Shown here: in pieces, positions 1-64,000 of the stretch | Layout: each line of letters opens with the position of its first letter | Numbering within the stretch: position 1 is the stretch's first letter | Source: Patescibacteria group bacterium | GTDB lineage: Bacteria > Patescibacteriota > Patescibacteriia > UM-FILTER-42-10 | Length of the DNA stretch: 64,000 nucleotides | Direction of reading: 5' to 3' | Assembly: GCA_041664365.1 (NCBI GenBank) | Contig: JBAYKW010000006.1 | Span: 7,286 to 71,285, forward strand | Position numbers and translations under genes: made by a program | The notes under the pieces: model-generated | The model's database searches: none | Told to the model about the DNA's origin: nothing | What the model saw: the letters and a program-made list of their open reading frames with translations, nothing else

Positions 1-1
1 A

Positions 2-172
<171 letters not shown>

Positions 173-309
173 ACCTGTAGCTTTCCAAATAAATATATAA
201 AAACGGGCGTCCTCTTTAAAGGCGCCTGTTTTGGTCTCTAAATCATAAATAATTACTTTGACTTTTACTCATTTTTCATGTTAAAATGAACATTCAATCA
301 GTATAAAAG

Positions 310-2568
310 ATGGCAAATACTCAACCCAAAAAGCGAATAAAAAAGGAAGTCCCCGAAGCGGAGAGGCAACCCATTTTAAACCCCGGAACACGTCGGGGGA
401 TTACTATTGTCGCACTTTTTGTCGTGGCGGCGATCAGTATTTTGAGTTTTTTTGATCTGGCCGGGAGTGTTGGGGTCTATCTGGATCAGTTATTGAAAAT
501 CGTTTTCGGATGGGGTTCATTTGTCTTCCCGATCATCCTCATTATATTCGGTTACCTTTTAATTTTTCCGGACAGATACAAGTTGAAGACTTCAAATTAT
601 CTGGGTGTCTTTTTACTGTTACTTTCCTTTTCAGGTATTCTTCACCTTTTTGTCGGATTAGATACCGCAGTGGAAGCAATCGAAGAAGGACGGGGCGGTG
701 GTTACCTGGGTCTGATGATCAGCTTACCGCTTCTGAAGATTATGGGAATTTGGGCGACCTCTATTGTTTTGATCGCGCTATTCTGTATCGCGATTTTGGT
801 AGTATTCGCGACTTCTCTAAACAGGCTGATTGAAGGCGGCAGTGCCGTCGGGTCGGTGATTATCCGGATCCGGGATTTATTCAGCAGAACCAAATATCGC
901 ATAATATCCAAGAAGCAGGAGAAGGAGGACGTCCAGGATGAGGAAGAGCGTTCCTTCAGTAGAAAAACGATTGCTCAAGATGCGGTACATAATGAAGTGA
1001 AAGAGGATGGGGTTATTACAGAAATTAATGAAGATGTGGAAACCGGTGATCAGATGAAGATTTTTAATAAAAGCAAAAACAGAGTGAAGATCGATATTCC
1101 GATTGACCTTTTGGAGGGAAATTCAGCCAAACCAACGAGCGGTGATATCAATTTGAATAAAGAAAAGATTAAAAAAACTCTGCAGAATTTCGGTATTGAA
1201 GTTGAGATGGGTGAGACGAATGTCGGCCCGACCGTAACGCAATACACACTCAAACCGTCCGAGGGTGTAAGGATCTCACAGATTGATACTTTGCAGAATG
1301 ACATCGCGCTGGCCCTGGCCGCCCATCCGATCAGAGTGGAAGCGCCGATCCCGGGCAAATCGCTTGTTGGAATTGAAGTGCCGAACCAAAAAGTGGCGGT
1401 GGTCAAACTGAAGGAGATTATTCAGAGTGATGGGTTTAAAAAGAGAGAATCCGATCTTAGTATTTCTTTAGGCAAGGATGTGTCGGGCAATCCGTGGGTG
1501 GCAGATTTGGATACCATGCCCCATCTTTTGGTTGCCGGTGCCACCGGATCCGGAAAGAGTGTTTGCATCAATTCGATAATCATCAGTCTTTTATATGAGA
1601 ATTCACCGGACAACCTGAAACTTATATTAGTGGATCCAAAAAGGGTGGAATTAACAATTTATAACGGCATACCGCATTTACTGACCCCGGTGATTACGAA
1701 GGCGGATAAGACAGTCAATGCCCTAAACTGGGCGGTGGCGGAAATGGATCGAAGATTTGAATTATTGGCACAATCGGGTCAAAGGAATATCAAAGGATTC
1801 AACGCGGGGGTCAAAGTGGGCTTGCCGTACATCGTAATCGTTATCGATGAATTGGCGGATCTGATGAGTGTCGCTCCGGTGGAAGTGGAGAGCAGAATTA
1901 TCAGACTGGCGCAAATGGCCAGGGCGGTCGGCATTCATTTGATCGTCGCAACCCAGAGACCGTCCGTGGATGTCATCACCGGTTTGATCAAAGCGAATAT
2001 CACCTCCCGTATCGCCTTTACGGTTGCATCGGGTACAGACTCCAGAACAATATTGGATTTTGCCGGTGCGGAGAAACTGCTGGGCAGTGGAGATATGCTT
2101 TATGTTTCACAGCAACTTTCCAAACCGAAGCGTTTGCAGGGGGCATTTGTTACGGAAAGAGAAATTAGAAACATTGTGGACTTCCTGAAAGAAAAAGGTG
2201 AGCCGGAATATAATGATGAAGTAACGGTCCGGCACGGTGCCAATGTTGGTGAAAAAGGTGAAACATTTTCTGATGAAGAAGATGAATTAATCGATGATGC
2301 GCAGGAAATAATCATGGAATCACAAAAAGCCTCCGCCTCTTTCCTGCAGAGAAGGATGAGGATCGGCTACGCGCGCGCCGCACGCATTTTGGATATTTTG
2401 GAACAGAAAGGGATTATCGGCCCGGCGGATGGAGCCAAACCCCGTGATGTTTATGTAAAGGATAAAGAGGATGTAGATATTGTCACTGACCAGTACGACG
2501 AGGTGGAAGGTGTTGTCGAAGACGAGGCAGTTGGTAAGGATGAGACTGACGAGGAAAATAAACTTTAA
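310..2568 (+). CDS. ftsK: DNA translocase FtsK/SpoIIIE
   Basis: N-terminal TM helices, Walker A GATGSGKS, Walker B VIVIDELADL, C-terminal gamma/winged-helix domain (SASFLQRRMRIGYARAARILDILEQKGIIGP). Confidence 0.9.
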   Translation: MANTQPKKRIKKEVPEAERQPILNPGTRRGITIVALFVVAAISILSFFDLAGSVGVYLDQLLKIVFGWGSFVFPIILIIFGYLLIFPDRYKLKTSNYLGVFLLLLSFSGILHLFVGLDTAVEAIEEGRGGGYLGLMISLPLLKIMGIWATSIVLIALFCIAILVVFATSLNRLIEGGSAVGSVIIRIRDLFSRTKYRIISKKQEKEDVQDEEERSFSRKTIAQDAVHNEVKEDGVITEINEDVETGDQMKIFNKSKNRVKIDIPIDLLEGNSAKPTSGDINLNKEKIKKTLQNFGIEVEMGETNVGPTVTQYTLKPSEGVRISQIDTLQNDIALALAAHPIRVEAPIPGKSLVGIEVPNQKVAVVKLKEIIQSDGFKKRESDLSISLGKDVSGNPWVADLDTMPHLLVAGATGSGKSVCINSIIISLLYENSPDNLKLILVDPKRVELTIYNGIPHLLTPVITKADKTVNALNWAVAEMDRRFELLAQSGQRNIKGFNAGVKVGLPYIVIVIDELADLMSVAPVEVESRIIRLAQMARAVGIHLIVATQRPSVDVITGLIKANITSRIAFTVASGTDSRTILDFAGAEKLLGSGDMLYVSQQLSKPKRLQGAFVTEREIRNIVDFLKEKGEPEYNDEVTVRHGANVGEKGETFSDEEDELIDDAQEIIMESQKASASFLQRRMRIGYARAARILDILEQKGIIGPADGAKPRDVYVKDKEDVDIVTDQYDEVEGVVEDEAVGKDETDEENKL

Positions 2569-2573
2569 AAAAA

Positions 2574-3263
2574 ATGGGAAGTTTCAAAGGCAAAGAAATA
2601 CGCGAAACTCGCACGCTGGGTGATAAACTTCGTGAAGCACGGGAAGAAGACAAAATCTCCTTAGCGGATGCCGGAAATGCAATACAGATACGCAAAGAAT
2701 ATCTGCAGTATTTAGAGGAAGGGGAATACAGTAAACTGCCGGGGGAAGTTTATATCAGAAATTTTCTGATCAAGTATGCTACTTTTCTACATTTGAATCC
2801 CAACAGGGTGATCGAAATATTTGAAGCGGAAAAAAAGATCTTTAAGAATATTACTCCCCTGGAAAAACATCCGACCAACGGCAGAAATGTGGTAAGAAAT
2901 CATCCGATTATCAATCCGAAATTTTTCCGGAACGGAATGGTAATTCTGATCATTATCTCCCTATTAATCTATTTTGGCATAGAGGTAAGCCAGATTATGT
3001 CACCGCCCTCACTGGAAATATATTCTCCCAAGGAAGATAATGTGACAACAAATGAATTTTCCTACGAAATATCCGGCCAAACGGAAAAAGAAACAACAGT
3101 TATGATCAACGGTGAAGAAATACTGGGTGATCCAAACGGATATTTCGAAGCGGTTGTCGCACTGAAGGAGGGGATAAATATTCTGGAAATAACCGCCGTC
3201 CGCAAAAGCAGTAAGGCGAACACAATTTACAAAAGAATCAGAGTGGAGCCGGGAGAAATTTAA
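2574..3263 (+). CDS. RodZ-like XRE-type HTH membrane protein
   Basis: N-terminal HTH (LGDKLREAREEDKISLADAGNAIQIRKEYLQYLEEGEY...VYIRNFLIKYATFLHLN) resembles the RodZ N-domain; single TM segment (MVILIIISLLIYFGI); C-terminal extracytoplasmic domain. Confidence 0.55.
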   Translation: MGSFKGKEIRETRTLGDKLREAREEDKISLADAGNAIQIRKEYLQYLEEGEYSKLPGEVYIRNFLIKYATFLHLNPNRVIEIFEAEKKIFKNITPLEKHPTNGRNVVRNHPIINPKFFRNGMVILIIISLLIYFGIEVSQIMSPPSLEIYSPKEDNVTTNEFSYEISGQTEKETTVMINGEEILGDPNGYFEAVVALKEGINILEITAVRKSSKANTIYKRIRVEPGEI

Positions 3264-3295
3264 ATAATATATATCTTATTTTTAATTAATATACA

Positions 3296-4315
3296 ATGAC
3301 AAAAAATCCAATAGCAAGATCCGACGAAAAAGATAAAGCCGCGCAGGTGGCGATCGACCAGATCAAAGACCGGTTCGGCGCCGGAGCGATTATGAAATTG
3401 GGCGATACGCAAAAAGTAAAAGTTGATTCCATATCAACCGGCTGTGTTTCCCTGGATATCGCGCTCGGCGTGGGCGGGGTTCCGCGCGGAAGAATTATTG
3501 AAATCTACGGTCCGGAATCATCCGGTAAAACAACCCTGGCCCAGCACATTGTCGCTGAAGTGCAGAAGGTCGGAGGAACAGCTGCTTTTATTGACGCGGA
3601 ACACGCGCTGGATCCGGGCTATGCCAAAAAGATCGGAGTGGATACGGAAGAACTGCTGATTTCACAGCCGGATAACGGTGAACAGGCCTTGGAGATATTG
3701 GAAACTTTGGTCCGTTCCAACGCGGTGGACGTAGTAGTGGTGGACTCGGTCGCGGCACTGACACCGAAGGCGGAAATTGAAGGTGATATGGGCGATTCAC
3801 ACATGGGACTGCAGGCCAGACTGATGAGCCAGGCTCTCCGAAAACTGGCCGGCATCATCAGTAAGAGCAATACGGTCGTAATCTTTATCAACCAGATCCG
3901 TATGAAGATCGGTGTATTCTTCGGCAACCCGGAGACGACCACCGGTGGTAATGCGCTAAAATTTTATTCCTCCGTCCGGATCGAAGTACGCCGTTCGGCG
4001 CAGATTAAAAAAGGCGAACAGATTATCGGTAACCGCGTAAAAGCAAAAGTAGTAAAGAATAAAGTAGCCGCCCCTTTCCGAACGACTGAATTTGATATTA
4101 TGTACAATGAAGGGATCTCAATGGCGGGTGATCTGATCGATACTGCCATCCAATACGGAGTCATGAATAAAAACGGCAACTCTTACAGTTACGGAGAAGC
4201 AAAACTGGGAGTAGGCAGAGAAACAGCCAGGGTAGCCTTGAGAGATGACAAGAAGCTGATGAAAGAAATCAAGGAAAAAGTTCTGCTCGCGGTTAAGAAT
4301 ACAGAAGAAAAATAG
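3296..4315 (+). CDS. recA: Recombinase RecA
   Basis: GPESSGKTT Walker [10 protein letters not shown]1/L2 loop region ([37 protein letters not shown]); full length 339 aa. Confidence 0.95.
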
Positions 4316-4330
4316 AAAATCTTTATAATC

Positions 4331-4368
4331 AAAAACCCCCACACTTATCTTAAGTGTGGGGGTTTTAG
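4331..4368. terminator. Bidirectional rho-independent terminator between convergent recA and efp
   Basis: Hairpin CCCCCACACTTA-tc-TAAGTGTGGGGG followed by TTTT. It lies between the recA stop (4315) and the efp stop (4374). Confidence 0.7.
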
Positions 4369-4373
4369 TTTTA

Positions 4374-4943
4374 TTATACTTGATTGACTCTTTCTACGTA
4401 TAAACCCGATTCTGTATTCACCCGGATTGTATCACCTTCTTTGATAAACAGCGGGGCCTGCACCGTATAGCCGGTTTCGACAACCACCGGTTTATAAACA
4501 CTGCCCTGCGCGGTATCGCCTTTCACTCCCGGCGCGGCTTCAGTTACTTTAAGATCTACTTTGGTTGGGATATTGATTGATACCGGTTTACCGTCGAAAT
4601 TCAAGACTTCAATATCGGACTCTTCTTTGACAAAGTTGGAAATTTCCCCGATCTGCGCTTTCGGCAGGACAAACTGTTCAAACGAATCATTATCCATGAA
4701 ATAAAAGTCATCTCCTTCACGGTACAGGAAATTTGCTTTGGTACGGGTGAGATCCGCTTCTTGGATTTTGTCTCCGCCCCGATAAGATATTTCTAAGATA
4801 CCGCCGGAAATGACGTTGCGCATTTTTGTGCGCAGTACCGCTCCGCCGCGGCCCATTTTCAAGTGGTCGGTGGAGATAATAACGAAAGGTTCGCCATTTT
4901 CCACGACTACGGTTCCTAATTTGACTTCATTCATTCCTAGCAT
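4374..4943 (-). CDS. efp: Translation elongation factor P
   Basis: 189 aa with the EF-P KOW/OB architecture; conserved GRGGA loop region (KMGRGGAVLRTKMRNV). Confidence 0.9.
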   Translation of the reverse strand: MLGMNEVKLGTVVVENGEPFVIISTDHLKMGRGGAVLRTKMRNVISGGILEISYRGGDKIQEADLTRTKANFLYREGDDFYFMDNDSFEQFVLPKAQIGEISNFVKEESDIEVLNFDGKPVSINIPTKVDLKVTEAAPGVKGDTAQGSVYKPVVVETGYTVQAPLFIKEGDTIRVNTESGLYVERVNQV

Positions 4944-4956
4944 ATTTTTCTCTAGA

Positions 4957-5196
4957 TTATCTGGTTGTATAAGGAATCAGTGCCATAAACCGGGCGCGTT
5001 TTACCGCCTGGGCCAATTTGCGCTGATGTTTGGAGCAGGTTCCGGTTTTCTTTCTTGGCAGGATTTTGGCATAGGAGGAAAGAAATCTCTGGAATGCTTT
5101 GGTGTCTTTGTAGTCAATTTCCGCAATGCCGTTGGCACAGAAATGACAGACTCTGATTTTTGGTAAACTATTGGTTGTTGTTGTTCGTGGTCTCAT
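4957..5196 (-). CDS. rpsR: 30S ribosomal protein S18
   Basis: 79 aa; CHFC...IDYKD...[31 protein letters not shown] is the S18 signature. Classic rpsF-ssb-rpsR arrangement. Confidence 0.85.
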
Positions 5197-5208
5197 ATTT
5201 ATAGGGGG

Positions 5209-5640
5209 TTAAAAAGGAATATCTTCAACATTGATCTCTTCTTCATCTGACGGAGCCTGTGGCTGTGGTACTGCTTCCGGTCGGGATGCTGCGCTGCCTT
5301 CTGATTTTTCGCCCGGCCTGCCCAGCATGATCATGTTTTCGCCGACTATTTCTGTGCGATAACGTTTCTTTCCGTCATCACCGTCCCAGGAACGGGTCTG
5401 CAATCGGCCTTCGATGTAAACCTGACCGCCCTTTTTCAGATACTGGCCGGCTATTTCCGCCAGCTTGCCCCAGGTGACAATGTTGTGGAACTCGGATTTT
5501 TCCTGCTTCTGTCCGCTTTTGTCCGTCCAGTTGAAACTGGTGGCCAGGGAAAATGTGGTGACGGTTTGTCCGGAAGGAATCGTCTTGGTTTCCGGATCGC
5601 GGGTCAGTCGCCCGATGATTGTTGCTTTGTTTAAGTCCAT
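5209..5640 (-). CDS. ssb: Single-stranded DNA-binding protein
   Basis: OB fold (TIIGRLTRDPE...EFHNIVTWGKLAE), Gly/Pro-rich linker and the canonical acidic C-terminal tail ending DIPF. Confidence 0.9.
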   Translation of the reverse strand: MDLNKATIIGRLTRDPETKTIPSGQTVTTFSLATSFNWTDKSGQKQEKSEFHNIVTWGKLAEIAGQYLKKGGQVYIEGRLQTRSWDGDDGKKRYRTEIVGENMIMLGRPGEKSEGSAASRPEAVPQPQAPSDEEEINVEDIPF

Positions 5641-5661
5641 AGTATTTTTGGTAAAGGTTAA

Positions 5662-6195
5662 TTATGTTCCTAAAATATCGTCATCGAGAATATGATCCAG
5701 TTTCTCGTCCAGTTCCTCGAGCGATACTTTCTTCTGTTCCTTCTTAACCTGTCTTTCTACTTTTTCCTCTTCCACTGGTTTCGGATCCGCAAACGGTATT
5801 CGGTTAATTACCGGCTCTTCAGCTTCGAATAATGGTTTGACTTCTACCGGCTTCTCGATTCTTCTTTCCTTGGCTTCTTTCGCCCGTTTCTCCGCTCTGG
5901 CGATCGCCAGTACGTCCCGGACGGTTATGATGTATCTGGTTACTTCGTCCATGATTGCCAGTTCTTTCTCCATTGTGCGCAGATTAGCACCCGGCAAATC
6001 AAAATCTACCTGCACGTAATAACCATAGCGCTGGTTTTTGATCGGGTAGGCTAGTTTTTTCTTGCCTAGGTTGTTGTCGCGGACGACGGTGCCCTCGTTC
6101 TTCTTGATCAGTTCGAACACTTTGTCGCGAACAAAAGGAATCTCTTCCTCAGAAATTTTGGAAGAGATAATTACTAAAAGCTCGTAATTTTGCAT
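5662..6195 (-). CDS. rpsF: 30S ribosomal protein S6 with long acidic/lysine-rich C-terminal extension
   Basis: Start placed at the internal Met (MQNYELLVIIS...) = residue 44 of the track ORF. The S6 core is followed by ~80 aa of charged tail. The upstream 43 codons of the track ORF overlap the promoter region. Confidence 0.85.
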   Translation of the reverse strand: MQNYELLVIISSKISEEEIPFVRDKVFELIKKNEGTVVRDNNLGKKKLAYPIKNQRYGYYVQVDFDLPGANLRTMEKELAIMDEVTRYIITVRDVLAIARAEKRAKEAKERRIEKPVEVKPLFEAEEPVINRIPFADPKPVEEEKVERQVKKEQKKVSLEELDEKLDHILDDDILGT

Positions 6196-6295
6196 ATTTT
6201 GACCTCTTTCTTGCCTGTCCATCTTGAAATGGTCGTTATCTTCCAAGACATGGGATTGAGCAGGCATTAATTTATAAGTTGTAAAGTTCCCCGCA

Positions 6296-6354
6296 ATCTT
6301 ACCAAAGGCGGGGGAAGGTGTCAACCCCGTTAGAAATATCGATTTCTAACGGGG
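6296..6354 (-). promoter_or_regulatory. Putative rpsF-ssb-rpsR promoter (TTGACA-17-TAAGAT on minus strand) abutted by a 30-bp palindrome CCCCGTTAGAAAT-atcg-ATTTCTAACGGGG
   Basis: On the minus strand the palindrome (6325-6354) is immediately followed by TTGACA (6319-6324), a 17-bp spacer and TAAGAT (6296-6301), about 95 nt upstream of the rpsF ATG. The same palindrome-then-(-35) architecture recurs at 16972, 19989, 20861 and 26541-26569. Confidence 0.5.
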
Positions 6355-6364
6355 TCAAGGGTTA

Positions 6365-6403
6365 TATCCCGCAGGCGCGAATTCGAATTCGCGCCTGCGG
6401 ATA
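6365..6403. repeat. 38-bp near-perfect palindrome TATCCCGCAGGCGCGAATTC|GAATTCGCGCCTGCGGATA
   Basis: Read directly; 19/20 arm match; two adjacent EcoRI sites at the dyad centre. It sits between the rpsF promoter and the first GC-rich cassette. Confidence 0.6.
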
Positions 6404-6417
6404 GGGTTCAGTTCTGC

Positions 6418-6470
6418 AGAAAACCCGATTGCTGTAACCCCAAACTGGTCGCATGTCGGAGCGCGATAAT
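6418..6470 (+). repeat. Dispersed repeat family R1, copy A (CAGAAAACCCGATT...AAACTGGTCGCATGTCGGAGCGCG)
   Basis: The same ~50-bp motif recurs at 9557-9606, 19801-19847 and, inverted, at 26769-26818. There is a partial copy at 7929-7943 and a related CTGGTCGC box at 50478. Confidence 0.5.
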
Positions 6471-6711
6471 TGGACTGACCTGTCCGCCGTATCCGCCGGC
6501 CGGCGGAGAATGCGGGTCAGTCACCACACCCCCTGCGCCATTGACATAAATGGCAATCTGTATTAAAAGGTAGTCAACTGCCAAGCAGGAGTGCGAATAA
6601 CGTGCTTCAAGGCAAAGCAGTGGCCGGCGAATAATGTCGGTCGGCTCTTTCACGAACGGATGCTCCAGGGCGAATATCGTTCCGGCATCTGACAAACAGT
6701 GGAGGTAACTC

Positions 6712-7245
6712 ATGTTTCTCTGGCATCTCATCTGTATGAGCTACGGTTGGAGACGCCGCAAGTGGCAGAGGATCTTCTTCCTCGCTCTGCTCACGCCGCT
6801 CATCATCAACGGCATCTTCGGAAACATCTACGACTACTCGAAGTCGTGGAGCTACGCTGTTCTCTTCGGAGAGCTGGTGCTCTTCCTGTCCATTGACCGC
6901 GTAGTCAAGCGCCAGTTTCGTCGGGCGCTCAAGCGGAGGCTGAGGCCCGTCTGGGATTTTTTTGAGGGTAGTGCGCTTTCCGAAGAGAAGATCATACAGA
7001 GAACTGTTGATGTGTTTCTGGAAGCGATGGCTTGGCGACTCAAGCAACTGACCGAAGATCAGCGGTTGATCGCAACACGGGAGAAGAGTTTTCCCGGTCT
7101 CTGGACAGCCAAGCTGATGATCATCAACAATCTGGTTGCCGTCGCGTTGAAGGATTTCTGGCGGGTCCACTGGCTCGCTCGCGCCCTCGGTTTCAAGGTG
7201 AAGCTTCGCTGGTGGGGCTACCTCCCGAGCGATAACGCCGAATAG
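6712..7245 (+). CDS. Hypothetical protein, GC-rich paralog A (N-terminal TM segment)
   Basis: SD GGAGGT 7 nt upstream of the ATG. Paralogous to the next ORF (shared MF.W.LIC.S, MFGELVL..IDRVV, AMAWR...LTEDQR, ALKDFWRVHWLAR.LG). About 58% GC versus ~40% flanks. Confidence 0.55.
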   Translation: MFLWHLICMSYGWRRRKWQRIFFLALLTPLIINGIFGNIYDYSKSWSYAVLFGELVLFLSIDRVVKRQFRRALKRRLRPVWDFFEGSALSEEKIIQRTVDVFLEAMAWRLKQLTEDQRLIATREKSFPGLWTAKLMIINNLVAVALKDFWRVHWLARALGFKVKLRWWGYLPSDNAE

Positions 7246-7286
7246 GCATTACATACGGGCTCGCTGAACCACAGAGGAGACAAATC

Positions 7287-7829
7287 ATGTTCATTTGGCG
7301 TCTCATCTGCCTGAGTCGGAGGCGTAGCGGGAGAATGAAGTTCTTCTTTCTCTTTCTGCTCGCGTTCCTCCTGATCAACATGGTCCTCTTCCGCATCTTC
7401 AGCATCTTCGACTTCGTGTTGTGGAGGGCTCTCACGATGTTCGGGGAGTTGGTGCTCTACATCATCATCGATCGCGTCGTACTCTTCCTTCACTTCCGCG
7501 CGCTGTGGAAGAAGCTGACACCGCTCCGCGTTCTGTACAACAGCGACCTGGAGTCCAGGGAGGAGGTGATGGCCATCTTGGAAAGCTGCACCTTCCGGTA
7601 CTTGACCGCGATGGCCTGGCGGATCGAGTGTCTGACCGAAGATCAGCGGATTTTCTCGGAGAAGACGAAGTACTTCCCCGATTCCTGCGCAGGACAGGCG
7701 ATGGTCACCAACGACCTAGTCGCTCATGCGCTGAAGGACTTCTGGCGGGTCCACTGGCTTGCTCGCAGTCTCGGCGTGGATGTGTACAACAGCTGGAAGT
7801 ACTACGTTATGCCGGATGACGTCGAGTAG
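7287..7829 (+). CDS. Hypothetical protein, GC-rich paralog B (tandem duplicate of 6712..7245)
   Basis: SD AGAGGAGA upstream; the paralogy given for the previous ORF supports the coding strand. Confidence 0.55.
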   Translation: MFIWRLICLSRRRSGRMKFFFLFLLAFLLINMVLFRIFSIFDFVLWRALTMFGELVLYIIIDRVVLFLHFRALWKKLTPLRVLYNSDLESREEVMAILESCTFRYLTAMAWRIECLTEDQRIFSEKTKYFPDSCAGQAMVTNDLVAHALKDFWRVHWLARSLGVDVYNSWKYYVMPDDVE

Positions 7830-7924
7830 GTATCGCACGAAGCTCGGGCTCGAATCGTACACACGATTTGACCCGGGCATTTTTTATTTTACCTAAAACA
7901 AAAGCAACCGGTTATTATTCAAAC

Positions 7925-8029
7925 CGGTTGTTCGTCGGAGCGCGATTTCTAAACACTTATGGATTCCCGCTTTCGCGGGAATGACAGGGGGATACTAATT
8001 GTCATCCTCGGACTTGATCCGGGGATCCA
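7925..8029. repeat. Dispersed repeat R1 (partial) + R2 hairpin pair (TGGATTCCCGCtttcGCGGGAATGACA ... TGTCATCCTCGGacttgatCCGGGGATCCAT), copy B
   Basis: ~70-bp imperfect palindrome made of two sub-hairpins. Homologous copies lie at 19866-19940 and 26658-26749, with inverted partial copies at 9622-9645 and 9728-9794. Confidence 0.5.
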
Positions 8030-8131
8030 TTATTTTTTTGAATAAGTACAATAACAATTGATATGGTTGGTCAATCCGCGCAAATATGCTACATTAAAAA
8101 CCAGACCCTTTAATCATTAACGAAAAAATTA

Positions 8132-9439
8132 ATGACAAAAAGTGCCAAGGTTAGTATTTTCATAATTATCATTGTGCTAATTTTAGCCGGAATTCTCTGG
8201 TGGCTAAATACCAACACCTCATTTTTATCGCTCGGCAATAACGAACAGGAAATTATTAATAACAATTTCAATAACCAACCGGTAAATACAAGTAATACAA
8301 ACACAGCCGAAAACACCAACACCGAACCACAAGCCCCCGCGCCGGATCTGACTGAGCTTATCGAACAGGATCTGCAAATCCCCGCCCAGTACCAAACCGG
8401 AACATTTGCTACGGCGCGCAAGTTAAACTTACCCGCCGGGTTTACTATCAGTCTGTATGCCGCGGGGCTTACCGCACCGCGCTTTTTTGACTTTGACGAA
8501 GAGAACAATTTAATCGTCGCGGACAAAGGCGCGGGTAAAATATTTCTGCTGAAAGATACAAATCAAGACGGCACCGCGGATGAAAATATAGTGATTGACT
8601 CAGACCTCAAGACAATGCACAGCGTGGACTTTTACAAAGGGGATTTGTTCGCCGGAGAAGAGCATCAAATAATAGTCTACCGCGACTTACAGCCGGACGG
8701 CACTTACAGCGCCAAAGATGTATTAGTAGCAGACCTGCCGTCAGATGGCGGTCACTCCACCCGAACGGTGCTGGTCGGTCCGGATGAGAAGCTGTATGTA
8801 TCAGTCGGATCAAGTTGTAATATCTGCGAGGAAAAGGACGAACGCCGTGCCGCCGTCATGCAGTATGACCTGGACGGATCAAACGGCCGGGTGTTTGCCA
8901 AGGGCTTACGGAACGCGGTTGGCATAGCTTTTTACAAAGGGGATTTATGGTCGGTGACCAATGGAAGGGACCGCTTGGGTGACGACATCCCACAGGAGGA
9001 AGTGGATATTCTGGAAAAAGGCAATCATTACGGCTGGCCGTACTGCTATGGCAAAGGTGTGGTAGATCCCAGCTTCCCCGCACGCGCCGAGTTCTGCGCC
9101 AACGATACTACCGATCCGGTTTATCTCATGCAGGCCCATTCCGCTCCGCTGGGAGTTACCTTCAATGCTGAGAACAGCGTTTTCCCCGTACAACTTCAGG
9201 AAAACATGTTTGTTGGCTTTCACGGTTCCTGGAACCGCAGTGTTCCCACCGGATACAAAGTCGTGCGCATCAACACGGGCGACGCCAAAGCCGAGCCGGT
9301 TAACTTTATTACCGGGTGGCTTGATGAAAACGGGGATGTCTGGGGCAGGCCGGTGGGAGTCGGTTTTGACCAAAACGGCGTTTTCTATATTTCGGACGAT
9401 GAAGCCGGCGCAATCTACCGCGTAACCTATACCGAATAG
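8132..9439 (+). CDS. Glucose/sorbosone dehydrogenase-like beta-propeller protein (N-terminal TM/signal anchor, N/T-rich linker)
   Basis: Motifs typical of the PQQ-dependent soluble GSDH / L-sorbosone dehydrogenase family (GWPYCYG; propeller blades). N-terminal hydrophobic segment plus low-complexity N/T-rich region. Confidence 0.7.
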   Translation: MTKSAKVSIFIIIIVLILAGILWWLNTNTSFLSLGNNEQEIINNNFNNQPVNTSNTNTAENTNTEPQAPAPDLTELIEQDLQIPAQYQTGTFATARKLNLPAGFTISLYAAGLTAPRFFDFDEENNLIVADKGAGKIFLLKDTNQDGTADENIVIDSDLKTMHSVDFYKGDLFAGEEHQIIVYRDLQPDGTYSAKDVLVADLPSDGGHSTRTVLVGPDEKLYVSVGSSCNICEEKDERRAAVMQYDLDGSNGRVFAKGLRNAVGIAFYKGDLWSVTNGRDRLGDDIPQEEVDILEKGNHYGWPYCYGKGVVDPSFPARAEFCANDTTDPVYLMQAHSAPLGVTFNAENSVFPVQLQENMFVGFHGSWNRSVPTGYKVVRINTGDAKAEPVNFITGWLDENGDVWGRPVGVGFDQNGVFYISDDEAGAIYRVTYTE

Positions 9440-9556
9440 TTTCGGAATATAAAGCTTTAGCTTTATAAAAAAAGGTAAGGCTAAAGCCTTACATTCCATG
9501 TTGTTTTATTTTTTAGGGTAAGTTACCACCACACCCAAATTGGGTGTGGGGGCTTT

Positions 9557-9794
9557 CCAAAAAACCCAGATTTAATAATCCCAAACCGGTCGCATGTCGG
9601 AGCGCGCGGGCTGGTTTTAATTTGGATTCCCGGGCCAAGCCCGGCCAATTTGAATAAATCTAAGCCATACATATTTAATGCAAAAATTGGACGGGCAAGC
9701 CCGAGAATAACAGACTTACTCCCTCCTTGTCATTCCCGCGCAGGCGGGAATCCACCATTACTATAGCCCGACTATTGTTTTAGCGGGAATCCAC
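9557..9794. repeat. Composite repeat block: R1 copy C, then R2-like hairpins in inverted orientation
   Basis: CCAAAAAACCCAGATTT...AAACCGGTCGCATGTCGGAGCGCG (R1); TGGATTCCCGGGCCAAGCCCGG and TGTCATTCCCGCGCAGGCGGGAATCCA (R2-like). It separates the GSDH gene from the AT-rich island. Confidence 0.45.
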
Positions 9795-10082
9795 TTTTTT
9801 CTTGCCCTTGCTCTTTCTCTTATCAAAATTCCAGACAGAAGCAAACATTCCAATAACGATTAATATAAAGCCAACTGTGAGTAACCAGGGCGATTCATCC
9901 AAATTCCCATATCCTGTCATTCTTGATCCGAGGGACATAAAGGCAACAAGACATCCTATTCCTAGAAAGAAGATGATAATTGAAATTGTGAATTTGTTCA
10001 TGATGCTTAATAATTTTGCTCGCCTTTTACATTTTATGTGAAGGGGAAAGGACATTAAAAGCGTAAATCTCATTTGCCCCAA
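9780..10082 (-). CDS. Small 2-TM membrane protein (likely true start at internal Met MNKFTISIII, coordinate 10001)
   Basis: Hydrophobic helices IIIFFLGIGCLVAFM and LLTVGFILIVIGMFASVW; lysine-rich C-terminus. Its 3' end overlaps an R2-like repeat. Confidence 0.35.
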   Translation of the reverse strand: MGQMRFTLLMSFPLHIKCKRRAKLLSIMNKFTISIIIFFLGIGCLVAFMSLGSRMTGYGNLDESPWLLTVGFILIVIGMFASVWNFDKRKSKGKKKVDSR

Positions 10083-10087
10083 AAATA

Positions 10088-11809
10088 CTATTTATTTGTT
10101 TTATTGCTTAATCTTTCAACATAGTTAATAACATTTTTTATTTTATCCCACTTCATAACCTCTTCCGTTATCTCATTTGTGTGCATAATAGAATTTCTAA
10201 CAGGCCCAATCTCTTTAGTGTCTTGTTCAAGTCCTTTTCTATATTTTTTTGGTTTCTTATGATTTTTTTGAATTTTTAAATCAATTATTTCACCAAGATG
10301 AAATAAGTGGAGATAATTTAAATAGTGTTCCATTTTGGTAATTTTTCCTTTTAGCGCATGCCTTTCTTCATCTTGTTTTCTAAAGTTTCTAACTTCATTC
10401 AGAGTATTAATTATATCTTTTTCTTCTTCGCATCCATTTGCATCCAATTGTGCTTCATCAATACCTTTAATTCTTATGTATTCCCTAAAAATATTTTCTA
10501 AAATAAAGAGATCTTGATATACCATAGTATTTTTATACGAAAGCGCTCTAAGTTTTTCTTGGAGACTTTTTTTTGTGTTTTTTTCTACAACATTTTTATT
10601 GATTTCTTTTTGAAAGTCTTTCATTCTTCTATTTCTACTATCGTTCATTCTTACTTCATAAGGTGGTCTATTATCTACATCAATATCCCCCTCATCATTC
10701 TCTTTGTTTCTCCAAGGTGTCCAATCCTTTGATATAATATATTGTATTTTTTTTAATTCATCTAGAAATTTGTGGTAAAGAGGGTCATCCTTTATAATCC
10801 CTTCCCTGGAACTTGTAAATCTATCATTTTCATCATCTTCAAATCCATCAACATGTACTTCGCCATATAAATATTCCTCAACTATTTGCTTATTTGTTAT
10901 TTCTTCAAAAAGGTTTTCCTGTCTTAGTCTACCATTACAAAATAAATTTATTCCAGCCTTGTAATCTCCGCCAGAACCGCTTAATAATAAATTTCGAGGG
11001 TGTTTAACTGATGCTATAAATCCTTTTACAGTAATATTTTCTTGCTTAAAATTAAAAGACGTGTTTTCAATTATTTTTGAATTGGCTAAATATTTGTACA
11101 GTTTTTTTCTTTCTGTATTTTCTGTTTCTAGAAACCAAATAAATTGCGTTTTGTCGTGTAGCTCTTGCAAATCTTTTTGAGAAATTCGTTTGTTATTAAC
11201 TTTTATTATAAACTTATCATTCTTTTTTAAACTAAAAACGAAATTAAACTGAGTAGCAAGATATTTTCTAATAATTGCTTCGCTGTTTAACTTTGTTTTC
11301 ATTTTTTCAAAAATAATTTTTGTGCCAGAGCTTTTTTTGATTGGGAATAATTTTAAATTTTCTTGAGATAAGTCTTCTAGGTTATAAGACCCATCTTTCT
11401 TTATTTCTTTATCAAGTTTTGTGTTATTAATTATTCCACCGATTATCTTATTTTCTTTTTTCTTGGATAAGATTGTTACTTTTTGTGAAATAGATAACAT
11501 TGCTAGTTTGCCGATGCCTTTTCTACCAATAACACTCCTTTTTGATTTGTTGTCTTTATCCTCTCTTCTTGAATAGCCGACTTTTAAAAATCTTTTTTGA
11601 AAGTCATAGCTATCCATTCCCTTACCGTTGTCCTCAACAATCAATACGCCGTCTGTTATTGTTATTTTTACTTCTGTTGCCTCAGCATCCCAAGCATTTG
11701 AAATCGCTTCTGCTACTACTGTGGCAAAACTTCTATATAATCCTCTCCCAAGGTGATTTAGTACTTCCAAGGAAAATTCAAAATGGAATGGTTTACTATT
11801 TTGTGACAT
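10088..11809 (-). CDS. GHKL (HSP90/MORC-like Bergerat-fold) ATPase fused to C-terminal HEPN-like domain (Rx4H: VRNSIMHT)
   Basis: N-terminal ATPase motifs: EAISNAWDA (motif I E..NA.DA), VEDNGKGM (DxGxG), GRKGIGKLAML (G2 box). The C-terminal ~50 aa carry RNSIMH, matching the HEPN Rx4-6H nuclease motif. Start placed at the internal Met (MSQNSK...), giving a 14-nt overlap with the upstream MTase stop. The track start 11881 would overlap the MTase by 86 nt. AT-rich (~28-30% GC). Confidence 0.65.
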   Translation of the reverse strand: MSQNSKPFHFEFSLEVLNHLGRGLYRSFATVVAEAISNAWDAEATEVKITITDGVLIVEDNGKGMDSYDFQKRFLKVGYSRREDKDNKSKRSVIGRKGIGKLAMLSISQKVTILSKKKENKIIGGIINNTKLDKEIKKDGSYNLEDLSQENLKLFPIKKSSGTKIIFEKMKTKLNSEAIIRKYLATQFNFVFSLKKNDKFIIKVNNKRISQKDLQELHDKTQFIWFLETENTERKKLYKYLANSKIIENTSFNFKQENITVKGFIASVKHPRNLLLSGSGGDYKAGINLFCNGRLRQENLFEEITNKQIVEEYLYGEVHVDGFEDDENDRFTSSREGIIKDDPLYHKFLDELKKIQYIISKDWTPWRNKENDEGDIDVDNRPPYEVRMNDSRNRRMKDFQKEINKNVVEKNTKKSLQEKLRALSYKNTMVYQDLFILENIFREYIRIKGIDEAQLDANGCEEEKDIINTLNEVRNFRKQDEERHALKGKITKMEHYLNYLHLFHLGEIIDLKIQKNHKKPKKYRKGLEQDTKEIGPVRNSIMHTNEITEEVMKWDKIKNVINYVERLSNKTNK

Positions 11810-12848
11810 TAATATTATTAATATGTTTTTTAATCGTGTTTCCAATAATTTCACCAAGAACAGGGGGTACTGAATTACCAATATGCCTGGCGATAGTAGT
11901 CATGGATTTTATCGGACCAAAATCATAATTCACTGGAAAAGTTTGAAGCAGAGCACCTTCCCTTAAAGAAAGAGCCCTATTCTGTGTGGGGTGCCCAAAG
12001 CGTCCGGATCCTAAGTTAAAAAATTGAGTTGTTATTGTTGGTGCGACATTATCCCAACCCATCCGTCCATAAACTGATGTGTAAGTTTGCCCACTTTCTT
12101 TTTTATAGCAATCCGGTAACAGTTTTTTTTCCCAGTCTCGCCACGTACCATTTTGTTTTGATTGTTTTATTCTCTGAATGTTAATTTTAGAAAGGTTCTT
12201 GGCTTTATGTAATGGGTCATACTTAGAGGTTTGGCCAGCTTTGATTGGTGGCAATTTTTTTATAATTTCTTTAACAGTTACAAATGTTTCTTTAGTATGT
12301 GTTGGCTTTGGTATTTTTATTTCTCCAAGCCTTGAGGCAAGTAAAATTAATCTGCTTCTATTTTGCGGAGCACCGTAATCTGGTACGTATACTATTTTAT
12401 AATCAATATGATAATTATTTTTTTCAAGTACGTCTAAAAACTGTTTAAATATGTTAGTCTTTACTATTCCGCGTACATTCTCCATTGATACTATTTCAGG
12501 AAGTGTATCATCTATTATTTTTCCAAAGTAGCTGAGAAGATCCCACCTGTCGTCGTGATTTTTAACTTTATTTTTGAAAGAATGGGAAGAAAAAGGTTGA
12601 CATGGCGCACAGCCGACTAATACTTTGATAGCATTTGGGCTATATATTTTTTGTATTTCACCAGATCCATATTTTGTTAAATCAGCATTAATAAATTTTG
12701 TTTTATTATTCTTTTCGTATGCATATTTACACGTTTCATCATTATCAATACCAGCTATGACATTAATCCCAGATTTTTTCAATCCATAAGTCAATCCTCC
12801 TATTCCACAGAATAAGTCGATAGTCTCAATTTTAATTTTTGTTTGCAT
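11796..12848 (-). CDS. DNA (cytosine-5)-methyltransferase, Dcm family
   Basis: Motif I DLFCGIGG, motif IV GCAPCQPFS (PCQ catalytic Cys), motif VI ENV, C-terminal LSLREGALLQTFP and GNSVPPVL (motifs IX/X). 350 aa. Confidence 0.9.
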   Translation of the reverse strand: MQTKIKIETIDLFCGIGGLTYGLKKSGINVIAGIDNDETCKYAYEKNNKTKFINADLTKYGSGEIQKIYSPNAIKVLVGCAPCQPFSSHSFKNKVKNHDDRWDLLSYFGKIIDDTLPEIVSMENVRGIVKTNIFKQFLDVLEKNNYHIDYKIVYVPDYGAPQNRSRLILLASRLGEIKIPKPTHTKETFVTVKEIIKKLPPIKAGQTSKYDPLHKAKNLSKINIQRIKQSKQNGTWRDWEKKLLPDCYKKESGQTYTSVYGRMGWDNVAPTITTQFFNLGSGRFGHPTQNRALSLREGALLQTFPVNYDFGPIKSMTTIARHIGNSVPPVLGEIIGNTIKKHINNINVTK

Positions 12849-12945
12849 AGAATCTATGCGGTTACTAAATGTTTTATAAAATAATTTTCATAACAAAGCG
12901 GAAAAAACACCTCATTGTCCCTGCTATAAAAGGAATTAAAAATTT

Positions 12946-13359
12946 TTATCCCCAAGTAGCGGGCTTATTTTTTAGCTCTTCAATTTCCTTTTTTACTTCA
13001 TCAAGCGCACCCACATTAGATGTACTTGGGTTTAATTCAATTTTGGGCTTTGCTTTGATCTTATCGACCAGATCTTTTGTGCTTTTGTGCGATCGTTTCC
13101 AAGCGATGCCGAAAATAATTGCGAGAACCAGTCCCAATATGCCAAAAATGTAGTTCAAAAGTAATGACCAGGTAAACTCGGGTGCATTTTGTTTGGTGGT
13201 TTCAGCGATTGCATTTATAAATGTTGGTAACCCAAAGAAAAGACTTGCAATGCAAACGTCTCTCCATAGAGGTTGCGCTTTTTCAACGATATTATTCAGT
13301 TCATCTTCAGTAACTGAATAGCAGGTTCTGTCCGGATCGTGATGTATATAATCAGTCAT
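12946..13359 (-). CDS. Hypothetical 2-TM membrane protein
   Basis: Two hydrophobic helices (VCIASLFFGLPTFINAI; LLLNYIFGILGLVLAIIFGIAW); lysine-rich coiled C-terminus. Start placed at the Met giving an 8-nt overlap (ATGACTGA) with the upstream gene stop. The alternative track start is 13380. Confidence 0.4.
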   Translation of the reverse strand: MTDYIHHDPDRTCYSVTEDELNNIVEKAQPLWRDVCIASLFFGLPTFINAIAETTKQNAPEFTWSLLLNYIFGILGLVLAIIFGIAWKRSHKSTKDLVDKIKAKPKIELNPSTSNVGALDEVKKEIEELKNKPATWG

Positions 13360-13621
13360 CTTTCTTTTTTGCGTTAACATCTATACCAAGAGCTCCTAAT
13401 GCGAACAAGCGCAAATTGCCACAATTGTTGCAAATTAACCCAGCACACGGTATTTGTGGCTGAGGAAGACGGAAGCCTCCGGATAAATCTGAAACGGGAG
13501 CTGAAACCGCCTGATCGACAACGGCCCAATTATTTTTGTGGCATATTTCGCATTGAGGCATAGCGCCTTTTTCTTTGAGCTTATCTAAAATAAGCTGTTT
13601 GTAGTCATTTGGTAGTGGCAT
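13352..13621 (-). CDS. Small zinc-ribbon protein (CxxC...CxxC)
   Basis: 89 aa with CEIC (res 24-27) and CNNC (res 65-68) pairs. Translationally coupled to the downstream membrane protein. Confidence 0.45.
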   Translation of the reverse strand: MPLPNDYKQLILDKLKEKGAMPQCEICHKNNWAVVDQAVSAPVSDLSGGFRLPQPQIPCAGLICNNCGNLRLFALGALGIDVNAKKKDD

Positions 13622-13725
13622 TTTGTAATTATATTATTACATTTGGTTTAACAAATTTCTGTTTGATTCACTATTGCTATTTATTATTTGGTACTTATCT
13701 TATTTAAGCTATGATATCAGTTTAA

Positions 13726-13786
13726 CACCAAGGTAGTAACTGGGCAATAATCACAAATAACCCCACCTTTTTGCCGAAAGCGGGGA
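13726..13786 (+). repeat. Dispersed repeat family R4, copy 1 (CACCAAGGT..TGGGCAATAATCACAAATAACCCCACCTTTTTGCCGAAAGCGGGG)
   Basis: Related copies at 16374-16416 and 16899-16945. Confidence 0.45.
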
Positions 13787-13791
13787 AGCGC

Positions 13792-13822
13792 TTGACTATG
13801 ACGTAGCGTGATAGTGTATGTT
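13792..13822 (+). promoter_or_regulatory. MerR-type promoter: TTGACT - 19-bp spacer containing quasi-dyad CTATGACGtagCGTGATAG - TATGTT
   Basis: -35 at 13792-13797 and -10 at 13817-13822, spacer exactly 19 bp, with an imperfect inverted repeat inside the spacer. It lies 64 nt upstream of the MerR-family gene. Confidence 0.45.
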
Positions 13823-13885
13823 ATAATAAGGTGGTCTTATACATATATAGATAGGTCGACACCCTAAACCATTATCTGCATTAAT

Positions 13886-14650
13886 ATGCCTTATACCGTA
13901 AAACAACTGGCCGATCTGGCGGGAATCAGTGTACGGACACTGCATTTCTACGACCAGGCGGGAATCCTGAAACCGGACCGGACGAAAGCCAACGGCTACC
14001 GGTATTATGAGGAAAAGGAGCTTCTGAAGCTCCAGCAGATTTTGTTTTTTCGCGAGCTGGATTTCTCCATTCAGGAGATAAAGAAGATTATCTCCGCGCC
14101 GGATTTTGACATGCGCACGGCGCTAAAGGGTCAGCGCAAACTGATTGAGCTCAAGAAAAATCGTCTGGAACGATTGGTGGAAACCATCGACCGGACTATT
14201 CAAAAAATTAATAAGGAAAAAAATATGGCAGACCAAGATTTATACGGCAACTTTTCCAAAGAAGAAATGGACCGTTACACGGAAGAAGCCCGAGAGAAGT
14301 GGGGCAATACCGATGCTTATAAACAGTCCCAAGAGAGAGTGAAGAAAATGGGCAAAGCGGGTTTAAACCAAGTGCTGAAAGAATCGGGACTCTTAACTCA
14401 AGAAATCGCAGAGTGCATGAAAAAGGGCGAGGACCCGAAAGGTGAGACGGTGCAAAAGCTGATCGCCAGGCACTATGACGGACTGCGGGCTTTCTACGAG
14501 CCAAACTTCCAGATCTACCGTGGGCTGGCCGGTGCGTATATCGGCGATGACCGCTTCAAAGCCAACTATGAAAAAGTAGCGGAAGGGCTGGCACAGTATA
14601 TGCACGACGGCATGATCCATTACTGCGACACGCACGAATCGGAAAAGTAA
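13886..14650 (+). CDS. MerR-family transcriptional regulator with TipAS-like antibiotic-recognition C-terminal domain
   Basis: N-terminal MerR HTH (YTVKQLADLAGISVRTLHFYDQAGILKP...NGYRYY), coiled-coil linker, C-terminal TipAS-like helical domain. About 50% GC (above the host). Confidence 0.8.
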   Translation: MPYTVKQLADLAGISVRTLHFYDQAGILKPDRTKANGYRYYEEKELLKLQQILFFRELDFSIQEIKKIISAPDFDMRTALKGQRKLIELKKNRLERLVETIDRTIQKINKEKNMADQDLYGNFSKEEMDRYTEEAREKWGNTDAYKQSQERVKKMGKAGLNQVLKESGLLTQEIAECMKKGEDPKGETVQKLIARHYDGLRAFYEPNFQIYRGLAGAYIGDDRFKANYEKVAEGLAQYMHDGMIHYCDTHESEK

Positions 14651-14667
14651 TCTGGCAGTATCAAAAA

Positions 14668-14703
14668 AACAGGCGCAGGTAATCCCCGCGCTTGTTTTAT
14701 TTA
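14668..14703 (+). terminator. Rho-independent terminator of the MerR/TipAS gene
   Basis: AACAGGCGCaggtaatccccGCGCTTGTT followed by TTATTTAT. A near-identical copy lies at 16443-16473. Confidence 0.6.
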
Positions 14704-14775
14704 TAATTTACCGACAGCTATTCGGTGAGGTTGGTCGGAATGCAATGAAGAGAATAAGTTGATTTAGAGGTACTA

Positions 14776-15099
14776 TTACTTACCATATTTATCGATAAGA
14801 AAACCCAACGCTGAACCAAGAATTAAAGTCATGATAAAAATCGGAATCAGTGAAAATGGTTCTTGCCAACCAATGATAATAGCCGAAGGCAATAAAACAA
14901 GGAATGAGATAATTATACCTTTTGCAATACCTTTTATTTTAAGATTACTTGTCGCGATTAAAAAACCAGAAATTATCCAAAGCGAGAAAGCCGACAGGTT
15001 GGCGTCCCAGGTTAATTTTTGAAGAACCATGGGAACAACATCAATGATTCCGGCTAAAGTCCCAAGTAAAATCCCAAGTTGGGTTTTCTTCATATTCAT
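14776..15099 (-). CDS. Small polytopic membrane protein
   Basis: 107 aa, three or four hydrophobic helices, AT-rich. Confidence 0.4.
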   Translation of the reverse strand: MNMKKTQLGILLGTLAGIIDVVPMVLQKLTWDANLSAFSLWIISGFLIATSNLKIKGIAKGIIISFLVLLPSAIIIGWQEPFSLIPIFIMTLILGSALGFLIDKYGK

Positions 15100-15230
15100 A
15101 ATGGTATCCTCAATTAATTAAAACTTAAATAACTTTCTCTGAGTGTCTCAAAATCAATAACGCCATATACAGACGAGCGTATGCCCGCCTTGACTCGCCG
15201 TCTGCGGCGAGGCAGGCTACGTTGCTAATT

Positions 15231-16166
15231 TTACCTTTTTCTTTCCCGGCCTTTTATATATCTATCCAAAGCCTCTTTTGAGCTTAGCCAATTTCGTCCT
15301 TCTTTGTAGGCCTCGAGTTTGCCCTGTCTTACTAGTAAGTTTAAATATTTAGCTGAGTAAGAAGTTTTTTTTGTTAGTTCCTTCAAAGAAATTAATTTTT
15401 CCTTATTTTTTTTAGAGGATAAAGTCTTTAAGTATATATCAAAAGACCGCTCAACTGTTTGAGCTATGAAGTTAACTAGTGATGCATAATCACCGGTATC
15501 GGCTTTAGCCAAGACGTTGTAGTATTTTTTTCTATCATTTTTTAGTATGATAGTTAGAGGATAGCCACTTTTCATCAATATTAGATTCATAGCTAATCTA
15601 GCCGTACGGCCATTGCCGTCAAAAAATGGGTGAATCTGTACCAATTTGTGATGAAATAAAGCAGCCAGTTCAACCGTTGGGATCTTGCTGTTATTTTTTA
15701 GCCAAACTAATAAACTTTCCATTAATTTCGGCACTTCAATAGCATGGGGTGGTGTATGCTTAGCACCCATGATAAAAACATTGGCAGTTCTGTATTTTCC
15801 AGCTTGTTCTTTTTCTGTTTCTTGGACAACAATTTGGTGGATAGAGCGGATTAACCTTTCAGAAATAGTATTTTGTTTGTTTTTATCAACCAAATCATAG
15901 AGATATTCTAAAGCTGCATATTGGTCTTTAGTTTCCAGGTGGTCTTTTAGAGGCTTGCCTTTAACTGTAATGCCCTCATTGATAACTAAAAAAGTTTCTT
16001 TGAGGGTTAGACTATTACCTTCTATAGCATTAGAATTATAGGTCATTTCTAACCTTAGTTTTTCTTGCAGTTTTTTGACTGCTACTTTAGGCAATGGCCG
16101 TTGTTTATTTAATTCTTTTCTTTTAGCTTCCAAACGAGAGGCGATTGTTTTGTGCAGATATTTCAT
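15231..16166 (-). CDS. Fic/DOC family protein with C-terminal HTH-like domain
   Basis: Fic motif HPFFDGNGRTARL (HPFx[DE]GNGR). 311 aa. The 8-bp inverted repeat ATGGTATA-N15-TATACCAT at 16171-16215 just upstream is a candidate operator. Confidence 0.85.
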   Translation of the reverse strand: MKYLHKTIASRLEAKRKELNKQRPLPKVAVKKLQEKLRLEMTYNSNAIEGNSLTLKETFLVINEGITVKGKPLKDHLETKDQYAALEYLYDLVDKNKQNTISERLIRSIHQIVVQETEKEQAGKYRTANVFIMGAKHTPPHAIEVPKLMESLLVWLKNNSKIPTVELAALFHHKLVQIHPFFDGNGRTARLAMNLILMKSGYPLTIILKNDRKKYYNVLAKADTGDYASLVNFIAQTVERSFDIYLKTLSSKKNKEKLISLKELTKKTSYSAKYLNLLVRQGKLEAYKEGRNWLSSKEALDRYIKGRERKR

Positions 16167-16373
16167 AGTAATTGTTTAATATGGTATAAGTAGTTTATTA
16201 CAGTATACCATATTAAGGAAAAAAGTAAAGTTAGCAATGTAAGCGGACCCTGAGCGCGACCCCGAGCGTATTCAAGGGGGGGGGAAGTCGAAGCGGCCGG
16301 GAGCGATTTCTGCACAACTGGTTATTATACAAAGCTGACTTCACGGTGAAAGTAACATAATCCCTACTAGGAA

Positions 16374-16473
16374 GCAATAATCATAAAAAACCCCAGCTTT
16401 TTCTGAAAGCGGGGGGACGGAAAAGTAATCTTGTATTATAAAAACAGGCGCAGGTAATTCCGCGCTTGTTTTT
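16374..16473 (+). repeat. Empty-cassette remnant: R4 copy 2 fused directly to the last codons (..GGAAAAGTAA) and terminator of a merR/tipAS-like gene
   Basis: GCAATAATCATAAAAAACCCCAGCTTTTTCTGAAAGCGGGGGG + ACGGAAAAGTAA + AACAGGCGCAGGTAATTCCGCGCTTGTTTTT. Compare 13742-13786 plus 14641-14703. The interior of the gene is absent. Confidence 0.45.
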
Positions 16474-16508
16474 GTCCCATCATTGGGGATTTTATTGGAT
16501 ATTAATTT

Positions 16509-16817
16509 CTATTTTTCTTTATTAATCCACTTTTTATCAATTGCATCTTCCAGATCAATATCCAATAGGTGTGCGTTTAATATCGCCATACCAACAACAT
16601 CTGCAAGTTCTTTTGATAATTCTTTTTTGGATATTTCTGCAGATACAAGCTTTTTGGTTCTGCATTTTTTTCTATGTATTAATATGGCTTGCGCAAATTC
16701 TCCCAACTCTTCAACTAATTTAATTAATGCGAAATCCTCGTCTATTTTTATGTTATGCCTTTCTCCATACTGCATGGCATTTTTTACTACCTTTTGTTGT
16801 AATTCTTTGAATTCCAT
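16509..16817 (-). CDS. MazG-like nucleotide pyrophosphohydrolase domain protein (small)
   Basis: 102 aa; EELGEFAQAI motif typical of MazG/NTP-PPase all-alpha domains. Confidence 0.5.
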   Translation of the reverse strand: MEFKELQQKVVKNAMQYGERHNIKIDEDFALIKLVEELGEFAQAILIHRKKCRTKKLVSAEISKKELSKELADVVGMAILNAHLLDIDLEDAIDKKWINKEK

Positions 16818-16898
16818 AATTAAAAAAAATAATAATTAATTTCTAATAACCATTTATTATGCGAAACTTGTTATGTAAAGTTAACAATCTTAGTCTAG

Positions 16899-16945
16899 CA
16901 CCAAGGTTATGAGTGGGCAATACATACGAAAATCCCACCTTTTTG
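16899..16945 (+). repeat. Dispersed repeat family R4, copy 3
   Basis: CACCAAGGTTATGAGTGGGCAATACATACGAAAATCCCACCTTTTTG, compared with 13726-13773. Confidence 0.4.
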
Positions 16946-16971
16946 ATGATGGCGGAGACATGGACTATTGA

Positions 16972-17028
16972 CCCCGTTTGAGGAATTCCGCAAACGGGGT
17001 TGACATAACCGATATCTAGTGTTACCAT
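16972..17028 (+). promoter_or_regulatory. Palindrome CCCCGTTTGaggaattccGCAAACGGGG + TTGACA-N16/17-TTACCAT promoter for GC-rich island 2
   Basis: Same palindrome-abutting-(-35) architecture as 6296-6354. Followed by a ~100-nt leader and the SD TAGGAGG before the ATG at 17117. Confidence 0.45.
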
Positions 17029-17116
17029 GTCCGGTTCGTGTTTGGTGTGTCCCGCTGCCTTGATCACTTGTTGTAGCAATACAACAAACAGCTCTTAGGA
17101 GCCTTAGGAGGATGCA

Positions 17117-17389
17117 ATGTCACGATCCGTGTTCCGCGTGGACGAAAAAACCGAATGCGCGGTCGGTTGGGATGATCCGCTCGGCACGTTTTTCGGTCAG
17201 ATCTACAAAGTGGACCAGGAAGGCGAGCGCGTCGAGGAGGACGAGGACGGCAACGACGGGACGATCCTTTGGGTCGGCACGAAGCCGGCGGAGATCCGCA
17301 CCGTGGACGAGCTTGCGCGCAGGCTCCTGCCCCACGCTATCCTCACGCACGCCATCCACGCCGAGCTCTTCTCCATCGAGTGCGACTAG
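17117..17389 (+). CDS. Hypothetical small acidic protein (GC-rich island 2)
   Basis: Strong SD (TTAGGAGGATGCAATG); ~62% GC; 90 aa; no recognisable motifs. Confidence 0.5.
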   Translation: MSRSVFRVDEKTECAVGWDDPLGTFFGQIYKVDQEGERVEEDEDGNDGTILWVGTKPAEIRTVDELARRLLPHAILTHAIHAELFSIECD

Positions 17390-17572
17390 CACAACTCCTA
17401 CCGAGATCCAAGGAGTATAAATAAGGGTCTTCTTTTTTTGCAAAAAAACACAGTTGTTGAGTAGTTCGTTATGTGTTTAGATATTACCTATGTTCATTGA
17501 CACTAGTAGGTTTTTGTAGTAAAAGTTAGGAACCTGCACAATCACGTTTTCCAAATCGGGGGGAGGTGAATC

Positions 17573-17833
17573 ATGTCGGAGCAAAAGGTTGTTCCAGTCA
17601 CCGAAGGAGATGGGGGCAATGAGCTGAGGGCGGTACGTTTTCAGATCACAGACATCCTGTTTCAGCTTATCGCGAGGAGACTGGAAGAACTTGTGGTTCA
17701 GGATGTGGCTCGACAGGCTAAAACACCGTGGGAACAGCTTCAGGGGATAAAGGTAGAACGGATCGAACTGCGCCCCTCTCTCGAGGGACCCTTGATGTTC
17801 GTTAATCCGTACTACGATGATGATGATGACTAA
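17573..17833 (+). CDS. Hypothetical small protein with C-terminal poly-Asp tail
   Basis: SD GGGGGGAGGTGA 5 nt from the ATG; 86 aa ending YYDDDDD. Confidence 0.5.
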   Translation: MSEQKVVPVTEGDGGNELRAVRFQITDILFQLIARRLEELVVQDVARQAKTPWEQLQGIKVERIELRPSLEGPLMFVNPYYDDDDD

Positions 17834-17890
17834 GCTCCGACGGCTTCCAGTCGCGCAAGTAGCCAGGATTCAATGTCAGGAGGACGTCCC

Positions 17891-18100
17891 ATGTCGTCGG
17901 AACTCAGGGCAGTGATCATCAAGTACACTGCCATGCAGCTCGGTACGAGCGAGAGTAAAGTCACCTCGGACACGGTGATTCCGGACATCTACTGTCTGGT
18001 CAGATTCGTGTCCATTGAGACCGAGCGGTACGCGAAGAACATCAAGGATATCACCGCGAAGCACACCGTGGCGGAGGCCATCGCATTGTTCGAAGAGTAG
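17891..18100 (+). CDS. ACP-like (phosphopantetheine-attachment-like) small protein, paralog 1, lacking the conserved Ser
   Basis: SD AGGAGG 7 nt before the second ATG (MSSELRAV..). Layout ..IIKYTAMQLGTSESKVTSDTVI..........HTVAEAIALFEE parallels ACP (..IAEQLGVDEEEV...DSLDTVELV...TVQDAIDYI). The DSL serine position reads DIYCL. Confidence 0.5.
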   Translation: MSSELRAVIIKYTAMQLGTSESKVTSDTVIPDIYCLVRFVSIETERYAKNIKDITAKHTVAEAIALFEE

Positions 18101-18133
18101 AGGGCGTTTGAAAGACGAATGAGGAGGGTGTTC

Positions 18134-18340
18134 ATGGACTCAAATCTCAGGGCAGTGATCATCAAGCGCACCGCCCAGCAGCTTGGCGTGAGCGAGGATG
18201 ATGTCGCTATGGACACGGTGATCCCGAACATCCACGCCCTGGTCACAACCGTGGCCGCCGAGACCGGCGAGATCGGTTTCTGCAATGACATCCGAAAGAA
18301 GCACACCGTGGCGGAAGCCATCGCATTGTTCGAAGAGTAG
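18134..18340 (+). CDS. ACP-like small protein, paralog 2 (tandem duplicate; identical C-terminus KKHTVAEAIALFEE)
   Basis: SD GAGGAGGG before the ATG (MDSNLRAV..). About 55% identity to paralog 1. The Ser position reads NIHAL. Confidence 0.5.
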   Translation: MDSNLRAVIIKRTAQQLGVSEDDVAMDTVIPNIHALVTTVAAETGEIGFCNDIRKKHTVAEAIALFEE

Positions 18341-18372
18341 GGGTCGGAAGTCTAGACCCCTTTTTTTATTTG
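18341..18372 (+). terminator. Rho-independent terminator (GGGGTC-ggaagtcta-GACCCC-TTTTTTTATTT)
   Basis: Perfect 6-bp stem plus T7 run, immediately 3' of the ACP-like pair. It directly precedes the P2 promoter. Confidence 0.6.
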
Positions 18373-18374
18373 GA

Positions 18375-18404
18375 TTGACGGAAAATAAGCATTTATGATA
18401 AGTT
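18375..18404 (+). promoter_or_regulatory. P2 promoter TTGACG-N18-TAAGTT (copy 1)
   Basis: Duplicated at 21778-21806 (TTGACA-N17-TAAGTT). Both are followed by GATATRC and a conserved ~60-nt leader ending AAAACGAGGGAGA..CC-ATG. Confidence 0.45.
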
Positions 18405-18476
18405 GATATACCCTTGGCCGTTTCATTGGACTTGGGCCGGTATCGTTGAGGTATTGGCAAAACGAGGGAGAGATCC

Positions 18477-18866
18477 ATGTTCAAAGCCCCACGGCCTTAC
18501 TTTGAGGGAGCGCCTACTACCCCTGAGGAGCGTGCGGTTCTGCAAAATGCCGGCTACGTACACATCACCGGCCTTTGGTGCCACACTCGTGACCATGGTA
18601 TCAGGGAAGACGGCTACTATGTCGGCGAGAAGCTTTTTCACAGTCATCTGGGAACATGGCATGACTACTGCGAGCAGTCGGTGATCGTCACCGAGCGGGG
18701 CGAGGTCTGGCTGAAGAGCGGCAGTGGCGTTGCCTCTGTCGTCCACCAGTTCTGCCCGAACGGGCAGAGTGACTACTGGCCATTCGGCCTGGTTAGGCAC
18801 CAGCCGATCGCCGCGATTACTCGCCGGAGAATCGATCCGAATGATGGTCTGATCTACGTCCCTTGA
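18477..18866 (+). CDS. Hypothetical 129-aa protein, family X copy 1 (MFKAPRPYFEGAPTT..)
   Basis: Paralog of 21875..22261 (about 60% identity). Conserved promoter, leader, SD and terminator modules. About 60% GC. Confidence 0.6.
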   Translation: MFKAPRPYFEGAPTTPEERAVLQNAGYVHITGLWCHTRDHGIREDGYYVGEKLFHSHLGTWHDYCEQSVIVTERGEVWLKSGSGVASVVHQFCPNGQSDYWPFGLVRHQPIAAITRRRIDPNDGLIYVP

Positions 18867-18921
18867 TTGCACATCGCCGTTCATACGGCACCCCGCTAAT
18901 CCAAACTAGCTGGGTATTTTT

Positions 18922-19287
18922 TTAGTCTTTGTTTTCAATTTTCTTCGCAACTGTGTGGTTGAGGTCCTTGCGCCAGTTGTCTACATATGTTTTTGCCCCG
19001 CCCAATAGACCGTCGCAGAATGCGGCTACGTCTTGGCCGGTGATATCCAAAACTTGCTTGCTGTCTGCTGCGCCTTCTTCAAAAAGTCCTAGCACACCAT
19101 CAAGAATATCTATTGTATCCATTCCGCTGCCGGCGGAGAGTTTCCACATATATTTTTTTATCTCATCATATGCAAAATGGTAGTCGTTGGGTAGCTTTTT
19201 GGCGCGTGCTTCCATTCTACGCCATCTCTTTTTATCTCCGGTTACTTTTTTCCAGAAGTCGTTGACTGTTTTTAGTATGTTAGCCAT
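18922..19287 (-). CDS. DUF1048-like protein (PadR-associated)
   Basis: 121 aa, helical. It overlaps the upstream PadR stop by 8 nt. This pairing is commonly seen downstream of PadR-family regulators. Confidence 0.45.
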   Translation of the reverse strand: MANILKTVNDFWKKVTGDKKRWRRMEARAKKLPNDYHFAYDEIKKYMWKLSAGSGMDTIDILDGVLGLFEEGAADSKQVLDITGQDVAAFCDGLLGGAKTYVDNWRKDLNHTVAKKIENKD

Positions 19288-19609
19288 TTGATTGTTCCTT
19301 TAGTTTGTTAATACTTTTTGTGACGAACTGCCATTTTGCCCAGAAGGTGGACAGTTCTTTCCGTCCCGCGCTGTTGAGCGTGTAGAATTTGCGCACCGGT
19401 CCGACGTCGGACGATTTTTTCTTGATGTTTACCAGCTTGCCATTCTCGAGGCGTAGCAGAATGGTATAGACCGTTCCTTCCACCACGTCCGTGAAACCCA
19501 GCTCGCGGAGCATGGATGCTATTTCATAGCCGTAGGTTTCCTTCCGGCTGATGATTTCCAGGATACAGCCCTCGAGTACGCCTTTTAACATTTCTGTAAT
19601 GTTTTCCAA
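19280..19609 (-). CDS. PadR-family transcriptional regulator
   Basis: Winged-helix signature (KGVLEGCILEIISRKETYGYEIASMLRELGF...EGTVYTILLRLENGKLV). 109 aa. Confidence 0.8.
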   Translation of the reverse strand: MENITEMLKGVLEGCILEIISRKETYGYEIASMLRELGFTDVVEGTVYTILLRLENGKLVNIKKKSSDVGPVRKFYTLNSAGRKELSTFWAKWQFVTKSINKLKEQSNG

Positions 19610-19639
19610 AGTATTTCTCCTTTCAATTAAACTTGCTTA

Positions 19640-19690
19640 ATATGTAGTATCACTTACTACCACTACATAGTATCACGTAGTAGATTTGGT
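19640..19690. promoter_or_regulatory. Candidate PadR operator: ATGTAGT-N13-ACTACAT inverted repeat plus 9-bp direct repeat TAGTATCAC x2
   Basis: Sequence ATGTAGTATCACTTACTACCACTACATAGTATCACGTAGTA lies 30-80 nt upstream of the PadR start. PadR proteins bind ATGT/ACAT-type inverted repeats. Confidence 0.4.
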
Positions 19691-19790
19691 GTCAAGGGAT
19701 AGGATTTAGGCCCGCCCGGCTCGCCCTTGGCGATGCCAAGGCGGACGGGGGATAGGGGTGAGGGGTTAGGTTTTTTTAGGGTAGGGTTGC

Positions 19791-19940
19791 GTTCCGCGCT
19801 CCAGAAAACCCGATTACTATAATCCTAGACTGGTCGCTTGTCGGTGGACGTATTCTGAAAACATATGGATTCCCACTTTCGTGGGAATGACAGAGGGAGG
19901 GGTAACACTTGTTATCCTCGGGCTTGGCCCGGGGATCCAT
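19791..19940. repeat. Composite repeat copy D: R1 (19801-19847) followed by R2 hairpin pair (19866-19940)
   Basis: Near-identical in structure to copy B (7925-8029) and, in inverted order, to copy E (26658-26818). Confidence 0.5.
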
Positions 19941-19988
19941 GCAATTAATCTGATGCTGATATTAGCTAAAATTAGCCCTTTCATTATT

Positions 19989-20048
19989 GACCTCGTTAGA
20001 GAAGTTTCTCTAAACGGGGTTGACAAAAACCCAATTTAGGTCTATACT
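19989..20048 (+). promoter_or_regulatory. P1 promoter: palindrome CCTCGTTAGAGAAGTTTCTCTAAACGGGG + TTGACA-N17-TATACT (copy 1)
   Basis: -35 at 20020-25 and -10 at 20043-48. Followed by a ~175-nt conserved leader containing a 10-bp inverted repeat TCTCCTTGTT...AACAAGGAGA. Confidence 0.5.
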
Positions 20049-20222
20049 CTGCAGTTAACATTGAGATACTATGTAATAAATTTAAATCTCCTTGTTTGAG
20101 CCTGTGATCAAGAACAATCATGTGTTCTAACAAGGAGATCTACTCCTTGATAATACCGGCTTCGCAGTCCTACTATATCGATTCTTCACGAGTCCGAGGG
20201 TCCAAGTCCGAAAGGGTCAGTC

Positions 20223-20753
20223 ATGCAAAACAACGCAGGGTCCAAAATGACATTCGCCGAGTCTTCGTCGGCGTACTGGAGGAAGGACACTGTCCCTAAG
20301 CTGATCCCTACGCAGGTCATTGTGACCTTCATCGTGTGGGTGCTCTTCGCCGTCACGGTCAGTTCAATTCCCATCGAGTTGGATGGCCCCGCCATCATGC
20401 TCACGATCGCCATCGCGGTGCTCATGAGTGCGTGCGCGGTTATGACGGCTACCAAGGTCGCGTTTTCCGCCGGCTGGATTGGAACCGTGGCCGCCATGGC
20501 GTTTACCACGATCGCCACTGTCGCTGGTGCGAAGTCCCGTTGGCTTGGAGAACTCGATGCATTCAGGTGGCCAGCTGCGACGGCGATTACGTTCTTAATC
20601 GCGCTTGCGCTCGCGCTGGTGATTGGGAGCATCTGCTTCGCCATCGATGACGGTGACCATGCCGGCTGGGCCCTCAAGAAGAGGATCAGTTTCGCGTGCG
20701 TCGTGCAGTTTCTTGTCACGACGATCCCCCTCATCCTCATTCTTTGGAGGTAA
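20223..20753 (+). CDS. Hypothetical polytopic (4-TM) membrane protein, GC-rich cassette
   Basis: Starts GTCAGTC-ATG-CAAAAC as in the duplicate cassette. 176 aa; Ala/Val/Ile-rich helices. Confidence 0.55.
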   Translation: MQNNAGSKMTFAESSSAYWRKDTVPKLIPTQVIVTFIVWVLFAVTVSSIPIELDGPAIMLTIAIAVLMSACAVMTATKVAFSAGWIGTVAAMAFTTIATVAGAKSRWLGELDAFRWPAATAITFLIALALALVIGSICFAIDDGDHAGWALKKRISFACVVQFLVTTIPLILILWR

Positions 20754-20860
20754 TATCGCACATTTCAAGACCGGAGCATGTCTTTCAAGAACTGCTCACC
20801 CGCCAGGTAACTGACGGGTTTTTTCTTTGCCAAAAAAGTTATTCCTTTAAACGGGCTTGA

Positions 20861-20917
20861 CCCCGTTAGAGAAGTTTCTCTAACGGGGTTGACAAAACCC
20901 TGTTTTAGGTGTACATT
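20861..20917 (+). promoter_or_regulatory. P1 promoter copy 2: perfect palindrome CCCCGTTAGAGAAGTTTCTCTAACGGGG + TTGACA-N17-TACATT
   Basis: -35 at 20889-94. The leader is about 85% identical to copy 1 through to the start codon. Confidence 0.5.
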
Positions 20918-21103
20918 ATGCAGTTAAATAGAATTCTGCAAAGAAACTATATTAACGAATTCAAATCTCCTTGTTTGAGCCTGCGATCAAGAATAATCGT
21001 GTGTTCTAACAAGGAGGTTCGCTCCTTGATAATACTGGCTTCACGGTCCTACTGTAATCGCTTCTTCTCGAGTTCAGAGGGTCCAGGTCCGAAAGGGTCA
21101 GTC

Positions 21104-21622
21104 ATGCAAACGACGAGTTACGCTTACAACCACACAACCCGCGGGAGCATAATGCTCCTGCACATCTACCAGATCATCATGACGGTGGTCGTCATGGCGG
21201 TCTACCTTCTCGCCTACGACAAGATGATTGCCACTGCTGGCCCGCTGGGTCCATTGACCGAGTGTGGGTTCGCGGTGGCTGTCGCCTGCGCGGTCCTTAC
21301 CGCTTCTGCGGCAGGGGCGACGGCTCACGTCGTCTATGGGCGAGGAATCTGGATGGGGATCATCCTGTTCGTCATCGCAGTCGCCGGGGCATTCGGTACT
21401 GCATTCATGACGATCGCTGCGATGGTCGTGGCGCCACCGTTGGTGCCGGCTATCATGATCGTTTCAAGTGCAATTGTCGTGTCACTCGTGGTGTGGTCCT
21501 TGGCCGATATCGGGTCAAAAATCACCCACTCCAGGGACGAGACGCCGAGAAAGATTCTGTCTGCGATCCTGCAGACGATCGTCATCAGTGCCTTCGTCCT
21601 GACGCTCAGGCTCTGGTGGTAG
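21104..21622 (+). CDS. Hypothetical polytopic membrane protein, second P1 cassette (start re-assigned to MQTTSYAY..)
   Basis: The track ORF starts at 20909 inside the conserved leader. The homologous position of the cassette-1 start codon (GTCAGTCATGCAAA) is 21104. 172 aa, 4 TM. Confidence 0.5.
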   Translation: MQTTSYAYNHTTRGSIMLLHIYQIIMTVVVMAVYLLAYDKMIATAGPLGPLTECGFAVAVACAVLTASAAGATAHVVYGRGIWMGIILFVIAVAGAFGTAFMTIAAMVVAPPLVPAIMIVSSAIVVSLVVWSLADIGSKITHSRDETPRKILSAILQTIVISAFVLTLRLWW

Positions 21623-21777
21623 TCTCTCCGCGAGATGTCCATCATCCACCACCCTCATCGTTTGGAGGTGATACATGTACATTCAAGACCGGAGCACGTC
21701 TTTCAAGAACTGCTCACCCGCCAGGTAACTGACGGGTTTTTTCTTTGCCCCCCACACCTGTGAACAAGTGTGGGGGG

Positions 21778-21806
21778 TTGACATAAAATCACCTTTGTGA
21801 TAAGTT
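21778..21806 (+). promoter_or_regulatory. P2 promoter copy 2, preceded by palindrome CCCCCCACACctgtgaacaaGTGTGGGGGG
   Basis: See 18375-18404. Confidence 0.45.
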
Positions 21807-21874
21807 GATATGCTTCTGGAGGCTTTGTCGAACCTGCCGGTATCGCTAATGCCGGCAAAACGAGGGAGAAAACC

Positions 21875-22261
21875 ATGTTCAAAGTGCCACAGCCTTACTT
21901 CGAGGGCGCACCGACGACTGCCGAAGAACGCAGGGTTCTGCAATGTGCCGGCTACATACACATGACCGGCCTGTGGTTCCTTACCCCTGACCGTGGCCAC
22001 GGCGTCCACGTTAATTACATGGGCCAGGGCATCGTCCAGGAAGAGATGGGCACGTGGAATGAATTCGACGGACAGTCGGTGATCGTCACCAAGCGGGGCG
22101 AGGTCTGGATGAAGACCGGCAGTAGTGTGACTTCCGCCACCGCACTGCTTTGTCCAAACGGACGGAGCGACTACAAGCCTTTCACCCAGACTGACCGGCC
22201 GATTGACGGAATGATCCGCCGGATCGCCGATCCGAACGACGGCTTGACCTACGTTCCTTGA
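21875..22261 (+). CDS. Hypothetical 128-aa protein, family X copy 2
   Basis: Paralog of 18477..18866. Conserved 3' module TGATYGCACAYYGCCGT..ACGGCACCCCGCT...GGGTATTTTTTT (terminator). Confidence 0.6.
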   Translation: MFKVPQPYFEGAPTTAEERRVLQCAGYIHMTGLWFLTPDRGHGVHVNYMGQGIVQEEMGTWNEFDGQSVIVTKRGEVWMKTGSSVTSATALLCPNGRSDYKPFTQTDRPIDGMIRRIADPNDGLTYVP

Positions 22262-22381
22262 TCGCACACTGCCGTATACACGGCACCCCCGCTCATACAA
22301 ACAGCGGGTATTTTTTTACAAAAAAATAATCCCAGTCTAAGGATTATTAATAGTATTACGTATTACAATTACAATTTACAA

Positions 22382-22876
22382 TTATAATACCTTGGCGTAG
22401 AGATAAGCGTCATGCAGTTCATCACCGCGCCTGGCCGCTTTGCGCATTAGTCCTTCTTTTTTGTATCCGCATTTGATTGCTACTTTTTGACTGCCGGTAT
22501 TTTTCGTATTCATTTTAATTTCAATTCTAACCAATCCCAGTTTCCGGAATCCAATTTTCTCCAGCAGTTTCACCGCTTTGGTGGTGATACCCCTGCCCCA
22601 ATAGGTTTCGTCCAGAAAATACCCGATCTCCCCGCACAGTTTGTTATCCGGGTTGATTTTAATCCCGCAACCGCCAACCATCTTTGTGCCGTACATGATA
22701 GCGAAGTGCTGGTTCAGGCTTTTTTTATTCTGCTTGGCGTGTTTCTGCAGGATTTTTCTTTCCTCCGCAACTGATTTCGGGCAGATCCGGAAATAAATAA
22801 AATTGGGGTTGTTGAGAATCTCATAAAACCTTTTCGCGTCGGATACTTTTTGTTTGCGGATTGTTACTTTGAGCAT
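22382..22876 (-). CDS. GNAT-family N-acetyltransferase (RimJ/RimL-like)
   Basis: 164 aa; acetyl-CoA binding region (GYFLDETYWGRGITTKAVKLL) typical of ribosomal-protein N-acetyltransferase-like GNATs. Confidence 0.7.
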   Translation of the reverse strand: MLKVTIRKQKVSDAKRFYEILNNPNFIYFRICPKSVAEERKILQKHAKQNKKSLNQHFAIMYGTKMVGGCGIKINPDNKLCGEIGYFLDETYWGRGITTKAVKLLEKIGFRKLGLVRIEIKMNTKNTGSQKVAIKCGYKKEGLMRKAARRGDELHDAYLYAKVL

Positions 22877-22887
22877 TAATTAGTCGG

Positions 22888-23571
22888 CTATGTTTTTTTA
22901 GTACCTTTTTTTACAATTTTTTTCTCAATGCTTTTTAAATCCTGCAGAATATGTTGATATGATCCTATTGATCTCATAACACATAATCCCGGAAGTGTCT
23001 CACCAGTTGCTCTGTTCGGTACATATGCTGAAATTATGCCGGAGAACTTTGGCTCACCATTTTTATCAGCATAAAAAACGGGTCCGCCACTAACTCCATT
23101 AATTGCGACTCCGTCAACTAAATATGATTCTTCCTTGGGAATGTGGCAACTGATATGACCGGAAAAAAAACAAAGATCATTAGCAGCTACGGACGGAAAA
23201 CCGCACCAACCGACTTCAAAACCTTGTTGAAGAATTTCGTCTTTGTCTATCAGGTCCAAAGGTTTTGGTATTATTGGAAGATCCTTATTTTTAAATAGGA
23301 TAAATGCCACATCTTTCTCAGGATATCTTGTAATTGTTCTGTCGTTGTGCTTTAAAAGGACAGATTTTCCTGACTGATGGTGAATAATTCTGATTGGTTC
23401 CTCCCAGTCATCTTCATGAGAAATAACATGATCCGCAGTAGCAATACCAAGGAAATTGGTTTTTTCAGAATAAAAAATCTGAAATCCGGTTCCTGATACA
23501 CTCGGAGTTTTGATTTTGAAAATATATGGTGTAATTTTCATTAAAGGATTATGCCAGTTTATTTGTTCCAT
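22888..23571 (-). CDS. Trypsin-like (S1 family) serine peptidase domain protein, no signal peptide
   Basis: Catalytic triad context: TADHV (His), DVAFILF (Asp), GVSGGPVF (Ser in the GxSGGP motif). Confidence 0.55.
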   Translation of the reverse strand: MEQINWHNPLMKITPYIFKIKTPSVSGTGFQIFYSEKTNFLGIATADHVISHEDDWEEPIRIIHHQSGKSVLLKHNDRTITRYPEKDVAFILFKNKDLPIIPKPLDLIDKDEILQQGFEVGWCGFPSVAANDLCFFSGHISCHIPKEESYLVDGVAINGVSGGPVFYADKNGEPKFSGIISAYVPNRATGETLPGLCVMRSIGSYQHILQDLKSIEKKIVKKGTKKT

Positions 23572-23593
23572 AGATTTTATATAAGAATTAATT

Positions 23594-23866
23594 TTATTTG
23601 TTATTGTGATATGAATTTAACCACCATTTCTTAAATAAAGGAATTGTTAAAGTGGAAAGAAAAAATGCAACGGCAGGGACAATCGCATTAATAAAAGGTT
23701 TAGGCAATTTTGCAAAAAAGAAAAAGATAACTATAACAATATAGGTCAGCAGTAGGATAATAAATTTACGGATCCAGCTGGTTTCCCATGCTTTATCCGC
23801 CTCTACACGTTGATTTCGCTTTTTTATTTCTTCTATTTCACGTTGTAAATCGTCGAATGATGGCAT
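23594..23866 (-). CDS. Small 2-TM membrane protein
   Basis: 90 aa; charged N-terminus then hydrophobic helices. Confidence 0.4.
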   Translation of the reverse strand: MPSFDDLQREIEEIKKRNQRVEADKAWETSWIRKFIILLLTYIVIVIFFFFAKLPKPFINAIVPAVAFFLSTLTIPLFKKWWLNSYHNNK

Positions 23867-23896
23867 AAATATGTACAGATTATCGAAACGGTGTGT

Positions 23897-24988
23897 TTAA
23901 CTAGTTGTTGTTTGTTTTGAATCCTGCTGGATTCGTCGGCAACGTTCCAGATGGTAATCATAAAAAATACATCCCTCGCCGATACAACTGGTACGCGGGC
24001 AGACTTCCGCCAGACGGTTCGGGTCAATTGCTTTTTTCAAAATCTCTTTTATTTCATCTAAACTAAGTCTGGTTGGTGTCACGCCTTCCGGTGCGATCCC
24101 GCCGTTCTGAATGCTGTTGGCGGTCGTATCGTAATACCATTCTTCCACCCCTTTCAGGCGGGCAGATTTTGCCAGTTCATCAATACTGGTGATTTCCAGA
24201 ACTGCATCTTTTTTGCGGGCTTCTTCAATACGTAACATGACAGCGACGTCTTTAAGATTGATATCGCGCATTTGCCTGGTGATCAGGTTCGTGTGTCCTG
24301 AAGATAATCGCTGTACTACCACATCCGCTTTGGTGTCCGGGTTTGCCCTTAGGAACCCCACCAGACTGACGTCGTCATTTTCCACGACTACTATTTTAAC
24401 CAGCTTCTTGCCCTGAAACACTTCAAACTGGTCGGTCTTATTATCCTGCTGGAGTTTTTCCCATTCCTGCGGGAGGACAGTCATTCTTTTCCTCTCTTCT
24501 CTATAATGTGAAACAAAAATCGGCATAACGATATTGATAATCTTCTGCGGTTCACTCTGGTATTCGCGGTTCAGATTCATGATCAGACCGGAAAGTCCAA
24601 AGGCCCGGTCGATCGGATCATTGGAAATAATTCCCTTACCTTCCAGATCGTCTCTTTTGACGTAAGTTAGTAGTTTCTTCAAAGCGGGGTCGTTTTCCAC
24701 TTCCAAGTATTTTGCCACCAAAGTGGTGGCACATTCGCCCGTGTTGTCTTTGCCACCTTCCTGGGTATGGTGGTCGAATTTTCCTCCTCCCATATCAATC
24801 AGCAATATCCCTTCAGCTTCATAATCGTCGGTAGTCTTACCTTCCGGCACGCTGTTCCAGAATTCTATTTTACTATTTCTGACCCCCGGGAATTTTTCTT
24901 CACCAAAAAGCTTCAATAACATGATCGCCACAATGTTGTCCGGATGCGGACGGGGGAAGATTACAATTGTATGGATTGGTTGGGGCAT
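23897..24988 (-). CDS. DHH-family phosphoesterase-like protein (NrnA-like core) with C-terminal Cys-rich extension
   Basis: Motif I-like HPDN, motif II LLIDMGGG, motif III FDHH, DHHA1-like SSGH. The C-terminal CPRTSCIGEGC...C cluster is not typical of NrnA. Confidence 0.5.
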   Translation of the reverse strand: MPQPIHTIVIFPRPHPDNIVAIMLLKLFGEEKFPGVRNSKIEFWNSVPEGKTTDDYEAEGILLIDMGGGKFDHHTQEGGKDNTGECATTLVAKYLEVENDPALKKLLTYVKRDDLEGKGIISNDPIDRAFGLSGLIMNLNREYQSEPQKIINIVMPIFVSHYREERKRMTVLPQEWEKLQQDNKTDQFEVFQGKKLVKIVVVENDDVSLVGFLRANPDTKADVVVQRLSSGHTNLITRQMRDINLKDVAVMLRIEEARKKDAVLEITSIDELAKSARLKGVEEWYYDTTANSIQNGGIAPEGVTPTRLSLDEIKEILKKAIDPNRLAEVCPRTSCIGEGCIFYDYHLERCRRIQQDSKQTTTS

Positions 24989-24992
24989 GGGA

Positions 24993-25062
24993 GGTAGTAA
25001 CTAGTAATTGGTAAGTTGGTAATTTGTAAATAGTAATCGGTAAACGGTAATTGGTAATATTA
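24993..25062. repeat. Degenerate tandem heptamers (NNNGGTA/NNNTGTA x ~9)
   Basis: GGTAGTA ACTAGTA ATTGGTA AGTTGGTA ATTTGTA AATAGTA ATCGGTA AACGGTA ATTGGTA. A second array of the same type lies at 48733-48790. Confidence 0.4.
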
Positions 25063-25292
25063 TGTAACCATTGCGAGCGAACACAGAGAGCGACGCAATC
25101 CCGATACTAATTTGGAATGATTATTAATGAGTAGCGGGATTGCTTCACTCCGCCTTGGCGGAGTTCGCAATGGTTTCTTTTGTAAGTATAACGCAAAAAG
25201 CTTTATAAAAAAAGTAGGCCCCCGGGAGTAAACATCTAGCAGAATTGCAGATGAATACTCGAGGGGGCACAGTAGGAAAGAACTTGGAACGT

Positions 25293-26408
25293 CTAGCGGA
25301 TGCACTCCTGAACCAGCTCAACGATCTTGAGCGAGTGGATGCACGACGCCGGCGTGTGACTGCCGGTCCGGGACCAGTTCTGGAGGGAGTTGAACTCCCT
25401 CACGAAGAACCAGATCTTCTCCGGCTTGATTGCGTAGTTGGGGCTGGCGAAGCGTTCCTGGATCAGGATGGACTCGAACAGCTTCTCGAGATGAATCCGG
25501 GACGCAACGCGCTTGTTCGTCAGGATCGAGATGTTCCCTGACCTGCGCCTGATGACCAGGAGGTCAGCCAGGTTCAGATCGAAACATGCCGACGCTACGT
25601 CCTGGTTATCGGTCTCGAGAAGAACTCCCCGGAGACCATTGCCGAACGTGAACGTCCGCGACTTCTTGAAAATCTCCACTGCACGCAGTCTTGCCTGGTG
25701 GCGGGCCTTCTGGTGTTTCGACCAGATCTCCCGCCAGAACTTGACCTCGGAGAGAATCTCCTTGTCAGTGGCGCCGTTGATGGCCATGTTGCGGATGTAT
25801 CCGGAGAGACTCCAGCTACTCTTGTGAGCATGGAACCGCCAGTACTCAGCCATGACCTCGTCGCTACGCAGCTCCGGGTCAGGCTTTCCGCGCGCCATCA
25901 GATGCGCGTCGATGACCTTGAACATCTGGTTCAGAACATTCTTGTTCGCGAATCCCATCTTGCACATCGACAAGATGATCAAGGCGAACGCGTAGGGCAA
26001 GCCCTTCAGCTCACCCGTCTTGTTGTTCTGGTTGGCGAGTGCCACCAGTTCCAACGGTGCGGGGTGGTTGATGCCGAAGTCGTGAGCCACGACTCCGGAA
26101 GAGGAGCCGAACCCACGCTCGCGGTACATGTTGAAGTCCACGTCCACGAGGTAGAGGTTGCGCGAACGGGCGCTCTTCTTCTGAGCGTCCGTCAACCAAA
26201 CTCGGTCGGCGAACTCCAGGGTCGTGTCCTCGAGTTTCCACCCGAGTGTGTGCATCGCCAAGTAAAGCGCGACGACCTTATCGAATTTCAAGGCCGCGCT
26301 GAGAAGTCCCTGATACCGCATCATGGGGTTTCCTCCTGCCATGACAGAGGTTGTTTGTCCCGTTGTTGGGACTTTGTTCCGCGTGAGCAGAACGTTGTCG
26401 AAGAGCAT
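25293..26408 (-). CDS. Hypothetical 371-aa protein, GC-rich cassette driven by a P1-type promoter
   Basis: SD GAGGAG 8 nt upstream of the ATG (MLFDNVLL..; track start 26435 is 9 codons further up). About 56% GC. No recognisable motifs. Confidence 0.5.
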   Translation of the reverse strand: MLFDNVLLTRNKVPTTGQTTSVMAGGNPMMRYQGLLSAALKFDKVVALYLAMHTLGWKLEDTTLEFADRVWLTDAQKKSARSRNLYLVDVDFNMYRERGFGSSSGVVAHDFGINHPAPLELVALANQNNKTGELKGLPYAFALIILSMCKMGFANKNVLNQMFKVIDAHLMARGKPDPELRSDEVMAEYWRFHAHKSSWSLSGYIRNMAINGATDKEILSEVKFWREIWSKHQKARHQARLRAVEIFKKSRTFTFGNGLRGVLLETDNQDVASACFDLNLADLLVIRRRSGNISILTNKRVASRIHLEKLFESILIQERFASPNYAIKPEKIWFFVREFNSLQNWSRTGSHTPASCIHSLKIVELVQECIR

Positions 26409-26540
26409 ACTATGTCTCCTCGTATGAATCGGCAATTTAGAATTGTCGGCTCAAACGAAAAGCTTTCAGGTACCAATGGAGAGATACTGAAAGCGCCGAT
26501 TGTTGACATAGCTCTCTCCAGAATTCTATGTTAACAGGCC

Positions 26541-26569
26541 AGTATATACCTAAATTGGGTTTTTGTCAA
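26541..26569 (-). promoter_or_regulatory. P1 promoter copy 3 (minus strand): AACGGGG-TTGACA-N17-TATACT, identical -35/spacer to 20020-20048
   Basis: Reverse complement of 26541-26580 reads CCCAAACGGGGTTGACAAAAACCCAATTTAGGTATATACT. Only the right half of the palindrome is retained. Confidence 0.5.
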
Positions 26570-26657
26570 CCCCGTTTGGGACAAAGGGAGAGCAAGCTCT
26601 CCACCTACATTCTTGCATCAGTACTTTTTAGCTAATATTAGCAATTAATTAATTCTA

Positions 26658-26818
26658 TGGATTACCGCTGGAGTTTATCCCCGCGAAGGCGGGGACGGGA
26701 ATGACTTGTTGTTTTGATTGTCATCATCGGGCTTGACCCGGGGATCCATTACAATAATATATTGAACCAGCGCTCCGACAAGCGACCAGTTTGGACAACC
26801 AAAATCGGGTTTTCTGCA
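26658..26818. repeat. Composite repeat copy E: R2 hairpin pair (26658-26749) then R1 in inverted orientation (26769-26818)
   Basis: Reverse complement of 26769-26818 = CTGCAGAAAACCCGATT..AAACTGGTCGCTTGTCGGAGCGC. Inverted relative to copy D. Confidence 0.5.
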
Positions 26819-26877
26819 GGGCGGAACGCAACCCCACCCTTAACCTTTAGACAATAGACAAGTATAATTAAAACACT

Positions 26878-28641
26878 ATGCAGAAAAAACTGGAAAACAT
26901 ACCACAGAAGCCGGGTGTCTACTTTTTCAAGGACCAGAAGAATAACATTCTTTATATTGGCAAGGCAACTAACCTGAAAAGCAGGGTGCGTTCGTATTTC
27001 CAGAAATCCGCTTCTTTGGAAATCACTAAGCAGATCATGGTGCAGAAGGCGGTGGACGTGGACTATGTAATAGTGGATTCGCCGACGGAGGCACTGCTAC
27101 TCGAATCCAGTTTAATTAAAAAATACAAACCGCCCTATAATATCAGTTTGAAAGATGATAAATATTTTGTGTATCTGAAAGTAACATTGGATGAAGAGTT
27201 TCCGCGGGTGCTGACGGTGCGCCGGGTGGAAAAAGATAAAAACCGTTACTTCGGTCCGTACGCGTCCGCCACGGCGGTGAAAAATACTTTGCATCTTTTG
27301 AAAAGAATTTTTCCGTATAAAATTTGTAAAAATCCGCCGGAGCAGCCGTGTCTGGGATATCATATCGGCCGGTGTCTGGGACATATTACGGATACAAATA
27401 CGAAAAAAGATTATCAGCAGATCGTCCGGGGGGTGATCAATTTTCTGGAAGGAAAAAATACCAAAATTGTTTCCGATCTGAAAGCGGAAATGAAACTGGC
27501 ATCCAAGCAGAAGAAGTTTGAAAAGGCGGCCCGGCTGCGCGATCAGATTTTTTCCATCGGGTCGGTAATGGAACGGCAGAAAGTGGTGTCCACCAAAAAA
27601 GAAAACCAGGACTTTGTCAGTATCGCCCGCACTGAAAGCATTGCCGCGATCAATCTGTTCATGGTGCGGGAAGGAAAACTGATTCACCAGGAAAGTTTTC
27701 TGCTGGAGCATGTGAAAAACCGACCGGATGAAAAACTGCTGGAGTCATTTTTGAGCCAGTATTATTCACAAGTTTCCCAATTCCCGAAACAGATTTTTAT
27801 TCCCGTAAATATCAGCGATTTTGAAATACTGGAACAGTTCACCAAAGCTAGAATCACCGTTCCGAAAAGAGGACGCAAGCAGAAACTGATTAAACTGGGA
27901 GCGATCAACGCCGAGCAGTATTTGCGCCGGCATGAACTGGAAGTTGCCGGCCGTGATCAGATCGGCATGAAAGCAATTCAGGAGCTTGCGGAGAAACTGG
28001 GCCTGAAAAAACCCCCGCACCGGATCGAGGCATATGATATTTCCAATATCCAAGGTACCAACGCGGTTGGATCCATGGTGGTTTTTACGGATGGAATGCC
28101 GGATAAAGCGCAGTACCGTAAATTTAAAATCAAGACCGTTAAAGGTGCGAACGATCCGGCAATGATGCGTGAGGTATTGAGTAGAAGGTTTGAAAAAGTA
28201 AAAGCCGAAATGAAAAATCGCTGGTTGTTGCCGGATCTGGTTATTCTGGACGGAGGTAAGGGGCAACTGAGCTCGGGGGTTTCGGTCTTGGCGCGTGGCG
28301 GAATTAAAATCCCGATTGTGGCACTTGCTAAACAAGAAGAAGAAATATTTGTTCCGGGAAAAAGCGAATCAATCAGGATCTCCCACGATTCGGAAAGTTT
28401 GAAAATACTGCAGAGGATCCGCGATGAAGCGCACCGGTTTGCAATCGGATTTTATCGTTCAAGACACAGGAAGGCGACACATCGGTCGCTTCTGGACGAG
28501 ATTCCGGGAGTCGGACCTGTCTCTAAGAAAAAACTGATCCGGGAATTCGGTTCGGTGCAGGGGATTCGTGATGCTGATGTTTTGCAATTGGAAAAAGCGG
28601 TGGGTAAAAAATTAGCAAAAATTGTGAGAGAATATTTATAA
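26878..28641 (+). CDS. uvrC: Excinuclease ABC subunit C
   Basis: N-terminal GIY-YIG (GVYFFKDQKNNILYIGKATNLKSRVRSYF), UvrBC-interaction, RNase H-like endonuclease and C-terminal HhH domains. 587 aa. Confidence 0.9.
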   Translation: MQKKLENIPQKPGVYFFKDQKNNILYIGKATNLKSRVRSYFQKSASLEITKQIMVQKAVDVDYVIVDSPTEALLLESSLIKKYKPPYNISLKDDKYFVYLKVTLDEEFPRVLTVRRVEKDKNRYFGPYASATAVKNTLHLLKRIFPYKICKNPPEQPCLGYHIGRCLGHITDTNTKKDYQQIVRGVINFLEGKNTKIVSDLKAEMKLASKQKKFEKAARLRDQIFSIGSVMERQKVVSTKKENQDFVSIARTESIAAINLFMVREGKLIHQESFLLEHVKNRPDEKLLESFLSQYYSQVSQFPKQIFIPVNISDFEILEQFTKARITVPKRGRKQKLIKLGAINAEQYLRRHELEVAGRDQIGMKAIQELAEKLGLKKPPHRIEAYDISNIQGTNAVGSMVVFTDGMPDKAQYRKFKIKTVKGANDPAMMREVLSRRFEKVKAEMKNRWLLPDLVILDGGKGQLSSGVSVLARGGIKIPIVALAKQEEEIFVPGKSESIRISHDSESLKILQRIRDEAHRFAIGFYRSRHRKATHRSLLDEIPGVGPVSKKKLIREFGSVQGIRDADVLQLEKAVGKKLAKIVREYL

Positions 28642-28649
28642 TGTAACAA

Positions 28650-28677
28650 GGGGTGTGGACTGATTAGTCCACACCCC
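28650..28677 (+). terminator. Hairpin GGGGTGTGGACtgattAGTCCACACCCC 3' of uvrC (no T-run)
   Basis: Perfect 11-bp stem. The lack of a U-tract makes intrinsic termination uncertain. Confidence 0.4.
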
Positions 28678-28895
28678 GCTCAAGATAAATAGAATGCCAA
28701 AGAAAATAAATATAGAGGAAGAAAGTGAAGAACTGAAAGCAATCCGCCGTCAGAAAAAGAAAACACCCCGTATGAAAGTTTCGGGGAGTTCAGTTCGGCA
28801 GCTTGCGAGGATAATTAAAGAAAAGTCTGTAAAAAAGTAACCATTGCCCGATACCTTTATTTCATTAATGCCCGGCCTGCAATGTTTGTCCGATC

Positions 28896-31004
28896 TTACC
28901 CTTGTATATATTTATTGGGTATTTCGGTGATAAAACGGGAAGGGACGGACATTCTGGTACTGCCCCAGATTGTTCTTTGTTCAGTATGCGTGATGTATAC
29001 CCTTTTTCTGGCGCGCGTGATCCCAACATAGCACAGCCGTCGCTCTTCTTCTATTTCACCGGGCTCAAACAGGCTGTTAGTATGGGGGAAGAGACCTTCT
29101 TCCATGCCGGCCAGAAAAACAACGTCGAATTCCAAACCCTTAGCGTTGTGGGCGGTCATCAGCGTTACACCCGGCTTAGTGCTGTCCAGAAGGTCAATGC
29201 CGTTAACTAAAGACACTTCTTCCAAATATTGATGGATTCCATCCAATCCTAGAAGGTTATCAAACTTTTTTGCCACGGATTTCAACTCCATAATATTTTC
29301 CCAGCGGGTTTCCCCCTCTGATGTACCGTCCTGCGTAAATTTTTTGTAGCCGGTTTTTAAAAGGATCAGATCGATAATTTCCCCAGGTGTCAGACTATTT
29401 GCTTTGAACTTGATATCTTCAACCATTCCGCCAAAATTCTCGAGCGCCAGTGCCGCGCGTTTGGACAGGTCCGGGATTGATTGCGCTTCCATGGTTGCCT
29501 GCAGGCAGTCAATATTTTTCTCGGCGGCGTACCCGCATAAAACAGACAGCGTCTTTGCGCCGATTCCGCGGGTTGGTTCGTTGATGATTCTTTTCAAGCT
29601 GATGGAGTCTTTCGGCTCTAAAAGTATCCTTAAATATGCCAGCACATCTTTAATTTCTTTACGTTCATAAAACCGTACGCCGCCGACAATCTGGTAGGGC
29701 ACCCCGTAATCCAAAAGCGATTCTTCCAGTGCCCGGGACTGTGCGTTGGTTCGGTACAGGACGACAAATTTTGATAAATCAACTGTATTTCCCCGGATTT
29801 TCTGCTGGATCTCATTTCTGACGGACGGGGATCCGATGCGCATGCTTCTTTTAATTCCCTCTACGCGCATTATTGTATCTAAAATTCCCATTCCTTGGGA
29901 TTCTTCTGATTCATAGACTATTTCATCGCTATCGCTTTCATTTTCTTCTTCGGGATTCAGGCCGAATATTTCTTTGATAATGAAATCACCTTCGTCACTT
30001 TCATCTGTTACCTGCTTCACCACTATTTTGTTGCCTTCCACCTCATCGGTCCAGAGTTTTTTGTCTGTACGTGACGCGTTTTTGGCAATTACGTAGTTGC
30101 TGGCATCAACAATCGTCTTAGTGGAGCGGTAATTCTGTTCCAGGTGGATTACTTTTGCATCAGGATAGTCTTTTTCAAAATCCAGAATGTTCTGAATATC
30201 GGCTCCGCGGAAGGAATAAATACCCTGCCAGTCATCACCGACTACGCAGAGGTTACGGGACTGCTTAGCCAGTAGATTGGCGAGAACATACTGAGCATGA
30301 TTGGTGTCCTGGTATTCATCCACCATAATATATTGAAAACGCTGCTGGTATTTTTCCAGCACCTCCGGGAATTTTTGGAAAAGTTTGACAGTCAGCATGA
30401 TCAAGTCGTCAAAATCCAGGGCATTCAGGTTTTTTAGCTGTCTTTGATATTCAATATAGGCATCCGCGGCGATCTTTTCCAGATGTTCCTTGGCTCTGGA
30501 CTGGAATTCCGCAGGTGTCAGCATATTATCTTTCCCCTGATGACAGATCATGCTTAAAATAGTGCGCGGTGAATATTGTTTCGGATCAATATGGAGAACT
30601 TCAAACACTTCTTTCATTACCGAATTCTGATCATATTGGTCATAAATAATAAAATTGTTGTTGTAACCCAGCGCTCCGATTTCTTTTCTCAGTATTCTGA
30701 CGCAGAAGGAATGGAAAGTTCCGACCCAGGGCTGCCTGTCATTGAAAAGCTGGGAGGGACTGAATTTTGTATGCAAAAGCTGTTCCACCCGCTGACGCAT
30801 TTCAGTAGCTGCTTTGTTGGTGAAGGTAACTGCGAGGACTGATGACGGCTGTACTTGGAGTACGTCTATTAAGTAAGCAATCCGGTGGACCAGCGTGCGG
30901 GTTTTACCGGAACCGGCTCCCGCCAAAATTAAAACAGGGCCATCGGTCTGTTTTACTGCTTCCAGCTGTTTATTATTTAAATCTTTGAGGATAGGGTTTT
31001 CCAT
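28896..31004 (-). CDS. uvrD: ATP-dependent DNA helicase, UvrD/PcrA family
   Basis: Walker A AGAGSGKT, helicase motifs (VDEYQDTN, TFHSF). Full-length SF1A helicase. Confidence 0.9.
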   Translation of the reverse strand: MENPILKDLNNKQLEAVKQTDGPVLILAGAGSGKTRTLVHRIAYLIDVLQVQPSSVLAVTFTNKAATEMRQRVEQLLHTKFSPSQLFNDRQPWVGTFHSFCVRILRKEIGALGYNNNFIIYDQYDQNSVMKEVFEVLHIDPKQYSPRTILSMICHQGKDNMLTPAEFQSRAKEHLEKIAADAYIEYQRQLKNLNALDFDDLIMLTVKLFQKFPEVLEKYQQRFQYIMVDEYQDTNHAQYVLANLLAKQSRNLCVVGDDWQGIYSFRGADIQNILDFEKDYPDAKVIHLEQNYRSTKTIVDASNYVIAKNASRTDKKLWTDEVEGNKIVVKQVTDESDEGDFIIKEIFGLNPEEENESDSDEIVYESEESQGMGILDTIMRVEGIKRSMRIGSPSVRNEIQQKIRGNTVDLSKFVVLYRTNAQSRALEESLLDYGVPYQIVGGVRFYERKEIKDVLAYLRILLEPKDSISLKRIINEPTRGIGAKTLSVLCGYAAEKNIDCLQATMEAQSIPDLSKRAALALENFGGMVEDIKFKANSLTPGEIIDLILLKTGYKKFTQDGTSEGETRWENIMELKSVAKKFDNLLGLDGIHQYLEEVSLVNGIDLLDSTKPGVTLMTAHNAKGLEFDVVFLAGMEEGLFPHTNSLFEPGEIEEERRLCYVGITRARKRVYITHTEQRTIWGSTRMSVPSRFITEIPNKYIQG

Positions 31005-31166
31005 ATTGGTTAACCTACTATATCATATTGAGTTAAAAAATCTACTATAAATAAAGGATATGCCATACCTTTACAAATAGCGCCCCATATGTTAGACTAG
31101 AAACCAATCGCTTTCCGGTAATTAAACATAGGACAAGATTAATTCTTTATTTTTTTTGCGAAAGAA

Positions 31167-31382
31167 ATGCAAAACATCCTAAATATTGTTCAGTTAGTAG
31201 TGGCGGTTATGCTGATAATCGCGATTTTACTTCAAAATAAAGGGGCCGGCCTCGGTGGTGTTTTCGGCGGAGATGGAAACACATATTCAACCAAGCGCGG
31301 CTTTGAAAAAAACTTACATATTATTACTATCGTGCTGGCTGTGTTATTTATCGGGCTGGCACTGAGTAATTTCATCATTTAA
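31167..31382 (+). CDS. secG: Preprotein translocase subunit SecG
   Basis: 71 aa, two TM helices flanking the Gly-rich loop LLQNKGAGLGGVFGG. Confidence 0.75.
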   Translation: MQNILNIVQLVVAVMLIIAILLQNKGAGLGGVFGGDGNTYSTKRGFEKNLHIITIVLAVLFIGLALSNFII

Positions 31383-31442
31383 TTTATATCTTCCTGTCGG
31401 AAGAATTACTTATTCTTAGGTATCCACAAGGACTTATTCAGA

Positions 31443-33353
31443 GTGGGAAAAGATAACAATACAGCGGAAGAAAATCCATCAGTTGAAAAAAATCCTGAAG
31501 GTAGGAATAAATTTTCAAACATGTTTTCAGTTATTAAAAAAAGCAAAAAAAATAACGACGGTTCTTCAGATAAAGACAAATGGATAAAAAAGCATAAACT
31601 GATGGAGAAAAAACTGGTAACTTCGCTGAACGATAAAAAAATTCCGACCTACCGCCAATTCAAATATCTACCGCGCTATTTTACCAAAAAAGAATCTACC
31701 ATTGTACAGATTGCGCTGACTGTTTTCATTATTTCGTTCCTGTTTGTTTTGGTCAGGGTTTATCAGACCGTAACCCATGTTGTTCCTCAATCCGGCGGAA
31801 AGTATACGGAAGCATTGGTCGGATCGCCAAAGTATATCAATCCGATACTGTCTCAAACCAACGACACGGATATGGATATCGCCAGATTAGTTTTTTCCGG
31901 TTTATTGAAAATTGATTCAGATTTGAAATTAGTAAACGATCTTGCGGAAAAGTACGAAATATCCGAGGACCAGAAAGAATACACGGTGTATTTGCGCAAG
32001 GATCTGAAATTCCATGACGGTCAAGACCTGAACGCTGATGACGTATTGTTTACCTTTGAAAGTATCCAGGATACGAGCTATCGAAGCCCGTTATATCTGA
32101 ATTTCAGCGGTGTGGGATTGCAGAGGATTGATGATTATACAGTCAAATTTGTTTTGCAGGAACCTTTCACTCCGTTTTTATCCAGTTTAACTTTTGGTAT
32201 TTTACCGGAACATATTTGGGCCGAAATATCGCCGGAATCAGCGTATCTGGCTGAATATAATTTGAAACCAATCGGTTCCGGGCCGTTTCAATTCAATAAT
32301 TATACAAAAGACAAAAACGGAAATATTAAATCATACGAACTAAAGAAATTTGAAAGTTTTTATGATAATAAACCGTATTTGGATCAGATTACTTTTAAGT
32401 TTTATCCGGATCCTATATCGGCAATGGACGCGGCAAAGAATAAGAATGTTGATGGCGTGAGCTTTGTCGCCAATGAATATAAGGAAGAACTACAAAAAAG
32501 AAATGGAAATATAGAATATCATTCCCTACGTTTACCCCAGTATGCCGCGGTGTTTTTCAACCAGAAGAATGAACTGCTGAAGACCAAAACCGTGAGAGAA
32601 GCGCTGGCCTATGCTGTTGATAAGCAATCAATCCTACAGAATGCGTTAAACGGGGAAGGCGAGATAATCAATGGTCCAATATTGCCGGGTTATGTCGGTT
32701 ATAATCCTGAGATTAGAAAGTATGAGTTTAACCTGGATGAAGCTAGGCGGATTTTGGAGGAAGATGGCTGGAAGTACCCGGATGCTGTTGACGGTGAGCC
32801 GGCGCCTACGGTCCGCGTTAAGGACGGCGCGGAACTGGCGTTCGCGATTTCTACTATTAATTCATCGGAATATCTGGCGACACTTACGATAATTAAACAA
32901 GCATGGGAAAGTATTGGGGTACGTTTAGAGGTAAAGGAATATTCAACCAAAGATATTCAGAAAAGAGTGATTAAGCCACGCGCATATGAGGCGCTGTTAT
33001 TCGGAGAAATAGTCGGAACTGATCCGGATCCGTATCCTTTTTGGCATTCTTCGCAGAGCAGGGACCCGGGCCTGAATCTTGCAGTGTTCTATAATAAAGA
33101 TATTGATCAGCTGTTGGAAGAGGCCAGAAAAACGAATGATGAAGAACAACGTCGACTGAAATATTTGCATTTCCAAAACATTCTAGCAGACGAGATCCCC
33201 GCGATCTTTTTATACAATCCGGTTTATACATACGGTTTGGATGAAAAAGTCAAAGGATTGGAGGGTCAATATATTTCCGTCCCCTCAGACCGTTTCTCCG
33301 GTATTTTAAATTGGTTTATCAAAACCAACCGTAGATGGGGAAAGGAGTCTTAG
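31443..33353 (+). CDS. ABC transporter substrate-binding protein, family 5 (peptide/nickel), membrane-anchored
   Basis: SBP_bac_5-like core. N-terminal lysine-rich stretch then TM anchor (IALTVFIISFLFVL). The track start is an alternative GTG; the true start may be a downstream Met. Confidence 0.8.
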   Translation: MGKDNNTAEENPSVEKNPEGRNKFSNMFSVIKKSKKNNDGSSDKDKWIKKHKLMEKKLVTSLNDKKIPTYRQFKYLPRYFTKKESTIVQIALTVFIISFLFVLVRVYQTVTHVVPQSGGKYTEALVGSPKYINPILSQTNDTDMDIARLVFSGLLKIDSDLKLVNDLAEKYEISEDQKEYTVYLRKDLKFHDGQDLNADDVLFTFESIQDTSYRSPLYLNFSGVGLQRIDDYTVKFVLQEPFTPFLSSLTFGILPEHIWAEISPESAYLAEYNLKPIGSGPFQFNNYTKDKNGNIKSYELKKFESFYDNKPYLDQITFKFYPDPISAMDAAKNKNVDGVSFVANEYKEELQKRNGNIEYHSLRLPQYAAVFFNQKNELLKTKTVREALAYAVDKQSILQNALNGEGEIINGPILPGYVGYNPEIRKYEFNLDEARRILEEDGWKYPDAVDGEPAPTVRVKDGAELAFAISTINSSEYLATLTIIKQAWESIGVRLEVKEYSTKDIQKRVIKPRAYEALLFGEIVGTDPDPYPFWHSSQSRDPGLNLAVFYNKDIDQLLEEARKTNDEEQRRLKYLHFQNILADEIPAIFLYNPVYTYGLDEKVKGLEGQYISVPSDRFSGILNWFIKTNRRWGKES

Positions 33354-33476
33354 TATTGTGACAAATTAAAATCAGGGGATGTGGTGAAACTGCCATAAAC
33401 CGCTAAAGGGTTCATGGCAATCCAGTTGTACGTGATTATTAGACTAACATTTTTAGTGTACGGTTTTTAAAAATTA

Positions 33477-33514
33477 GGGGATGTGGTGAAACTGGCATAC
33501 ACGCAGCGTTCACC
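33477..33514 (+). pseudogene. tRNA-Leu-like 5' fragment (acceptor 5' strand GGGGATG, D-arm, anticodon stem 5' strand; no 3' partner)
   Basis: GGGGATGTGGTGAAACTGGCATACACGCAGCGTTCACC is 34/38 identical to the 5' half of the intact tRNA at 33618. A shorter copy (GGGGATGTGGTGAAACTGCC) lies at 33375-33394. Confidence 0.5.
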
Positions 33515-33617
33515 TGCCCGCCCGTCCATCACGCATATGCGGGATGGACGGACCCGCCATCTTGCCAGATTTATTGGTAAGATATATCTTTTCAAAGTTA
33601 AAGTACATAAAAAACAT

Positions 33618-33704
33618 GCCGAAGTGGTGAAACTGGTATACACGCAGCGTTCAGGTCGCTGTGGGCGCAAGCCTGTGGGAGTTCGACTCTCCCCTTCGGC
33701 ACCA
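33618..33704 (+). tRNA. tRNA-Leu (anticodon CAG), class II with long variable arm, CCA encoded
   Basis: GCCGAAG-TG-GTG-AAACTGGTATA-CAC-G-CAGCG-TTCAGGT-CGCTG-TGGGCGCAAGCCTGT-GGGAG-TTCGACT-CTCCC-CTTCGGC-A-CCA. Anticodon loop identical to E. coli tRNA-Leu(CAG). Confidence 0.9.
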
Positions 33705-33848
33705 AAATTCTATTATTCACTATGGCAAGGCCCGCCCGCCAGAGTGCCTCTGGCACGTCGGGCGCGGCAGGCGGGGGTCGCTGTGGGCGCAAGCCCGTCC
33801 AATTTCTAAGAACACATATCAAATCTTTCTTTGACGCAAAAATTGTAC

Positions 33849-33888
33849 GGGCAAGCTCGTGGGAGTTCGACTCTCCCCATCCCCACCA
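33849..33888 (+). pseudogene. tRNA-Leu-like 3' fragment (variable arm, T-arm, acceptor 3' strand CATCCCC-A-CCA complementary to the GGGGATG fragments)
   Basis: GGGCAAGCTCGTGGGAGTTCGACTCTCCCCATCCCCACCA. A further anticodon-stem/variable-arm fragment GGTCGCTGTGGGCGCAAGCC lies at 33777-33796. Confidence 0.5.
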
Positions 33889-33936
33889 GAAAATTATTTG
33901 AAAGCTATATTATTTGAATTAAATCATTATCAATTT

Positions 33937-35712
33937 ATGAATCCAAAAAACACAAAACATCGTTCAAAACAAAATAACCGGATCAGAGTTTATCGCGCAG
34001 ATACCGCCGAGATAAAGCAGGATAAAAAAGAAGAAATGAATAAAAGAGGCGAGCCGGTACTGAAAGTTATTGTCATGGGTGGAAATGAAGAAGTGGGTCG
34101 CAATATGACGATTCTGGAATACGGCAAGGACATTATTATCATTGATATGGGTCTGCAATTCCCCGAGGAAGATATGCCGGGGATTGATTATATTATCCCG
34201 AATATTTCTTACCTTAAGGGTAAAGAAAAAAATATTAAGGGGGTAATTATCACTCATGGTCACTATGATCATATCGGCGCTATTCCACATATCATGAATA
34301 AAATCGGAAATCCGCCGATTTATGGCAGTCCGTTAACACTCGGTATTATTGCCAAAAGACAGGACGATTTCAAACAAAGCGGAAAATTGAATCTGAATCC
34401 GGTCAGCAATAAGGATATTTTAACTATCGGCCGGTTTAAAATTGAATTCTTCGGCGTCAGTCATAATATCCCGGGGTCATTTGGCGTAATTGTTCATACT
34501 CCGGTTGGTCCGATCGTGCATACGGGAGACTTTAAACTGGATCTTCAGCCGGTCGGTGACGTGGAACCGGATATTGCCAAGATTGCCAGACTAGGTGAAA
34601 AAAATGTGCTGGCTCTATTGTGTGACAGTACCAACGCAACCCAGCCCGGTCATCAGTTCACTGAAACTGAAATCCAGGGGAATCTGGAAGATATTATCCG
34701 AATGGCTCAGGGCAGAATTATTGTCGGAACATTCGCCTCCCTGTTAATGAGGGTTCAGCAAATTATCCAGTTGGCGGAAAAATACAACCGCAAAGTTGTG
34801 ATTGACGGATACAGTATGAAAACAAATATTGAAATTGCTCAAAAGCTTGGGTACTTAAAAATCAACAAAGGCACTTTACTGCCAATGAGTGAATTACAAA
34901 ACTATCCAAGTCGCAGGATTCTGGTACTTTGCACTGGTGCTCAGGGTGAGGGTAGGGCAGTACTGATGCGTATCGCCAACCGCGAACATAAGGTGATCAG
35001 AATTGAGCCGGAAGACACGGTTGTATTTTCATCTTCCGTCGTACCGGGTAATGAAAGATCTGTTCAGAGACTGGTTGATACTCTGTACCGCGAAGGCGCG
35101 GAAGTAATCAACTATAAAATGATGGACATTCATGCGGGCGGACACGCGAAGCAGGAAGACCTTAAATTGATTATTAAACTGATCAATCCAAAATATTTTG
35201 TTCCGATTGAAGGCAATCATTCATTCTTGAAAGTCCATGCTAAAGTAGCAATGTCTGTCGGTTTTGATCCGAAGAAAATATTCGTCGCCGATAACGGACA
35301 AATCATGGAATTTACCAAGACAACCGGACGACTGACCTCAAAAAAAGTTCCATCTGATTATGTGTTTGTGGACGGGTTGGGCGTGGGTGATGTTTCCAAC
35401 GTGGTTCTACGTGATCGTCGGATGATGTCTGATGACGGTATGCTGGTTGTAATAGCCACAATCGATGCAAAGACCGGCAATCTGATCGGCAATCCGGATA
35501 TTATCTCCCGCGGGTTTGTATATATGAAGGAGAATAAAAAACTAATCTCAGATACCCGGGAAAAAGTGAAGAATTTGCTGAATGACAAACATCCGAATTC
35601 ATCGGCCAACGATGCTTACATAAAAAACAAAATCAGGGATGATATCGGTCAGTTCCTATTCAGCAAAACACAAAGGAGACCGATGGTTTTGCCGGTGGTG
35701 ATTGAGGTGTAA
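33937..35712 (+). CDS. rnj: Ribonuclease J (metallo-beta-lactamase / beta-CASP)
   Basis: HGHYDHIGA (HxHxDH), beta-CASP and C-terminal domain. The track start 33859 lies inside the tRNA fragment. Alternative start at MNKRGEPVLKV (34036). Confidence 0.85.
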   Translation: MNPKNTKHRSKQNNRIRVYRADTAEIKQDKKEEMNKRGEPVLKVIVMGGNEEVGRNMTILEYGKDIIIIDMGLQFPEEDMPGIDYIIPNISYLKGKEKNIKGVIITHGHYDHIGAIPHIMNKIGNPPIYGSPLTLGIIAKRQDDFKQSGKLNLNPVSNKDILTIGRFKIEFFGVSHNIPGSFGVIVHTPVGPIVHTGDFKLDLQPVGDVEPDIAKIARLGEKNVLALLCDSTNATQPGHQFTETEIQGNLEDIIRMAQGRIIVGTFASLLMRVQQIIQLAEKYNRKVVIDGYSMKTNIEIAQKLGYLKINKGTLLPMSELQNYPSRRILVLCTGAQGEGRAVLMRIANREHKVIRIEPEDTVVFSSSVVPGNERSVQRLVDTLYREGAEVINYKMMDIHAGGHAKQEDLKLIIKLINPKYFVPIEGNHSFLKVHAKVAMSVGFDPKKIFVADNGQIMEFTKTTGRLTSKKVPSDYVFVDGLGVGDVSNVVLRDRRMMSDDGMLVVIATIDAKTGNLIGNPDIISRGFVYMKENKKLISDTREKVKNLLNDKHPNSSANDAYIKNKIRDDIGQFLFSKTQRRPMVLPVVIEV

Positions 35713-35906
35713 TTAGTGTGAAGTTGACAACTGACGATTTATAGTGTATAATTGCTAGGTAAACATTAATTTAACCTAATGTTTAAGGAGGCAAACACAA
35801 AAAATAACAAATTGATTCAAGTTTTTTGTTATAAGGAATAAGCTGCTGCTACATAGCAGCTTTTTTATTTTATTAAATACGAATTAAATAATTAATAAAT
35901 AAGTAC

Positions 35907-38900
35907 ATGAAAAGTCTCAAAAAACTCGCCAAGTTTGGTGGTATCAGTTTTTTTGCGGTTGCATTACTTCTTTCCGGAGCGAATATTGCTGCTGCGGAAG
36001 ACTATCAAGATCCCCCTATAGATACGCGTGTCACTTCATTCACTGTTACTCCCGAATCGACGGCATTGGGAGCAACTACCACCTACAACATCAGTCTTAC
36101 TTTAAATACGGCAGTAGCGGAGATACCGCTTTGGACCAGCGGGACGGGTGTGCCATTAGGAATAAGTTTTAATACCAGCGGGGGATGTCCACCCGAAGTA
36201 GATTGGCAAGCCTGCGGAGTTGATTTATCAAATGCCGCAATCTCAGGCTTAGCTGGAAGTGTTATTCCTGATAGTTCTCAAAATTATATTTATTTTTTCG
36301 CCGATGATTCTCTGTCCGCCGGGACAATTAATTTCTCTATTACAGGTGTAAAGAATCCTTTATACGGTGGCGGTTTATTCTTCGGTAAAATACAAATTCA
36401 GTCACCGCAGTTGCCACCGGGAGAAATGTGGCCGGAAGCGACTTCACCTAATTTTATTTTGGGAGCCGTATCATTTTACGGCAAGGTGCTGACTCCGAGT
36501 GGAACTCCGATTAACGGAGTCGGTGTCAATGTACGCAATGATAACTTTTCGGTTAACAATAGCTCCGGCGCTGACCCGGACGGAAATTTTGCAATTCCTT
36601 CCACGGGTATGACAGCAGGCGGTGCATATTTTATTGAAATATGGCTGCCGAACGGTACTCAAGGATATATTGCTCCAAATGCCATTCAAAAAACTTATTC
36701 TGGTTCAGCGGAAAACGTCGGAACTATTACATTGGCTGTCGCATCAAAAACAATTACGGGAACGGTTAGTTATGACACCGGCGGAGCGGTGACAACAGCA
36801 AGTGTCAGAGCCTGGAATAATAATGGGGCAAGTTCCCAGGCGGATGTAAATGCTAGTGGTCAATATACTATGACAATCGGCGGTGGAACTTGGGAGCTGA
36901 TGATAGACAAGCAGTATGGACCAAATGGACCAGTAGAAACAGACTGGGTATATAATAATCAGCAAAAACAACAGATATCATTCGCAGACAATAATAGTAC
37001 TGAAGCACAAACAGTTAATTTTTCAGTGCAAAAAACAAACGCGGTTATTAAAGGATGCGTAAAAACTCCTGATGGCAATAAACTTCAAGGAGGCTGGGTG
37101 GACATCCGGTCCGGTGAGGGACAGGGAAACGGTGCCGGTATCGACGGTCAATCCGGTTGTTTTACTGCCAATGTCAAAGACGGGTCTTACAAGTTACAGG
37201 TATTTCCTAATAATCAGGATCCGAGCATGGCTAGATTCTATCTTCCTGAAAGAGATATATCAGTTGGAAATGGAGAAACTGTTAATCTTGGTAATCTGGT
37301 AATGCAAGAGAAAACTTCCCAAATTACCGGTAAGGTATCATTGCAGGATGGAACGGGTGTCGAGGGTATCCGAATCGGTTGTTGGCAGAATAACGGTTCC
37401 GGGTGGGGCGAAGCACAATCCGGTACAGACGGAACTTATTCTCTCTGGTTATCGCCGGGGAAATGGCAATGTGAGGCACAAACCTGGGGTGATTCCTTAT
37501 ATATTCCCATCCGCACAAGCGGTCCGATGAGCTTGTATGAATTAAATGCTAATCAAACAATCACTGGAGTAAATCATTTAGTCCAGATGGCGGATGCTAC
37601 ATTGACAGTAAAAACAGTTGATAAAGACGGCAAGGCAATTTCCGGCAATGCCTATGGCTGGGCTTATGCCAGAGTCAAAGGTTCAGGATATGAAAAGGGT
37701 TCAGAATTTGGCGGTAATCTTGATCGGGGTACAGCAAGTATTAAACTGATCGGCGGTAGTACATTCATTGTCGGTGCAAACATGCCACCGGACCAGGGCG
37801 GATATTTGCTTGATAAAGAAGTGGAAATTGCCGTTCCAAAAAACGGATCAAAAGAAGTAACGCTTACGTTGATTGTACCGGATGCCGAAATTTACGGATT
37901 CCTGAAAGATCAGGACGGCAAAGTGATAACCGGTGTTGAGGCTGATATATATGCCAACGTTGCGGATAAGATGGGTCCGAACAGTAATCCCGGTGCCTTT
38001 GCCAGAGTGAATACGAAAGACGGCAGTTATAGCCTGAAAGTACGCGGAGGATATAAATATGTTGTTGGATATTGGTTCCAGATGAACGACCAATTTGTTC
38101 AGACTCATCCGGATTATTCTCCATTTACGGTTTCAGTAGGCGGGCGAGTACCAAAAATCCTTACCGCGTTCCGTGCTAATTCGTCTGTTGATGTGACACT
38201 GCTCGATCCGAACGGCAAAAAAATTGATTTTGGATTTGTTTGGTGTTCTAATCAATTTTCCATGAAAGATAAAGTACGAGGGGATTTCGAGGGCGGTAAA
38301 GTAATTGAAGCGGGTGGTGATGTAAGAAATGGAATAGCGCATATTCCGCTGATCTCCGGCGAATATGAATGCGGAGCAGGTATGAAAAGCGGAGACAATT
38401 CCTATATGCCTCCGGAAAATGAAGCCATAAAACTGAAGTCCGGTGATGCTAAAAAAATATCATTAGAATTTCGTAACGCAGACGCCACGCTGTCAGGGTT
38501 AGTAACGCGTGATGATGGCGGTGCAGTGCCTTTCGGCTGGTGTCATGCCTGGCAGAATGAGGGTGGATTTTCAGGTGCCGAAGTGTTTGATGGTACGACC
38601 AGCATACCTCTGACAATTGGAACATGGTATGTCGGATGTGATTCAAAAATTGATGATTCCGATAAATTTTTCCGATCGGATGAAATGCAGGTAGTTGTTT
38701 CTGAAAAAGGAAAATTAAGCAAAGATTTTGTTCTGTCTGAAGCATCGTTCAGTATCCCGGAAGGATTGACCGTAGTCTTTGATTCAACAACACTGAAAAC
38801 TATTAATCTGCCGGACGGCACAAGCCTTTCTATTCCGGCAAATGCGCTGGCCACTGAGGGAGACGTCACAGTAATTGCTACGCCGAATGTGAATGTGTTC

Positions 38901-40268
38901 CAGACATCAGACACCAAGATTCCGTTCTATGCCTGGGACTTTGAGGCGCTTGATAGCAGTCAGCAACTGATAACTGAATTCAACAGTAATGTAACTATTT
39001 CCATTCCATATGATCAGGATATTCTGGAGGAATTGGGGATTGAAGAAGAAGGATTAGTCGCAAAGTATTACGATGACACTGCGGGTTCCTGGAAATTGCC
39101 GACCGGCGTTTCCCTGGATACGGAGGGTAATGTAATTGTCGTCCAGGTAAATCACTTTACAAACTACGCGGTTACAACGGGTGAATCCGTAGGTTCTGCA
39201 TCCGCTGAGAACGGTCCGTTTAACCTGGTTGCCACTCCAATGTCAGAAGGCGGTCCGCAGGTTGGCGTCTTCGATAAGGACGGCAACATGATCGCAACCT
39301 GGTTTGCTTATTCCTCTACACTGCGGATGGGTTTAACCACTGAAGTTGCTGATCTGGACGGGGATGGTAATCCGGAAATAATCACGATTCCGGGTGAAGG
39401 ATTTGACGCTCAGTTGCGTGTGTTCGATAAAAATGGAAACGTGTTGAGCCAATTTATGGCATATCCAACAGGATTCAGAAATGGTGTCAGCGTAACCGCA
39501 TATGATTTGGATGGCAACGGTGAAAAAGAGATTATTACTGTTCCCAAAGACGCGGCCGCTGATGTAAAAGTATTTGATCGTGACGGTAAACTGCTGGCCC
39601 GCTTCAATGCTTATGGTTCAGAATTTACCATGGGGGCAGAAGTTGAGGCAATGGATCTGGACGGTGATGGACAGGGTGAGATTGTCGCATATCCGACAGC
39701 CGGTTCCGGACAAGTTCGGGTATTCGACAAAGACGGCAATGTTGTAACTCAATTCAATACTTACGGTGAAGGTTATCGTAATGGCATTCACGTTACTCTT
39801 TCTGATCTGAATGGTGACGGTACGGTTGAAATTATTACTTCAACTAAAGACACTGTCGCACATGTTAAAGTATTCAACAAAGACGGCGGTCTTCTGGCCC
39901 AGTTTATGGGTTATGCCGCAACCTTTGTCGGCGGTACCAAAACCTATACCGGTGATGTTGATGGTGATGGTGACAAGGAAATAGTGTTACTGCCGGACAC
40001 CAATGGTTCCGCTCAAGCCAGAGTATTCGACAAAGACGGCAACCTGCTATCCCAATTCTTCGCCTACCCTTCAGACAGTAAAGGATCTTTCTCTGCCGCT
40101 GTCGGTGATCTGGACGGTAACGGAGTTGCTGAAATAAGCTTTGGTCCGGGATCAGGGCTGGGACCGCAAGTACGCGTATTCGACAAAGACGGCAATGCAC
40201 TGTCCCAGTTTTTCTCACTGCATTCCGGGTACCGTGGCGGTATCAATCTGTCGTTGATTAATCAATAA
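35907..40268 (+). CDS. Giant secreted surface protein: signal peptide, Ig/carboxypeptidase-regulatory-like beta-sandwich region, C-terminal FG-GAP/VCBS-type repeat beta-propeller
   Basis: N-terminal signal (FFAVALLLSGANIAAA). Nine or more tandem ~48-aa repeats (.VRVFDKDGN.L.QF.AY...F..G..V...DLDGDG..EI). 1453 aa. Confidence 0.7.
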   Translation: MKSLKKLAKFGGISFFAVALLLSGANIAAAEDYQDPPIDTRVTSFTVTPESTALGATTTYNISLTLNTAVAEIPLWTSGTGVPLGISFNTSGGCPPEVDWQACGVDLSNAAISGLAGSVIPDSSQNYIYFFADDSLSAGTINFSITGVKNPLYGGGLFFGKIQIQSPQLPPGEMWPEATSPNFILGAVSFYGKVLTPSGTPINGVGVNVRNDNFSVNNSSGADPDGNFAIPSTGMTAGGAYFIEIWLPNGTQGYIAPNAIQKTYSGSAENVGTITLAVASKTITGTVSYDTGGAVTTASVRAWNNNGASSQADVNASGQYTMTIGGGTWELMIDKQYGPNGPVETDWVYNNQQKQQISFADNNSTEAQTVNFSVQKTNAVIKGCVKTPDGNKLQGGWVDIRSGEGQGNGAGIDGQSGCFTANVKDGSYKLQVFPNNQDPSMARFYLPERDISVGNGETVNLGNLVMQEKTSQITGKVSLQDGTGVEGIRIGCWQNNGSGWGEAQSGTDGTYSLWLSPGKWQCEAQTWGDSLYIPIRTSGPMSLYELNANQTITGVNHLVQMADATLTVKTVDKDGKAISGNAYGWAYARVKGSGYEKGSEFGGNLDRGTASIKLIGGSTFIVGANMPPDQGGYLLDKEVEIAVPKNGSKEVTLTLIVPDAEIYGFLKDQDGKVITGVEADIYANVADKMGPNSNPGAFARVNTKDGSYSLKVRGGYKYVVGYWFQMNDQFVQTHPDYSPFTVSVGGRVPKILTAFRANSSVDVTLLDPNGKKIDFGFVWCSNQFSMKDKVRGDFEGGKVIEAGGDVRNGIAHIPLISGEYECGAGMKSGDNSYMPPENEAIKLKSGDAKKISLEFRNADATLSGLVTRDDGGAVPFGWCHAWQNEGGFSGAEVFDGTTSIPLTIGTWYVGCDSKIDDSDKFFRSDEMQVVVSEKGKLSKDFVLSEASFSIPEGLTVVFDSTTLKTINLPDGTSLSIPANALATEGDVTVIATPNVNVFQTSDTKIPFYAWDFEALDSSQQLITEFNSNVTISIPYDQDILEELGIEEEGLVAKYYDDTAGSWKLPTGVSLDTEGNVIVVQVNHFTNYAVTTGESVGSASAENGPFNLVATPMSEGGPQVGVFDKDGNMIATWFAYSSTLRMGLTTEVADLDGDGNPEIITIPGEGFDAQLRVFDKNGNVLSQFMAYPTGFRNGVSVTAYDLDGNGEKEIITVPKDAAADVKVFDRDGKLLARFNAYGSEFTMGAEVEAMDLDGDGQGEIVAYPTAGSGQVRVFDKDGNVVTQFNTYGEGYRNGIHVTLSDLNGDGTVEIITSTKDTVAHVKVFNKDGGLLAQFMGYAATFVGGTKTYTGDVDGDGDKEIVLLPDTNGSAQARVFDKDGNLLSQFFAYPSDSKGSFSAAVGDLDGNGVAEISFGPGSGLGPQVRVFDKDGNALSQFFSLHSGYRGGINLSLINQ

Positions 40269-40310
40269 ATTTAATTCTTCTCTAAGAAGAGAGAATCTAG
40301 AAATAAAAAT

Positions 40311-40336
40311 CCTCCGCAAAGCGGAGGGTTTTTATT
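40311..40336. terminator. Bidirectional rho-independent terminator CCTCCGCaaaGCGGAGG-TTTTTATT
   Basis: Perfect 7-bp stem. A-run 5' and T-run 3'. It lies between convergent genes ending at 40268 (+) and 40412 (-). Confidence 0.7.
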
Positions 40337-40411
40337 ATATAAGCATTTAAAAATAAAAAGTGGCCTGATAGATAAAGTCTCTACCAGGCCCACGAACTAT
40401 TGCGTACTGGG

Positions 40412-40933
40412 TTATTTCCCGAACAGCTTCTTGCGAAGCTCGTAGCTTTTCCCAGCAATACCATAGAAGACCACGTCTGCCATGATCTTCCCAACGAACA
40501 CTCCGACAAGCGGATTGCCGAAGAGTTTTTGCGCGCCGAGCATGCAGGCCGGCCGGATCAGCGAGCTGTCGAAGAACTCGGCGGGGCCGAATTCCAAGAC
40601 CAGGTTCCGGATCGTCCGCCAGATGATGCGCAAGAACGAGATGTCGTCCTTGCGGTGAAGACGGATCTCCCGAACGAAGGCGAATCCGTAGAATCCGACG
40701 TTCTCGCCAGCAGTGCCGGCGTAGGCGGTCGTGATCGGATTCGATGTGGACTGCTGGGCAATCAAGGCGCCAAGCATTGCCGTGATTGTTCCGCAAACCT
40801 CCTGCCAGCCATAGCGCTTAACCAGCATGATCAGGAACTGCCTGGTCTTGTATGGCATTGCTCGCAGAAATCGGACAGTTTGTTCAGCCGTCCCAAGTAA
40901 CCACCTGGTCAGCCCGTGCCTTAGTTTTGGCAC
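40412..40933 (-). CDS. Hypothetical protein, GC-rich (~56%) isolated cassette gene
   Basis: GTG start preceded by AAGGAGAGAG. 173 aa, no recognisable motifs. The antisense track ORFs 40400..40900(+) and 40347..40796(-) are considered artefacts of high GC. Confidence 0.45.
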   Translation of the reverse strand: MPKLRHGLTRWLLGTAEQTVRFLRAMPYKTRQFLIMLVKRYGWQEVCGTITAMLGALIAQQSTSNPITTAYAGTAGENVGFYGFAFVREIRLHRKDDISFLRIIWRTIRNLVLEFGPAEFFDSSLIRPACMLGAQKLFGNPLVGVFVGKIMADVVFYGIAGKSYELRKKLFGK

Positions 40934-41129
40934 TTCTCTCTCCTTAGGAAGGAGCAGTCCTAATTGTTAAATAGGGGTTCTACCCTATATTAACCAAACA
41001 ATATATCAGATATCCATGCAAATGTCAATACCAGTGGAGGTAAAAAATTAATTATGAGATTAGATTGGAAATATTATTTTTAATTGGAATATGTCGATTT
41101 TTTAAAAAAAATGTGTTAGACTGTAATAT

Positions 41130-42119
41130 ATGAAAGAAAAGAAATATATTTTTAGTGGCATTCAACCTTCGGGAGCAATCCATATAGGTAACTATTTTGG
41201 TGCTATAAAGCAGTGGGTTGAACTGCAAAAAGAATATACTGGGATTTTTAGCATTGTTGATTATCATGCCATTACGGTTGATTATGATCCGCATAAGCTC
41301 CAGAGGCGGATTTTAGAAGCGGCAGCAGACTATATTGCTGCCGGAATCGATCCTAAGAAAAGTATGATCTTTGTGCAATCAGATGTTCCGGAACATGTGG
41401 AACTGGCGTGGCTTTTTAATACTATTCTGCCGGTCTCTGAATTACGCCGTATGACTCAGTACAAGGAAAAATCCGGACAACAGCAGTCAGCAAGCGCGGG
41501 ACTTTTAAACTATCCTATCCTGATGGCGGCGGATATTCTGCTGTACAAAGCGATAGGCGTTCCGGTTGGAGAAGACCAGATTCAGCATGTAGAATTAACC
41601 CGTACGATTGCCCGAAATTTCAACCGGAAATTCGGCAAGGTATTTATTGAGCCGAGCGTGATTCTGTCGCGCGGGTCACGGGTAATGTCCTTGTCGGACC
41701 CCAAGAAAAAAATGAGCAAAAGTTTAGGTGAGAAACATTACATCGCGCTTTCTGATAGTCCCAGCGTGATGCGTAAGAAGTTTATGAGTGCGGTTACAGA
41801 TACAGGAGTAACAATGCACGAAAACAAAAAAAGCCCCGGGGTTTATAACCTTTTTGAATTGCTGGAACTGATGACGGATGCGCAGACTGTAGCGGGATTT
41901 GAAAAACAATATCAAACCGGCAGTCTTTCTTATAGAGATTTGAAAGAAACACTCGGTAATGCGGCGGTTGCGATGTTTGCGCCTTTCCAGAAAAAAAGAG
42001 CAGAATTATTATCGGACGAAAAAAAGCTGAAGAAGATATTGGCAGACGGTGCAAGTAGGGCGCGAAAAATCGCTCAAAAAACTTTACTTGAAGCAAAACA
42101 GAAGATGGGGATTGCCTAG
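41130..42119 (+). CDS. trpS: Tryptophan--tRNA ligase
   Basis: Class I HIGH variant (GAIHIGNYFG) and KMSKS. Confidence 0.9.
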   Translation: MKEKKYIFSGIQPSGAIHIGNYFGAIKQWVELQKEYTGIFSIVDYHAITVDYDPHKLQRRILEAAADYIAAGIDPKKSMIFVQSDVPEHVELAWLFNTILPVSELRRMTQYKEKSGQQQSASAGLLNYPILMAADILLYKAIGVPVGEDQIQHVELTRTIARNFNRKFGKVFIEPSVILSRGSRVMSLSDPKKKMSKSLGEKHYIALSDSPSVMRKKFMSAVTDTGVTMHENKKSPGVYNLFELLELMTDAQTVAGFEKQYQTGSLSYRDLKETLGNAAVAMFAPFQKKRAELLSDEKKLKKILADGASRARKIAQKTLLEAKQKMGIA

Positions 42120-42130
42120 TTAAAATACAA

Positions 42131-42158
42131 AGAGACGCTTTATCAGCGTCTCTTTTTG
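42131..42158 (+). terminator. Rho-independent terminator AGAGACGCtttatcaGCGTCTCT-TTTTG
   Basis: Read directly after the trpS stop. Confidence 0.6.
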
Positions 42159-42193
42159 TTTCCAGTTTTTACTTTTAATATTGAGTTTCAGAA

Positions 42194-43003
42194 TCAGCCC
42201 AGTCCTATCGTTTCTGCATTTATTTTTCTGCCTAAGTATTTTTGTGCTGCCGATTCAAACCTGGCGCTGTTTTCAGTAGTATAAAAAATTCTTTTTGGCG
42301 GTTGTGTTTGAGACGGTTTTGCAAATTGCGGATGCTTTTGTAGGTAGATTGCCAGTTTTTCGGCTACAATTTTTCCACTGTCCAAAACTTTAGCTCTTTT
42401 GCCGAAATAGTTTTGAATATCCTTCTGCAGCCAGCCATAATGCGTACAGCCCAAGATAACCGTATCAGGCTGGTAATTTTTCAACGGTCTGATATATTTT
42501 TTCAAAATCATTTTTGTCTCCGGACGTTTTTCCCAGTTTTCTTCAATTAGAGGCACTAGTAGTGGGCAAGCTTGCTGGACTACTTTAATTTTACGGTCTT
42601 CATTCTGCAATTCCCTGACATAAGATTTTGATTCTACTGTACTGCGGGTACCCATAACTGCTACCATCTTTTTTTTGGTTGTAATTGCCGCCTCTTCAGC
42701 CAGTGGCCTGATTACACCCAGGACGTTTTTGTCCGGATATTTTTTCGGTAAGTATTCCTGCTGCAGTTTTGGCAGTGCTTCAGCAGAAGTAGTGTTGCAG
42801 GCCAATATAATCAAATCACACCCTTGGGCAAACAGAAAATCCACAGCTTCTCTAGCATATTGATAGATTACTTCCTGACTGCGATTGCCGTACGGAGTAC
42901 GGGCGTTATCGCCGAGATAGATATAATCATATTGCGGCAGGGTTCCCTCTATATTTTTATAGATTGTCAGCCCACCAAATCCTGAATCAAAGATTCCTAT
43001 CAT
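42194..43003 (-). CDS. murI: Glutamate racemase
   Basis: IGIFDSGFGGLT N-terminal motif, conserved Cys-containing motifs (ILACNTTS; GCTHY). Confidence 0.9.
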   Translation of the reverse strand: MIGIFDSGFGGLTIYKNIEGTLPQYDYIYLGDNARTPYGNRSQEVIYQYAREAVDFLFAQGCDLIILACNTTSAEALPKLQQEYLPKKYPDKNVLGVIRPLAEEAAITTKKKMVAVMGTRSTVESKSYVRELQNEDRKIKVVQQACPLLVPLIEENWEKRPETKMILKKYIRPLKNYQPDTVILGCTHYGWLQKDIQNYFGKRAKVLDSGKIVAEKLAIYLQKHPQFAKPSQTQPPKRIFYTTENSARFESAAQKYLGRKINAETIGLG

Positions 43004-43015
43004 ATTTTTCCTTCT

Positions 43016-44503
43016 TTATACCCAACCTAATCGTCCGGTCAGGCTCATTACTTCTTTTCTGTCTAATTTGTCTTCAATCTCCGGGAACTGTTCCAGGAAA
43101 TCGGCAACAACATTTTTCATTTCGATAACCCGCTCCTTAGTATCTGCTTCAAAACGGACAGTAAGATACGGGCTGGTGTTGGATGCGCGAACGATCGCCC
43201 AGCTTTTATCATCAAAACTCATTCTTACGCCGTCGATTGTGATCGTTTTATATTGTTTGGAGAAATGCACCTGCACTTTTTTGATCACATCGAATTTAAC
43301 TTCATCAGCGCAGGGCAGTTTGAGCTCGGTAGTTCTGACAGTAACCGGGAAGTCTTTAAACAATGCGGAAAATGGCTCATTCGACTCCGCCAGCAGTTCC
43401 AGAATTCTGGCACCGGCATACATACCGTCTTCACTTCGGAACAGTTCTTTAACAAAATAGATGTGTCCGGATACTTCTCCGCCGAAGATGATATCGGGAT
43501 CCTTCCGGAACGTGTCTTTGATCGGCGCATGACCGGTAATATGCATCAGTGGTATTCCCCCGAATTTTGGAATCAGCTCTTCCATCAACCTGGTGCACTT
43601 AACATCATACAAAATTTTCTTTCCCGGATCGGTTTTCAAAGCTTCCCGCGCGAGCAGGAGAATCATCATATCGGTATCAACATATTCGCCGTTTTCATCC
43701 ACGAATCCTACCCGGTCGCCGTCCGCGTCCAGTCCGATCCCGCAATCCGCTTTCGTTTCCACGACTTTTCTGCCCAGCTCCTCCATATTGTTCGGCATTT
43801 CCGGATCCGGCACATGATTCGGGAAGGTCGCGTCCGGTGTGGTGTATAGTTCCACAACTTCGCAGCCGAGTTTGCGGAAAAACTGCGGGGCAAAAAGACC
43901 GGCACTGCCGTTACCGCAGTCAATTACAACCTTCAGTTTACGTTTAATGTTCAGTTTTTTTGTCATGAATTCCTCGTAATCCGGATATACTTCTTTCTTT
44001 TTCAGTACACCTTTTTCCGCCTGGATAAAGTCCTCTTTTTCCACCATTTCTCTGACCACCTGCAGTTCATCACCATAGATTGGCAATACACCCTTGCCGT
44101 TCATTTTAAAACCGTTATAGAAATATACGTTGTGACTACCTGTAACATTTACCCCGCCGTCAAATTCGTAAAAACCGTTGGCAAAATAAACCAGGGGAGT
44201 CAGCGCGATGCCGACATCGGTAACATCGCACCCGGTGGAAAGAATACCGTTAATGAACCCTTGAGTCAGTTCGTTGGAAAACGGGCGCAGTTCCTGCCCG
44301 ACCACGATATTTTTGCCGTTATATTTTCTTTGGATATAAGTTCCGTAAGCTTTGCCCAGTGCTTCGGCTACTTCCAGCGTAATATTAATCCCCGGGAAAG
44401 GGCCGTACCATTTTTCAAACTCTGCGATTGCATCTTTAGAAAATTCTTTTCCCGCGATGCCACGGATATCATACAGGCGGAAGATTGTTGGTGATACATT
44501 CAT
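43016..44503 (-). CDS. Phosphohexomutase (phosphomannomutase/phosphoglucomutase family)
   Basis: Active-site phosphoserine loop TGSHN, metal-binding DADGDR, sugar-binding GEVSGH. Confidence 0.85.
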   Translation of the reverse strand: MNVSPTIFRLYDIRGIAGKEFSKDAIAEFEKWYGPFPGINITLEVAEALGKAYGTYIQRKYNGKNIVVGQELRPFSNELTQGFINGILSTGCDVTDVGIALTPLVYFANGFYEFDGGVNVTGSHNVYFYNGFKMNGKGVLPIYGDELQVVREMVEKEDFIQAEKGVLKKKEVYPDYEEFMTKKLNIKRKLKVVIDCGNGSAGLFAPQFFRKLGCEVVELYTTPDATFPNHVPDPEMPNNMEELGRKVVETKADCGIGLDADGDRVGFVDENGEYVDTDMMILLLAREALKTDPGKKILYDVKCTRLMEELIPKFGGIPLMHITGHAPIKDTFRKDPDIIFGGEVSGHIYFVKELFRSEDGMYAGARILELLAESNEPFSALFKDFPVTVRTTELKLPCADEVKFDVIKKVQVHFSKQYKTITIDGVRMSFDDKSWAIVRASNTSPYLTVRFEADTKERVIEMKNVVADFLEQFPEIEDKLDRKEVMSLTGRLGWV

Positions 44504-44551
44504 ATTTTTTCGGATAAAATATGGCCGAGAAATTCCCGGTCATATTACTGA

Positions 44552-45757
44552 TTATTTATTGCTTTCTGCTAAGTATTGCTTTTTGGTTTCGATGATTGCC
44601 CCGAATGCCCAAATTGCTGTCAGTATATTGATGAACCATCCGATTATCGGGATAGAAGTGATTACATAAACAAATGTAACGCCGATAATCATGGCGAGTA
44701 ATAAAGAAAATGATTTGTCTTTTTTCTTCTTACCTTTAATATTCAGCAGCGCCCAACGGCCGATAAACAGTCCGACAAATATTTTACTGACGTATAATAG
44801 AATCATATAGATGACCATTACGATTATGGACAGCGGTATCCCGATAACAGTAAACAGCAGTATAAAGCATGCAATCGGAACTGTAATAACCAGTACTATC
44901 CCCCAGCCGAAACTTTTCAACGGCTCGGTTTGCATATAGTCTATTACTCTTACACTGCCTTTTTTCAGCATTGAAATAATAATCAAACCCACGATGAACA
45001 AACCGAAGATGCTGGTGATTTTAAAGAATGCCCCAGTTATTCCCGCGAGTTTAAAAAAGTCACTTTTATTGATCGGTTCTATGATTGATTCTTTTTGAAT
45101 TATTTCTCCGCCGACTACAGCCAGATCGGAAACATTCGGCTTATTTATACTTGAGTAGGAAAGATTACCGGCAATGTTTGCTTTTTCGGTCAAAGTGATA
45201 TTTCCATTTTCATCATTGGTATAAATATTCGCATTGCCACCGATTTTTGCGGCAATATAACTGGTGCTCGCTCCTCCGTCCACATGTCCGCCTACAGTGC
45301 CTTTCAGATTCATAGTTTCTGCGCCATACACCAGGCTCCAGCCGATTGAATTGGTCGGAGAAGTTGAAAAAGACTGGGCAAGCACATTGGTGTTTTTTCC
45401 GATTACCGCGTCTAGATTTACTGTGCTGCCGGCAACTCGGACATTCCCCATTACTTCGCCTTTGATGTTAATCGTGTTTCCCGCGGCAATCACATCACCC
45501 TGCACTACAGAATTAATAGTGATAGTAGTCCCGGCTACGATTATGTCGCCGTTAACCGGACCGTTGATTTCAATGTTTTCTCCAAAGCCGACAAAATTGT
45601 CATTAATTGTCTGATCCGAACCGATATAAATGTCTTTTTGGGTAAACATTTGCGTATCGGTAAATGCGGCAAGAGAAGTTTGGGGCTGGCTGAAAATAAT
45701 ACCCAAACTGGCTATAAAAACGACCGCAATTATAGAAAACCTTGTTCCACGTTTCAT
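44552..45757 (-). CDS. Membrane protein with N-terminal signal peptide, bactofilin-like (polymer-forming beta-helix) repeat region and C-terminal polytopic TM domain
   Basis: Repeats of G.V.G..I.AG.T..I-type segments (NGPVNGDIIVAGTTITINSVVQGDVIAAGNTINIKGEVMGNVRVAGSTVNL), then 4 or more TM helices. Confidence 0.4.
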   Translation of the reverse strand: MKRGTRFSIIAVVFIASLGIIFSQPQTSLAAFTDTQMFTQKDIYIGSDQTINDNFVGFGENIEINGPVNGDIIVAGTTITINSVVQGDVIAAGNTINIKGEVMGNVRVAGSTVNLDAVIGKNTNVLAQSFSTSPTNSIGWSLVYGAETMNLKGTVGGHVDGGASTSYIAAKIGGNANIYTNDENGNITLTEKANIAGNLSYSSINKPNVSDLAVVGGEIIQKESIIEPINKSDFFKLAGITGAFFKITSIFGLFIVGLIIISMLKKGSVRVIDYMQTEPLKSFGWGIVLVITVPIACFILLFTVIGIPLSIIVMVIYMILLYVSKIFVGLFIGRWALLNIKGKKKKDKSFSLLLAMIIGVTFVYVITSIPIIGWFINILTAIWAFGAIIETKKQYLAESNK

Positions 45758-45973
45758 ATTATAATATTAATGATTATACTCGCAATTATTGTAGCATTTT
45801 TCATTGGATTTATAAAGAGATCCAGGGGTGTTTGAATAATGTTTATAGATGTGCTAGCCTGGTAAGACAAACATGATCTAATTTTTCAACAATTTTCCAT
45901 AAACCTTCGCCTTATCTGCGCGCGGGTTTTATTTATTGCATTTTTAAGATATTATTCAAGTGAAAGGAAAAAT

Positions 45974-47269
45974 ATGAATACAAATGATTTAAGGGAAACA
46001 GACAAAATAGTCGCAGAAACACTGGAAAAAGAGCTCAACCGTCAACGCAACGGAATAGAGCTGATTGCTTCGGAGAATTTTGTCTCCCAAGCAGTGATGC
46101 GGGCTCTAGGCAGTATCGGCACTAATAAGTACTCGGAAGGGTATCCCAATAAGAGATACTATGGCGGTTGTAAATATGTGGATGAAATAGAAAGCCTGGC
46201 GATTGAGCGGGCGAAAAAGTTATTTAATGTTGATCATGCCAATGTACAACCCTACTCCGGTTCGCCGGCCAACCTGGCGGTTTATTACGCATTGTTGAAA
46301 CCGGGCGATACTGTCTTGGGCGCCAAACTCTCCTTCGGCGGACACATGACCCACGGCTTGAAGGTAAATTTTTCCGGCACGATCTATAACTCGGTTAATT
46401 ATACTTCCGATCAGAACGGCTATCTGGATTTTGATGAAATCCGCAGTCTGGCCAAGGAGCATAAACCTAAACTGATGATTGCCGGTTTCACTGCCTACCC
46501 CAGAATTATTGACTGGGATAAATTCCGGGAGATTGCGGACGAAGTCGGTGCGTTTTTGCTGGCGGACATTTCCCATATTGCCGGACTGATCATCGGCGGA
46601 CAGCATCCTTCGCCGACCAGAATCGCGGATGTTACCATGACCACTTCACATAAAACTTTGCGTGGACCGAGAGGAGCGATGATTCTATCCAACGGCACAG
46701 TTTCCAATTCCAACAAACCGGTGGAGCTGACCAAGGAAAATATCCCGACGCTGATTGACCGGGCTATTATCCCTGGTCTGCAGGGCGGACCGCATAACCA
46801 TACGACAGCGGCGATTGCCGTCGCGCTCAAAGAAGCGATGCAGCCGGATTTCAAGGAATACGCGAAGCAGATTGTGTTGAATGCGAAAGCTTTGGCCAAA
46901 TCTTTAATGGATGAAGGTATGGAACTGGTGACCGGCGGAACGGACAACCACTTGATGCTGGTTGACCTGACTAAAACGGGTATCACCGGCAAGGAAGCCG
47001 AAGTGGCGCTGGGAGAAGCCGAGATCTTTGTAAACAAAAATACCGTTCCCCACGATCTGCGCAAACCAACTGATCCGTCCGGCATCCGTCTGGGCACTCC
47101 GGCACTAACTACCCGCGGACTCAAAGAAAAAGACATGGAAATGATCGGACAGTTGATTGCTAAGGTGATAAAAAATGCTAACGATTCATCAGTGAAGGAC
47201 GAAATAAAAAAACAGGTGAAGGAACTGATGGATGAATATCCTTTGTATGAAGGTTTGAGTTATATCTAA
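45974..47269 (+). CDS. glyA: Serine hydroxymethyltransferase
   Basis: PLP-lysine motif [13 protein letters not shown]. Full length 431 aa. Confidence 0.95.
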
Positions 47270-47416
47270 AAAGTAAATTCGAAATTACAATTCCTAAATA
47301 CGAAATAATATTCAAATTACAATAATTAAAACAACATACTCTTTAATTCTAGAGTATGTAAAATAAAAAATTGTAATTTGTGATTTATTTAGAAATTAGA
47401 ATTTTGATCTTAGGAT

Positions 47417-48250
47417 TTGAAGCATATGGTAAAAATTATCAACGGCCGGAAACTGGCAGTCAGTATTCGCCGGAATCTGAAAAGAAAAATTGCAAAATCA
47501 AATATCCAGCCCGGACTGGCTGCTATTTTGGTCGGCAATGACCCGGCGTCGGAAACTTATGTCGGACTAAAGGAAAAAGCTTCCGCCGAGGTCGGTATCT
47601 ATTTTGAAAAATATCTGTTTCCTGCCAAAACTGCGCAGACAGCCATTATTCAAAAAGTAAAAGAACTGAATCGGGATAAAAAAATTCACGGAATTCTAGT
47701 GCAGTTACCACTGCCCGGTCGGTTGAATGAAAACAAAGTAATCCAGGCGATTGATGTCAGGAAAGATGCGGACGGGTTTCACGCGGAAAATGTAAAATTA
47801 TTTCTGAGAGGGAAATCCATTATACAACCCGGCCTGCCATATGGGATTGTAGTGCTTTTGGTAAGTACTCATATTTCACTGAAAAATAAACACGCACATA
47901 TTCTGGCGAAGAGCCCGATCTTCATCGGCCCTTTGAAAAAGATGCTGGAAGAAAAAGGGGTTAAGGTTACTTCAGGAAGAAAGATTATATCAGCAAAGGA
48001 TGCGGACATTGTAATTAGTGCTTTGGGGAAACCGCATTTTGTCCGAGCAAAACACATTAAAAAAGGCGTGATCATTATTGATGTCGGATACAATCGGAAA
48101 GGAAAAAAAGTTGTCGGTGATGTACATCCTTCGGTAATAAAAAAAGCCGGCTATCTTTCGCCGGTGCCGGGTGGGGTGGGTCCGATGACGGTCGCTTTGC
48201 TTCTGGAAAATACGTACCAGCTGGCAAAGCATATCAGGCGCCATTCATAA
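47417..48250 (+). CDS. folD: Bifunctional methylenetetrahydrofolate dehydrogenase / methenyl-THF cyclohydrolase
   Basis: FolD length and motifs (GILVQLPLP; PGGVGPMTVA). Confidence 0.9.
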   Translation: MKHMVKIINGRKLAVSIRRNLKRKIAKSNIQPGLAAILVGNDPASETYVGLKEKASAEVGIYFEKYLFPAKTAQTAIIQKVKELNRDKKIHGILVQLPLPGRLNENKVIQAIDVRKDADGFHAENVKLFLRGKSIIQPGLPYGIVVLLVSTHISLKNKHAHILAKSPIFIGPLKKMLEEKGVKVTSGRKIISAKDADIVISALGKPHFVRAKHIKKGVIIIDVGYNRKGKKVVGDVHPSVIKKAGYLSPVPGGVGPMTVALLLENTYQLAKHIRRHS

Positions 48251-48692
48251 TCCCTTTGACCCAATCCTTCCACTCACCGTTATTGTCATCTTCTGCTTGA
48301 AAGTGACGCCAAAATTCTTGTGGCTTCACCATTTTTATATTTTTGTATTCGCCAAGGAACAGAAGATCATTGTCTTCCGTCACAATGAATCCGGCCTTTC
48401 CATCGACCGCCGCTTCAATCAGTTTATTATCTTCCTTGTCCCATTTCACTACATTCACCCTGGTTTTGTGCGGGATGTGCTTTGATTTTCTGTAGAAATC
48501 CTCCAGTATCTCAAGATAGGCTTTTTCCCTGATCAATTCCCTTGATTTCTGTCTGTTTTCCTTCAGCAGGGAACGGTTAAAGACCGCCTGAAGCTTCATT
48601 TGCCGGCAGGCTTCAATAATCCGGAAGGAGTAGCTGGATTCGTCCTGCACCCCGGTGATTAATACGTTCGTGTCTAAAACTATTCTGATCAT
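48234..48692 (-). CDS. PIN-domain protein (VapC-like nuclease fold), no adjacent antitoxin gene
   Basis: Acidic residues in PIN positions: LDTNVLI (D6), E.., VTEDNDLL (D101/D103). Confidence 0.6.
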   Translation of the reverse strand: MIRIVLDTNVLITGVQDESSYSFRIIEACRQMKLQAVFNRSLLKENRQKSRELIREKAYLEILEDFYRKSKHIPHKTRVNVVKWDKEDNKLIEAAVDGKAGFIVTEDNDLLFLGEYKNIKMVKPQEFWRHFQAEDDNNGEWKDWVKGIMNGA

Positions 48693-48732
48693 GGTGTTAT
48701 TCTATAGGTCTTGTTACAAGTTAGCAAATATC

Positions 48733-48790
48733 TGGTATGATTGGGTGGTAAATGGTAATCGGCAATTCGTAATTGGTAATTGTATTCTAA
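48733..48790. repeat. Degenerate GGTAA-type tandem heptamers, second array
   Basis: CTGGTAT GATTGGGTGGTA AATGGTA ATCGGCA ATTCGTA ATTGGTA ATTGTA. Followed by the 24-bp perfect palindrome TAGCCGCGAATT|AATTCGCGGCTA at 48826-48849. Divergent promoter region between the PIN gene and ychF. Confidence 0.35.
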
Positions 48791-48889
48791 TATCCATGTT
48801 ACAATAATATGACTATTTACCAATTATAGCCGCGAATTAATTCGCGGCTAACCCTTACCCCTAAAACCTAATTCCTAACAACAACCACC

Positions 48890-49954
48890 ATGTCCTTCTC
48901 TATCGGAATCGTTGGTCTGCCGAATGTCGGAAAATCAACCCTATTTATCGCTTTAACCAAAAAACAGGTAGATGCGTCTAACTATCCTTTTTGTACGATC
49001 GAACCGAATGTTGGAGTAGTGGCAGTGCCGGATGATCGACTGGATAAACTAACTAAAATCTACAATTCAGAAAAAACTATTCATACAACCATAGAGTTTG
49101 TTGATATTGCCGGACTTGTAAAAGGTGCGGCTAAGGGCGAAGGTTTAGGTAATAAATTTTTGGCGCATATCCGGGAAGTGGATGCGATTGTGGAAGTAGT
49201 ACGTGATTTCAAAAACGACGACATTATTCATGTGAACGGAAAAATCGATCCGGAAGAGGATGTCGCGACCATTAATCTGGAACTGATTCTGGCTGATCTG
49301 GAAACTGTGAGTAAGCGGTTAGGACCACTCGAAAAACAAACCAAAGCATCAAAAGACAAGGACCTGTTAAAAAACGTAGAGGTACTGCAGAACCTGAAAA
49401 AGATTTTGGAAAGTGAACAGTTCGCTATAAGTATGGAAGTGAATAAAGAGGATATTAAGTATGTTAAGGAATTGAGCCTTTTAACCTATAAGCCGGTGCT
49501 ATATGTCTATAATGTTTCGGAAGACGAGATCAATACCCTGCGGGACAACCGCAAAACACCCAATCTGGCTATTTGTGCCAAACTGGAAGCGGAACTGGCG
49601 ACACTGCCCGAAGATGAAGTGAAAGAATACCTGGCGGAGATGAAAATAGAACAGACCGGACTAGAAAAACTAATTGTGGAATCATATAAAATGCTGGGGC
49701 TGGTTACCTTCCTGACCGCCGGTCCCAAAGAAACCCGCGCCTGGACAGTGAAAAAGGGAACGCTGGCTCCCCAGGCGGCCGGGGTAATCCATACCGATTT
49801 TGAAAAAGGCTTTGTCCGCGCGGAAGTGACCAACTGGCAGGATCTGGTGGAACAAGGCGGAGAACAGGGAGCGAAAGAAAAGGGCCTAATGCATCTGGAA
49901 GGCAAAGAATACGAGGTAAAAGACGGGGACACGATCTATTTCCGAATTGCCTAG
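48890..49954 (+). CDS. ychF: Ribosome-binding ATPase YchF (Obg-like GTPase family)
   Basis: G1 [17 protein letters not shown]-helical domain, C-terminal MoaD/ThiS-like domain. 354 aa. Confidence 0.9.
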
Positions 49955-50027
49955 TTGCTTTACTCGTCTAAAGTATGATAATATAAAAACAGGGTCACTA
50001 ATGAGTCACTTCTTCTGAGGAGTCGGC

Positions 50028-50198
50028 ATGGACGACGACACAACCAAGCGAACATCTGCTCCGCACAAGAAGAGGTATGTCCCTCCCCCCGCAACCAAGA
50101 ACGGTCTGTTGACCAGAAAGGGGGCCATCGTGCTCCAGTCCCGCAGGGAAGCTCCCCGTACGAGGAAGTTCATGGTTGCCGAGTCAGCTATAAGCTAG
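50028..50198 (+). CDS. Hypothetical 56-aa basic protein (below the ORF-track cutoff), GC-rich mini-island 5
   Basis: SD GAGGAG 6 nt before the ATG. MDDDTTKRTSAPHKKRYVPPPATKNGLLTRKGAIVLQSRREAPRTRKFMVAESAIS. About 60% GC. Confidence 0.3.
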   Translation: MDDDTTKRTSAPHKKRYVPPPATKNGLLTRKGAIVLQSRREAPRTRKFMVAESAIS

Positions 50199-50523
50199 AG
50201 AGGGGGTGATCATATCTCTCTCAAGGGTAGGCGAGAGCCTAAATCTAACCCTTGGGAGTACGAAGGGAGGTGATCCCGTCAGATCGTTTTCATGACCACA
50301 GGTCGTGTTTCAATACTCATGCGCCGAGGCTTATCTGGGAGGGAAGCTTCGGCATTTTTTCTAAATAAATAAAATTTACGGACCACAAAGCGTGGTTTTT
50401 TTGATTAAAAATCCAAATATTTTATTGAGATTCAAAGCGATAGATATTGACAATCTGATGGTTCTTGCTAATATATTGGACTGGTCGCACATTCACAGTA
50501 AAACGAGTGGAGGAGGTGATGCA

Positions 50524-50757
50524 ATGTCACCCAACGATGAGCATGAGTTGAATTCTCACATCTTCAAGGCCAAGTCCATGCAGGAACTCTATAGTCGCAT
50601 GGGAGCCTGGCGGAAGATACGCAGGAGAACCTTTCTCTTTATCAGCATCGAACAAAACGGTGATATGTTCCGTGCTATCGCACTGACCGATCCGAGTGAG
50701 GTGGTAAATACCAGCATGGATGGTAATAGCCATGCCGATGTCACCGAACTCAAATAA
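50524..50757 (+). CDS. Hypothetical 77-aa protein (MSPNDEHELNSH..), own promoter TTGACA-N16-TAATAT at 50448-50475
   Basis: SD GGAGGAGG 7 nt before the ATG. The track ORF start at 50392 lies in an AT-rich promoter region and is probably not used. Terminator ACCACaaagcGTGGT-T7 at ~50380-50405 ends the preceding unit. Confidence 0.35.
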   Translation: MSPNDEHELNSHIFKAKSMQELYSRMGAWRKIRRRTFLFISIEQNGDMFRAIALTDPSEVVNTSMDGNSHADVTELK

Positions 50758-50968
50758 TTGGGCACTAGATAAGAGGATCTATCTACACGGCAATAGACCC
50801 TCTTTTTTCTTTGCAAAAAATTTGCCAGCATTATTAATAATCACATATTTGGCCACTGCAATGTGGTTTTTTGATATCCGTTCAACAAAGAGATCTTATA
50901 AATTAGACAAAAATATGGATATTGACTAGTATGAAAATAGCTTTCGTCTTTCCTTACCGGATTGCAAA

Positions 50969-51199
50969 GTGTGGTCAGCAGACGAGGAGGTGAGCGGAGT
51001 GAATCTCAGCACCTTCACCAGAATGGCAATGGGCCCTGCCCGTGATGATGCGGTTGCTGCGGCATATCGTCAACTCTGGCGCTCGGCTGATCGGGATGCG
51101 GCATTAGACGTACTACACTTCCACCGGCATATGCTGGGATGGCAGCTCTTCATCGAAGATTCCGTTCCCGTTCGGGAAAAGGCAAAACGACCCGCCTAA
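50969..51199 (+). CDS. Hypothetical small protein (likely start at GTG 50999 after the GAGGAGG SD, or at ATG 51023)
   Basis: GC-rich. Followed by terminator AAACGACCcgcctaaagaGGTCGTTTTTTT (51185-51215). Confidence 0.35.
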   Translation: MWSADEEVSGVNLSTFTRMAMGPARDDAVAAAYRQLWRSADRDAALDVLHFHRHMLGWQLFIEDSVPVREKAKRPA

Positions 51200-51330
51200 A
51201 GAGGTCGTTTTTTTAAAATGTTTTTTTGACGGCAATATCAAATAAATCACAAATGATTCTGTTACTTAACTAAAAATCTTAGCCACGCTAGGATTTTTAG
51301 TATTCACGATAGTGAAGATGCATTGATATT

Positions 51331-52083
51331 TTATTGAGGGAAACTAATATTTACGACATCATTTTTGTAATAGAAGTCGATCCAACGGCCACTATAGCTT
51401 GATTGTATTGGAGAATTATTTAAAGTCAATTTATACCAAATATCTTGTTGTTCTGATTGGTAGGTAAGATAAAAATTTGATTTGAATGGATTATTCAAAG
51501 TTAGTATTCTTTCTACATCTTCTGTACATGCTTCTCGTTGTCCGCCATCACCACAAAATGCGTCATAGCTTTGTGTTATTTGTATTTCTCCAACTTTTCT
51601 ATTAGCTAAATAAGCTCGGGCATAAAATTTGCCAGTTAATTGGTCACCATTGCTATCTTCTGTTAAATCAACCTCTAGGGATATTTTTATTTGATCACAG
51701 TTATTACCATATTGTGAACATATAGGCGACATATACTCATTTACTTGAACTGTTTCCCCGGCGATATATGATGAGTTATCTTGTATGTCAATATTGCCAT
51801 TAGTGGTGGGTTGATTTACGTTTGTATTTACTACTTGGTTTGTGTTTGTATTAGCAGTATTATTTATATTTGAATTTAAAGATGTGTTAGCGTTTACAAT
51901 AACTGAATTTGTATTTGTGGTAATCGTGTTTGTATTTTCAGTATCACTCTGAGATACAAAATACCATATTAAACCACCACCGATCAAAACGGCCACTGCT
52001 ATTATGGAAACCATTAATACTGGTGCAATTCCTCTTTTATTTATCATACTTGTTGATATTAATTTTAATTTCTTACTTATCAA
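51331..52083 (-). CDS. Hypothetical membrane-anchored protein with N/T-rich low-complexity region
   Basis: N-terminal TM anchor (IAPVLMVSIIAVAVLIGGGLIWYFV), then an N/T-rich low-complexity region and a C-terminal globular domain with conserved Cys residues. Confidence 0.45.
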   Translation of the reverse strand: MISKKLKLISTSMINKRGIAPVLMVSIIAVAVLIGGGLIWYFVSQSDTENTNTITTNTNSVIVNANTSLNSNINNTANTNTNQVVNTNVNQPTTNGNIDIQDNSSYIAGETVQVNEYMSPICSQYGNNCDQIKISLEVDLTEDSNGDQLTGKFYARAYLANRKVGEIQITQSYDAFCGDGGQREACTEDVERILTLNNPFKSNFYLTYQSEQQDIWYKLTLNNSPIQSSYSGRWIDFYYKNDVVNISFPQ

Positions 52084-52188
52084 ATTATATCACAGACAAA
52101 ATGCGATGTCTTGTCATAAACAAAAAAATGCATCAAAAAAAGTTCGGTTTAATATCTGTCAATTCGGGGTTAGTTCTTATGACTGTCT

Positions 52189-52287
52189 GCAGAGCAAGCT
52201 CTGCACCTACATTGTATTTTGAATGAAATATTACATTTTGGTGTAGGTGGCGAGTTTGCCAGATGCAGTTATTCGCAACTGCACGGG
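52189..52287. repeat. Structured repeat R5, copy 1 (three consecutive hairpins)
   Basis: GCAGAGCaaGCTCTGC; CCTACATTGTATTTTGAATGAAATATTACATTTTGGTGTAGG; GGCGAG-ttgcc...GCTCGCC. Copy 2 at 56036-56114 is about 90% identical over the first 70 nt. A partial copy lies at 26587-26615. Confidence 0.5.
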
Positions 52288-52311
52288 CTTGCTCGCCTAA
52301 CTATTATTCAG

Positions 52312-52557
52312 CTAATGTTTGCGTGTACTCTTATATTTTTCTATACGATAAATTAATATATACGCAATAAAAATTGGAATGAATAATTTAAATGAGAGAT
52401 AATATCTAAAACTAAAAACATCATGCAAGAAATCGCCAATAACGTCACCTAATAAAACGATAAATCCCGCAGTTAAACCAATACGCAATTCACTTATAAT
52501 AGTTGATTTCTCTGAATCAAATTTTGATTTATCCATTTTTTTGAAAAAGTAATACAC
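52312..52557 (-). CDS. Small 2-TM membrane protein
   Basis: 81 aa, hydrophobic helices. Low confidence. Confidence 0.3.
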   Translation of the reverse strand: MYYFFKKMDKSKFDSEKSTIISELRIGLTAGFIVLLGDVIGDFLHDVFSFRYYLSFKLFIPIFIAYILIYRIEKYKSTRKH

Positions 52558-52568
52558 TTAATTTGTAG

Positions 52569-54143
52569 CTATTTACTTTTCTTTTTAATAATTTTTATTA
52601 TACCTTTATTTGCGTTAACTTCTACTAAATCACCGTCATTTAAAACACTGGTTGCTATTTTAGTTCCGATAACGCATGGTTTTTTTAATTCTCTGGCAAT
52701 GATCGCCGCGTGGCAAGTTAACCCTCCATCATCAGTAATAATAGCGCTTGAGTTAAAAATAGCCGGCATGTATTTGGGGCTGGTCATGCCTGCAACTAGA
52801 ATATCGCCTTTTTTTACTTTCCCAACTTCGCTGGCATTGTGTATGATTTTTACTGTCCCGGTAACCATGCCGGTTGATGCTATAGTGCCTTTGATAGAAT
52901 TGCCGGGCACATTTCTTAATGGCTGGTTGCTGTTTTTGAAAACATTTTCTCTTTGCTTGCGTGCTTCTTTACCTAAATAATACTGTTTTACCCCCACAGA
53001 TCCGGGTGAGGCAAAGGCTGCACAAAATTTTTGTTTTTTTTGGGTGTATTGCGGAGTGATTTTATTTTTCTCATTTAACAACTTATTTAATTCATCGTCC
53101 CATAAATATTGAACATCTGTTTTTGTTAGTCCTGCCCGTTTTGAGACCTCTTGATAAAAATTACTGAAGCAATAATGGATATAGTCATCTGTTACGTTTC
53201 TCAAATCTTTGGTATAAGAAATCATTTCCAGTGCGTAAAAAACTTGTTTTTCTTTTTCCTTAAATTTGCAAATTTTGCGAATTTCTTTTTTTGTCGGTAG
53301 CTTTGATTGTATGTAATCCCTTGATTGCAGTAATTCTTTTACAGCCGTTTTATAATTTAAGGCAGGTCCTGTGTAATTAAAACCAACCCAGCAGTATTTA
53401 TTGATAAATCTTTTTATTTCCGCATAAAGCTCCGGATGGTTGCTCATTAGAAATTTTTCACTTCTGTACCCACTCAAAAATTTCTTATATTTTTTTGATA
53501 ATTTTGCAATAACTTTTTCCTTCTCTTGGTAAATAGTTGTGTCATCCGGGACAATAAGGATACCTAATGCCTGGTCGGGGGAAATATTTATTTTATTGAG
53601 CGCCGCACTATATTTATTGATAATTGTTTTAGCGTCACTTTGTAATACAGGAGTACACCATGTTATAAATCCATAAATGTATGATAGGACATATTTATTG
53701 ACGGAATTGGTGTATATTTTTAAAATTTGCTTGTTATTAAATTTTTTCCAATGTTCATTGTCGAATGCCATAGCCGAAATTTTTGCATCATGGCATTTCC
53801 GTTTTAATTTTATTAAATGCTTATTGAGTTTAGATTTTGAATATAATATTTCAGTCGCCCGCTTAATAGCTAAACGATATTCTTTTCCGTGGAGATAAAA
53901 TTCTACATTGTTATCATACCAAAAACATGCAGACGGAATGCCTGCACCGTAAATTTTTTCATTTTCTTTGCTCAGGGCGCTAAATTTTATCTTATACCAA
54001 ACAGGCAAAGGAGGTATGTCAGGTCTTTTAGTTAGTAAAAACCATTCAGTATTAACCGCCTCATTAATTAATCGGTCGATTTTGGAGGTTTTGATCAAAA
54101 TATTTTTATTCTTGCTTTGTGATTTCGTTTGCGCCGAAATCAA
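52569..54143 (-). CDS. PEP-utilizing enzyme mobile-domain protein (PEP synthase / PPDK-like C-terminus)
   Basis: C-terminal phosphohistidine domain GGLTCHAAIIARELKKPCVIGT. N-terminal region of unclear homology. Confidence 0.6.
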   Translation of the reverse strand: MISAQTKSQSKNKNILIKTSKIDRLINEAVNTEWFLLTKRPDIPPLPVWYKIKFSALSKENEKIYGAGIPSACFWYDNNVEFYLHGKEYRLAIKRATEILYSKSKLNKHLIKLKRKCHDAKISAMAFDNEHWKKFNNKQILKIYTNSVNKYVLSYIYGFITWCTPVLQSDAKTIINKYSAALNKINISPDQALGILIVPDDTTIYQEKEKVIAKLSKKYKKFLSGYRSEKFLMSNHPELYAEIKRFINKYCWVGFNYTGPALNYKTAVKELLQSRDYIQSKLPTKKEIRKICKFKEKEKQVFYALEMISYTKDLRNVTDDYIHYCFSNFYQEVSKRAGLTKTDVQYLWDDELNKLLNEKNKITPQYTQKKQKFCAAFASPGSVGVKQYYLGKEARKQRENVFKNSNQPLRNVPGNSIKGTIASTGMVTGTVKIIHNASEVGKVKKGDILVAGMTSPKYMPAIFNSSAIITDDGGLTCHAAIIARELKKPCVIGTKIATSVLNDGDLVEVNANKGIIKIIKKKSK

Positions 54144-55119
54144 TATCTAGTTGTTCTAACCGTGAACGATCTATATAAACACTTCCATTAACATTTCTTC
54201 CCGTTTCAAATATTACCGGAATTTTTTCAGGGATATTGTCGGGGTCTGTGCCAATGTCCAAATAAATAGATTCTGCCGGTTGGATATATCCGCCTAAATC
54301 ATCGGAATCCATTTTATCAATACCGTATATTTCCTCGCCATCTGGTTTAACGAGTATGCCGGCATCTTTTAACAGTGACTCGGCAAACATCCCGTGGGTA
54401 GTAATATTAATTACCACATCTTTTTTTAGTGGGGTATCTTTTCTTTTTTTTGAGTACCGGGCTAATAATTTTTCTTTACTGACCAGTTGATGAGACAAAC
54501 CGGCGGCCATTTTTTTTACGGCATCAGGATTATCTAGCACACTTTCAAAACCAATTTTTTGATGTTTTTGTCTGATCGGTGCAATTTGCTTTTGAATTTC
54601 TTTTGGTAGTTTTTCTATATCTACCATGAGTTCACCATTGGAATTGGCTTTGGTTAAAGTACCGCTTGTGTCTTCGTTCAAAACGGAGTTTATTAACTGT
54701 GCCAATTCCGGGTATTCTGCATTAATTTCATCTAAAGTAGCTTCTTCAATCATTAACTTAGCATCTTTAATAACTGACGGATCAAGCACGTCATACTGAA
54801 TCCCTTTAACCATCCTGGTTTTATAACGCTCTCCGGTCGCAGGAGATTTAACATCAGCTTCTATGCCGATATTTTCCGCCGTTTCGTATGTCCTACCGCT
54901 GGGATGATCGCTGGCGTAAGATTTTAATACCTCAACGTCTTTTAATGCTTCTCCTTTAGCTTTCGCGTGGGCGACACCCTCCGGGCTCAATTCGCCGGAA
55001 GGCATCCGTTCAGCGTGCCTTGTAATCATAATGTAATAGCGAGGTATTTTTTCAACTTCAATATTCGCGGACATTTCCGTTTGTGGTAGTCCTGAAAAGG
55101 TATCTGGTGATTTGTTCAT
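54106..55119 (-). CDS. Hypothetical protein, possible histidine-phosphatase-like N-terminal domain
   Basis: IMITRHAER resembles the RHG(E) phosphohistidine motif. Weak; no other motifs recognised. Confidence 0.35.
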   Translation of the reverse strand: MNKSPDTFSGLPQTEMSANIEVEKIPRYYIMITRHAERMPSGELSPEGVAHAKAKGEALKDVEVLKSYASDHPSGRTYETAENIGIEADVKSPATGERYKTRMVKGIQYDVLDPSVIKDAKLMIEEATLDEINAEYPELAQLINSVLNEDTSGTLTKANSNGELMVDIEKLPKEIQKQIAPIRQKHQKIGFESVLDNPDAVKKMAAGLSHQLVSKEKLLARYSKKRKDTPLKKDVVINITTHGMFAESLLKDAGILVKPDGEEIYGIDKMDSDDLGGYIQPAESIYLDIGTDPDNIPEKIPVIFETGRNVNGSVYIDRSRLEQLDIDFGANEITKQE

Positions 55120-55279
55120 ATATTTAGTATAAATTTATTTTACCATTCTAGTTTCTATTTGAATCATCTCTCTAATCATACCTCCAAATTACCCGAATAA
55201 TCAATAGATCATACAGTGTTCAAGGCTGGTTTTGGTATATAAAAAAACCGCCATATTTCATGACGGGGAAGTCGTGGGA

Positions 55280-55600
55280 CTAGATGCCCCAGGGACGATA
55301 GATGGGGGAGGATGGAAATGAACGTTTGTTGTTGAAACGATCTCCCGGGGAAGGGGGTGTGACCCTGTGTTCGTGCGGCTGGGGCGCGGGGTTTGCGTCC
55401 TTGCCGCAGGCGTTGGGGGATTCGCGGATGATTTCCGCACCGTACTTGTCGTAGAGCACGCCGTGATCCCAATGCCACGGCGTCGGATGCTTCGCGACGA
55501 AGGTGGGCGAATTGGCCCACTTGCGGCGGAAGTTCTTCCGCCGACGCTGTGCCTGCCGGTCGCGAAGCAGTTCGGCATTGGGGTTTTTGCGTCTGGGCAT
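55280..55600 (-). CDS. Hypothetical Arg/Lys-rich 106-aa protein (GC-rich mini-island 6)
   Basis: SD GGAGGGAAG 6 nt upstream of the ATG. Promoter TTGACA-N17-TAGGAT upstream (reverse complement of ~55640-55680). Chosen over the overlapping track ORFs on both strands because of SD and promoter. Confidence 0.45.
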   Translation of the reverse strand: MPRRKNPNAELLRDRQAQRRRKNFRRKWANSPTFVAKHPTPWHWDHGVLYDKYGAEIIRESPNACGKDANPAPQPHEHRVTPPSPGDRFNNKRSFPSSPIYRPWGI

Positions 55601-55726
55601 TTCTCTTCCCTCCGGTTACCGGAAACACAAAAACGACTGGGGAAGGACTTGTTTATCCTAGCTCCGGCTATTTTTCTTGTCAATAAAAAATGCACCAAAC
55701 CACAGGGTCCGATGCGGAGGTACTAT

Positions 55727-55894
55727 TTAGTCTGCATCACGGCGGATGAGACGGCGGAAGGGATTGCCTCTTTTTCGCGGAGGCATGCAGGGGATCGGTG
55801 GACCGCGATAACCATATAGTCGCCGGTAGGCTCGTTCCTCAAACTTGCGAGCAACTATGATGAACCTGCTGGAAGCCACATTGCGCTTTTCCAT
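55727..55894 (-). CDS. Hypothetical 55-aa basic protein (MEKRNVASSRFIIVARKFEERAYRRLYGYRGPP..)
   Basis: SD AAGGAGGG 8 nt upstream of the internal ATG of track ORF 55727..55936. Confidence 0.35.
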   Translation of the reverse strand: MEKRNVASSRFIIVARKFEERAYRRLYGYRGPPIPCMPPRKRGNPFRRLIRRDAD

Positions 55895-56035
55895 TAGCCA
55901 CCCTCCTTTCCGGGAAAAGCTCCAATCCAAAAGCACCGGTATTATCTTATTCCCTATATGTTTTTTGTCAATTATAAGGAACCAGGTTGTTCAGTAAATA
56001 TCGGGATAGTTTTTACTACAGCTTATTGAATGACA

Positions 56036-56114
56036 GCAGAGCAAGCTCTGCGCCTACATTGTATTTTGAATGAAATATTACATTATTTTGGTGTAGGTGG
56101 CGAGCTTGCTCGCC
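56036..56114. repeat. Structured repeat R5, copy 2
   Basis: See 52189-52287. Confidence 0.5.
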
Positions 56115-56240
56115 TGATTATTATTTCCCTACTCATTCATATTTATTAGTTTAATTTCTTGGTTATCTTTAATAATAAAAAATGCACCAAACCACGGGGT
56201 TCGGTGCGGGCGCTGATTCCATGTCAATCAAGTGATGTGT

Positions 56241-56369
56241 CTAGTCGTACCAGTCCGCGCGTGCCTCCCGCGCGTAGGTCTCCCAGCGCATGCGCTCGAA
56301 CCATCTTGCCGCCCCGTTGTAGGCGGGGCATTCCTCATTACAGGATTTCCGACGGCAGTACGGACACAT
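56241..56369 (-). CDS. Hypothetical 42-aa Cys4 zinc-ribbon-like miniprotein (MCPYCRRKSCNEECPAYNG..), not in the ORF track
   Basis: SD GGAGGGAAC 5 nt before the ATG. Promoter TTGACT-N16-TATACT at reverse complement of ~56395-56425. CPYC...C..C motif. Confidence 0.35.
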   Translation of the reverse strand: MCPYCRRKSCNEECPAYNGAARWFERMRWETYAREARADWYD

Positions 56370-56615
56370 GTGGTTCCCTCCAGAGTGATTGAGGTGGATG
56401 GACCAGCTTATCCCAGTATAAGGTAGATAATTATTTAGTCAAATAAAAAAGACCGTCATTACGGACAAGTCCTTTTCTTTATTCGAAAGCACTATCCTTT
56501 AAAACCTATCCTTTGATACCAATGCGGTTTTGATACTGCATCCGGACGCAAAGACTGATCTGCTTCGCTGGAAGTTATGGTGATCGGGTTGTTGCCGAAG
56601 TTTATTCCTATACTA

Positions 56616-56963
56616 TTATTCTTCCATAAGCTCATAAACTCTATCAGCTGCTTTACCGCTGATATGAAATTCTGTATCGCCGACATAGAAAGTAAAGCCT
56701 AGTTTTTCGGGGTCAGAAGTGGGAGATGTTTGGAAATTAGTAATCTCAAAATCTCCTGATTGCAAACTGTCTAGGTCAGCTTTTTTTGGAGCACTAATAT
56801 CGAAATCAAAACCATAATGGTTACTCAATCGTTCCGGGAACATGGCAAATTCTTCAGTGAGAAATTTTGTTATTGCTGATTTAAATCTCTTCTCATGAAC
56901 TTCGTTGGTTTCTTGAGATGGGGTGTCTTGAGATGGGGTGGAACCTACTGAACTTTCTTTCAT
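56616..56963 (-). CDS. Hypothetical protein
   Basis: 115 aa, low GC, Ser/Thr-rich N-terminus. No motifs recognised. Confidence 0.4.
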   Translation of the reverse strand: MKESSVGSTPSQDTPSQETNEVHEKRFKSAITKFLTEEFAMFPERLSNHYGFDFDISAPKKADLDSLQSGDFEITNFQTSPTSDPEKLGFTFYVGDTEFHISGKAADRVYELMEE

Positions 56964-57183
56964 GATAGTACTATTAGATTATTTAATATTTTTTGTATCT
57001 CAGGATAAACTGTCTAAAACAATTTTGGTTATTTCGTACACTGTTATTATGCGAAATTACTCTTTAATTCTACCCCAAATATTCTTTATAATCAAATGCA
57101 TTGCATTGAATTATGAATTAAAAAGTGCACCAAATTGATGCTTGGTTTTTCATTTATTCAAACAAAATTTTGTACAAACTAAT

Positions 57184-57567
57184 CTACAAATTATCATTTA
57201 GGAATTTTTTCAATGACGAAATATCTCTGGTGTCTTTATCGTAATGGTATGTATTAATCCCGATTGATTGAGCGCTTTCTACCGCTTCTTCATTATGCTC
57301 AAAATAAATAACATCTTTTGCATTAAAATTAAAATGTTCCAGCATTGTCTCGTAGTATTTAGGATCGGTTTTTTCCGGATTGTGTTTCAGTGTAAATACT
57401 TCATAGGGCATTTTATCCAGGCCGAATATTTTCATCTGCTCGTCATCGGCGCCGGTTAAAATAATTTTCCTGTTCGGATATTGCTCGAGCAGATCGTGCA
57501 TCGGTTCGTAGATACCCTCGTTCTTAATTACAAACGCATTGACCGCGTCTACTAAGATTGTTTTCAT
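57184..57567 (-). CDS. Hypothetical protein, possibly HAD-like hydrolase fold
   Basis: Weak resemblance only (KIILTGADDE; VIYFEHNEEAVESAQSIGI). Confidence 0.3.
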   Translation of the reverse strand: MKTILVDAVNAFVIKNEGIYEPMHDLLEQYPNRKIILTGADDEQMKIFGLDKMPYEVFTLKHNPEKTDPKYYETMLEHFNFNAKDVIYFEHNEEAVESAQSIGINTYHYDKDTRDISSLKKFLNDNL

Positions 57568-57585
57568 GACTTTTTAGTTTAAAGA

Positions 57586-58158
57586 TTATGTGGTGGCAAT
57601 ATTAGTTGATGATTTAATAGCATTAAATAATTTATTATAGTCAATATCATTAAAATCAGTAGTGTCAATGTCAAATAGTTCACCACCAATATCAATTGAT
57701 TCAATTCTTCCTGTTGATAATATTTTTTTCCATTCCACTAAATTTTGATTATCAATATGTCCAGGATGCCTCTCGCTAGATTCAGAACGTCTTTTAAATC
57801 TGTCAAAAAGTATTTTTCCGTCCGTGATACATCTGATTTGAAATGGAAAAAAATGGTATTCATTTTTTAGCTCTGTTAATTTTTGATTTGCAAATTTTGG
57901 ATCAAAGTTTGTTTCAATAATTAATGAACTATTAGTCTTTAACAGCGATTCAGTAATATAATAAAGTAAATCGTAACTTACGCTACCAATTTTTTTAGAC
58001 CATTTTAGATCAGACCAGCCCAAACTATCAAAAAGTAATTCTTTAATGTCATCTTTACTGATAAAAGGCAAACATAGCTCTTTAGATAATTTTTTGCCCA
58101 AAGTCGTTTTTCCCGTTCCAGGGAGCCCTGTAATTATTATAAGCGTTGTTTTTGGCAT
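57586..58158 (-). CDS. P-loop NTPase / small-molecule kinase-like protein
   Basis: Walker A GLPGTGKTT at the N-terminus. 190 aa. Confidence 0.5.
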   Translation of the reverse strand: MPKTTLIIITGLPGTGKTTLGKKLSKELCLPFISKDDIKELLFDSLGWSDLKWSKKIGSVSYDLLYYITESLLKTNSSLIIETNFDPKFANQKLTELKNEYHFFPFQIRCITDGKILFDRFKRRSESSERHPGHIDNQNLVEWKKILSTGRIESIDIGGELFDIDTTDFNDIDYNKLFNAIKSSTNIATT

Positions 58159-58167
58159 TTTTATAGT

Positions 58168-58650
58168 TTATGCCTTAGTTTTATTATCTATTGCAGAAAT
58201 CAGCCGGGGGATTGACTGATTAATATAATCAACTATTTCAATCATTCTGCCGGGGATTTTTTCATCTGTGCCGGGCGGGGAAATCCGGATGGAAGATTTT
58301 TCATTATTGCACAGTTCATTGAAAAGCGGGGCAGTAACATTAAAATATTTTTTTAAATATTCCTGGTGGTTATCAGCCATCGCGATTACAACATCTCTTT
58401 TATCAAGTAGTCCTTTAGTCACTTGAGTTCTCTTGTGTCCAGATGTATCAATTCCCATTTCCATTAGTTTTTTCAAATGCTCCTGACTAAAAAAACTGGT
58501 ATTGCTGTCTGCGTCTGTTCCGCAGGAAGATACTTCAATATCAAACCGGTTGTTTTTGGACAGCCAGTCTTTCAGCAAGTATTCGGCAATCAGGCTCCGG
58601 CCGAAATTATCACTGCACACAAATAATACTTTTATTGTCTTATCTTTCAT
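58168..58650 (-). CDS. Low-molecular-weight phosphotyrosine phosphatase / ArsC-like protein (paralog 2)
   Basis: P-loop VCSDNFGRS (CX5R variant). N-terminus MKDKTIKVLF identical to the upstream paralog. Confidence 0.6.
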   Translation of the reverse strand: MKDKTIKVLFVCSDNFGRSLIAEYLLKDWLSKNNRFDIEVSSCGTDADSNTSFFSQEHLKKLMEMGIDTSGHKRTQVTKGLLDKRDVVIAMADNHQEYLKKYFNVTAPLFNELCNNEKSSIRISPPGTDEKIPGRMIEIVDYINQSIPRLISAIDNKTKA

Positions 58651-59057
58651 GACGATAGATTATTTTCAACGAGATTTTTTATCTGGTCTCTTATTTTTCG
58701 ATGAAATGCTAAGTCAGTACCCGCTGCATCTTCAATATCCCAAAAAGTCACTTTTCCTGAGCCAAGCAGGTAATCAGGTAGATTTCCCTTTTCATCCATA
58801 ACAATTATTTTATTAGCCACTTTTGCCAGTTCAGGCGTTAATTGCTTTCTGGTTTGTTTTGACAAATCAAATCCAACTTCACGCATTACATCTATTACAT
58901 ATTCATGAATGATTGTACCAGCCCGTTGGCCCACCTGGCTACCGGCATCCATAACGAATAATTCCGGCTTTATTTTTTTCAAAAAAGCGGCGGCCATTTG
59001 ACTCCGGCCGGTATTTGATTTGCAAATGAATAATACTTTTATTGTCTTATCTTTCAT
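58647..59057 (-). CDS. Low-molecular-weight phosphotyrosine phosphatase / ArsC-like protein (paralog 1)
   Basis: P-loop ICKSNTGRSQMA (CX5R(S/T)). 4-nt overlap with the downstream paralog. Confidence 0.65.
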   Translation of the reverse strand: MKDKTIKVLFICKSNTGRSQMAAAFLKKIKPELFVMDAGSQVGQRAGTIIHEYVIDVMREVGFDLSKQTRKQLTPELAKVANKIIVMDEKGNLPDYLLGSGKVTFWDIEDAAGTDLAFHRKIRDQIKNLVENNLSS

Positions 59058-59317
59058 AATTACAAACGTATATATAATGTAATAGTAACATTATAGAATT
59101 ACAGTGGCAATTGAGGAAACAGCTTTTTTTAAAGCTGTTTTCTCTGCATCAGTGGTGTTGTGTGATGTCGAATTTTCTTAAGACAAGATTATTATTTAGG
59201 GGAATTTTTTGGGCTAATCTAGTGGTTGACAAGATTATATACTTATGATACACTACTCCGTTGACCAAAAAAAATGGTCAACTCATCAGGCCCTTGCGTA
59301 AAACAAGAAGGGAAGAA

Positions 59318-59791
59318 ATGGAAAAAACGCTGACTTTCCAAAACAGCTTGTTCTGGAACAAGCTGGGTAAGTACCAGGTGCTAGCGGTTGTTTTGGTCTT
59401 GGCTGTTTTCTTCATCACCTTGCAAGTTGGTGATAAGGAGAGGGCCTTCACCGCCTGCGCCATTGCCGCTTTAGCCTTCACCGTCTTTGCCTTATTTTTC
59501 GCAGGCACCTTTGCGGCATTCGCGGCTTTCAGCAGCGCCGCCTGTGCCCCCTTCATATGCGCCGTCTACTTTGCCGTCTATCCCTGTGCCCCTCTCCTCA
59601 GTGCCGAATTCCGCGCCCGCGGCATCTTCGTCTTCAGCGCTCTCATAGCCTTCGTTTCCTTCATCGCCGACGTCATAGTCTGTGCTGATGGCATGGAGCG
59701 GTATAATGAAGCCAGAAAGGAAGCCGTTTGGCTTTCTTTGATAACGGAGTCAGTAGTCGTTCTTCTTCTTCTCATGTTGCTGGCACACTAG
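59318..59791 (+). CDS. Hypothetical Ala/Phe-rich polytopic membrane protein (GC-rich mini-island 7)
   Basis: Promoter TTGACA-N17-TACACT at ~59226-59254. SD AAGGGAAG before the ATG (MEKTLTFQ..; the track start 59261 is further upstream). Confidence 0.45.
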   Translation: MEKTLTFQNSLFWNKLGKYQVLAVVLVLAVFFITLQVGDKERAFTACAIAALAFTVFALFFAGTFAAFAAFSSAACAPFICAVYFAVYPCAPLLSAEFRARGIFVFSALIAFVSFIADVIVCADGMERYNEARKEAVWLSLITESVVVLLLLMLLAH

Positions 59792-60262
59792 CTGGCAACA
59801 CCCCCAAGAGATCCGGGTCAGAATAGGATCTTTTTTATATATTAAATTTTTTCGCTAAAAGGAAAATTCGATTTTATACAACAGACAAGCGTATGCGACG
59901 TTGGGAGTGAACAGGGTGGTAATACAGCAATGAAGATTATATAAATTCTCTGTTTTTGCGAAGTTTTTTAAGAAATTTGATGACCTAAATCCTTATTTTT
60001 TAATACCCTTATATTTTTTACCTTTTTCTAATTGATTGGCAATCCTCAGATTTTTTGCTAATTCGTTAATCATTTTATTTAAGCTGATCTGAATTTTTTG
60101 TATTGCCTCAATATCCCTTTTTGCCATCTGCAAATAATTTGGTTTTTTTGTAGTCTTTTTCATAGTCACATTGTTAACTGATTAAAATACTAAAATATTT
60201 CTCAAATATTTAATACAAATTACGCTCCAGTTCGGCAATAAATATTTCTAACCTTTTACAAT

Positions 60263-60676
60263 TTATTCGCGTTTATTCAATTCGTCTGCTAAAGCCTGTT
60301 CAAGCTCACCTAATTTCCAAGCGAGTGTTCCGCTAGGATTTTCTTTTGGGTTTGCAGCAGGGTTTTTGAATTCGAAATCGGTGCTTTCTAAAATTCTATC
60401 TATCCTTGCCATCTCAACCGCATCTGTTCTTCTGCCTTGCTCCTGAAAGAATCTAGCCAAGTTCTCTAATATATTCTGTTTAGCAACTGGCCAAGTCGCA
60501 TTAATATCTCTATCATGGAGTACATGAAAAAGTTCTCTAGGCCGCACTCTAAAGAAAAAGAAAACGCTCTTTTTTTCTTGATCTGGCGACTTTGTCTCTT
60601 CCTGCTCTGGCTCTGGAGTATTTTGATCAGGTGGCTTTTGACCGGGTATGACCATACCACTTTCTGATGGGCTCAT
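60263..60676 (-). CDS. Hypothetical protein
   Basis: 137 aa; Pro/Glu-rich N-terminus. No motifs recognised. Confidence 0.35.
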   Translation of the reverse strand: MSPSESGMVIPGQKPPDQNTPEPEQEETKSPDQEKKSVFFFFRVRPRELFHVLHDRDINATWPVAKQNILENLARFFQEQGRRTDAVEMARIDRILESTDFEFKNPAANPKENPSGTLAWKLGELEQALADELNKRE

Positions 60677-60811
60677 AAATTTTTTGTTAATATTAAACTC
60701 ATTTATATTTTATCACAAATAAAGATCAGCTTTCGACGTTTCTAAGATTTTATCTGCTCGAAAACGAATATTTCTCTCATCACTCTTTGATCCGGGCTAG
60801 GATTATAAATT

Positions 60812-61417
60812 TTATGGATTGCGAAGTTTTTGTACCCAATCCAGTCTTTTCCTGGTTTCGTTTTCTTTTTGCGCTTTTTTATCTTCCATTCTTTTTTTAA
60901 TTGTGCCTGGTGTCGGTGCTAATATTCCCAGTGGATCTTTTTTACTGGCACTTAGAGTTTCTATTTCGGTATCAATTCTATTTTCCTCTTTTGTTTTAAT
61001 ATTATCAAGATAAAGAGCAATGCTATCATAATTTGTACCACTATCAAGATTATCAAGTAAAGATTTCAATTCATCAAATTCACGTTGTGTTTTTTGCATT
61101 ACAATTTCAGCGACACCGGGAACTTTAAATTTTTCAGCCAGTTCACTAGTTCCCGGTTGCAAAGTTCTTGGTCTTGGGATTTCCCCCTTTTGCCGAGGTT
61201 TAGTCAATTCAAATGCATCATTTTGTAAATTAATATCCTGTAGTAGGGAGGTTAATTTATCTGTAAGTTCTTGGCGAATTTCAGTTTTTGTTGTTAATGG
61301 CAGTTCAGGAACAACACTTTCAATTTCTGGACTTATTGTTTCTGTAATTTGTGTTTCTTCTTCTGGTGGGGTGTCATGGTTACCAGTATTTGCTCTATTG
61401 AATCCAATTTCTCTCAT
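60812..61417 (-). CDS. Hypothetical protein (coiled-coil-like)
   Basis: 201 aa; charged, helical propensity. No motifs recognised. Confidence 0.35.
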   Translation of the reverse strand: MREIGFNRANTGNHDTPPEEETQITETISPEIESVVPELPLTTKTEIRQELTDKLTSLLQDINLQNDAFELTKPRQKGEIPRPRTLQPGTSELAEKFKVPGVAEIVMQKTQREFDELKSLLDNLDSGTNYDSIALYLDNIKTKEENRIDTEIETLSASKKDPLGILAPTPGTIKKRMEDKKAQKENETRKRLDWVQKLRNP

Positions 61418-61436
61418 AGTTTTTATATTAATAATA

Positions 61437-62684
61437 TTATCTAGCTAGTTCAAACACAAATATTTCCCGCATTACTTTCTGGTCCGGGCGGGAATACAGA
61501 TATCCACCCCGGGAGCTTGCGTCGGTGTACTTTTTTATTTGAAAACCCAGCTTGCTGATTTCTTCCAGGATCGGCAGATAATATTCTTTATTATCTTTCC
61601 TCATCACCGGGAAAATGATTACAATTTTTCCATCCTCTTTGATCAAGTTTCGAAAATTACGGAAGGATTCTATATAGAGTTTCGACAGTTCTTTGATATT
61701 TTCCTCGAGTTGCATTACTGATTCACTGCCCCGAAGCGGTGGTCCAAGGAAAGGTTCGGCTACAATCGCATCTATTTTGGTTTTTAATATTTTTGGCAAT
61801 TCGCGTATGTCGCTTTGGAATACTTGGTAATTTTTTTCGGATAAATTTAATTCCGATGCAACCCATTTTAAATTATTAGTGGTATCGCTGATTGCTCTGG
61901 GGCTGATGTCGGAGCCGATTACTTTTTTTATGCCCAAAAGGAGAGCCTCTTGCAAAATTGTGCCCGATCCGCAGAAAGGATCCAGTAGTATCCCGTCCGG
62001 TTTAATTTGTGACAGGTTCACCATGATTCGGGCGACCTTCGGTGGGAGCATGCCGGAACGCGGGTCGGCGCTCGGCCGGCCGTAATCGAATTTGCCGAAA
62101 GATTTGTAATCCTGTACGGCGATGGTTTTACCGATCAATATTTTGTCTTTTTCAAAAAAGATACAGAGATCTGCTCCGCGCTCGATCAGTTTGTTTTCGC
62201 CGACGATTACCGAGGAAAGTGTCTTGTCTTTGGCCGTCACGAAGCGGGCATTATGACCTTTTCTTTTCAGCCCCATCTTGATCTGAATACCGTTCCTGGT
62301 TACGTCTTTTTCAAAAGAGTTGGAATATGTTCCACCGGTTTTATACAGACTGAAACCGAACGTTATTTTCTGGTCGGTCTGTGGGAGGTATTTGTCGATT
62401 AACCGGTCAACAGTCAAAGTTTTGAAAATTTGTTTATTCCCTTCTGCTTCGTCGATAATTTTTCCGATTTTGATTGTTCCGCCTAAGCGGTCCATCAAAT
62501 CTTTCATCTGAAATCCGTCATCGCCGAATATTTTAAAATCCAAAAAAAGGACATCATCAATCTGGCCAGTGATCCTGTACTCACCGGGCAATGTCGGTAA
62601 TATTGACTCGATCTCCGCCCGTGAAAGACGTGGGGAACGGCCAAGAATAAAGAAATATTTGTGCATATCTGTATTATAGGACAC
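61437..62684 (-). CDS. Class I SAM-dependent RNA methyltransferase (UPF0020/THUMP-associated, putative tRNA/rRNA m2G or m6A MTase)
   Basis: SAM motif I LDPFCGSGTIL. Motif IV-like DAIVAEPFLGPP. N-terminal putative RNA-binding domain. Alternative GTG start at 62684 or ATG at 62666. Confidence 0.6.
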   Translation of the reverse strand: MSYNTDMHKYFFILGRSPRLSRAEIESILPTLPGEYRITGQIDDVLFLDFKIFGDDGFQMKDLMDRLGGTIKIGKIIDEAEGNKQIFKTLTVDRLIDKYLPQTDQKITFGFSLYKTGGTYSNSFEKDVTRNGIQIKMGLKRKGHNARFVTAKDKTLSSVIVGENKLIERGADLCIFFEKDKILIGKTIAVQDYKSFGKFDYGRPSADPRSGMLPPKVARIMVNLSQIKPDGILLDPFCGSGTILQEALLLGIKKVIGSDISPRAISDTTNNLKWVASELNLSEKNYQVFQSDIRELPKILKTKIDAIVAEPFLGPPLRGSESVMQLEENIKELSKLYIESFRNFRNLIKEDGKIVIIFPVMRKDNKEYYLPILEEISKLGFQIKKYTDASSRGGYLYSRPDQKVMREIFVFELAR

Positions 62685-62776
62685 ATGTTGTTAATGGCAA
62701 ACCCCCATATGCTTGACCTTAGATCAAAATGCCTGTATACTGTTATCCATTGATTAAATTTTAATAATATTCCAGT

Positions 62777-64000
62777 ATGTCCGATTCAATCGTCGTAAAA
62801 GGCGCGCGCGTTAATAATCTGAAGAATATCGATATTACCATTCCCCGCGATCAGCTGGTCGTAATAACGGGGCTTTCTGGTTCCGGTAAATCTTCTCTGG
62901 CCTTTGATACGATTTATGCTGAAGGACAACGTCGTTATGTCGAAAGTCTGTCCGCCTATGCCAGGCAGTTTTTGGGTTTAATGGATAAGCCTGACGTGGA
63001 TCAGATCACCGGGCTTTCTCCTGCTATTTCCATCGATCAGAAAACAGCATCACACAATCCGAGATCAACGGTCGGAACGGTAACAGAAATTTATGATTAC
63101 CTCCGTTTACTTTACGCTCGTGCCGGCGTTCCCCATTGTCCAAAGTGCGGTAGGCTTGTAGTGAAGCAGAATGTTGATCAGATTGTTGAACATGTCCTGG
63201 ACCTGCCGGCAAACACCAAAATCATGATCATGGCGCCGGTAATCAAAGATAAAAAGGGTGAACATAAGAAAACTCTGGAAGAGATCAGGAAGGTGGGTTA
63301 TGTCCGGGTGCGTTTGGACGGAGAGATTTACAGCATAGAAGAAGCGGAAGATTTGGATATTGATAAACAAAAAAAACATAACCTGGATGTGGTGGTGGAC
63401 CGCCTAGAGATGAACGCTTCCTTAAAAAAAGACCGGGCCCGTATTTCCGAATCGGTGGAAACCGCTTTGGATCTGGGTAACGGTGTCCTTTTGATTTCAT
63501 TTGCTGATGAGAAAAAAGAAGATCTGATTTTCAGCCAGTATTTCGCCTGTGAAAATTGCGGTATTAATCTTTCCGAAATTGAACCGCGCAATTTTTCATT
63601 CAACAGCCCGCATGGCGCGTGTCCGGCCTGTACCGGACTCGGAACCAAACTGGATGTGGACCAAAATCTGATCATCCCCAATAAAAAACTATCAATCGCC
63701 GAGGGTGCTATCCGGCCCTGGAGCAGAACGTCCTCCAGTCAGACCTGGATGCACAGAATTCTGGAAGCCGTTGCCCATGAAAATAATTTTTCCATCAATG
63801 TTCCGGTCAAAGACATGAAAAAAGAGCATATGGATATTGTTTTATACGGTACCGGCAATAAGGGTTATGATGTGAATAATGACTATGGCACCGGTAAGGT
63901 GAAAGAATTTTGGACAACCTATGAAGGTGTGATTCCGAATCTGGAGCGGAGGTACAAAGAAACGGAATCGGATTACATGCGCTCCGAGATAGAAAGATAC
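62777..64000 (+). CDS. uvrA: Excinuclease ABC subunit A (5' partial; continues beyond window)
   Basis: N-terminal ABC ATPase Walker A GLSGSGKSSLAFDTIYAEGQRRYVESLSAYARQFLG and zinc-finger modules (CPKCGG; CENCG..C). No stop within the window. Confidence 0.9.
   Translation, partial: MSDSIVVKGARVNNLKNIDITIPRDQLVVITGLSGSGKSSLAFDTIYAEGQRRYVESLSAYARQFLGLMDKPDVDQITGLSPAISIDQKTASHNPRSTVGTVTEIYDYLRLLYARAGVPHCPKCGRLVVKQNVDQIVEHVLDLPANTKIMIMAPVIKDKKGEHKKTLEEIRKVGYVRVRLDGEIYSIEEAEDLDIDKQKKHNLDVVVDRLEMNASLKKDRARISESVETALDLGNGVLLISFADEKKEDLIFSQYFACENCGINLSEIEPRNFSFNSPHGACPACTGLGTKLDVDQNLIIPNKKLSIAEGAIRPWSRTSSSQTWMHRILEAVAHENNFSINVPVKDMKKEHMDIVLYGTGNKGYDVNNDYGTGKVKEFWTTYEGVIPNLERRYKETESDYMRSEIERY

Follow-up and report, generated by a model that had tools for sequence, protein, structure and literature searches.

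The described systems closest to the present locus are replacement-type flexible islands, with the 'flexible genomic islands' found in streamlined marine bacteria as an example, and integration hotspots, a concept which Oliveira, Touchon and Rocha are said to have treated in 2017. Borrelia vls is a gene-conversion antigenic-variation locus with a GC content well above that of its genome, while GC-biased gene conversion (gBGC) in bacteria, as reportedly described by Lassalle et al. in 2015, has effects of a few GC3 points. Genomic islands with R-M systems among their contents have been reported in Patescibacteria (PMC12455944).

The locus described here, a hypervariable patchwork of ~20 kb, lies between the core genes rpsF and uvrC in a MAG contig from an uncultured, ultra-small bacterium of the Patescibacteria. 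The window, i.e., the whole 64-kb stretch of DNA analysed, has an overall GC of 43.0%. As in replacement-type flexible islands and hotspots, the position is fixed and bounded by core genes, gene content differs in close relatives, the cargo is defence-rich, there is no integrase or tRNA target, and turnover is attributable to homologous recombination on conserved flanks. What sets it apart from replacement-type islands is that roughly half of it consists of conserved, lineage-specific, GC3-rich backbone genes rather than strain-specific cargo, and that internal locus-specific repeats together with shared promoter/leader/terminator modules subdivide it into cassettes. At a probability of roughly 0.55, we read it as an integrase-free flexible hotspot wedged between rpsF and uvrC and conserved in a Patescibacteria clade, with turnover by homologous recombination and a weak, persistent GC-favouring fixation bias, most likely gBGC. 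Three layers would make up the hotspot. The resident backbone would comprise the lineage-specific, fast-evolving, GC3-rich genes G1-G4 and the host-like DUF3955, MerR, PadR/DUF1048, GNAT and h363; AT-rich defence/toxin-type genes would be dropped into fixed slots between the backbone anchors; and the layer of locus-specific repeats would consist of the ~70-nt junction repeat b, REP-like hairpins, a shared palindrome + promoter module that rpsF uses as well, a structured 5' leader (~165-250 nt) and a shared terminator.

Layout of the locus and its repeats

The features are, in order along the window (strand in parentheses):
6300-6358 (-), rpsF promoter and, upstream of it, the palindrome TTGACCCCGTTAGA..TCTAACGGGGTTGACA; GC-rich cassettes are headed by this same module
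6399-6464 (+), b copy 1, ..AAAACCCGATT..CCAAACTGGTCGCATGTCGGAGCGC; L023 has a b copy at the equivalent position
6712-7245 and 7287-7829 (+), G1a and G1b, tandem GC-rich paralogs with 43% aa identity, GC3 0.74 and 0.83
7908-8030 (+), partial b and two REP-like hairpins, GGATTCCC-N8-GGGAATGAC and GTCATCCTCGG..CCGGGGATCCAT
8132-9439 (+), GSDH/DUF7133-like gene with b copies on both sides
9540-9753 (+), block of b copy 2 (9540-9605) and inverted hairpins (9623-9643, 9729-9753)
9780-13621 (-), DUF3955 gene, a conserved anchor, and AT-rich cargo 1, which includes two small ORFs
10088-11881 and 11796-12848 (-), R-M genes of cargo 1: GHKL-type type II restriction enzyme (REase) and Dcm methylase
13886-14650 (+), MerR/TipAS regulator, a conserved anchor with 89% aa identity to L023
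14776-16817 (-), AT-rich cargo 2: small membrane ORF, SoFic-like Fic and MazG-like gene
16968-18866 (+), G2 unit: promoter module (16968-17038), then G2a-e, GC3 0.54-0.84
17117-17389, 17573-17833, 17873-18100, 18119-18340 and 18477-18866 (+), G2a, G2b, G2c, G2d and G2e
18922-19609 (-), DUF1048 + PadR pair of host-like GC
19775-19940 (+), b copy 3 and two hairpins
19987-20831 (+), G3a cassette: palindrome and promoter (TTGACA-17-TATACT), ~165-nt leader, CDS 20223-20753, terminator 20764-20831
20857-21749 (+), G3b cassette, CDS 21104-21622, unrelated to the G3a CDS
21774-22261 (+), G3c, which has a GGGGTTGACA promoter core of its own and shares 57% aa identity with its paralog G2e
22382-23866 (-), GNAT, then cargo 3: AT-rich trypsin-like peptidase and a 90-aa ORF (h90)
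23897-24988 (-), h363, a conserved phosphoesterase-like gene of host-like GC, GC3 0.50
25293-26581 (-), G4 cassette: CDS 25293-26408, structured leader 26409-26540, promoter 26541-26581
26626-26749 and 26770-26843 (-), hairpins and b copy 4, inverted relative to copy 1 and adjoining the uvrC promoter

A sequence-only reading of this DNA had listed the segments correctly (paralog pair, GSDH-like gene, R-M island, MerR/TipAS, Fic, MazG-like gene, PadR + DUF1048). The repeat families it placed at the segment borders are real; within the window they are restricted to 6.3-26.9 kb, and their observed counts were reached in 0 of 100 shuffles. Copies of repeat b mark the junctions between modules, some direct and some inverted, and together bracket the whole island. 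The repeat is dispersed neither in the remainder of the window nor in a relative's MAG, where it is confined to the rpsF-uvrC locus. The sigma70-like promoters were recovered as well, the best matches of the region (score 10-11/12) directly preceding G2a, G3a, G3b, G4 and PadR. Moreover, the promoter/leader/terminator modules and the locus-specific b are common to cassettes with unrelated CDSs, and the notion of discrete cassettes with their own promoters and terminators is supported.

At least four related genomes, with housekeeping proteins 76-97% identical to those of the window, retain the rpsF-uvrC synteny and much of the backbone. The rpsF-[10-20 kb variable]-uvrC arrangement was seen directly in L003/L002 and L017, and L015, L016 and L023 (= L006) each span one end of the locus. 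Conservation unchanged across distant relatives had been named as evidence against mobility: the backbone is indeed conserved, but the genomes differ in their cargo, in copy number and in some of the CDS alleles.

Composition and substitution spectra of the GC-rich genes

The compositional mosaic between rpsF and uvrC, first proposed from the letters alone, is confirmed. Eleven GC-rich ORFs (G1a/b, G2a-e, G3a-c and G4; GC 0.51-0.63, GC3 0.54-0.84) lie within 6.3-26.9 kb, and ten of them have a GC3 of 0.68-0.84, 4.1-7.3 SD above the host reference set of 20 housekeeping genes (0.469 ± 0.051), the exception being G2b with 0.54. Two solitary GC-rich ORFs were found outside the mosaic in the same window (40412-40933 and 55280-55600); all 13 differ from the host genes with a Mann-Whitney p of 2e-6. 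The AT-rich ORFs have a GC3 of 0.23-0.36 (REase, Dcm, Fic, MazG-like, trypsin-like and h90, 0.23-0.30). Two earlier estimates have to be corrected: host genes have a GC of ~45%, not ~40%, and the coding excess is ~10-15 points overall and ~25-35 at third codon positions, not ~20. The enrichment is mostly a third-position effect, amino-acid usage being shifted only modestly (GARP/FYMINK ratio 1.0 vs 0.75), and is confined to the CDSs, the spacers between the GC-rich genes having a GC of only 0.38-0.50.

In the G families, W->S substitutions amounted to 20/57 and S->W to 53/574, giving a GC3* of 0.79, compared with 220/1055, 226/1213 and 0.53 in host-like genes (Fisher p = 1.4e-7 and 0.019), whereby the W->S counts of the G families are small and parsimony triplets inside one family are not independent. 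Relative to their neighbours, the G genes have S->W substitutions halved and W->S doubled, with a delta-B of ~1.2. The synonymous spectra are stationary, having reached equilibrium at a high GC3. The GC-richness is not left over from a foreign source but is a stable state, maintained at synonymous sites by a fixation bias that is weak and persistent.

Judging from its co-occurrence with recombination, gBGC is the most likely cause of the GC3-richness and would act in unusually recombination-active G genes. In common with bacterial gBGC, frequent recombination goes together with a higher GC3, and G/C alleles have a weak fixation advantage at synonymous sites; unlike there, the offset reaches 25-40 points, is gene-specific and has stayed stable over deep divergence, and a strand asymmetry is present. 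This coding-strand asymmetry (C3>G3, T3>A3, A3 down to 0.03-0.10) is not predicted by gBGC and counts against it, and gBGC accounts for the CDS-limited excess only with flanks that are under constraint or monomorphic. Both features, as well as the third-position character of the effect, favour natural selection on synonymous sites, which would leave architecture and residency as they are and give gBGC no role, an alternative that we consider possible but less likely. The selection might concern mRNA stability, expression tuning, avoidance of internal AT-rich signals or A/U-poor transcripts resisting endoribonuclease toxins or RNases; the strong promoters and structured leader common to the G genes suggest a co-regulated set, and a weak bias of ~1.2 in Ne*s units would suffice. 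Against it stand the codon preferences of the G genes, which are unlike those of host highly expressed genes (r = 0.24): all G/C-ending codons gain, among them AAG and GAG, two codons that these host genes avoid, and this argues against tRNA-adaptation selection. Furthermore, such selection has no known functional reason, unrelated families (membrane, cytosolic and small proteins) are all GC3-rich, a pattern better matched by a regional or process-driven cause, and the recombination signatures fall on exactly these genes.

Proposed turnover of cargo and cassettes

None of the ~60 ORFs scanned in the 64-kb window has an integrase or transposase domain, in line with the initial claim, and homologous recombination is assumed as the agent because recombinases are missing from the 64 kb. 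In the hotspot reading, RecA-type recombination on conserved anchors and repeats, probably following DNA uptake, would exchange cargo, duplicate cassettes, homogenise their flanks and substitute whole CDSs with the regulatory flanks kept.

The content of AT-rich defence/toxin-type cargo (type II R-M, Fic and others) varies by genome at shared sites. In the REase/Dcm slot, L023 has a 771-aa AAA_21-like gene and a 101-aa gene between the same borders (DUF3955 91% and MerR 84% identical in nucleotides); the equivalent AT-rich slot of L003, behind its b + hairpin block, contains 479/80/192-aa genes. Cargo 2 (Fic/MazG-like) is missing from L023; for cargo 3 (trypsin-like peptidase and 90-aa ORF) no match was found in relatives, where the GNAT gene is conserved (69-91% aa identity). 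The PadR pair has ~66-74% nucleotide identity to PadR genes of Bacillales and Streptomyces plasmids. As in defence islands, variable type II R-M (REase + Dcm), SoFic-like Fic and trypsin-like peptidase genes are clustered, and the relatives' loci have SocA/Panacea and AAA_21-like genes; unlike in defence islands, the G genes have no PADLOC model match and are conserved, not patchy.

Recombination signatures are seen in the G3 cassettes and, probably, in G4. G3a, encoding a multi-TM protein (GC3 0.75), and G3b have matching promoters, leader blocks 87-95% identical and terminators 99% identical, compared with just 83-93% for orthologous terminators between genomes. The G4 CDS (GC3 0.81) has a DHH/DHHA1-like fold with the DHH motif missing; it is homologous to h363 (hhalign 98.8%, E = 1e-16), which retains the GGGxFDHH motif and, because of this homology, would belong to the DHH family. 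The two adjoin in 8/8 loci where both were detected, down to 50% h363 identity, and the G4 GC3 exceeds that of h363 by 0.32-0.36 in seven loci and by 0.07 in the eighth, the fragmentary L013. The G4 of the window is only 35-38% identical to every other G4, these being mutually 68-81% identical, despite an adjacent h363 with 93-96% identity to its closest relatives and retained flanks (leader 89%, downstream flank 83%). A search of 1.84 billion representatives revealed no donor allele, and the divergence could be in-situ acceleration instead of replacement. The locus recalls Borrelia vls in its paralogous cassettes, conserved flanks, hypervariable cores, GC above that of the genome and recombination-driven character. 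It differs in having a promoter and terminator for each copy instead of a silent-cassette/expression-site arrangement and in comprising several unrelated protein families, and no segmental conversion tracts were seen.

Site-specific recombination at b or the hairpins by a trans-acting enzyme encoded elsewhere in the genome, be it Xer-like, on the model of pdif modules, or part of an orphan integron-like system, is unlikely. It would account for the locus-specific b at junctions and around the island, for the single b of L023 between the G1 module and DUF3955 where the window has b-GSDH-b (the GSDH-like gene had no match in L023, L003, L015 or L017), and for a G3 cassette of L003 placed differently, beside rpsF between two b copies. 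However, b has no dyad symmetry and no attC-like fold (consensus -3.4 kcal/mol), the palindrome beside the promoters is only 28 nt long and shows a reversed R'/R'' order, the cassettes carry promoters and are of mixed orientation, most b positions are retained from genome to genome, and the CDS-precise replacements (G4, G3a/b) are bordered in leaders and terminators, not in b. Small single-gene cassettes, repeats between them and the lack of a recombinase in cis resemble integrons/CALINs (the last point, CALINs); the missing attC structure, own promoters, mixed orientation and a cassette order largely conserved between genomes do not. Overall, the view is supported that the locus belongs to none of the categories integron, IS element, transposon and classic integrase island.

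Residency of the GC-rich genes and assembly integrity

Orthologs of G1, G2a, G2c/d, G2e/G3c, G3 and G4 occupy equivalent positions in relatives, with a GC3 of 0.65-0.86 in every one, and the genomes sharing them are dS ~1 apart. G2-unit orthologs are G2a and G2e/G3c in L003, G2d in L015, and G2a, G2d and G3c in L023; the latter has, at the equivalent site, the sole other homolog found of the G1 pair, for which the Pfam search gave no match. The annotated frames of G2a, G2e and G3c have a dN/dS of 0.25-0.3 (0.5-0.9 in more diverged pairs), with dS not above that of neighbours. These comparisons indicate that the GC-rich genes are old, resident, clade-specific, syntenic and fast-evolving, rather than recent imports.

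An origin as recent foreign mini-cassettes from GC-rich donors, moved by a recombinase-free mobility of unknown kind and given host promoters, as the sequence-only reading implied, is hence contradicted by this positional conservation and is highly improbable. Strongly atypical composition (z = 4-7), repeats at segment borders, copy number varying between genomes and the ORFan status of the GC-rich genes (no Pfam, PHROG or PADLOC match) would suit it. Yet the spectra are at equilibrium near GC3 0.8 with no amelioration, G4 is a paralog of the host-like h363 with its GC3 tracking the background, and for the families searched (G1, G2e and G4) few or zero homologs were detected outside close relatives of this genome and none in phage, plasmid or IMG/VR collections.

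Finally, a chimeric mis-assembly of organisms differing in GC, conceivable given a complex sample, one MEGAHIT contig and repeats at composition transitions, has a negligible probability: the same interleaving recurs in JGI, ENA, NCBI and Logan assemblies of several relatives, including 0.5- and 1.18-Mb contigs, and mis-assembly is rejected outright for 9.7-19.3 kb, where the independently assembled Logan contig L010 is 100% identical to the window over 9.6 kb (9730-19308), across AT-rich, GC-rich and host-like junctions.

Composition and gene content of the rpsF-uvrC locus

The window has a GC content of 43%, and 20 housekeeping genes have a GC3 of 0.469 ± 0.051. Eleven ORFs inside 6.3-26.9 kb (G1a/b, G2a-e, G3a-c and G4) have a GC of 0.51-0.63 and a GC3 of 0.54-0.84, whereby 10 of the 11 (all but G2b) are 4-7 SD above the host genes in GC3, while the GC3 of the REase, Dcm, Fic, MazG-like and trypsin-like genes and of h90 is 0.23-0.30. 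Compared in this way, the compositional mosaic described in the sequence-only reading is real. The GC excess of the G genes is restricted to coding sequence and chiefly to third codon positions; the spacers separating them have a GC of 0.38-0.50, and the accompanying amino-acid shift is modest. Two solitary GC-rich ORFs without Pfam match lie among host-like genes outside the locus, and therefore the GC3-rich gene class is not confined to it:

40412-40933 (-), ORF with a GC3 of 0.73
55280-55600 (-), ORF with a GC3 of 0.74

More AT-rich stretches are present at 51.3-54.5 and 57-58.7 kb (GC 0.29-0.37), with ORFs for a PEP-utilizer domain protein, two LMW phosphatases, an AAA kinase-like protein and several unannotated products; these may be additional acquired segments.

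The AT-rich genes of the locus encode a GHKL-type type II restriction enzyme (REase_II, E=2e-50) with a Dcm methylase (Type II MTase / DrmMII, E about 1e-91), a SoFic-like Fic protein (SoFic, E=8e-38), a MazG-like protein and a trypsin-like peptidase with a weak LmuA-like match, and this clustering of known defence systems is that of a defence island. The host-like segments include a GSDH/DUF7133-like gene, MerR/TipAS, a PadR + DUF1048 pair, GNAT and h363, a 363-aa neighbour of G4. In the PadR + DUF1048 pair, 18922-19609 (-), the PadR gene has about 66-74% nucleotide identity to PadR genes on plasmids of Bacillales and Streptomyces, the plasmid match also covering part of DUF1048 in one case, which suggests an older inter-phylum transfer into the patescibacterial backbone.

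Searches of 10 of the 11 GC-rich ORFs against Pfam and PHROGs, and of three against PADLOC, gave no match. G3a and G3b are multi-TM proteins; G1a/G1b (43% identical) and G2e/G3c (57%) are paralogs. A word-indexed protein search returned three proteins for G2e, three for G1 and only itself for G4; this search missed the G4 family, which in an exhaustive search comprised 74 representatives among 1.84 billion proteins. Every GC-rich gene contains a long or near full-length antisense ORF. Functional antisense ORFs were rejected since their length is not conserved between orthologs, and they are thus a by-product of the high GC3. Public gene calls for the GC-rich ORFs are often on the wrong strand: in the loci L001 and L009, G3a was called as 177 aa (-) and G4 as 273 aa (+), corresponding to 20186-20761 and 25698-26534 in the window. 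The protein databases consequently hold antisense translations, and the families are thereby hidden from searches.

Conserved backbone and variable cargo in related genomes

The loci of relatives, gathered in part using the h363 alignment as an anchor, include L003 (the same as L002; NCBI MAG SO_2016_GW1_134), L015, L016, L017 (a 0.5-Mb contig with 37% GC) and L023 (the same as L006; a 1.18-Mb contig). Their housekeeping proteins are 76-97% identical to those of the window. The arrangement of rpsF and uvrC separated by about 10 kb was seen directly in L003 and L017; the remaining loci cover one end each. In L023, the order is rpsF, b (a junction repeat of about 70 nt), G1, b, DUF3955, cargo, MerR, G2a and a G2d-like gene, followed by DUF1048, PadR, b, G3, a G3c-like gene, GNAT and h363. 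The slot between DUF3955 (91% nucleotide identity) and MerR (84%) is occupied by REase/Dcm in the window and by a 771-aa AAA_21-like gene with a 101-aa gene in L023, and the equivalent AT-rich slot of L003, after a block of b and hairpin, contains genes of 479, 80 and 192 aa. The cargo of L017 includes, besides other genes, a SocA/Panacea pair. L023 lacks the Fic/MazG block, and the GSDH gene had no match in any relative. Since the cargo differs at fixed slots between shared anchors, the mosaic consists of a conserved backbone with variable inserts. The unchanged conservation across relatives that, in the sequence-only reading, would have argued against mobility was found for the backbone, and cargo, copy number and some CDS alleles differ.

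The GC-rich genes are old residents. Their orthologs in relatives have a GC3 of 0.65-0.86, against 0.47-0.57 in host-like neighbours and 0.15-0.27 in the cargo. G4 adjoins h363 in 8 of 8 loci where both were detected, down to 50% h363 identity, and its GC3 exceeds that of h363 by 0.32-0.36 in seven of the eight genomes (G4/h363 pairs 0.82/0.50, 0.85/0.48, 0.84/0.51, 0.86/0.51, 0.73/0.38, 0.73/0.37 and 0.57/0.25) and by 0.07 in the fragmentary L013, whereby the GC3 of G4 follows the background GC. Searches of phage, plasmid and IMG/VR sequences with the G genes, their leader and b gave no match. A foreign origin of the GC-rich pieces is at odds with these negative searches, with the GC-rich orthologs in relatives and with stationary substitution spectra.

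Chimeric mis-assembly can be set aside for practical purposes because a Logan contig from an independent assembly (L010, run SRR6484324, 9,579 nt) equals window 9730-19308 at 100% identity, across the AT-rich R-M block, MerR, Fic, the GC-rich G2 genes and the host-like DUF1048 gene, and because the same GC interleaving occurs in relatives' genomes from JGI, ENA, NCBI and Logan assemblies. The window is also contained in the ENA metagenome contig ERZ27249449:k141_1477485 (132.8 kb), and at NCBI its proteins carry WCW66_ locus tags and the label 'MAG: Patescibacteria group bacterium'.

Among known element classes, the locus is closest to a flexible genomic island or hotspot, in which flanking core genes are shared by relatives and the content differs: rpsF and uvrC flank 10-20 kb with differing cargo in the window, L003 and L017, and L015 and L023 each show one flank with cargo of their own. 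Integrons have an IntI tyrosine recombinase adjoining the array, and CALINs are defined by the same array without IntI; their cassettes are mostly promoterless, in a single orientation, and end in attC, a 55-140-nt imperfect palindrome of the form R''(RYYYAAC)...R'(GTTRRRY). Here, inspection found no attC at the cassette ends, b at the borders had no fold, and the only GTTAGAG/CTCTAAC pair at the locus is a 28-nt perfect hairpin, in reversed order and fused to a -35 box. Unlike integron cassettes, G2a, G3a, G3b and G4 each have their own sigma70-like promoter, and both strands are used. The roughly 60 window ORFs scanned contained no recombinase, transposase, integrase, relaxase or phage domain. 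Integron and CALIN are rejected or unlikely. The same scan, together with the lack of phage or IMG/VR similarity, speaks against an integrase island, prophage or ICE (the sole tRNA of the window is at 33618), and the lack of a transposase, with b and the hairpins confined to the locus within the 64-kb window, speaks against an IS, composite transposon or MITE. The sequence-only reading had likewise noticed neither mobility genes nor a classic element. A silent-cassette antigenic-variation locus has one expression site and promoterless donors, unlike the G paralogs, each with its own promoter and terminator. A DGR requires a reverse transcriptase and a TR/VR pair differing at adenines; it was rejected, as there was no RT-like ORF and the mismatches of repeat pairs involve all four bases.

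Junction repeats, promoters and the shared leader

The repeat b lies at module borders, and the border repeats noted from the sequence at first reading are real and occur within the window only at 6.3-26.9 kb. The repeat b is locus-specific: among 185,579 species genomes, its sole match was this locus in a relative's MAG, with two copies. No match was found in IMG/VR, and no convincing fold. In the window, GSDH has copies of b on either side, where L023 has one. The island as a whole is enclosed by copies 1 and 4, which are in inverted orientation, and in L003 two copies flank a G3 cassette that adjoins rpsF. REP-like hairpins near b have the forms GGATTCCC-N8-GGGAATGAC and GTCATCCTCGG..CCGGGGATCCAT and would, if miscalled as ORFs, give 'MDSRFRGND'-type peptides. 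Another possible junction element is a 28-nt repeat, AACCCCACCTTTTTGCCGAAAGCGGGGA, which lies near the edges of homology with relatives at the MerR and Fic/MazG segments.

Repeats at the locus
7961-7985, 9729-9753 (-), 19867-19891: REP-like hairpins
7989-8030, 19899-19940, 26708-26749: REP-like hairpins
L017 6653-6907: sequence similar to the REP-like hairpins
13759-13786, 16388-16415, 16931-16958: 28-nt repeat

Two cases may reflect exchange of coding sequences. The promoter/leader regions of G3a and G3b have conserved blocks 87-95% identical and their terminators are 99% identical, while the coding sequences align at only 27-54% at the nucleotide level (BLASTP E=0.07) and terminators of orthologs elsewhere reach only 83-93% identity; hence either the flanks were homogenised within the genome or the coding sequence was replaced. 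With the remaining G4s, which share 68-81% identity among themselves, the G4 of the window has an identity of 35-38%, yet its leader (89%), downstream flank (83%) and h363 (93-96% to the closest relatives) are conserved, consistent with either allele replacement precise to the coding sequence or lineage-specific acceleration. The borders of cargo and CDS replacement fall inside conserved sequence by sequence comparison; the recombination events themselves we infer.

Overall, the behaviour of the locus is that of a flexible hotspot without integrase. The conserved anchors and internal repeats would supply homology for RecA-type recombination, which would swap the AT-rich defence cargo, duplicate cassettes and replace alleles, and the GC-rich genes form a resident, probably co-regulated and rapidly diverging set. 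This is the organisation of such a hotspot in a streamlined genome.

The top promoter-like matches in the region are directly upstream of G2a, G3a, G3b, G4 and PadR. Predicted sigma70-like promoters score 10-11 of 12 at G2a, G3a, G3b and G4, on both strands, as initially proposed for the GC-rich genes. Upstream of rpsF, G2a, G3a and G3b, the -35 box is fused to a palindrome (TTGACCCCGTTAGAG-N6-CTCTAACGGGGTTGACA); G4 and G3c have the GGGGTTGACA core only, with a different upstream hairpin or none. The presence of the same palindrome/-35 module in the rpsF promoter suggests that the ribosomal-protein operon and the G2a/G3a/G3b cassettes are under a common operator or regulator.

Promoter and leader sequences
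6300-6358 (-): rpsF operon promoter, module CCCCGTTAGA..TCTAACGGGG-TTGACA
26409-26540 (-): leader upstream of G4
20059-20222 (+): leader upstream of G3a
20928-21103 (+): leader upstream of G3b
L003 5900-6125 and 15513-15730; L015 6395-6645; L016 740-990; L017 6820-7075: leader in relatives

The 5' leader of about 165-250 nt is conserved, structured and common to G3- and G4-type genes in six genomes. The RNAalifold consensus has 36 pairs, 10 of them with compensatory changes, at -34 kcal/mol, and contains, besides the pairing of GGAGAGA with UCUCUCC, two hairpins, one long and conserved and the other distal and covarying. Inspection added two features outside the predicted consensus, a terminator-like GCUUUCAG...CUGAAAGC-U5 hairpin interleaved with the GGAGAGA/UCUCUCC pairing and an SD-like AAGGAG enclosed in a small hairpin. 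The leader had no match in Rfam and is a candidate for a new cis-regulatory RNA. The gathering-threshold search of Rfam gave tRNA-Leu only, and the E-value search nothing credible.

Substitution regime of the GC-rich genes and the G4/h363 pair

Synonymous third-position changes were polarised with outgroups. In five G families pooled, W->S changes numbered 20/57 and S->W changes 53/574, giving an equilibrium GC3 (GC3*) of 0.79, compared to 220/1055, 226/1213 and 0.53 in nine host-like genes. The two sets differ in S->W (Fisher p=1.4e-7) and in W->S (p=0.019), with small families, low W->S counts and partly non-independent parsimony triplets. For G4 alone, two subclades had a GC3* of 0.82-0.86 and of 0.69-0.75, which matched the present GC3 of the gene; for h363 the values were 0.46-0.56 and 0.30-0.37. 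The GC-rich genes are under a distinct stationary substitution regime, an ongoing fixation bias that keeps their GC3 25-40 points higher than in neighbouring genes; the implied extra bias is small (ln(3.4), about 1.2). With a dN/dS of 0.25-0.3 in the annotated frames and a dS no higher than in neighbours, G2a, G2e and G3c are coding genes which are fast at the protein level; more diverged pairs had a higher dN/dS, with about 0.5 in G1a/G1b and in G4 and 0.86 in G2c/G2d.

The most likely cause is GC-biased gene conversion linked to recombination activity of the GC-rich genes. Lassalle and colleagues reportedly described this process in bacteria in 2015, which is the point of comparison for the G genes. 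A serious rival is selection acting at synonymous sites, which would explain the restriction of the excess to coding sequence and the avoidance of A on the coding strand, and would point to a constraint on transcripts. What argues against its ordinary translational form is that codons ending in G or C are favoured throughout, among them AAG and GAG, two codons that highly expressed host genes avoid (r=0.24); high-expression codon adaptation was rejected. Local hypermutation is excluded by a level of synonymous change that, within the same genomes, is lower in G4 (about 9.5% of sites) than in h363 (about 18%).

Atypical GC content is routine evidence for recent horizontal transfer; at this locus, the rule is correct for the AT-rich genes, and the GC-rich genes break it. 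If biased gene conversion is the cause, the locus would be an unusually strong and gene-specific case among bacteria, and high GC3 would be a sequence-only marker for recombination-hot, fast-evolving genes of uncultured symbionts. A broader reading, which we consider unlikely, is that the clade runs a dedicated diversification regime not described before, in which co-regulated, hyper-recombining genes with a promoter-operator and structured leader in common undergo rapid protein divergence, replacement of whole CDS alleles and strong local GC-biased conversion. High GC3 would then be a signature, readable in the genome of a reduced symbiont, of 'recombination-addicted' genes for host interaction or anti-defence.

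The G4 profile is homologous to h363 (hhalign 98.8%, E=1e-16), and the AF2 model of G4 (pLDDT 89.5) has a two-domain DHH/DHHA1-like fold. Foldseek matched it to PAP phosphatase 8a8k, the PF0399 DHH domain 5yh1, NrN 9lq9 and RecJ with a probability of 0.9-1.0 and E down to 1e-5, albeit at low TM (0.3-0.45). Together, the model, the matches and the homology place both proteins in this fold; Pfam DHH matched neither, and a PDB sequence search with both profiles found nothing. The model of G2e from four sequences was unusable (pLDDT 41.6). The motifs GGGKFDHH and SSGH are retained in h363; G4 lacks DHH; the sequence of the window reads NMYRER instead, and the consensus of the family is KYH. G4 also evolves much faster than its adjacent paralog:

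23897-24988 (-), h363
25293-26408 (-), G4

The pair may combine an enzyme and a decoy or regulator, both concerned with a nucleotide signal. NrN, among the top structural matches of G4, is a SAM-AMP-binding enzyme.

What the first reader, a model, noticed from the sequence alone, without database searches (positions are those of the whole stretch)
18341..18920. P2 cassette duplicated in two different islands: promoter, leader, 129-aa family-X protein and terminator conserved as a unit
Two copies, 18341-18920 and 21745-22320, each contain the same parts. These are an upstream GC palindrome/terminator; TTGACR-N17/18-TAAGTT; GATATRC; a ~60-nt leader with CCGGTATCG...GCCGGCAAAACGAGGGAGA; a 128/129-aa protein (MFK.P.PYFEGAPTT.EER.VLQ.AGY.H.TGLW...SVIVT.RGEVW.K.GS.V....CPNG.SDY.PF); and a conserved 3' tail ending in an intrinsic terminator. 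The protein identity (~60%) is lower than the flank identity. The unit follows the ACP-like pair in one island and the two membrane-protein P1 cassettes in the other. This behaves like a mobile or duplicated accessory module of unknown function.
Basis: seen in the sequence. Interest (0 to 1): 0.6.

Follow-up and report, generated by a model that had tools for sequence, protein, structure and literature searches.

The report
Duplicated orphan gene unit in Patescibacteria
Two old, diverged copies of a self-contained gene (own promoter, leader, 129-residue protein, terminator) sit in a variable region of a Patescibacteria genome; the protein belongs to a small undescribed family, and nothing shows the unit is mobile.

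Summary
Two units, 18375-18923 and 21778-22317, share a TTGACR/TGATAAGTT promoter, a ~70-nt leader with a hairpin next to the ribosome-binding site, a 129/128-aa ORF (57% identical) and a two-hairpin 3' tail.

They are not an assembly artefact and not recent. Nucleotide identity is about 71% and dS about 0.8, as large as between this genome and its nearest sequenced relative. Overall dN/dS is 0.25-0.36: purifying selection, about five times more relaxed than housekeeping genes, with no overall sign of diversifying selection.

The claim that flanks are more conserved than the protein compares unlike measures. Nucleotide identity is 0.72 (5' region), 0.71 (CDS) and 0.78 (tail). The flanks are still far above synonymous-site identity (~0.5), so they are constrained.

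The protein is a divergent member of an undescribed family of ~130-aa soluble proteins: 111 clusters, with no match in Pfam, NCBIfam, PHROGs, PADLOC or PDB. The AlphaFold model is confident (pLDDT 91) and has no Foldseek match.

Family genes always stand alone, with their own promoter, leader and terminator, and usually have higher GC3 than their neighbours. I found no recombinase, attC, terminal repeats or phage/plasmid relatives. Function is unknown. This is an ordinary duplicated accessory gene of a new family.

The parts
18340..18367 (+). Terminator hairpin (GGGGTC..GACCCC plus T-run) of the preceding 73-aa gene. It lies upstream of copy A and is not homologous to the element upstream of copy B.
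   Evidence: Read directly; does not align with copy B.
18375..18404 (+). Copy A promoter: -35 TTGACG, 18-nt spacer, extended -10 TG-A-TAAGTT.
   Evidence: Conserved in winA, winB, L001 and L005. The -10 is weak (3/6) and the consensus scan did not flag it. The assignment is inferred.
18405..18476 (+). Copy A 5' leader (~70 nt): GATATAC, ACCCUUGG (can pair with the SD), hairpin 18436-18458, A-rich stretch, SD GAGGGAG 18464-18470.
   Evidence: Alignment and RNAalifold; single folds. Only the SD-proximal hairpin is consistently predicted, and z-scores are not significant.
18477..18866 (+). Copy A CDS, 129 aa (NCBI WCW66_04475). It is the faster-evolving paralogue.
18867..18923 (+). Copy A 3' tail: TTGCACA, hairpin GCCGU-UCAU-ACGGC (18876-18889), intrinsic terminator stem 18891-18914, then UAUUUUUUU.
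   Evidence: MFE -18.5 kcal/mol, z -3.31.
21748..21777 (+). GC palindrome CCCCCCACAC..GUGUGGGGGG abutting the -35 box of copy B. It is specific to this copy. L005 has a different palindrome at the same place.
   Evidence: I1.
21778..21806 (+). Copy B promoter: -35 TTGACA, 17-nt spacer, extended -10 TG-A-TAAGTT.
21807..21874 (+). Copy B 5' leader with hairpin 21836-21856 and SD 21862-21868. Its 5' half is the most diverged of the four sequences.
21875..22261 (+). Copy B CDS, 128 aa (NCBI WCW66_04500). It is closest to the single copies of the related genomes (71% and 67%).
22262..22317 (+). Copy B 3' tail: hairpin 22270-22285, terminator stem 22288-22308, then UAUUUUUUU.
   Evidence: MFE -17.5 kcal/mol, z -3.54.

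Best explanation
These are two ancient paralogues of one self-contained, monocistronic gene. Each is transcribed from its own sigma-70-type promoter (TTGACR, 17-18 nt, TG-n-TAAGTT). Each has a ~70-nt 5' UTR whose conserved hairpin sits directly 5' of an A-rich stretch and a strong ribosome-binding site. Each ends in a two-hairpin 3' UTR whose second hairpin is an intrinsic terminator.

The flanks look 'conserved as a unit' because only the functional parts of the transcription unit have survived a divergence that has nearly saturated synonymous sites. The conservation does not mark the ends of a mobile element.

The duplication happened in place, within the variable rpsF-uvrC region of this Patescibacteria lineage, about as long ago as the split from its closest sequenced relative. 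The two copies then diverged asymmetrically. Copy A kept the ancestral promoter and leader but changed its protein faster. Copy B kept the ancestral protein but changed its leader.

The product is a soluble, cytoplasmic alpha/beta protein. It is a divergent member of an undescribed ~130-aa family whose genes always stand alone. The family is named as Patescibacteria wherever its source names an organism, apart from one contig labelled Sphaerochaetaceae.

Inferred, not shown: the invariant polar residues (H29, T31, T72, E76, W78, R117, D120) form a ligand-binding or catalytic pocket, and the protein has an accessory, fast-evolving role rather than a core one.
For: Anatomy and conservation in four sequences.

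Tail folding: z -3.3 and -3.5. The tail pattern occurs twice against 0.00 expected.

The duplication is old: dS(A,B) is 0.82-0.86, against 0.83-0.94 for either copy vs L001/L112, and 0.5-1.2 for housekeeping genes between the two genomes.

Purifying but relaxed selection: dN/dS is 0.24-0.36, against 0.03-0.07 for UvrC, RecA, EF-P and SSB.

Flanks constrained: 0.66-0.84 nt identity against ~0.5 at synonymous sites.

Positional conservation:
- orf90 then P2 in L001
- P1 tail, then P2, then GNAT in L005
- P2-B then GNAT in the window

Asymmetric divergence: L001 sides with A 11:0 in the promoter and 5' leader, and L005 sides with B about 68:26 in the CDS.

The family is real: 111 clusters at E<=1e-3 and 31 at E<=1e-10, nearly all 110-165 aa, with shared motifs.

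AlphaFold2 with 40 sequences gives pLDDT 90.9 and pTM 0.86.

Family genes stand alone with their own near-consensus promoter, a 30-100 nt leader (60 nt or more in most) and a terminator, in unrelated contexts.
Against: - No transcript data. The -10 box matches the consensus at only 3 of 6 positions, and the consensus scans flagged neither promoter nor terminator.
- Leader folds are not better than shuffles (z +0.5 to -1.7). Only one pair in the leader shows a double change.
- With synonymous sites near saturation, the timing of the duplication is imprecise.
- A is slightly closer to L001 (63%) than to B (57%). This fits an old duplication, but it also fits recombination or lateral replacement.
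- GC3 is 0.68-0.72 against 0.43-0.56 in core genes. The family's GC3 exceeds its neighbours' median in 12 of 14 loci. This is not explained by simple vertical inheritance.
- The proposed pocket rests on conservation alone. The model coordinates could not be inspected, and no fold match was found.
Confidence: 0.6

Rival explanations
1. The unit is a laterally mobile, moron-like cassette: a promoter-gene-terminator module that moves between sites and genomes, with the conserved tail or promoter-proximal hairpins as recombination substrates.
For: - Family genes are GC3-richer than their neighbours in 12 of 14 loci.
- They sit at unrelated positions: between trmD and rplJ, after rpoC, next to type I R-M, near atpD and glyA.
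- They always carry their own promoter and terminator.
- The P2 tail also follows an unrelated 93-aa gene in L005, at 79-85% identity.
- The window region is a variable, defence-rich island.
Against: - No integrase or transposase among the scanned ORFs.
- No attC-like sites.
- No terminal repeats or target duplications shared by the copies.
- Homology ends at the -35 box and the T-run.
- Position is conserved among relatives.
- No relatives in IMG/VR, INPHARED or PLSDB, and no PHROG hits for the family or the island orphans.
- Copy divergence equals genome divergence.
Confidence: 0.18
2. The protein is a conflict protein, such as an orphan immunity, anti-defence or host-interaction factor. The two copies are kept because they recognise different targets, so selection is diversifying at surface loops.
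For: - dN/dS is about five times that of housekeeping genes.
- Divergence is concentrated in two segments: residues 35-66 (dN 0.60) and 85-112 (dN 0.48). The core 67-84 is almost invariant.
- The units lie among R-M, SoFic, MazG-like and protease genes.
- The family has a patchy distribution, and one member lies beside a type I R-M system.
Against: - dN/dS is below 1 in every segment and pair.
- No hit to 5027 defence models.
- No partner toxin or effector gene is conserved next to family genes.
- Many family members sit between housekeeping genes.
Confidence: 0.2
3. The duplication is an assembly artefact, a very recent duplication, or is homogenised by gene conversion.
For: None for an artefact. 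A block of codons (68-80) has almost no synonymous change (pS 0.08), which could suggest local conversion.
Against: - Copies are 71% identical in the CDS, with dS 0.82.
- Their flanking genes differ.
- The same low-synonymous block is also conserved in L001 and L005, which are other genomes, so within-genome conversion does not explain it.
Confidence: 0.02

Closest known systems
Phage 'morons' (autonomous promoter-gene-terminator units inserted between conserved genes; named from my own knowledge of lambdoid-phage genomics)
   Same: A single ORF bracketed by its own promoter and an intrinsic terminator. Its base composition differs from its neighbours (GC3 0.68-0.72 against about 0.5). It sits between otherwise conserved genes and is dispensable in relatives.
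   Different: It is not in a prophage. No phage-family hits were found for the protein, its family or the neighbouring orphans, and no relatives in phage or viral collections. Its position is conserved among related genomes.
Integron gene cassettes
   Same: Short, same-strand, single-ORF units lie side by side in a variable region. Conserved structured sequence follows each ORF.
   Different: Each unit has its own promoter. The tail is two separate small hairpins plus a U-run, not an attC imperfect palindrome. No RYYYAAC...GTTRRRY pair is present. No IntI-like gene was found among the ORFs scanned.
CPR/Patescibacteria-enriched protein families of unknown function (Meheust et al. 2019, PMC6744442; seen in the search listing only, paper not read)
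   Same: A small protein with no Pfam or NCBIfam model. Four of the five members whose source names an organism are labelled Patescibacteria.
   Different: It is a rare, patchily distributed family (111 clusters at 50% identity), not one of the widely distributed co-occurring families that paper's abstract says it focuses on. One member carries a Sphaerochaetaceae MAG label, so restriction to Patescibacteria is not proven.
5' UTR cis-regulatory RNAs (riboswitches, protein-binding leaders)
   Same: A long leader lies between a strong promoter and the SD. In six wider-family loci a 47-nt two-helix element shows covariation.
   Different: The window's leaders do not match that model. No Rfam family matches either. 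The window leader's folds are no better than shuffles.

Membership tests
Undescribed ~130-aa protein family (defined here by profile; no public accession) | Full-length profile-HMM similarity to many independent clusters of similar size | tested here: met
   111 clusters at E<=1e-3 and 31 at E<=1e-10; lengths mostly 110-165 aa; matches span about residues 8-127.
Undescribed ~130-aa protein family (defined here by profile; no public accession) | Core motifs G-[FY]-[VI]-H-[VI]-T-G-L, V-I-V-T-x-x-G-E-V-W, P-N-G and R-x-x-D-P | tested here: met
   L22, G26, H29, T31, G32, L33, G59, T72, G75, E76, W78, P94, G96, P102, R117 and P121 are present in both window copies.
Undescribed ~130-aa protein family (defined here by profile; no public accession) | N-N-G (positions 64-66) and F-V-P-x-S-N-G-E (100-107) motifs, present in about 60-80% of members | tested here: not met
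   The window clade has YCE/FDG and Y-x-P-F... instead. It is a divergent subfamily.
Integron gene cassette | attC site (RYYYAAC ... GTTRRRY imperfect palindrome) at the 3' end of the cassette | tested here: not met
   A regex search of 16900-22400 on both strands found 0 matches. The tail folds as two separate hairpins.
Integron gene cassette | Promoterless ORF expressed from Pc, with an adjacent intI integrase | tested here: not met
   Each unit has its own conserved -35/extended -10. No integrase domain was found in the ORFs scanned between 0.3 and 35.7 kb. ORFs beyond 36 kb were not scanned.
Phage moron | Own promoter and terminator flanking a single ORF, with deviant composition | tested here: met
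   The promoter is inferred from conservation, not measured.
Phage moron | Located within a (pro)phage genome | tested here: not met
   No PHROG hits for the family or for 10 neighbouring orphans. No phage or viral relatives.
Transposable element / MITE | Terminal inverted repeats and target-site duplication at the ends of the repeated unit | tested here: not met
   Only a 13-nt, 85% inverted match in copy A, absent from copy B. Homology ends at the -35 box and the T-run.
Known anti-phage defence component (PADLOC) | Match to a defence-system protein model | tested here: not met
   0 of 40 family members hit at E<=0.01.
Known cis-regulatory RNA (Rfam 15) | Covariance-model match of the leader or the tail | tested here: not met
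   Nothing at gathering score or at E<=1 within 16900-22400, apart from unrelated chance hits.
Intrinsic (Rho-independent) terminator | GC-rich stem-loop immediately followed by a U-run at the 3' end of the gene | tested here: met
   Folds of -16 to -18.5 kcal/mol in five tails, followed by UAUUUUUUU. The simple scan missed them because of a bulge and 8-9 nt loops. Function is not testable here.

The most novel reading that the evidence does not exclude
The family is a new protein fold. It is carried by a laterally spreading, self-sufficient promoter-leader-gene-terminator module specific to Patescibacteria. Its expression is controlled by a new class of structured 5' leader: the 47-nt P1/P2 element with covariation in six family loci, of which the window's leader would be a reduced derivative. 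In that reading it would be a new ligand- or protein-responsive riboregulator coupled to a new small enzyme or binding protein.
Probability: 0.1. Interest if true: 0.65.

Novelty: new member of a known kind. Interest (0 to 1): 0.3.

Why it matters
As it stands, this adds one more undescribed small protein family to the large 'dark matter' of Patescibacteria. It also documents a clean case of an old in-place duplication with asymmetric divergence, in which one copy changed its protein and the other its leader.

It would matter more under any of three conditions:
- The confident AlphaFold model proves to be a new fold.
- The structured leaders in front of family genes prove to be a new cis-regulator.
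- The GC3-rich orphan genes of these genomes (P1, P2, orf90, orf380 and others) prove to be a common laterally exchanged gene pool.

Each of these can be tested with existing metagenomes and metatranscriptomes.

Tried and rejected
- Structure prediction from the 4-sequence alignment was useless (pLDDT 41.6). It worked only after the profile search supplied 36 distant relatives.
- Sequence libraries: Pfam, NCBIfam, PHROGs, PADLOC and PDB gave no hits. The DDB1 hits at E 0.22 and the 3846-aa repetitive protein P0014 are additive weak-motif noise.
- The promoter 16-mer scan of viral contigs returned 82 hits, all taken as chance from the short pattern without inspecting them.
- The tail scan of GTDB representative genomes found only the L001 contig, plus chance hits in high-GC taxa.
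- The leader covariance model built from wider-family loci did not match the window leaders. I therefore do not claim the window leader belongs to that motif.
- An SD-sequestering alternative fold of the window leader (ACCCUUGG with GAGGG) is possible, but folding statistics do not support it.
- An apparent complementarity between the conserved CDS block (AGCGGGG) and the terminator arm (CCCCGCT) is not kept in L005, so I dropped it.
- A chimeric (recombinant) origin of the L001 copy was considered. The informative-site pattern fits asymmetric divergence better.

Full report
**1. Observation**

The window carries two units that align from the -35 box to the terminator T-run. Copy A spans 18375-18923, with its ORF at 18477-18866 (129 aa). 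Copy B spans 21778-22317, with its ORF at 21875-22261 (128 aa).

Shared features:
- -35 box TTGACR
- 17-18 nt spacer
- TG-A-TAAGTT followed by GATATRC
- a leader with a hairpin (GCCGGUAUC...GGC) directly 5' of CAAAACGAGGGAGA
- the ORF
- a tail made of TYGCACA, a GCCGU-N4-ACGGC hairpin, and a CCCGCU...AGCGGG stem followed by UAUUUUUUU

The proteins are 57% identical (E 3e-52). The tail pattern occurs exactly twice in the window, against 0.00 expected.

In A the element is the terminator of the preceding 73-aa gene. In B it is the P1 terminator plus an unrelated palindrome abutting the -35 box.

The simple consensus scans flagged neither the promoter (the -10 matches 3 of 6 positions) nor the terminators (bulged stems, loops of 8-9 nt). 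These assignments rest on conservation and on folding (tail z-scores -3.3 and -3.5).

**2. Source and relatives**

Copy A is NCBI WCW66_04475 and copy B is WCW66_04500, both from a Patescibacteria MAG. Only two close relatives exist among 5.8 billion proteins:
- P0002 (132 aa), in a syntenic Patescibacteria contig (L001, L002, L112)
- P0003 (129 aa), in short Logan contigs (L005, L006)

Both relatives carry the same promoter, leader and tail.

In L001 the single copy lies between orf90 and DUF1003/GNAT. In L005 it follows a P1-type terminator, and is itself followed by an unrelated 93-aa gene that has the same tail (79-85% identical), then GNAT.

In the window, copy A lies downstream of orf90 (with orf86 and two 73-75-aa genes inserted between). 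Copy B lies directly upstream of GNAT, with DUF1048-PadR and two P1 membrane-protein units between the two copies.

**3. Age and selection**

| Region, A vs B | Nucleotide identity |
|---|---|
| promoter + leader | 0.72 |
| CDS | 0.71 |
| tail | 0.78 |

Synonymous sites are only about 50% identical (pS 0.50-0.51), so the flanks are under constraint.

| Comparison | dS | dN/dS |
|---|---|---|
| A vs B | 0.82-0.86 | 0.35-0.36 |
| A or B vs L001/L112 | 0.83-0.94 | 0.25-0.30 |
| UvrC, RecA, EF-P, SSB, window vs L001 | 0.48-1.2 | 0.03-0.07 |

The duplication is therefore about as old as the split of the two genomes. The gene is under purifying selection that is roughly five times more relaxed than for housekeeping genes. 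There is no overall diversifying selection.

Divergence is concentrated in residues 35-66 and 85-112.

Informative sites show asymmetric divergence. L001 sides with A 11:0 in the promoter and 5' leader. L005 sides with B about 68:26 in the CDS. B is 71% and 67% identical to the L001 and L005 proteins, whereas A is 63% and 53%.

An assembly artefact is excluded.

**4. The protein**

No Pfam, NCBIfam, PHROG or PADLOC model matches, and no PDB sequence matches.

An exhaustive profile search found 111 clusters (50% identity level) at E<=1e-3 and 31 at E<=1e-10. Nearly all are 110-165 aa and match over their full length.

Family signature:
- L22
- G-[FY]-[VI]-H29-[VI]-T-G-L
- G59
- V-I-V-T72-x-x-G-E76-V-W78-L
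- C/A-P-N-G
- F-V-P-x-S-N-G-E
- L-L-x-R117-x-A-D-P

The window clade keeps the core but lacks the N-N-G and S-N-G-E motifs, so it is a divergent subfamily.

AlphaFold2 with four sequences failed (pLDDT 41.6). With 40 sequences it gave pLDDT 90.9 and pTM 0.86, an alpha/beta domain with a five-stranded meander flanked by helices.

No signal peptide or hydrophobic segment is visible in the sequence.

**5. Behaviour of the family elsewhere**

In every locus recovered, the family gene stands alone among unrelated neighbours:
- between trmD and rplJ (L108)
- after rpoB-rpoC and before ftsK (L132)
- near atpD (L118)
- near glyA (L116)
- beside a type I R-M system (L134)
- upstream of MGMT/UDG (L130)

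In most of the 17 loci tested the best upstream match is a near-consensus TTGACA-N17-TATAAT promoter (score 10 or more of 12 in 11 of 17). It is followed by a 30-100 nt leader (60 nt or more in most, usually with a hairpin before the SD) and a terminator-like hairpin.

The gene is GC-richer than its contig in 15 of 19 loci (by 5 points or more; in 17 of 19 by any margin), and its GC3 exceeds the neighbours' median in 12 of 14 loci.

Five members carry an organism name from their source. Four are labelled Patescibacteria (P0001, P0002, P0115, P0094). One is labelled Sphaerochaetaceae, on a contig whose ftsK...recA order resembles the window's.

No relatives were found in INPHARED phages, PLSDB plasmids or IMG/VR.

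**6. The surrounding region**

Genes in the rpsF-uvrC interval fall into three compositional classes:

| Class | GC3 | Members |
|---|---|---|
| Core | 0.43-0.56 | housekeeping genes |
| AT-rich | 0.23-0.36 | type II REase + C5 methylase, SoFic, MazG-like, trypsin-like peptidase |
| GC3-rich orphans, no family hits | 0.68-0.84 | orf177/180, orf90, the 73-75-aa pair, P1a/b, P2-A/B, orf380 |

Several GC3-rich orphans are shared in position with L001: orf90 at 74%, orf380/355 at 34-38%, and P2. The AT-rich genes differ between the two genomes. In this comparison the orphans are the more stable component.

None of the orphans hits a phage family.

**7. Mobility tests**

- No integrase or transposase domain in the ORFs scanned.
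- No attC-like core pair.
- No terminal repeats shared by the copies.
- Homology ends at functional boundaries.
- The tail is absent from viral contigs. Among GTDB representative genomes it is present only in the L001 contig.

The shared tail on an unrelated gene in L005, the deviant GC3, and the scattered positions of family members keep a moron-like lateral-transfer reading alive, at low probability.

**8. Mechanism, with status of each step**

Shown:
- two diverged, intact, constrained ORFs
- conserved non-coding flanks
- stable tail hairpins followed by a U-run
- membership of a wider family
- a confident model

Inferred:
- transcription from the TTGACR/TG-n-TAAGTT promoter
- a 5' UTR of about 70 nt whose hairpin next to the SD tunes translation or mRNA stability
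- termination at the second tail hairpin
- the first tail hairpin as a stability or protein-binding element
- a ligand-binding or catalytic pocket formed by the invariant H, T, E, W, R and D residues

The biological role is unknown. I favour an accessory, fast-evolving cytoplasmic function.

**9. Verdict**

This is a new member of a known kind: a paralogous stand-alone accessory gene encoding a protein family that has not been described. Interest is modest (0.3). The by-products are more unusual than the finding itself, namely the structured leader in part of the family, the P1 units with near-identical flanks and 27%-identical proteins, and the GC3-rich orphan class.

Noticed in passing
window 19987-20835 and 20857-21753 (P1a ORF 20223-20753, P1b ORF 21104-21622): The two P1 membrane-protein units show a much stronger 'conserved flanks, divergent ORF' pattern than P2. 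The 5' flank (hairpin, TTGACA promoter and a ~200-nt leader) is 83% identical. The last 68 nt of the tail are 99% identical. The proteins are only 27% identical, with dS about 2. The same tail precedes P2 in L005.
   Followed up: partly
L113 1846-1891, L119 576-623, L111 1710-1757, L117 1423-1469, L115 3889-3935, L131 188-235: Six wider-family genes are preceded by a 47-nt leader element. It consists of P1 (8-10 bp), an A/G-rich 5' internal loop (AAUAGCAUAGG) and P2 (GGUGCC-AGCA-GGCAACC). Ten of 15 pairs show double changes. The covariation score is 0.425 against 0.269 when shuffled (0 of 500 shuffles as high). There is no Rfam match, and the model does not match the window.
   Followed up: partly
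window 16968-17005, 19987-20025, 20857-20894, 21748-21783: Several island units begin with a GC hairpin whose 3' arm ends in GGGG directly abutting the -35 TTGACA (CCCCGUU..AACGGGG-TTGACA; CCCCCCACAC..GUGUGGGGGG-TTGACA). L005 has a different 13-bp-arm palindrome at the same place. Structure is conserved but sequence is not.
   Followed up: no
window 7880-8030, 19784-19940, 26690-26749; partial copies at 6399-6467 and 9540-9608: A ~150-nt repeat family lies at the borders of GC-rich segments. It contains CAAACYGGTCGCWTGTCGGAGCGCG, a GGATTCCCRCTTTCGYGGGAATGAC hairpin and TCCTCGGGCTTGRYCCGGGGATCCAT. On the opposite strand it translates to the spurious 'MDPR.KPEDD'-type peptides.
   Followed up: partly
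window 10088-16817 and 22888-23571: This is a defence-type, AT-rich gene set (GC3 0.23-0.36). It comprises a type II restriction enzyme (HATPase_c_3) and a C5 cytosine methylase with overlapping ORFs, SoFic, a MazG-like protein and a trypsin-like peptidase (LmuA / RT-protease-like hit). TipAS-MerR and PadR-DUF1048 regulator genes lie nearby.
   Followed up: partly
window 18678-18716 and 22076-22114 (codons 68-80 of both P2 copies): This block has almost no synonymous change (pS 0.08 against about 0.5-0.7 elsewhere). Eight of 11 invariant-residue codons are identical in all four sequences, against 13 of 43 outside the block (Fisher p 0.015). A second such run covers codons 21-32. The cause is unknown; codon preference or an RNA-level constraint are possibilities.
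   Followed up: partly
They are 63% identical, with dS 0.42 and dN/dS 0.83, the highest ratio in the region.
   Followed up: partly
window 33375-33900: Around tRNA-Leu(CAG) (33618-33704) there are extra tRNA-Leu pieces. 5' halves (GGGGATGTGGTGAAACTG...) lie at about 33375 and 33478. A 3' half ending CCCCATCCCCACCA lies at about 33846-33889. A repeat of the variable arm lies at about 33777. GC-rich hairpins sit between them. This may be a disrupted or intron-containing tRNA, or scars of integration. ARAGORN and Rfam call only one tRNA.
   Followed up: partly
L005 730-1011 with tail 1012-1066: An unrelated 93-aa orphan gene carries the same 3' tail as P2 (TTGCACACUGCCGUUCCAUACGGCACCCCUGCUAAU...GGGUUUUUUU), 79-85% identical. 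The tail is therefore a reusable 3' module in this lineage.
   Followed up: partly
window 39351-40211 (inside ORF 35907-40268, 1453 aa): A repeat with ~150-nt period lies within a very large ORF, with recurring GATCTGGACGGTGATGG and GTATTCGACAAAGACGGCAA motifs. It looks like a repeat-domain surface protein.
   Followed up: no

Follow-up and report, generated by a model that had tools for sequence, protein, structure and literature searches.

The two tandem membrane-protein genes between 19987 and 21749 of the window (the whole 64,000-nucleotide stretch of DNA analysed here) are best regarded as expression cassettes assembled from a lineage-specific regulatory kit. On this reading, to which we assign a probability of about 0.55, the full-length form of the kit's leader is a two-state translational switch, and the two units carry derived, probably deregulated versions of it. 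The kit would combine a strong sigma-70-type promoter and its adjacent GC-rich palindrome with a structured 5′ leader and an intrinsic-terminator block. Within a small clade of Patescibacteria these parts would stay near constant, while the genes between them diverge or are replaced. The window comes from ENA contig k141_1477485 of a Patescibacteria metagenome (an uncultured groundwater bacterium). The same modules recur in the three related genomes compared with it, L003 (NCBI JBAYGW01), L009/L013 (JBAYGC01) and L006; core-genome nucleotide identity among these relatives is ~80–83%.

Both units share the palindrome and consensus promoter, the leader and the terminator block. Unit 1 spans 19987-20831 and unit 2 spans 20857-21749; the tandem arrangement given in the preliminary description stands with small corrections. 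Promoters, start sites and terminators are assigned by consensus match only.

19775..19971, plus strand: R repeat (~200 nt, intergenic), recognized by repeat-family comparison and placed immediately before P1-type promoters in this and related genomes
19991..20019, plus strand: unit 1 palindrome, GC-rich and imperfect, CCTCGTTAGAG...CTCTAAACGGGG, adjoining the −35 hexamer
20020..20048, plus strand: unit 1 promoter, TTGACA-N17-TATACT, 11/12 consensus match
20056..20222, plus strand: unit 1 leader, truncated form (covariance-model match 20063-20163, 35.7 bits, E = 9e-8), with the P1 hairpin at 20087-20138 (outer stem of segments 1 and 2, inner stem GAGC..GUUC) and segment 3, CTCCTTG, at 20143-20149
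20223..20753, plus strand: unit 1 payload, a 176-aa membrane protein with 4-5 hydrophobic helices and a GC3 of 0.75
20764..20831, plus strand: unit 1 3′ block with predicted intrinsic terminator, stem CCCGCCAG/CTGACGGG and loop GTAA at 20799-20818, T-run at 20819-20824
20861..20888, plus strand: unit 2 palindrome, perfect over 12 bp, CCCCGTTAGAGA-AGTT-TCTCTAACGGGG, adjoining the −35 hexamer
20889..20917, plus strand: unit 2 promoter, TTGACA-N17-TACATT, 10/12 consensus match
20925..21103, plus strand: unit 2 leader, truncated form (covariance-model match 20955-21042, 38.2 bits, E = 2e-8), with the P1 hairpin at 20966-21017 and segment 3 at 21022-21028
21104..21622, plus strand: unit 2 payload, a 172-aa membrane protein, from its ORF translation and hydrophobicity
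21682..21749, plus strand: unit 2 3′ block with predicted terminator, hairpin at 21717-21736 and T-run at 21737-21742

The homology of these modules is established by direct comparison. The 3′ blocks, already described as common to both units, are identical at 67 of 68 positions (99%), and each contains what reads as an intrinsic terminator, CCCGCCAG-GTAA-CTGACGGG followed by TTTTTT (20799-20824 and 21717-21742), whose hairpin and T-run are invariant in all six copies of the block (6/6). A simple terminator scan missed the hairpin because of one C·A mismatch in its stem. In unit 1, the 3′ homology already takes in the last ~20 nt of the coding sequence. The equivalent stretch of unit 2 lies past the stop codon, and ~21650-21672 of unit 2, before the 3′ block, is the remnant of an ancestral coding end. 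Both predicted promoters have near-consensus −35 and −10 hexamers at the 17-nt spacing of the sigma-70 type and are among the four top-scoring sites of the scanned region. The leaders, put at ~85% identity before, are 85.8% identical over 162 nt, up to GTCAGTCATGCAAA, and the inverted repeat TCTCCTTGTT/AACAAGGAGA is found again at 20087-20096/20129-20138 and 20966-20975/21008-21017.

The palindrome had been taken for an operator of the cassettes. Its position against the promoter holds in both units, but the perfect symmetry holds in unit 2 alone. The motif AACGGGGTTGACA occurs five times in the window (0.04 expected), and palindromes accompany other promoters.

6319..6361, minus strand: palindrome and TTGACA, promoter of the rpsF-ssb-rpsR operon
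16972..17028, plus strand: palindrome CCCCGTTTGAGG..CCGCAAACGGGG and promoter, driving a 90-aa ORF with an unrelated leader
21749..21806, plus strand: another GC-rich palindrome, CCCCCCACACC..GGTGTGGGGGG, abutting TTGACA, promoter of the 128-aa gene after unit 2

Unrelated promoters thus have palindromes of differing sequence directly against their −35 hexamers. Between genomes, the orthologous rpsF promoter has exchanged one palindrome for another, and the palindrome is missing or half-present at the third promoter of the window and at the promoter of the L003 90-aa gene. A repressor operator specific to the cassettes is rejected on these grounds, namely the same palindrome at rpsF, other palindromes at the same position, and swaps or absences at homologous promoters. 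The GC-rich palindrome is a general promoter accessory in these genomes.

A third locus, on the other strand, gives the leader its full context.

26541..26577, minus strand: third P1 promoter, TTGACA-N17-TATACT, with only half a palindrome upstream
26325..26539, minus strand: third leader, full-length (covariance-model match 26368-26496, 53.8 bits, E = 1.5e-12)
25293..26324, minus strand: 343-aa protein under predicted control of this leader, with a DHH/DHHA1-type fold lacking the DHH histidines
26626-26843: inverted copy of the R repeat, from repeat-family comparison

The third promoter copy noticed earlier is present, although its palindrome is not complete, and a gene does lie behind the leader; the start of that gene is most likely at 26324 (343 aa, SD AGGAGG) rather than at 26408, as assumed for a 371-aa product. 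The leader itself (26539-26325), described as a different one, is a full-length homologue of the unit 1 and unit 2 family. It is the ancestral-looking form of a structured 5′ leader of ~200 nt, of which the leaders of units 1 and 2 are a truncated form without P0, S2, the upstream ORF and P2. From 5′ to 3′, the full-length leader is made of a 5′ domain (hairpins P0 and S2 and a short upstream ORF), the long hairpin P1, the small hairpin P2 and a final hairpin predicted to bury the start codon or SD of the gene.

Seven copies of the leader family, five of them full-length, are found in four closely related genomes. Those of L003b, L013 and L006 are 90–95% identical, as compared with 55–69% at the four-fold degenerate sites and 82–88% at codon positions 1+2 of the downstream gene. 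The third leader of the window is 68–70% identical to these three, against 27–32% at four-fold sites. Judged by these sequence comparisons, the leader family is under strong purifying selection.

The leaders might be no more than coding sequence at the 5′ ends of longer ORFs, a reading that had been named beforehand. In unit 2, an ORF that begins at 20909 does run through the leader in frame with the 172-aa ORF (237 aa, 20909-21622). This reading is hardly credible: two 1-nt indels in the leader (a net difference of 2 nt between the copies) shift the corresponding frame of unit 1 out of register, stop codons occur in the full-length leaders, and substitutions preserve base pairing, not codons. 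Comparison of frames in the two units, between which the upstream ORF frame is not conserved, refutes a coding leader. The alternative suggestion of a cis-regulatory RNA common to the units is supported by its non-coding nature, its seven copies, the purifying selection and the compensatory changes in its helices.

These changes came out of the folding and covariation check that had been recommended for the leaders, and they concern several helices, including P2 and P1. Standard pairs occupy 86.9% of helix cells, versus 33–42% when partners are slid by 1–3 columns. Changes on both sides affect seven pairs, against 3.1 in shuffled alignments (3/500 shuffles reach seven) and 0–2 after sliding. 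P2 is GUUCCG/CGGAAC in one copy and GUCUCG/CGAGAC in others. The apical part of P1 differs in sequence in every copy and is still paired, with a U–A to C–G change from unit 1 to unit 2. The 42-nt insertion of the L009 copy sits in the P0 loop and folds on itself. Most leader helices are invariant across the seven copies. Folding of the whole leader is better than that of shuffled sequence for unit 2 (z = −2.4) and not clearly so for unit 1 (z = −0.4).

The evidence for a switch comes from three short segments. SD-like segment 2 (ACAAGGAG) would have two possible partners, segment 1, with which it lengthens P1, and the anti-SD-like segment 3 (CUCCUUG). Both of these mutually exclusive helices pair in all copies (7/7 for 2:3). 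In the third leader of the window, where segment 2 has changed from A to G, segments 1 and 3 have both changed from U to C, a three-way co-variation that is a single event in one diverged copy. A base of an SD-like segment that co-varies with two alternative partners suggests a two-state switch. The two conformers of the full-length leaders are only 1.7–3.3 kcal/mol apart, whereas unit 2 prefers the 1:2 state by 5.5 kcal/mol. Control would be exerted on translation, with the state set by the 5′ domain in response either to the binding of a factor or to termination by a ribosome on the upstream ORF, which has its UGA 4 nt ahead of segment 1. Transcription start sites, translational control, the direction of switching and its input signal are things we infer rather than observe. 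Any link from the choice of helix to ribosome access is putative, since the minimum-energy fold of either state has a local hairpin over the start codon or SD of the main gene. Attenuation of transcription is rejected, as no U-run follows P1 or the 2:3 hairpin.

In units 1 and 2, two G·U pairs of segment 1 have become G–C pairs, which would lock P1. Together with the lost 5′ parts, this makes the two units probable deregulated (constitutive) descendants, and their flanks may have stayed alike through purifying selection and gene conversion between the tandem copies.

If switching is set aside, the leader could be a constitutive structural element, either an mRNA stabilizer or an RNase III site (a hairpin of ~21 bp in units 1 and 2), within flanks that form a strong expression kit kept by selection and gene conversion. 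The unit 1 and unit 2 hairpin is indeed long and nearly perfect, the predicted transcript begins with P0, the ORFs behind the truncated leader are still intact, and no ligand-type Rfam family was matched. We consider this explanation unlikely. It leaves unexplained segment 3 and a 2:3 helix found in 7/7 copies, the compensation of the segment 2 change in both of its partners, and the conservation of ~200 nt, unpaired loops included, above that of codon positions 1+2.

As for what the full-length leader might sense, one proposal is a small-molecule riboswitch of a new class, with P0 and S2 as the sensing domain and segments 1–3 as the expression platform; a nucleotide-derived signal would fit a set of controlled genes that comprises membrane proteins besides the 343-aa protein with its phosphoesterase-like DHH/DHHA1 fold. 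The loops of P0 and S2 are complementary (GGAGAGA/UCUCUCC) and permit a 7-bp loop–loop pairing in 5/5 full-length copies. Unpaired stretches are highly conserved, the two conformers are near iso-energetic, and a single leader family precedes two unrelated gene families. A riboswitch is nevertheless quite unlikely, given that P0, S2 and the loop–loop pairing are invariant with zero co-variation, that the distribution is extremely narrow, that distant homologues of the DHH-like gene do without the leader, that the 343-aa family has lost the catalytic DHH histidines and that GGAGAGAG doubles as the SD of the upstream ORF. A known riboswitch or other Rfam family is not recovered by the Rfam search that had been recommended: the sole match of Rfam 15 to the window at gathering threshold is a tRNA, and a permissive search of 16500-27000 gave best matches of E = 0.5–4.6, all far under gathering scores.

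The upstream ORF invites a second proposal, ribosome-mediated translational attenuation of the erm/cat kind, in which a ribosome that pauses or terminates on the 14-codon ORF MST[I/F]SAFRVSPCVH would cover segment 1, favour the 2:3 pairing and thereby open the main ribosome-binding site. The ORF has its own SD in 5/5 full-length leaders, two of the three substitutions among its intact copies are synonymous, its UGA is close to segment 1 and the layout comprises four segments of SD-like and anti-SD-like sequence. In the window copy (26509-26321, minus strand) its stop codon overlaps the main start codon (ATGA). Nonetheless, the proposal is very unlikely to hold: the ORF is 14 codons long in three copies, a frameshift joins it to the main ORF in L006, the window copy runs to 62 codons and units 1 and 2 lack it; CUCCUU can form a 3:4 pairing with the SD, but minimum-energy folds prefer the local hairpin over the start codon; and the genes controlled are not resistance genes.

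The 343-aa protein is 35% identical to its counterparts in related genomes. Its AlphaFold model (pLDDT 94) shows a two-domain DHH/DHHA1 fold, and Foldseek relates it to the DHH domains of PF0399, PggH, NrN and RecJ with E = 3e-5 to 1e-3 and low TM-scores (0.28–0.43). Alignments of the family contain no conserved His-His of the catalytic DHH motif; a neighbouring remote paralogue (23897-24988) keeps GGGKFDHH. A full HMMER search returned 73 representatives, none with a Pfam domain, a word-indexed protein search matched only the protein itself, and a profile search of PDB sequences found nothing. Upstream of three distant homologues of the gene are long leaders of unrelated sequence; the leader is thus not an old companion of this gene family.

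The payloads of the units are membrane proteins, as first described, with a count corrected from four transmembrane segments to 4–5 long hydrophobic helices. NCBI annotation of the same organism begins the unit 2 protein 16 codons later (156 aa). That the two coding regions are only weakly similar is borne out (BLASTP E = 0.066, 21% global identity). Among 5.8 billion proteins, a word-indexed search found no relative of the 172-aa protein except itself; the 128-aa protein encoded after unit 2 has two relatives in the protein search. Neither the 176-aa nor the 156-aa protein has a record under exact look-up. Pfam, PADLOC and PHROGs scans recognized no family, toxin and immunity families included, in the payloads or in the orphan genes nearby, and the AlphaFold model of the 176-aa protein alone has a pLDDT of 56. 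Public gene calls on this contig take the wrong strand for several of these genes, which makes the family nearly invisible in protein databases.

Relationships among the cassettes are mosaic. A complete cassette of L003 (5857-6774), with a full leader and a 190-aa payload gene, adjoins rpsF at a chromosomal site other than those of the window cassettes; its promoter is 90% identical to that of unit 1 and its terminator block 90–92% identical. Leader and terminator group unit 1 with unit 2 (a derived truncated leader and a 99%-identical block in common), whereas the coding sequence groups unit 1 with the L003 cassette: the unit 1 and 190-aa proteins are homologous (28% identity), and BLASTP gives E = 6e-6 for unit 1 and L003a, 0.066 for units 1 and 2 and 0.29 for unit 2 and L003a. 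This conflict indicates that recombination moved modules, and the cassette shuffling proposed at the outset is supported in substance.

A more specific version takes the units for mobile gene cassettes moved by site-specific recombination (integron-like or repeat-mediated), with the palindromes or R repeats as sites and the flanks as cassette ends. The L003 cassette does lie between direct R copies at a different site, the rpsF-adjacent slot holds different payloads in two genomes, palindromes have been exchanged between orthologous promoters, and assemblies of other samples break within the common 3′ block. All the same, it is highly improbable. The island ORFs tested (6.7 to 26.4 kb) yielded no integrase or transposase, and each unit has its own promoter and terminator, unlike an integron cassette, which is rejected as a candidate on these two counts. 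The leader shows RNA-type compensatory changes and is specific to the transcribed strand, and homology stops exactly at start and stop codons, as homologous recombination or selection for regulatory parts predicts.

Scans of metagenomes and genomes confine the modules to one small clade, apart from one chance match (L008). The covariance model of the leader detected no additional copies when run on the window and the fetched loci. Viral contigs scanned for the DNA patterns gave zero copies, and phage and plasmid collections gave no BLASTN match to the whole finding. A literature search returned nothing on these genomes or on a leader of this type. The leader is a previously undescribed, narrowly distributed regulatory RNA of a known general kind, seen so far in a small number of closely related genomes.

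Gene regulation is barely known in Patescibacteria (the candidate phyla radiation), which are uncultured, mostly symbiotic and of very small genome. A leader RNA that is more conserved than its proteins and has signs of a two-state switch offers a concrete, testable regulatory element. Constant flanks around very divergent, GC3-rich orphan membrane-protein genes point to a rapid turnover of envelope proteins through recombination of non-coding modules, which bears on dealings with hosts or phages. It is tempting, if doubtful, to go further and propose that the full-length leader is a new class of ligand- or ribosome-sensing switch of one Patescibacteria lineage, coordinating a small regulon in which a DHH-fold, nucleotide-phosphoesterase-like protein is joined by fast-evolving membrane proteins, and that the modules double as homology arms for swapping surface-exposed payload genes. 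The same non-coding modules would then carry both regulation and gene replacement in symbionts with tiny genomes.

Four known systems and one superficial resemblance help to place the cassettes. Domain V of group II introns is a 34-nt hairpin with an AGC triad, a 2-nt bulge and a GNRA loop, set within domains I–VI. The leader shares the GAGC...GUUC stem base with a G·U pair and, in L003a, a GUAA tetraloop, but it has no 2-nt bulge, an 8-nt loop in the window copies and GAGCC/GGCUC in some copies. The match (Plastid-petD D5) scores 22.1 bits against a gathering threshold of 65.5 (E = 0.68), with no other intron domains or intron-sized element, and is rejected. An integron gene cassette is a promoterless ORF that ends in an attC site and lies beside the intI integrase. 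With such cassettes, and with the recombinase-associated orphan-immunity arrays of Bacteroidales, the units share tandem small genes, often of membrane or immunity type, and repeated conserved intergenic sequences; they differ by the lack of attC-type sites at their 3′ ends and of an integrase among the ORFs tested, by a promoter and terminator for every unit, and by payloads of no recognized toxin or immunity family.

Translational riboswitches such as thiM/thiB TPP join an aptamer to an expression platform that sequesters the SD (PMC10578472). They resemble the full-length leader in having mutually exclusive helices close to an SD-like sequence after a conserved 5′ domain, in strongly conserved unpaired nucleotides and in a leader family placed before unrelated genes. 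The leader differs by having no Rfam match, few genomes and no co-variation in its sensing domain.

In the translational attenuators of ermC, cat and cmlA, a short leader ORF with its own SD precedes exclusive 1:2 and 2:3 pairings, and a 3:4 pairing hides an SD that is freed by a stalled ribosome. Common traits are a leader of ~150–200 nt with a short upstream ORF and SD, successive segments pairing 1:2 or 2:3, SD-like and anti-SD-like sequences, and a main ribosome-binding site in a hairpin. Here, however, the upstream ORF ends ahead of segment 1 instead of covering it and is not in all copies, 3:4 is not the predicted fold, the products are DHH-fold and membrane proteins, not resistance determinants, and there is no sequence similarity.

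Lastly, in the minimal mobile elements and intergenic mosaic elements of Neisseria, homologous recombination substitutes one gene for another while the flanks are conserved. The present flanks differ in being each gene's own promoter, leader and terminator, not neighbouring genes, and in their patescibacterial host. As in Neisseria, the same conserved flanks enclose genes that differ or have diverged strongly, intergenic repeats mark the borders, and homologous recombination in the flanks can account for the exchange.

The two tandem cassettes of the window (unit 1, 19987-20831; unit 2, 20857-21749) are borne out by a sequence reading of 19700-22100 and by a repeat search. Promoter scoring supports TTGACA-N17-TATACT in unit 1 and TTGACA-N17-TACATT in unit 2, both among the top four scores in the 11.5 kb scanned, and five copies of AACGGGGTTGACA are present in the window, versus 0.04 expected. 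Transcripts would be expected to begin near 20056, 20925 and 26539 (minus strand), some 7 nt beyond the -10 hexamers, and to end at 20824 and 21742. The leaders of the two units are 85.8% identical across 162 nt, as far as GTCAGTCATGCAAA, and the common 3' blocks (20764-20831 and 21682-21749) match at 67 of 68 positions. The coding regions enclosed by these modules (176 and 172 aa) are as weakly similar as first described, with a BLASTP E-value of 0.066 and a global identity of 21%. Homology between the units breaks off abruptly at the start codon and close to the stop codon; the 3' homology begins ~20 nt inside the CDS end in unit 1, and the equivalent stretch in unit 2 is a remnant 3' of the stop codon. 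A PadR regulator and a DUF1048 protein are encoded immediately upstream of unit 1 (18922-19609).

The distribution of the modules was followed by BLASTN against fetched loci and by pattern scans of metagenome and genome collections. In the collections scanned, the promoter/leader/terminator kit is found only in three related genomes, represented by loci L003 (NCBI JBAYGW01), L009/L013 (JBAYGC01) and L006; viral contigs, phage records and plasmid records contain no copies detectable by pattern scans and BLASTN. One complete cassette is present:
L003 5857-6774, palindrome and promoter, leader, gene of a 190-aa membrane protein and terminator block.
Its palindrome and promoter are 90% identical to those of unit 1 and its terminator block is 90-92% identical; the cassette adjoins rpsF, not the 128-aa gene. 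In L003, L006 and L009, the leader also stands upstream of a gene of 351-362 aa, the counterpart of window gene 25293-26324 (minus strand).

The preliminary description attributed a different leader to this last gene. A seven-copy alignment shows instead that window 26539-26325 (minus strand) belongs to the same family as the leaders of units 1 and 2: it is full-length, and they are truncated forms. The family is built as follows.

Elements of the leader, 5' to 3'
P0, stem GUUAACAUAG / CUAUGUCAAC, with GGAGAGAG in the loop
S2, 3' of P0, stem GCUUUCAG / CUGAAAGC, with UCUCUCC in the loop
P1, 3' of S2, stem of segments 1 and 2, inner stem GAGCC/GGCUC and variable apex
Segment 3, after P1, CUCCUUG
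P2, after segment 3, GUYYCG / CGRRAC
Final hairpin, last element of the full form, covering the start codon or SD

When trained on four copies, a covariance model retrieves the window leaders (third leader, 53.8 bits; unit 2, 38.2 bits; unit 1, 35.7 bits) and no leader beyond the known copies in the 124 kb of sequence searched. Reading the leaders as 5' coding parts of longer ORFs is ruled out: the ORF crossing the unit 2 leader is not in frame in unit 1, and the full-length copies contain stop codons. Among L003b (the L003 copy at the 343-aa-gene counterpart), L013 and L006, leader identity is 90-95%; in the gene behind it, four-fold degenerate sites are 55-69% identical and codon positions 1 and 2 are 82-88% identical. 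The third window leader is 68-70% identical to its relatives, and four-fold sites of its gene 27-32%. Since leader identity exceeds that of both four-fold sites and codon positions 1 and 2, the leader is under tighter constraint than the protein encoded behind it, and is a functional rather than a neutral element.

The fold-and-align test of the leaders reveals compensatory changes; the numbers are supportive rather than conclusive, because the seven-sequence sample is small and closely related. In these seven closely related copies, standard pairs occupy 86.9% of cells, versus 33-42% with partners slid by 1-3 columns, and both sides change at seven pairs, versus 3.1 in shuffles (seven being reached in 3 of 500) and 0-2 after sliding. 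L003b differs from L006/L009 at two adjacent P2 pairs. The P1 apex is unlike in sequence in every copy and keeps its pairing (U-A in unit 1 becomes C-G in unit 2), and a 42-nt insertion in L009 is located in the P0 loop, where it forms its own hairpin.

Several observations speak for a two-state switch. Segment 2 (ACAAGGAG, SD-like) can pair either with segment 1, extending P1, or with segment 3 in an alternative helix. In the third window leader, where segment 2 has A changed to G, segments 1 and 3 both have U changed to C, and therefore both helices are preserved; in the alignment, column 169 co-varies with both 127 and 190. Pairing of the 2:3 helix is intact in each of the seven copies, and constrained folding of full-length leaders places the two states 1.7-3.3 kcal/mol apart. 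In units 1 and 2, segment 1 changes from UUUUUGUU to UCCUUGUU, turning two G·U pairs into G-C, and the 1:2 state is favoured by 5.5 kcal/mol in unit 2; the leaders of these units are a truncated and probably locked version. Transcription attenuation is unlikely, because no U-run follows either P1 or the 2:3 hairpin. The leader more likely controls translation or mRNA stability; the signal sensed and the direction of control are what we infer.

An AUG with GGAGAGAG in front of it is found in each of the five full-length leaders. In L003a (the L003 cassette copy), L003b and L009, the resulting upstream ORF encodes MST[I/F]SAFRVSPCVH, and its UGA lies 4 nt 5' of segment 1; of three substitutions, two are synonymous. 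The L006 copy has a 1-nt insertion that joins the upstream ORF to the main ORF in frame, and in the third window leader the upstream ORF extends to 62 codons, with a terminal ATGA on the main start codon. This arrangement fits ribosome involvement, short of proof, and the GGAGAGA before the upstream AUG could be an alternative partner for the S2 loop. The leader of a 90-aa gene (window 17060-17116; L003 9520-9550) carries a CUUGUUGUA...UACAACAAG hairpin with a stem like the P1 outer stem and, in L003, GGA in the loop; it is unrelated to the leader family.

The shuffling of cassettes by recombination within leader and terminator modules holds in substance. By its flanks (a leader in derived, truncated form and a terminator block with 99% identity), unit 1 groups with unit 2; by its CDS, it groups with L003a. 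Either gene conversion homogenised the flanks of two old paralogues, or duplicated flanks received a foreign CDS between them; under either origin, recombination has moved modules. Short contigs of other samples end within the shared 3' block, as expected of a repeat.

The unit 1 and L003 cassette proteins are homologues (28% identity, E = 6e-6); the unit 2 protein shows hardly any relationship to them. Several long hydrophobic helices are present in each of the three. The 343-aa protein belongs to a pair of remote paralogues (hhalign probability 98.8%):
23897-24988 (minus strand), 363-aa DHH-fold protein that keeps GGGKFDHH
25293-26324 (minus strand), 343-aa DHH-fold protein without the histidines, preceded by the leader
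The model of the latter (pLDDT 94) has a DHH/DHHA1-type fold, and Foldseek retrieves the DHH domain of PF0399, PggH, NrN and RecJ (E = 3e-5 to 1e-3, with low TM-scores); alignments show that the DHH histidines are absent. The window protein is 35% identical to its counterparts, which are 76-81% identical mutually. Its leader and its 3' flank (25169-25281, 88% identical) are nevertheless conserved, and this locus repeats the membrane-cassette pattern of conserved flanks around a diverged gene. The adjacent gene 23897-24988 shows 83-86% nucleotide conservation between genomes.

The palindrome abutting TTGACA is present in both units, as a perfect 12-bp stem in unit 2 (20861-20888) and an imperfect copy in unit 1 (19991-20019). 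Five window promoters, that of rpsF among them, have such a GC-rich palindrome (28-30 nt) directly next to TTGACA, versus 0-1 such sites in shuffled sequence.

Palindromes at the -35 element of unrelated promoters
Window 6332-6361 (minus strand)
Window 16972-16999
Window 20861-20888
Window 21749-21777
L003, about 5614-5641
L006, about 60-90
L013, about 5040-5066

By sequence, they fall into three types or more. At the orthologous rpsF promoter of L003, the palindrome is unrelated to that of window rpsF and resembles that of the window 128-aa gene, L006 has a third type, and the L003 90-aa gene promoter has none. As types vary or are absent among promoters, an operator specific to the cassettes is not borne out, and these comparisons argue for a general exchangeable accessory, e.g. 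an insulator, a terminator-like hairpin or a repeat element. R repeats of about 200 nt lie directly 5' of P1-type promoters (TTGACA-N17-TATACT/TACATT) and after terminators, and bracket the island gene modules.

R repeats
Window 6399-6467
Window 7908-8030
Window 9540-9754
Window 19775-19971
Window 26626-26843 (inverted)
L003 5640-5850
L003 6790-7008

They contain GGTCGCWTGTCGGAGCGC, a GGATTCCCGC...GCGGGAATGACA hairpin and GGGCTTGAYCCGGGGATCCAT, and have no match in Rfam. Other repeats of the window are three tandem tRNA-like copies at 33367-33898 (families D8 and D20), one alone of which is called, as tRNA-Leu(CAG) at 33618-33704 (ARAGORN and Rfam), and DNA repeats of about 150 nt at 39351-40211, in the 3' part of a 1453-aa ORF (35907-40268) with FG-GAP-type repeats.

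An exact match of its UvrC protein assigns the window to ENA contig k141_1477485 (132.8 kb), and NCBI attributes the same proteins to a Patescibacteria MAG. The interval from rpsF (about 6.3 kb) to uvrC (26.9 kb) is a variable island, 20 kb long in the window versus 10 kb in syntenic L003. GC3 is 0.73-0.85 in island genes versus 0.50-0.54 in core genes.

High-GC3 island genes
6712-7829
17117-18866
20223-22261
25293-26324

Family scans assign nearly none of the island genes tested, and the island ORFs tested yielded no recombinase. The orphans are often tandem paralogue pairs (177/180, 69/68 and 129/128 aa). A low-GC part (10088-16166) encodes a C5 cytosine methylase beside a HATPase_c_3 protein, a TipAS/MerR regulator and a Fic protein. 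For several island genes, public gene calls chose antisense ORFs, so that these proteins are hidden from protein databases. At L001/L017, the loci equivalent to the window, the calls are a 177-aa minus-strand ORF (~20186-20761) and a 273-aa plus-strand ORF (~25698-26534), both antisense; the ORFs consistent with promoter and terminator were passed over.

Collectively, the leader is part of a promoter/leader/terminator kit conserved around fast-diverging genes. It is a structured RNA that is new and of narrow distribution, and its general kind is known.
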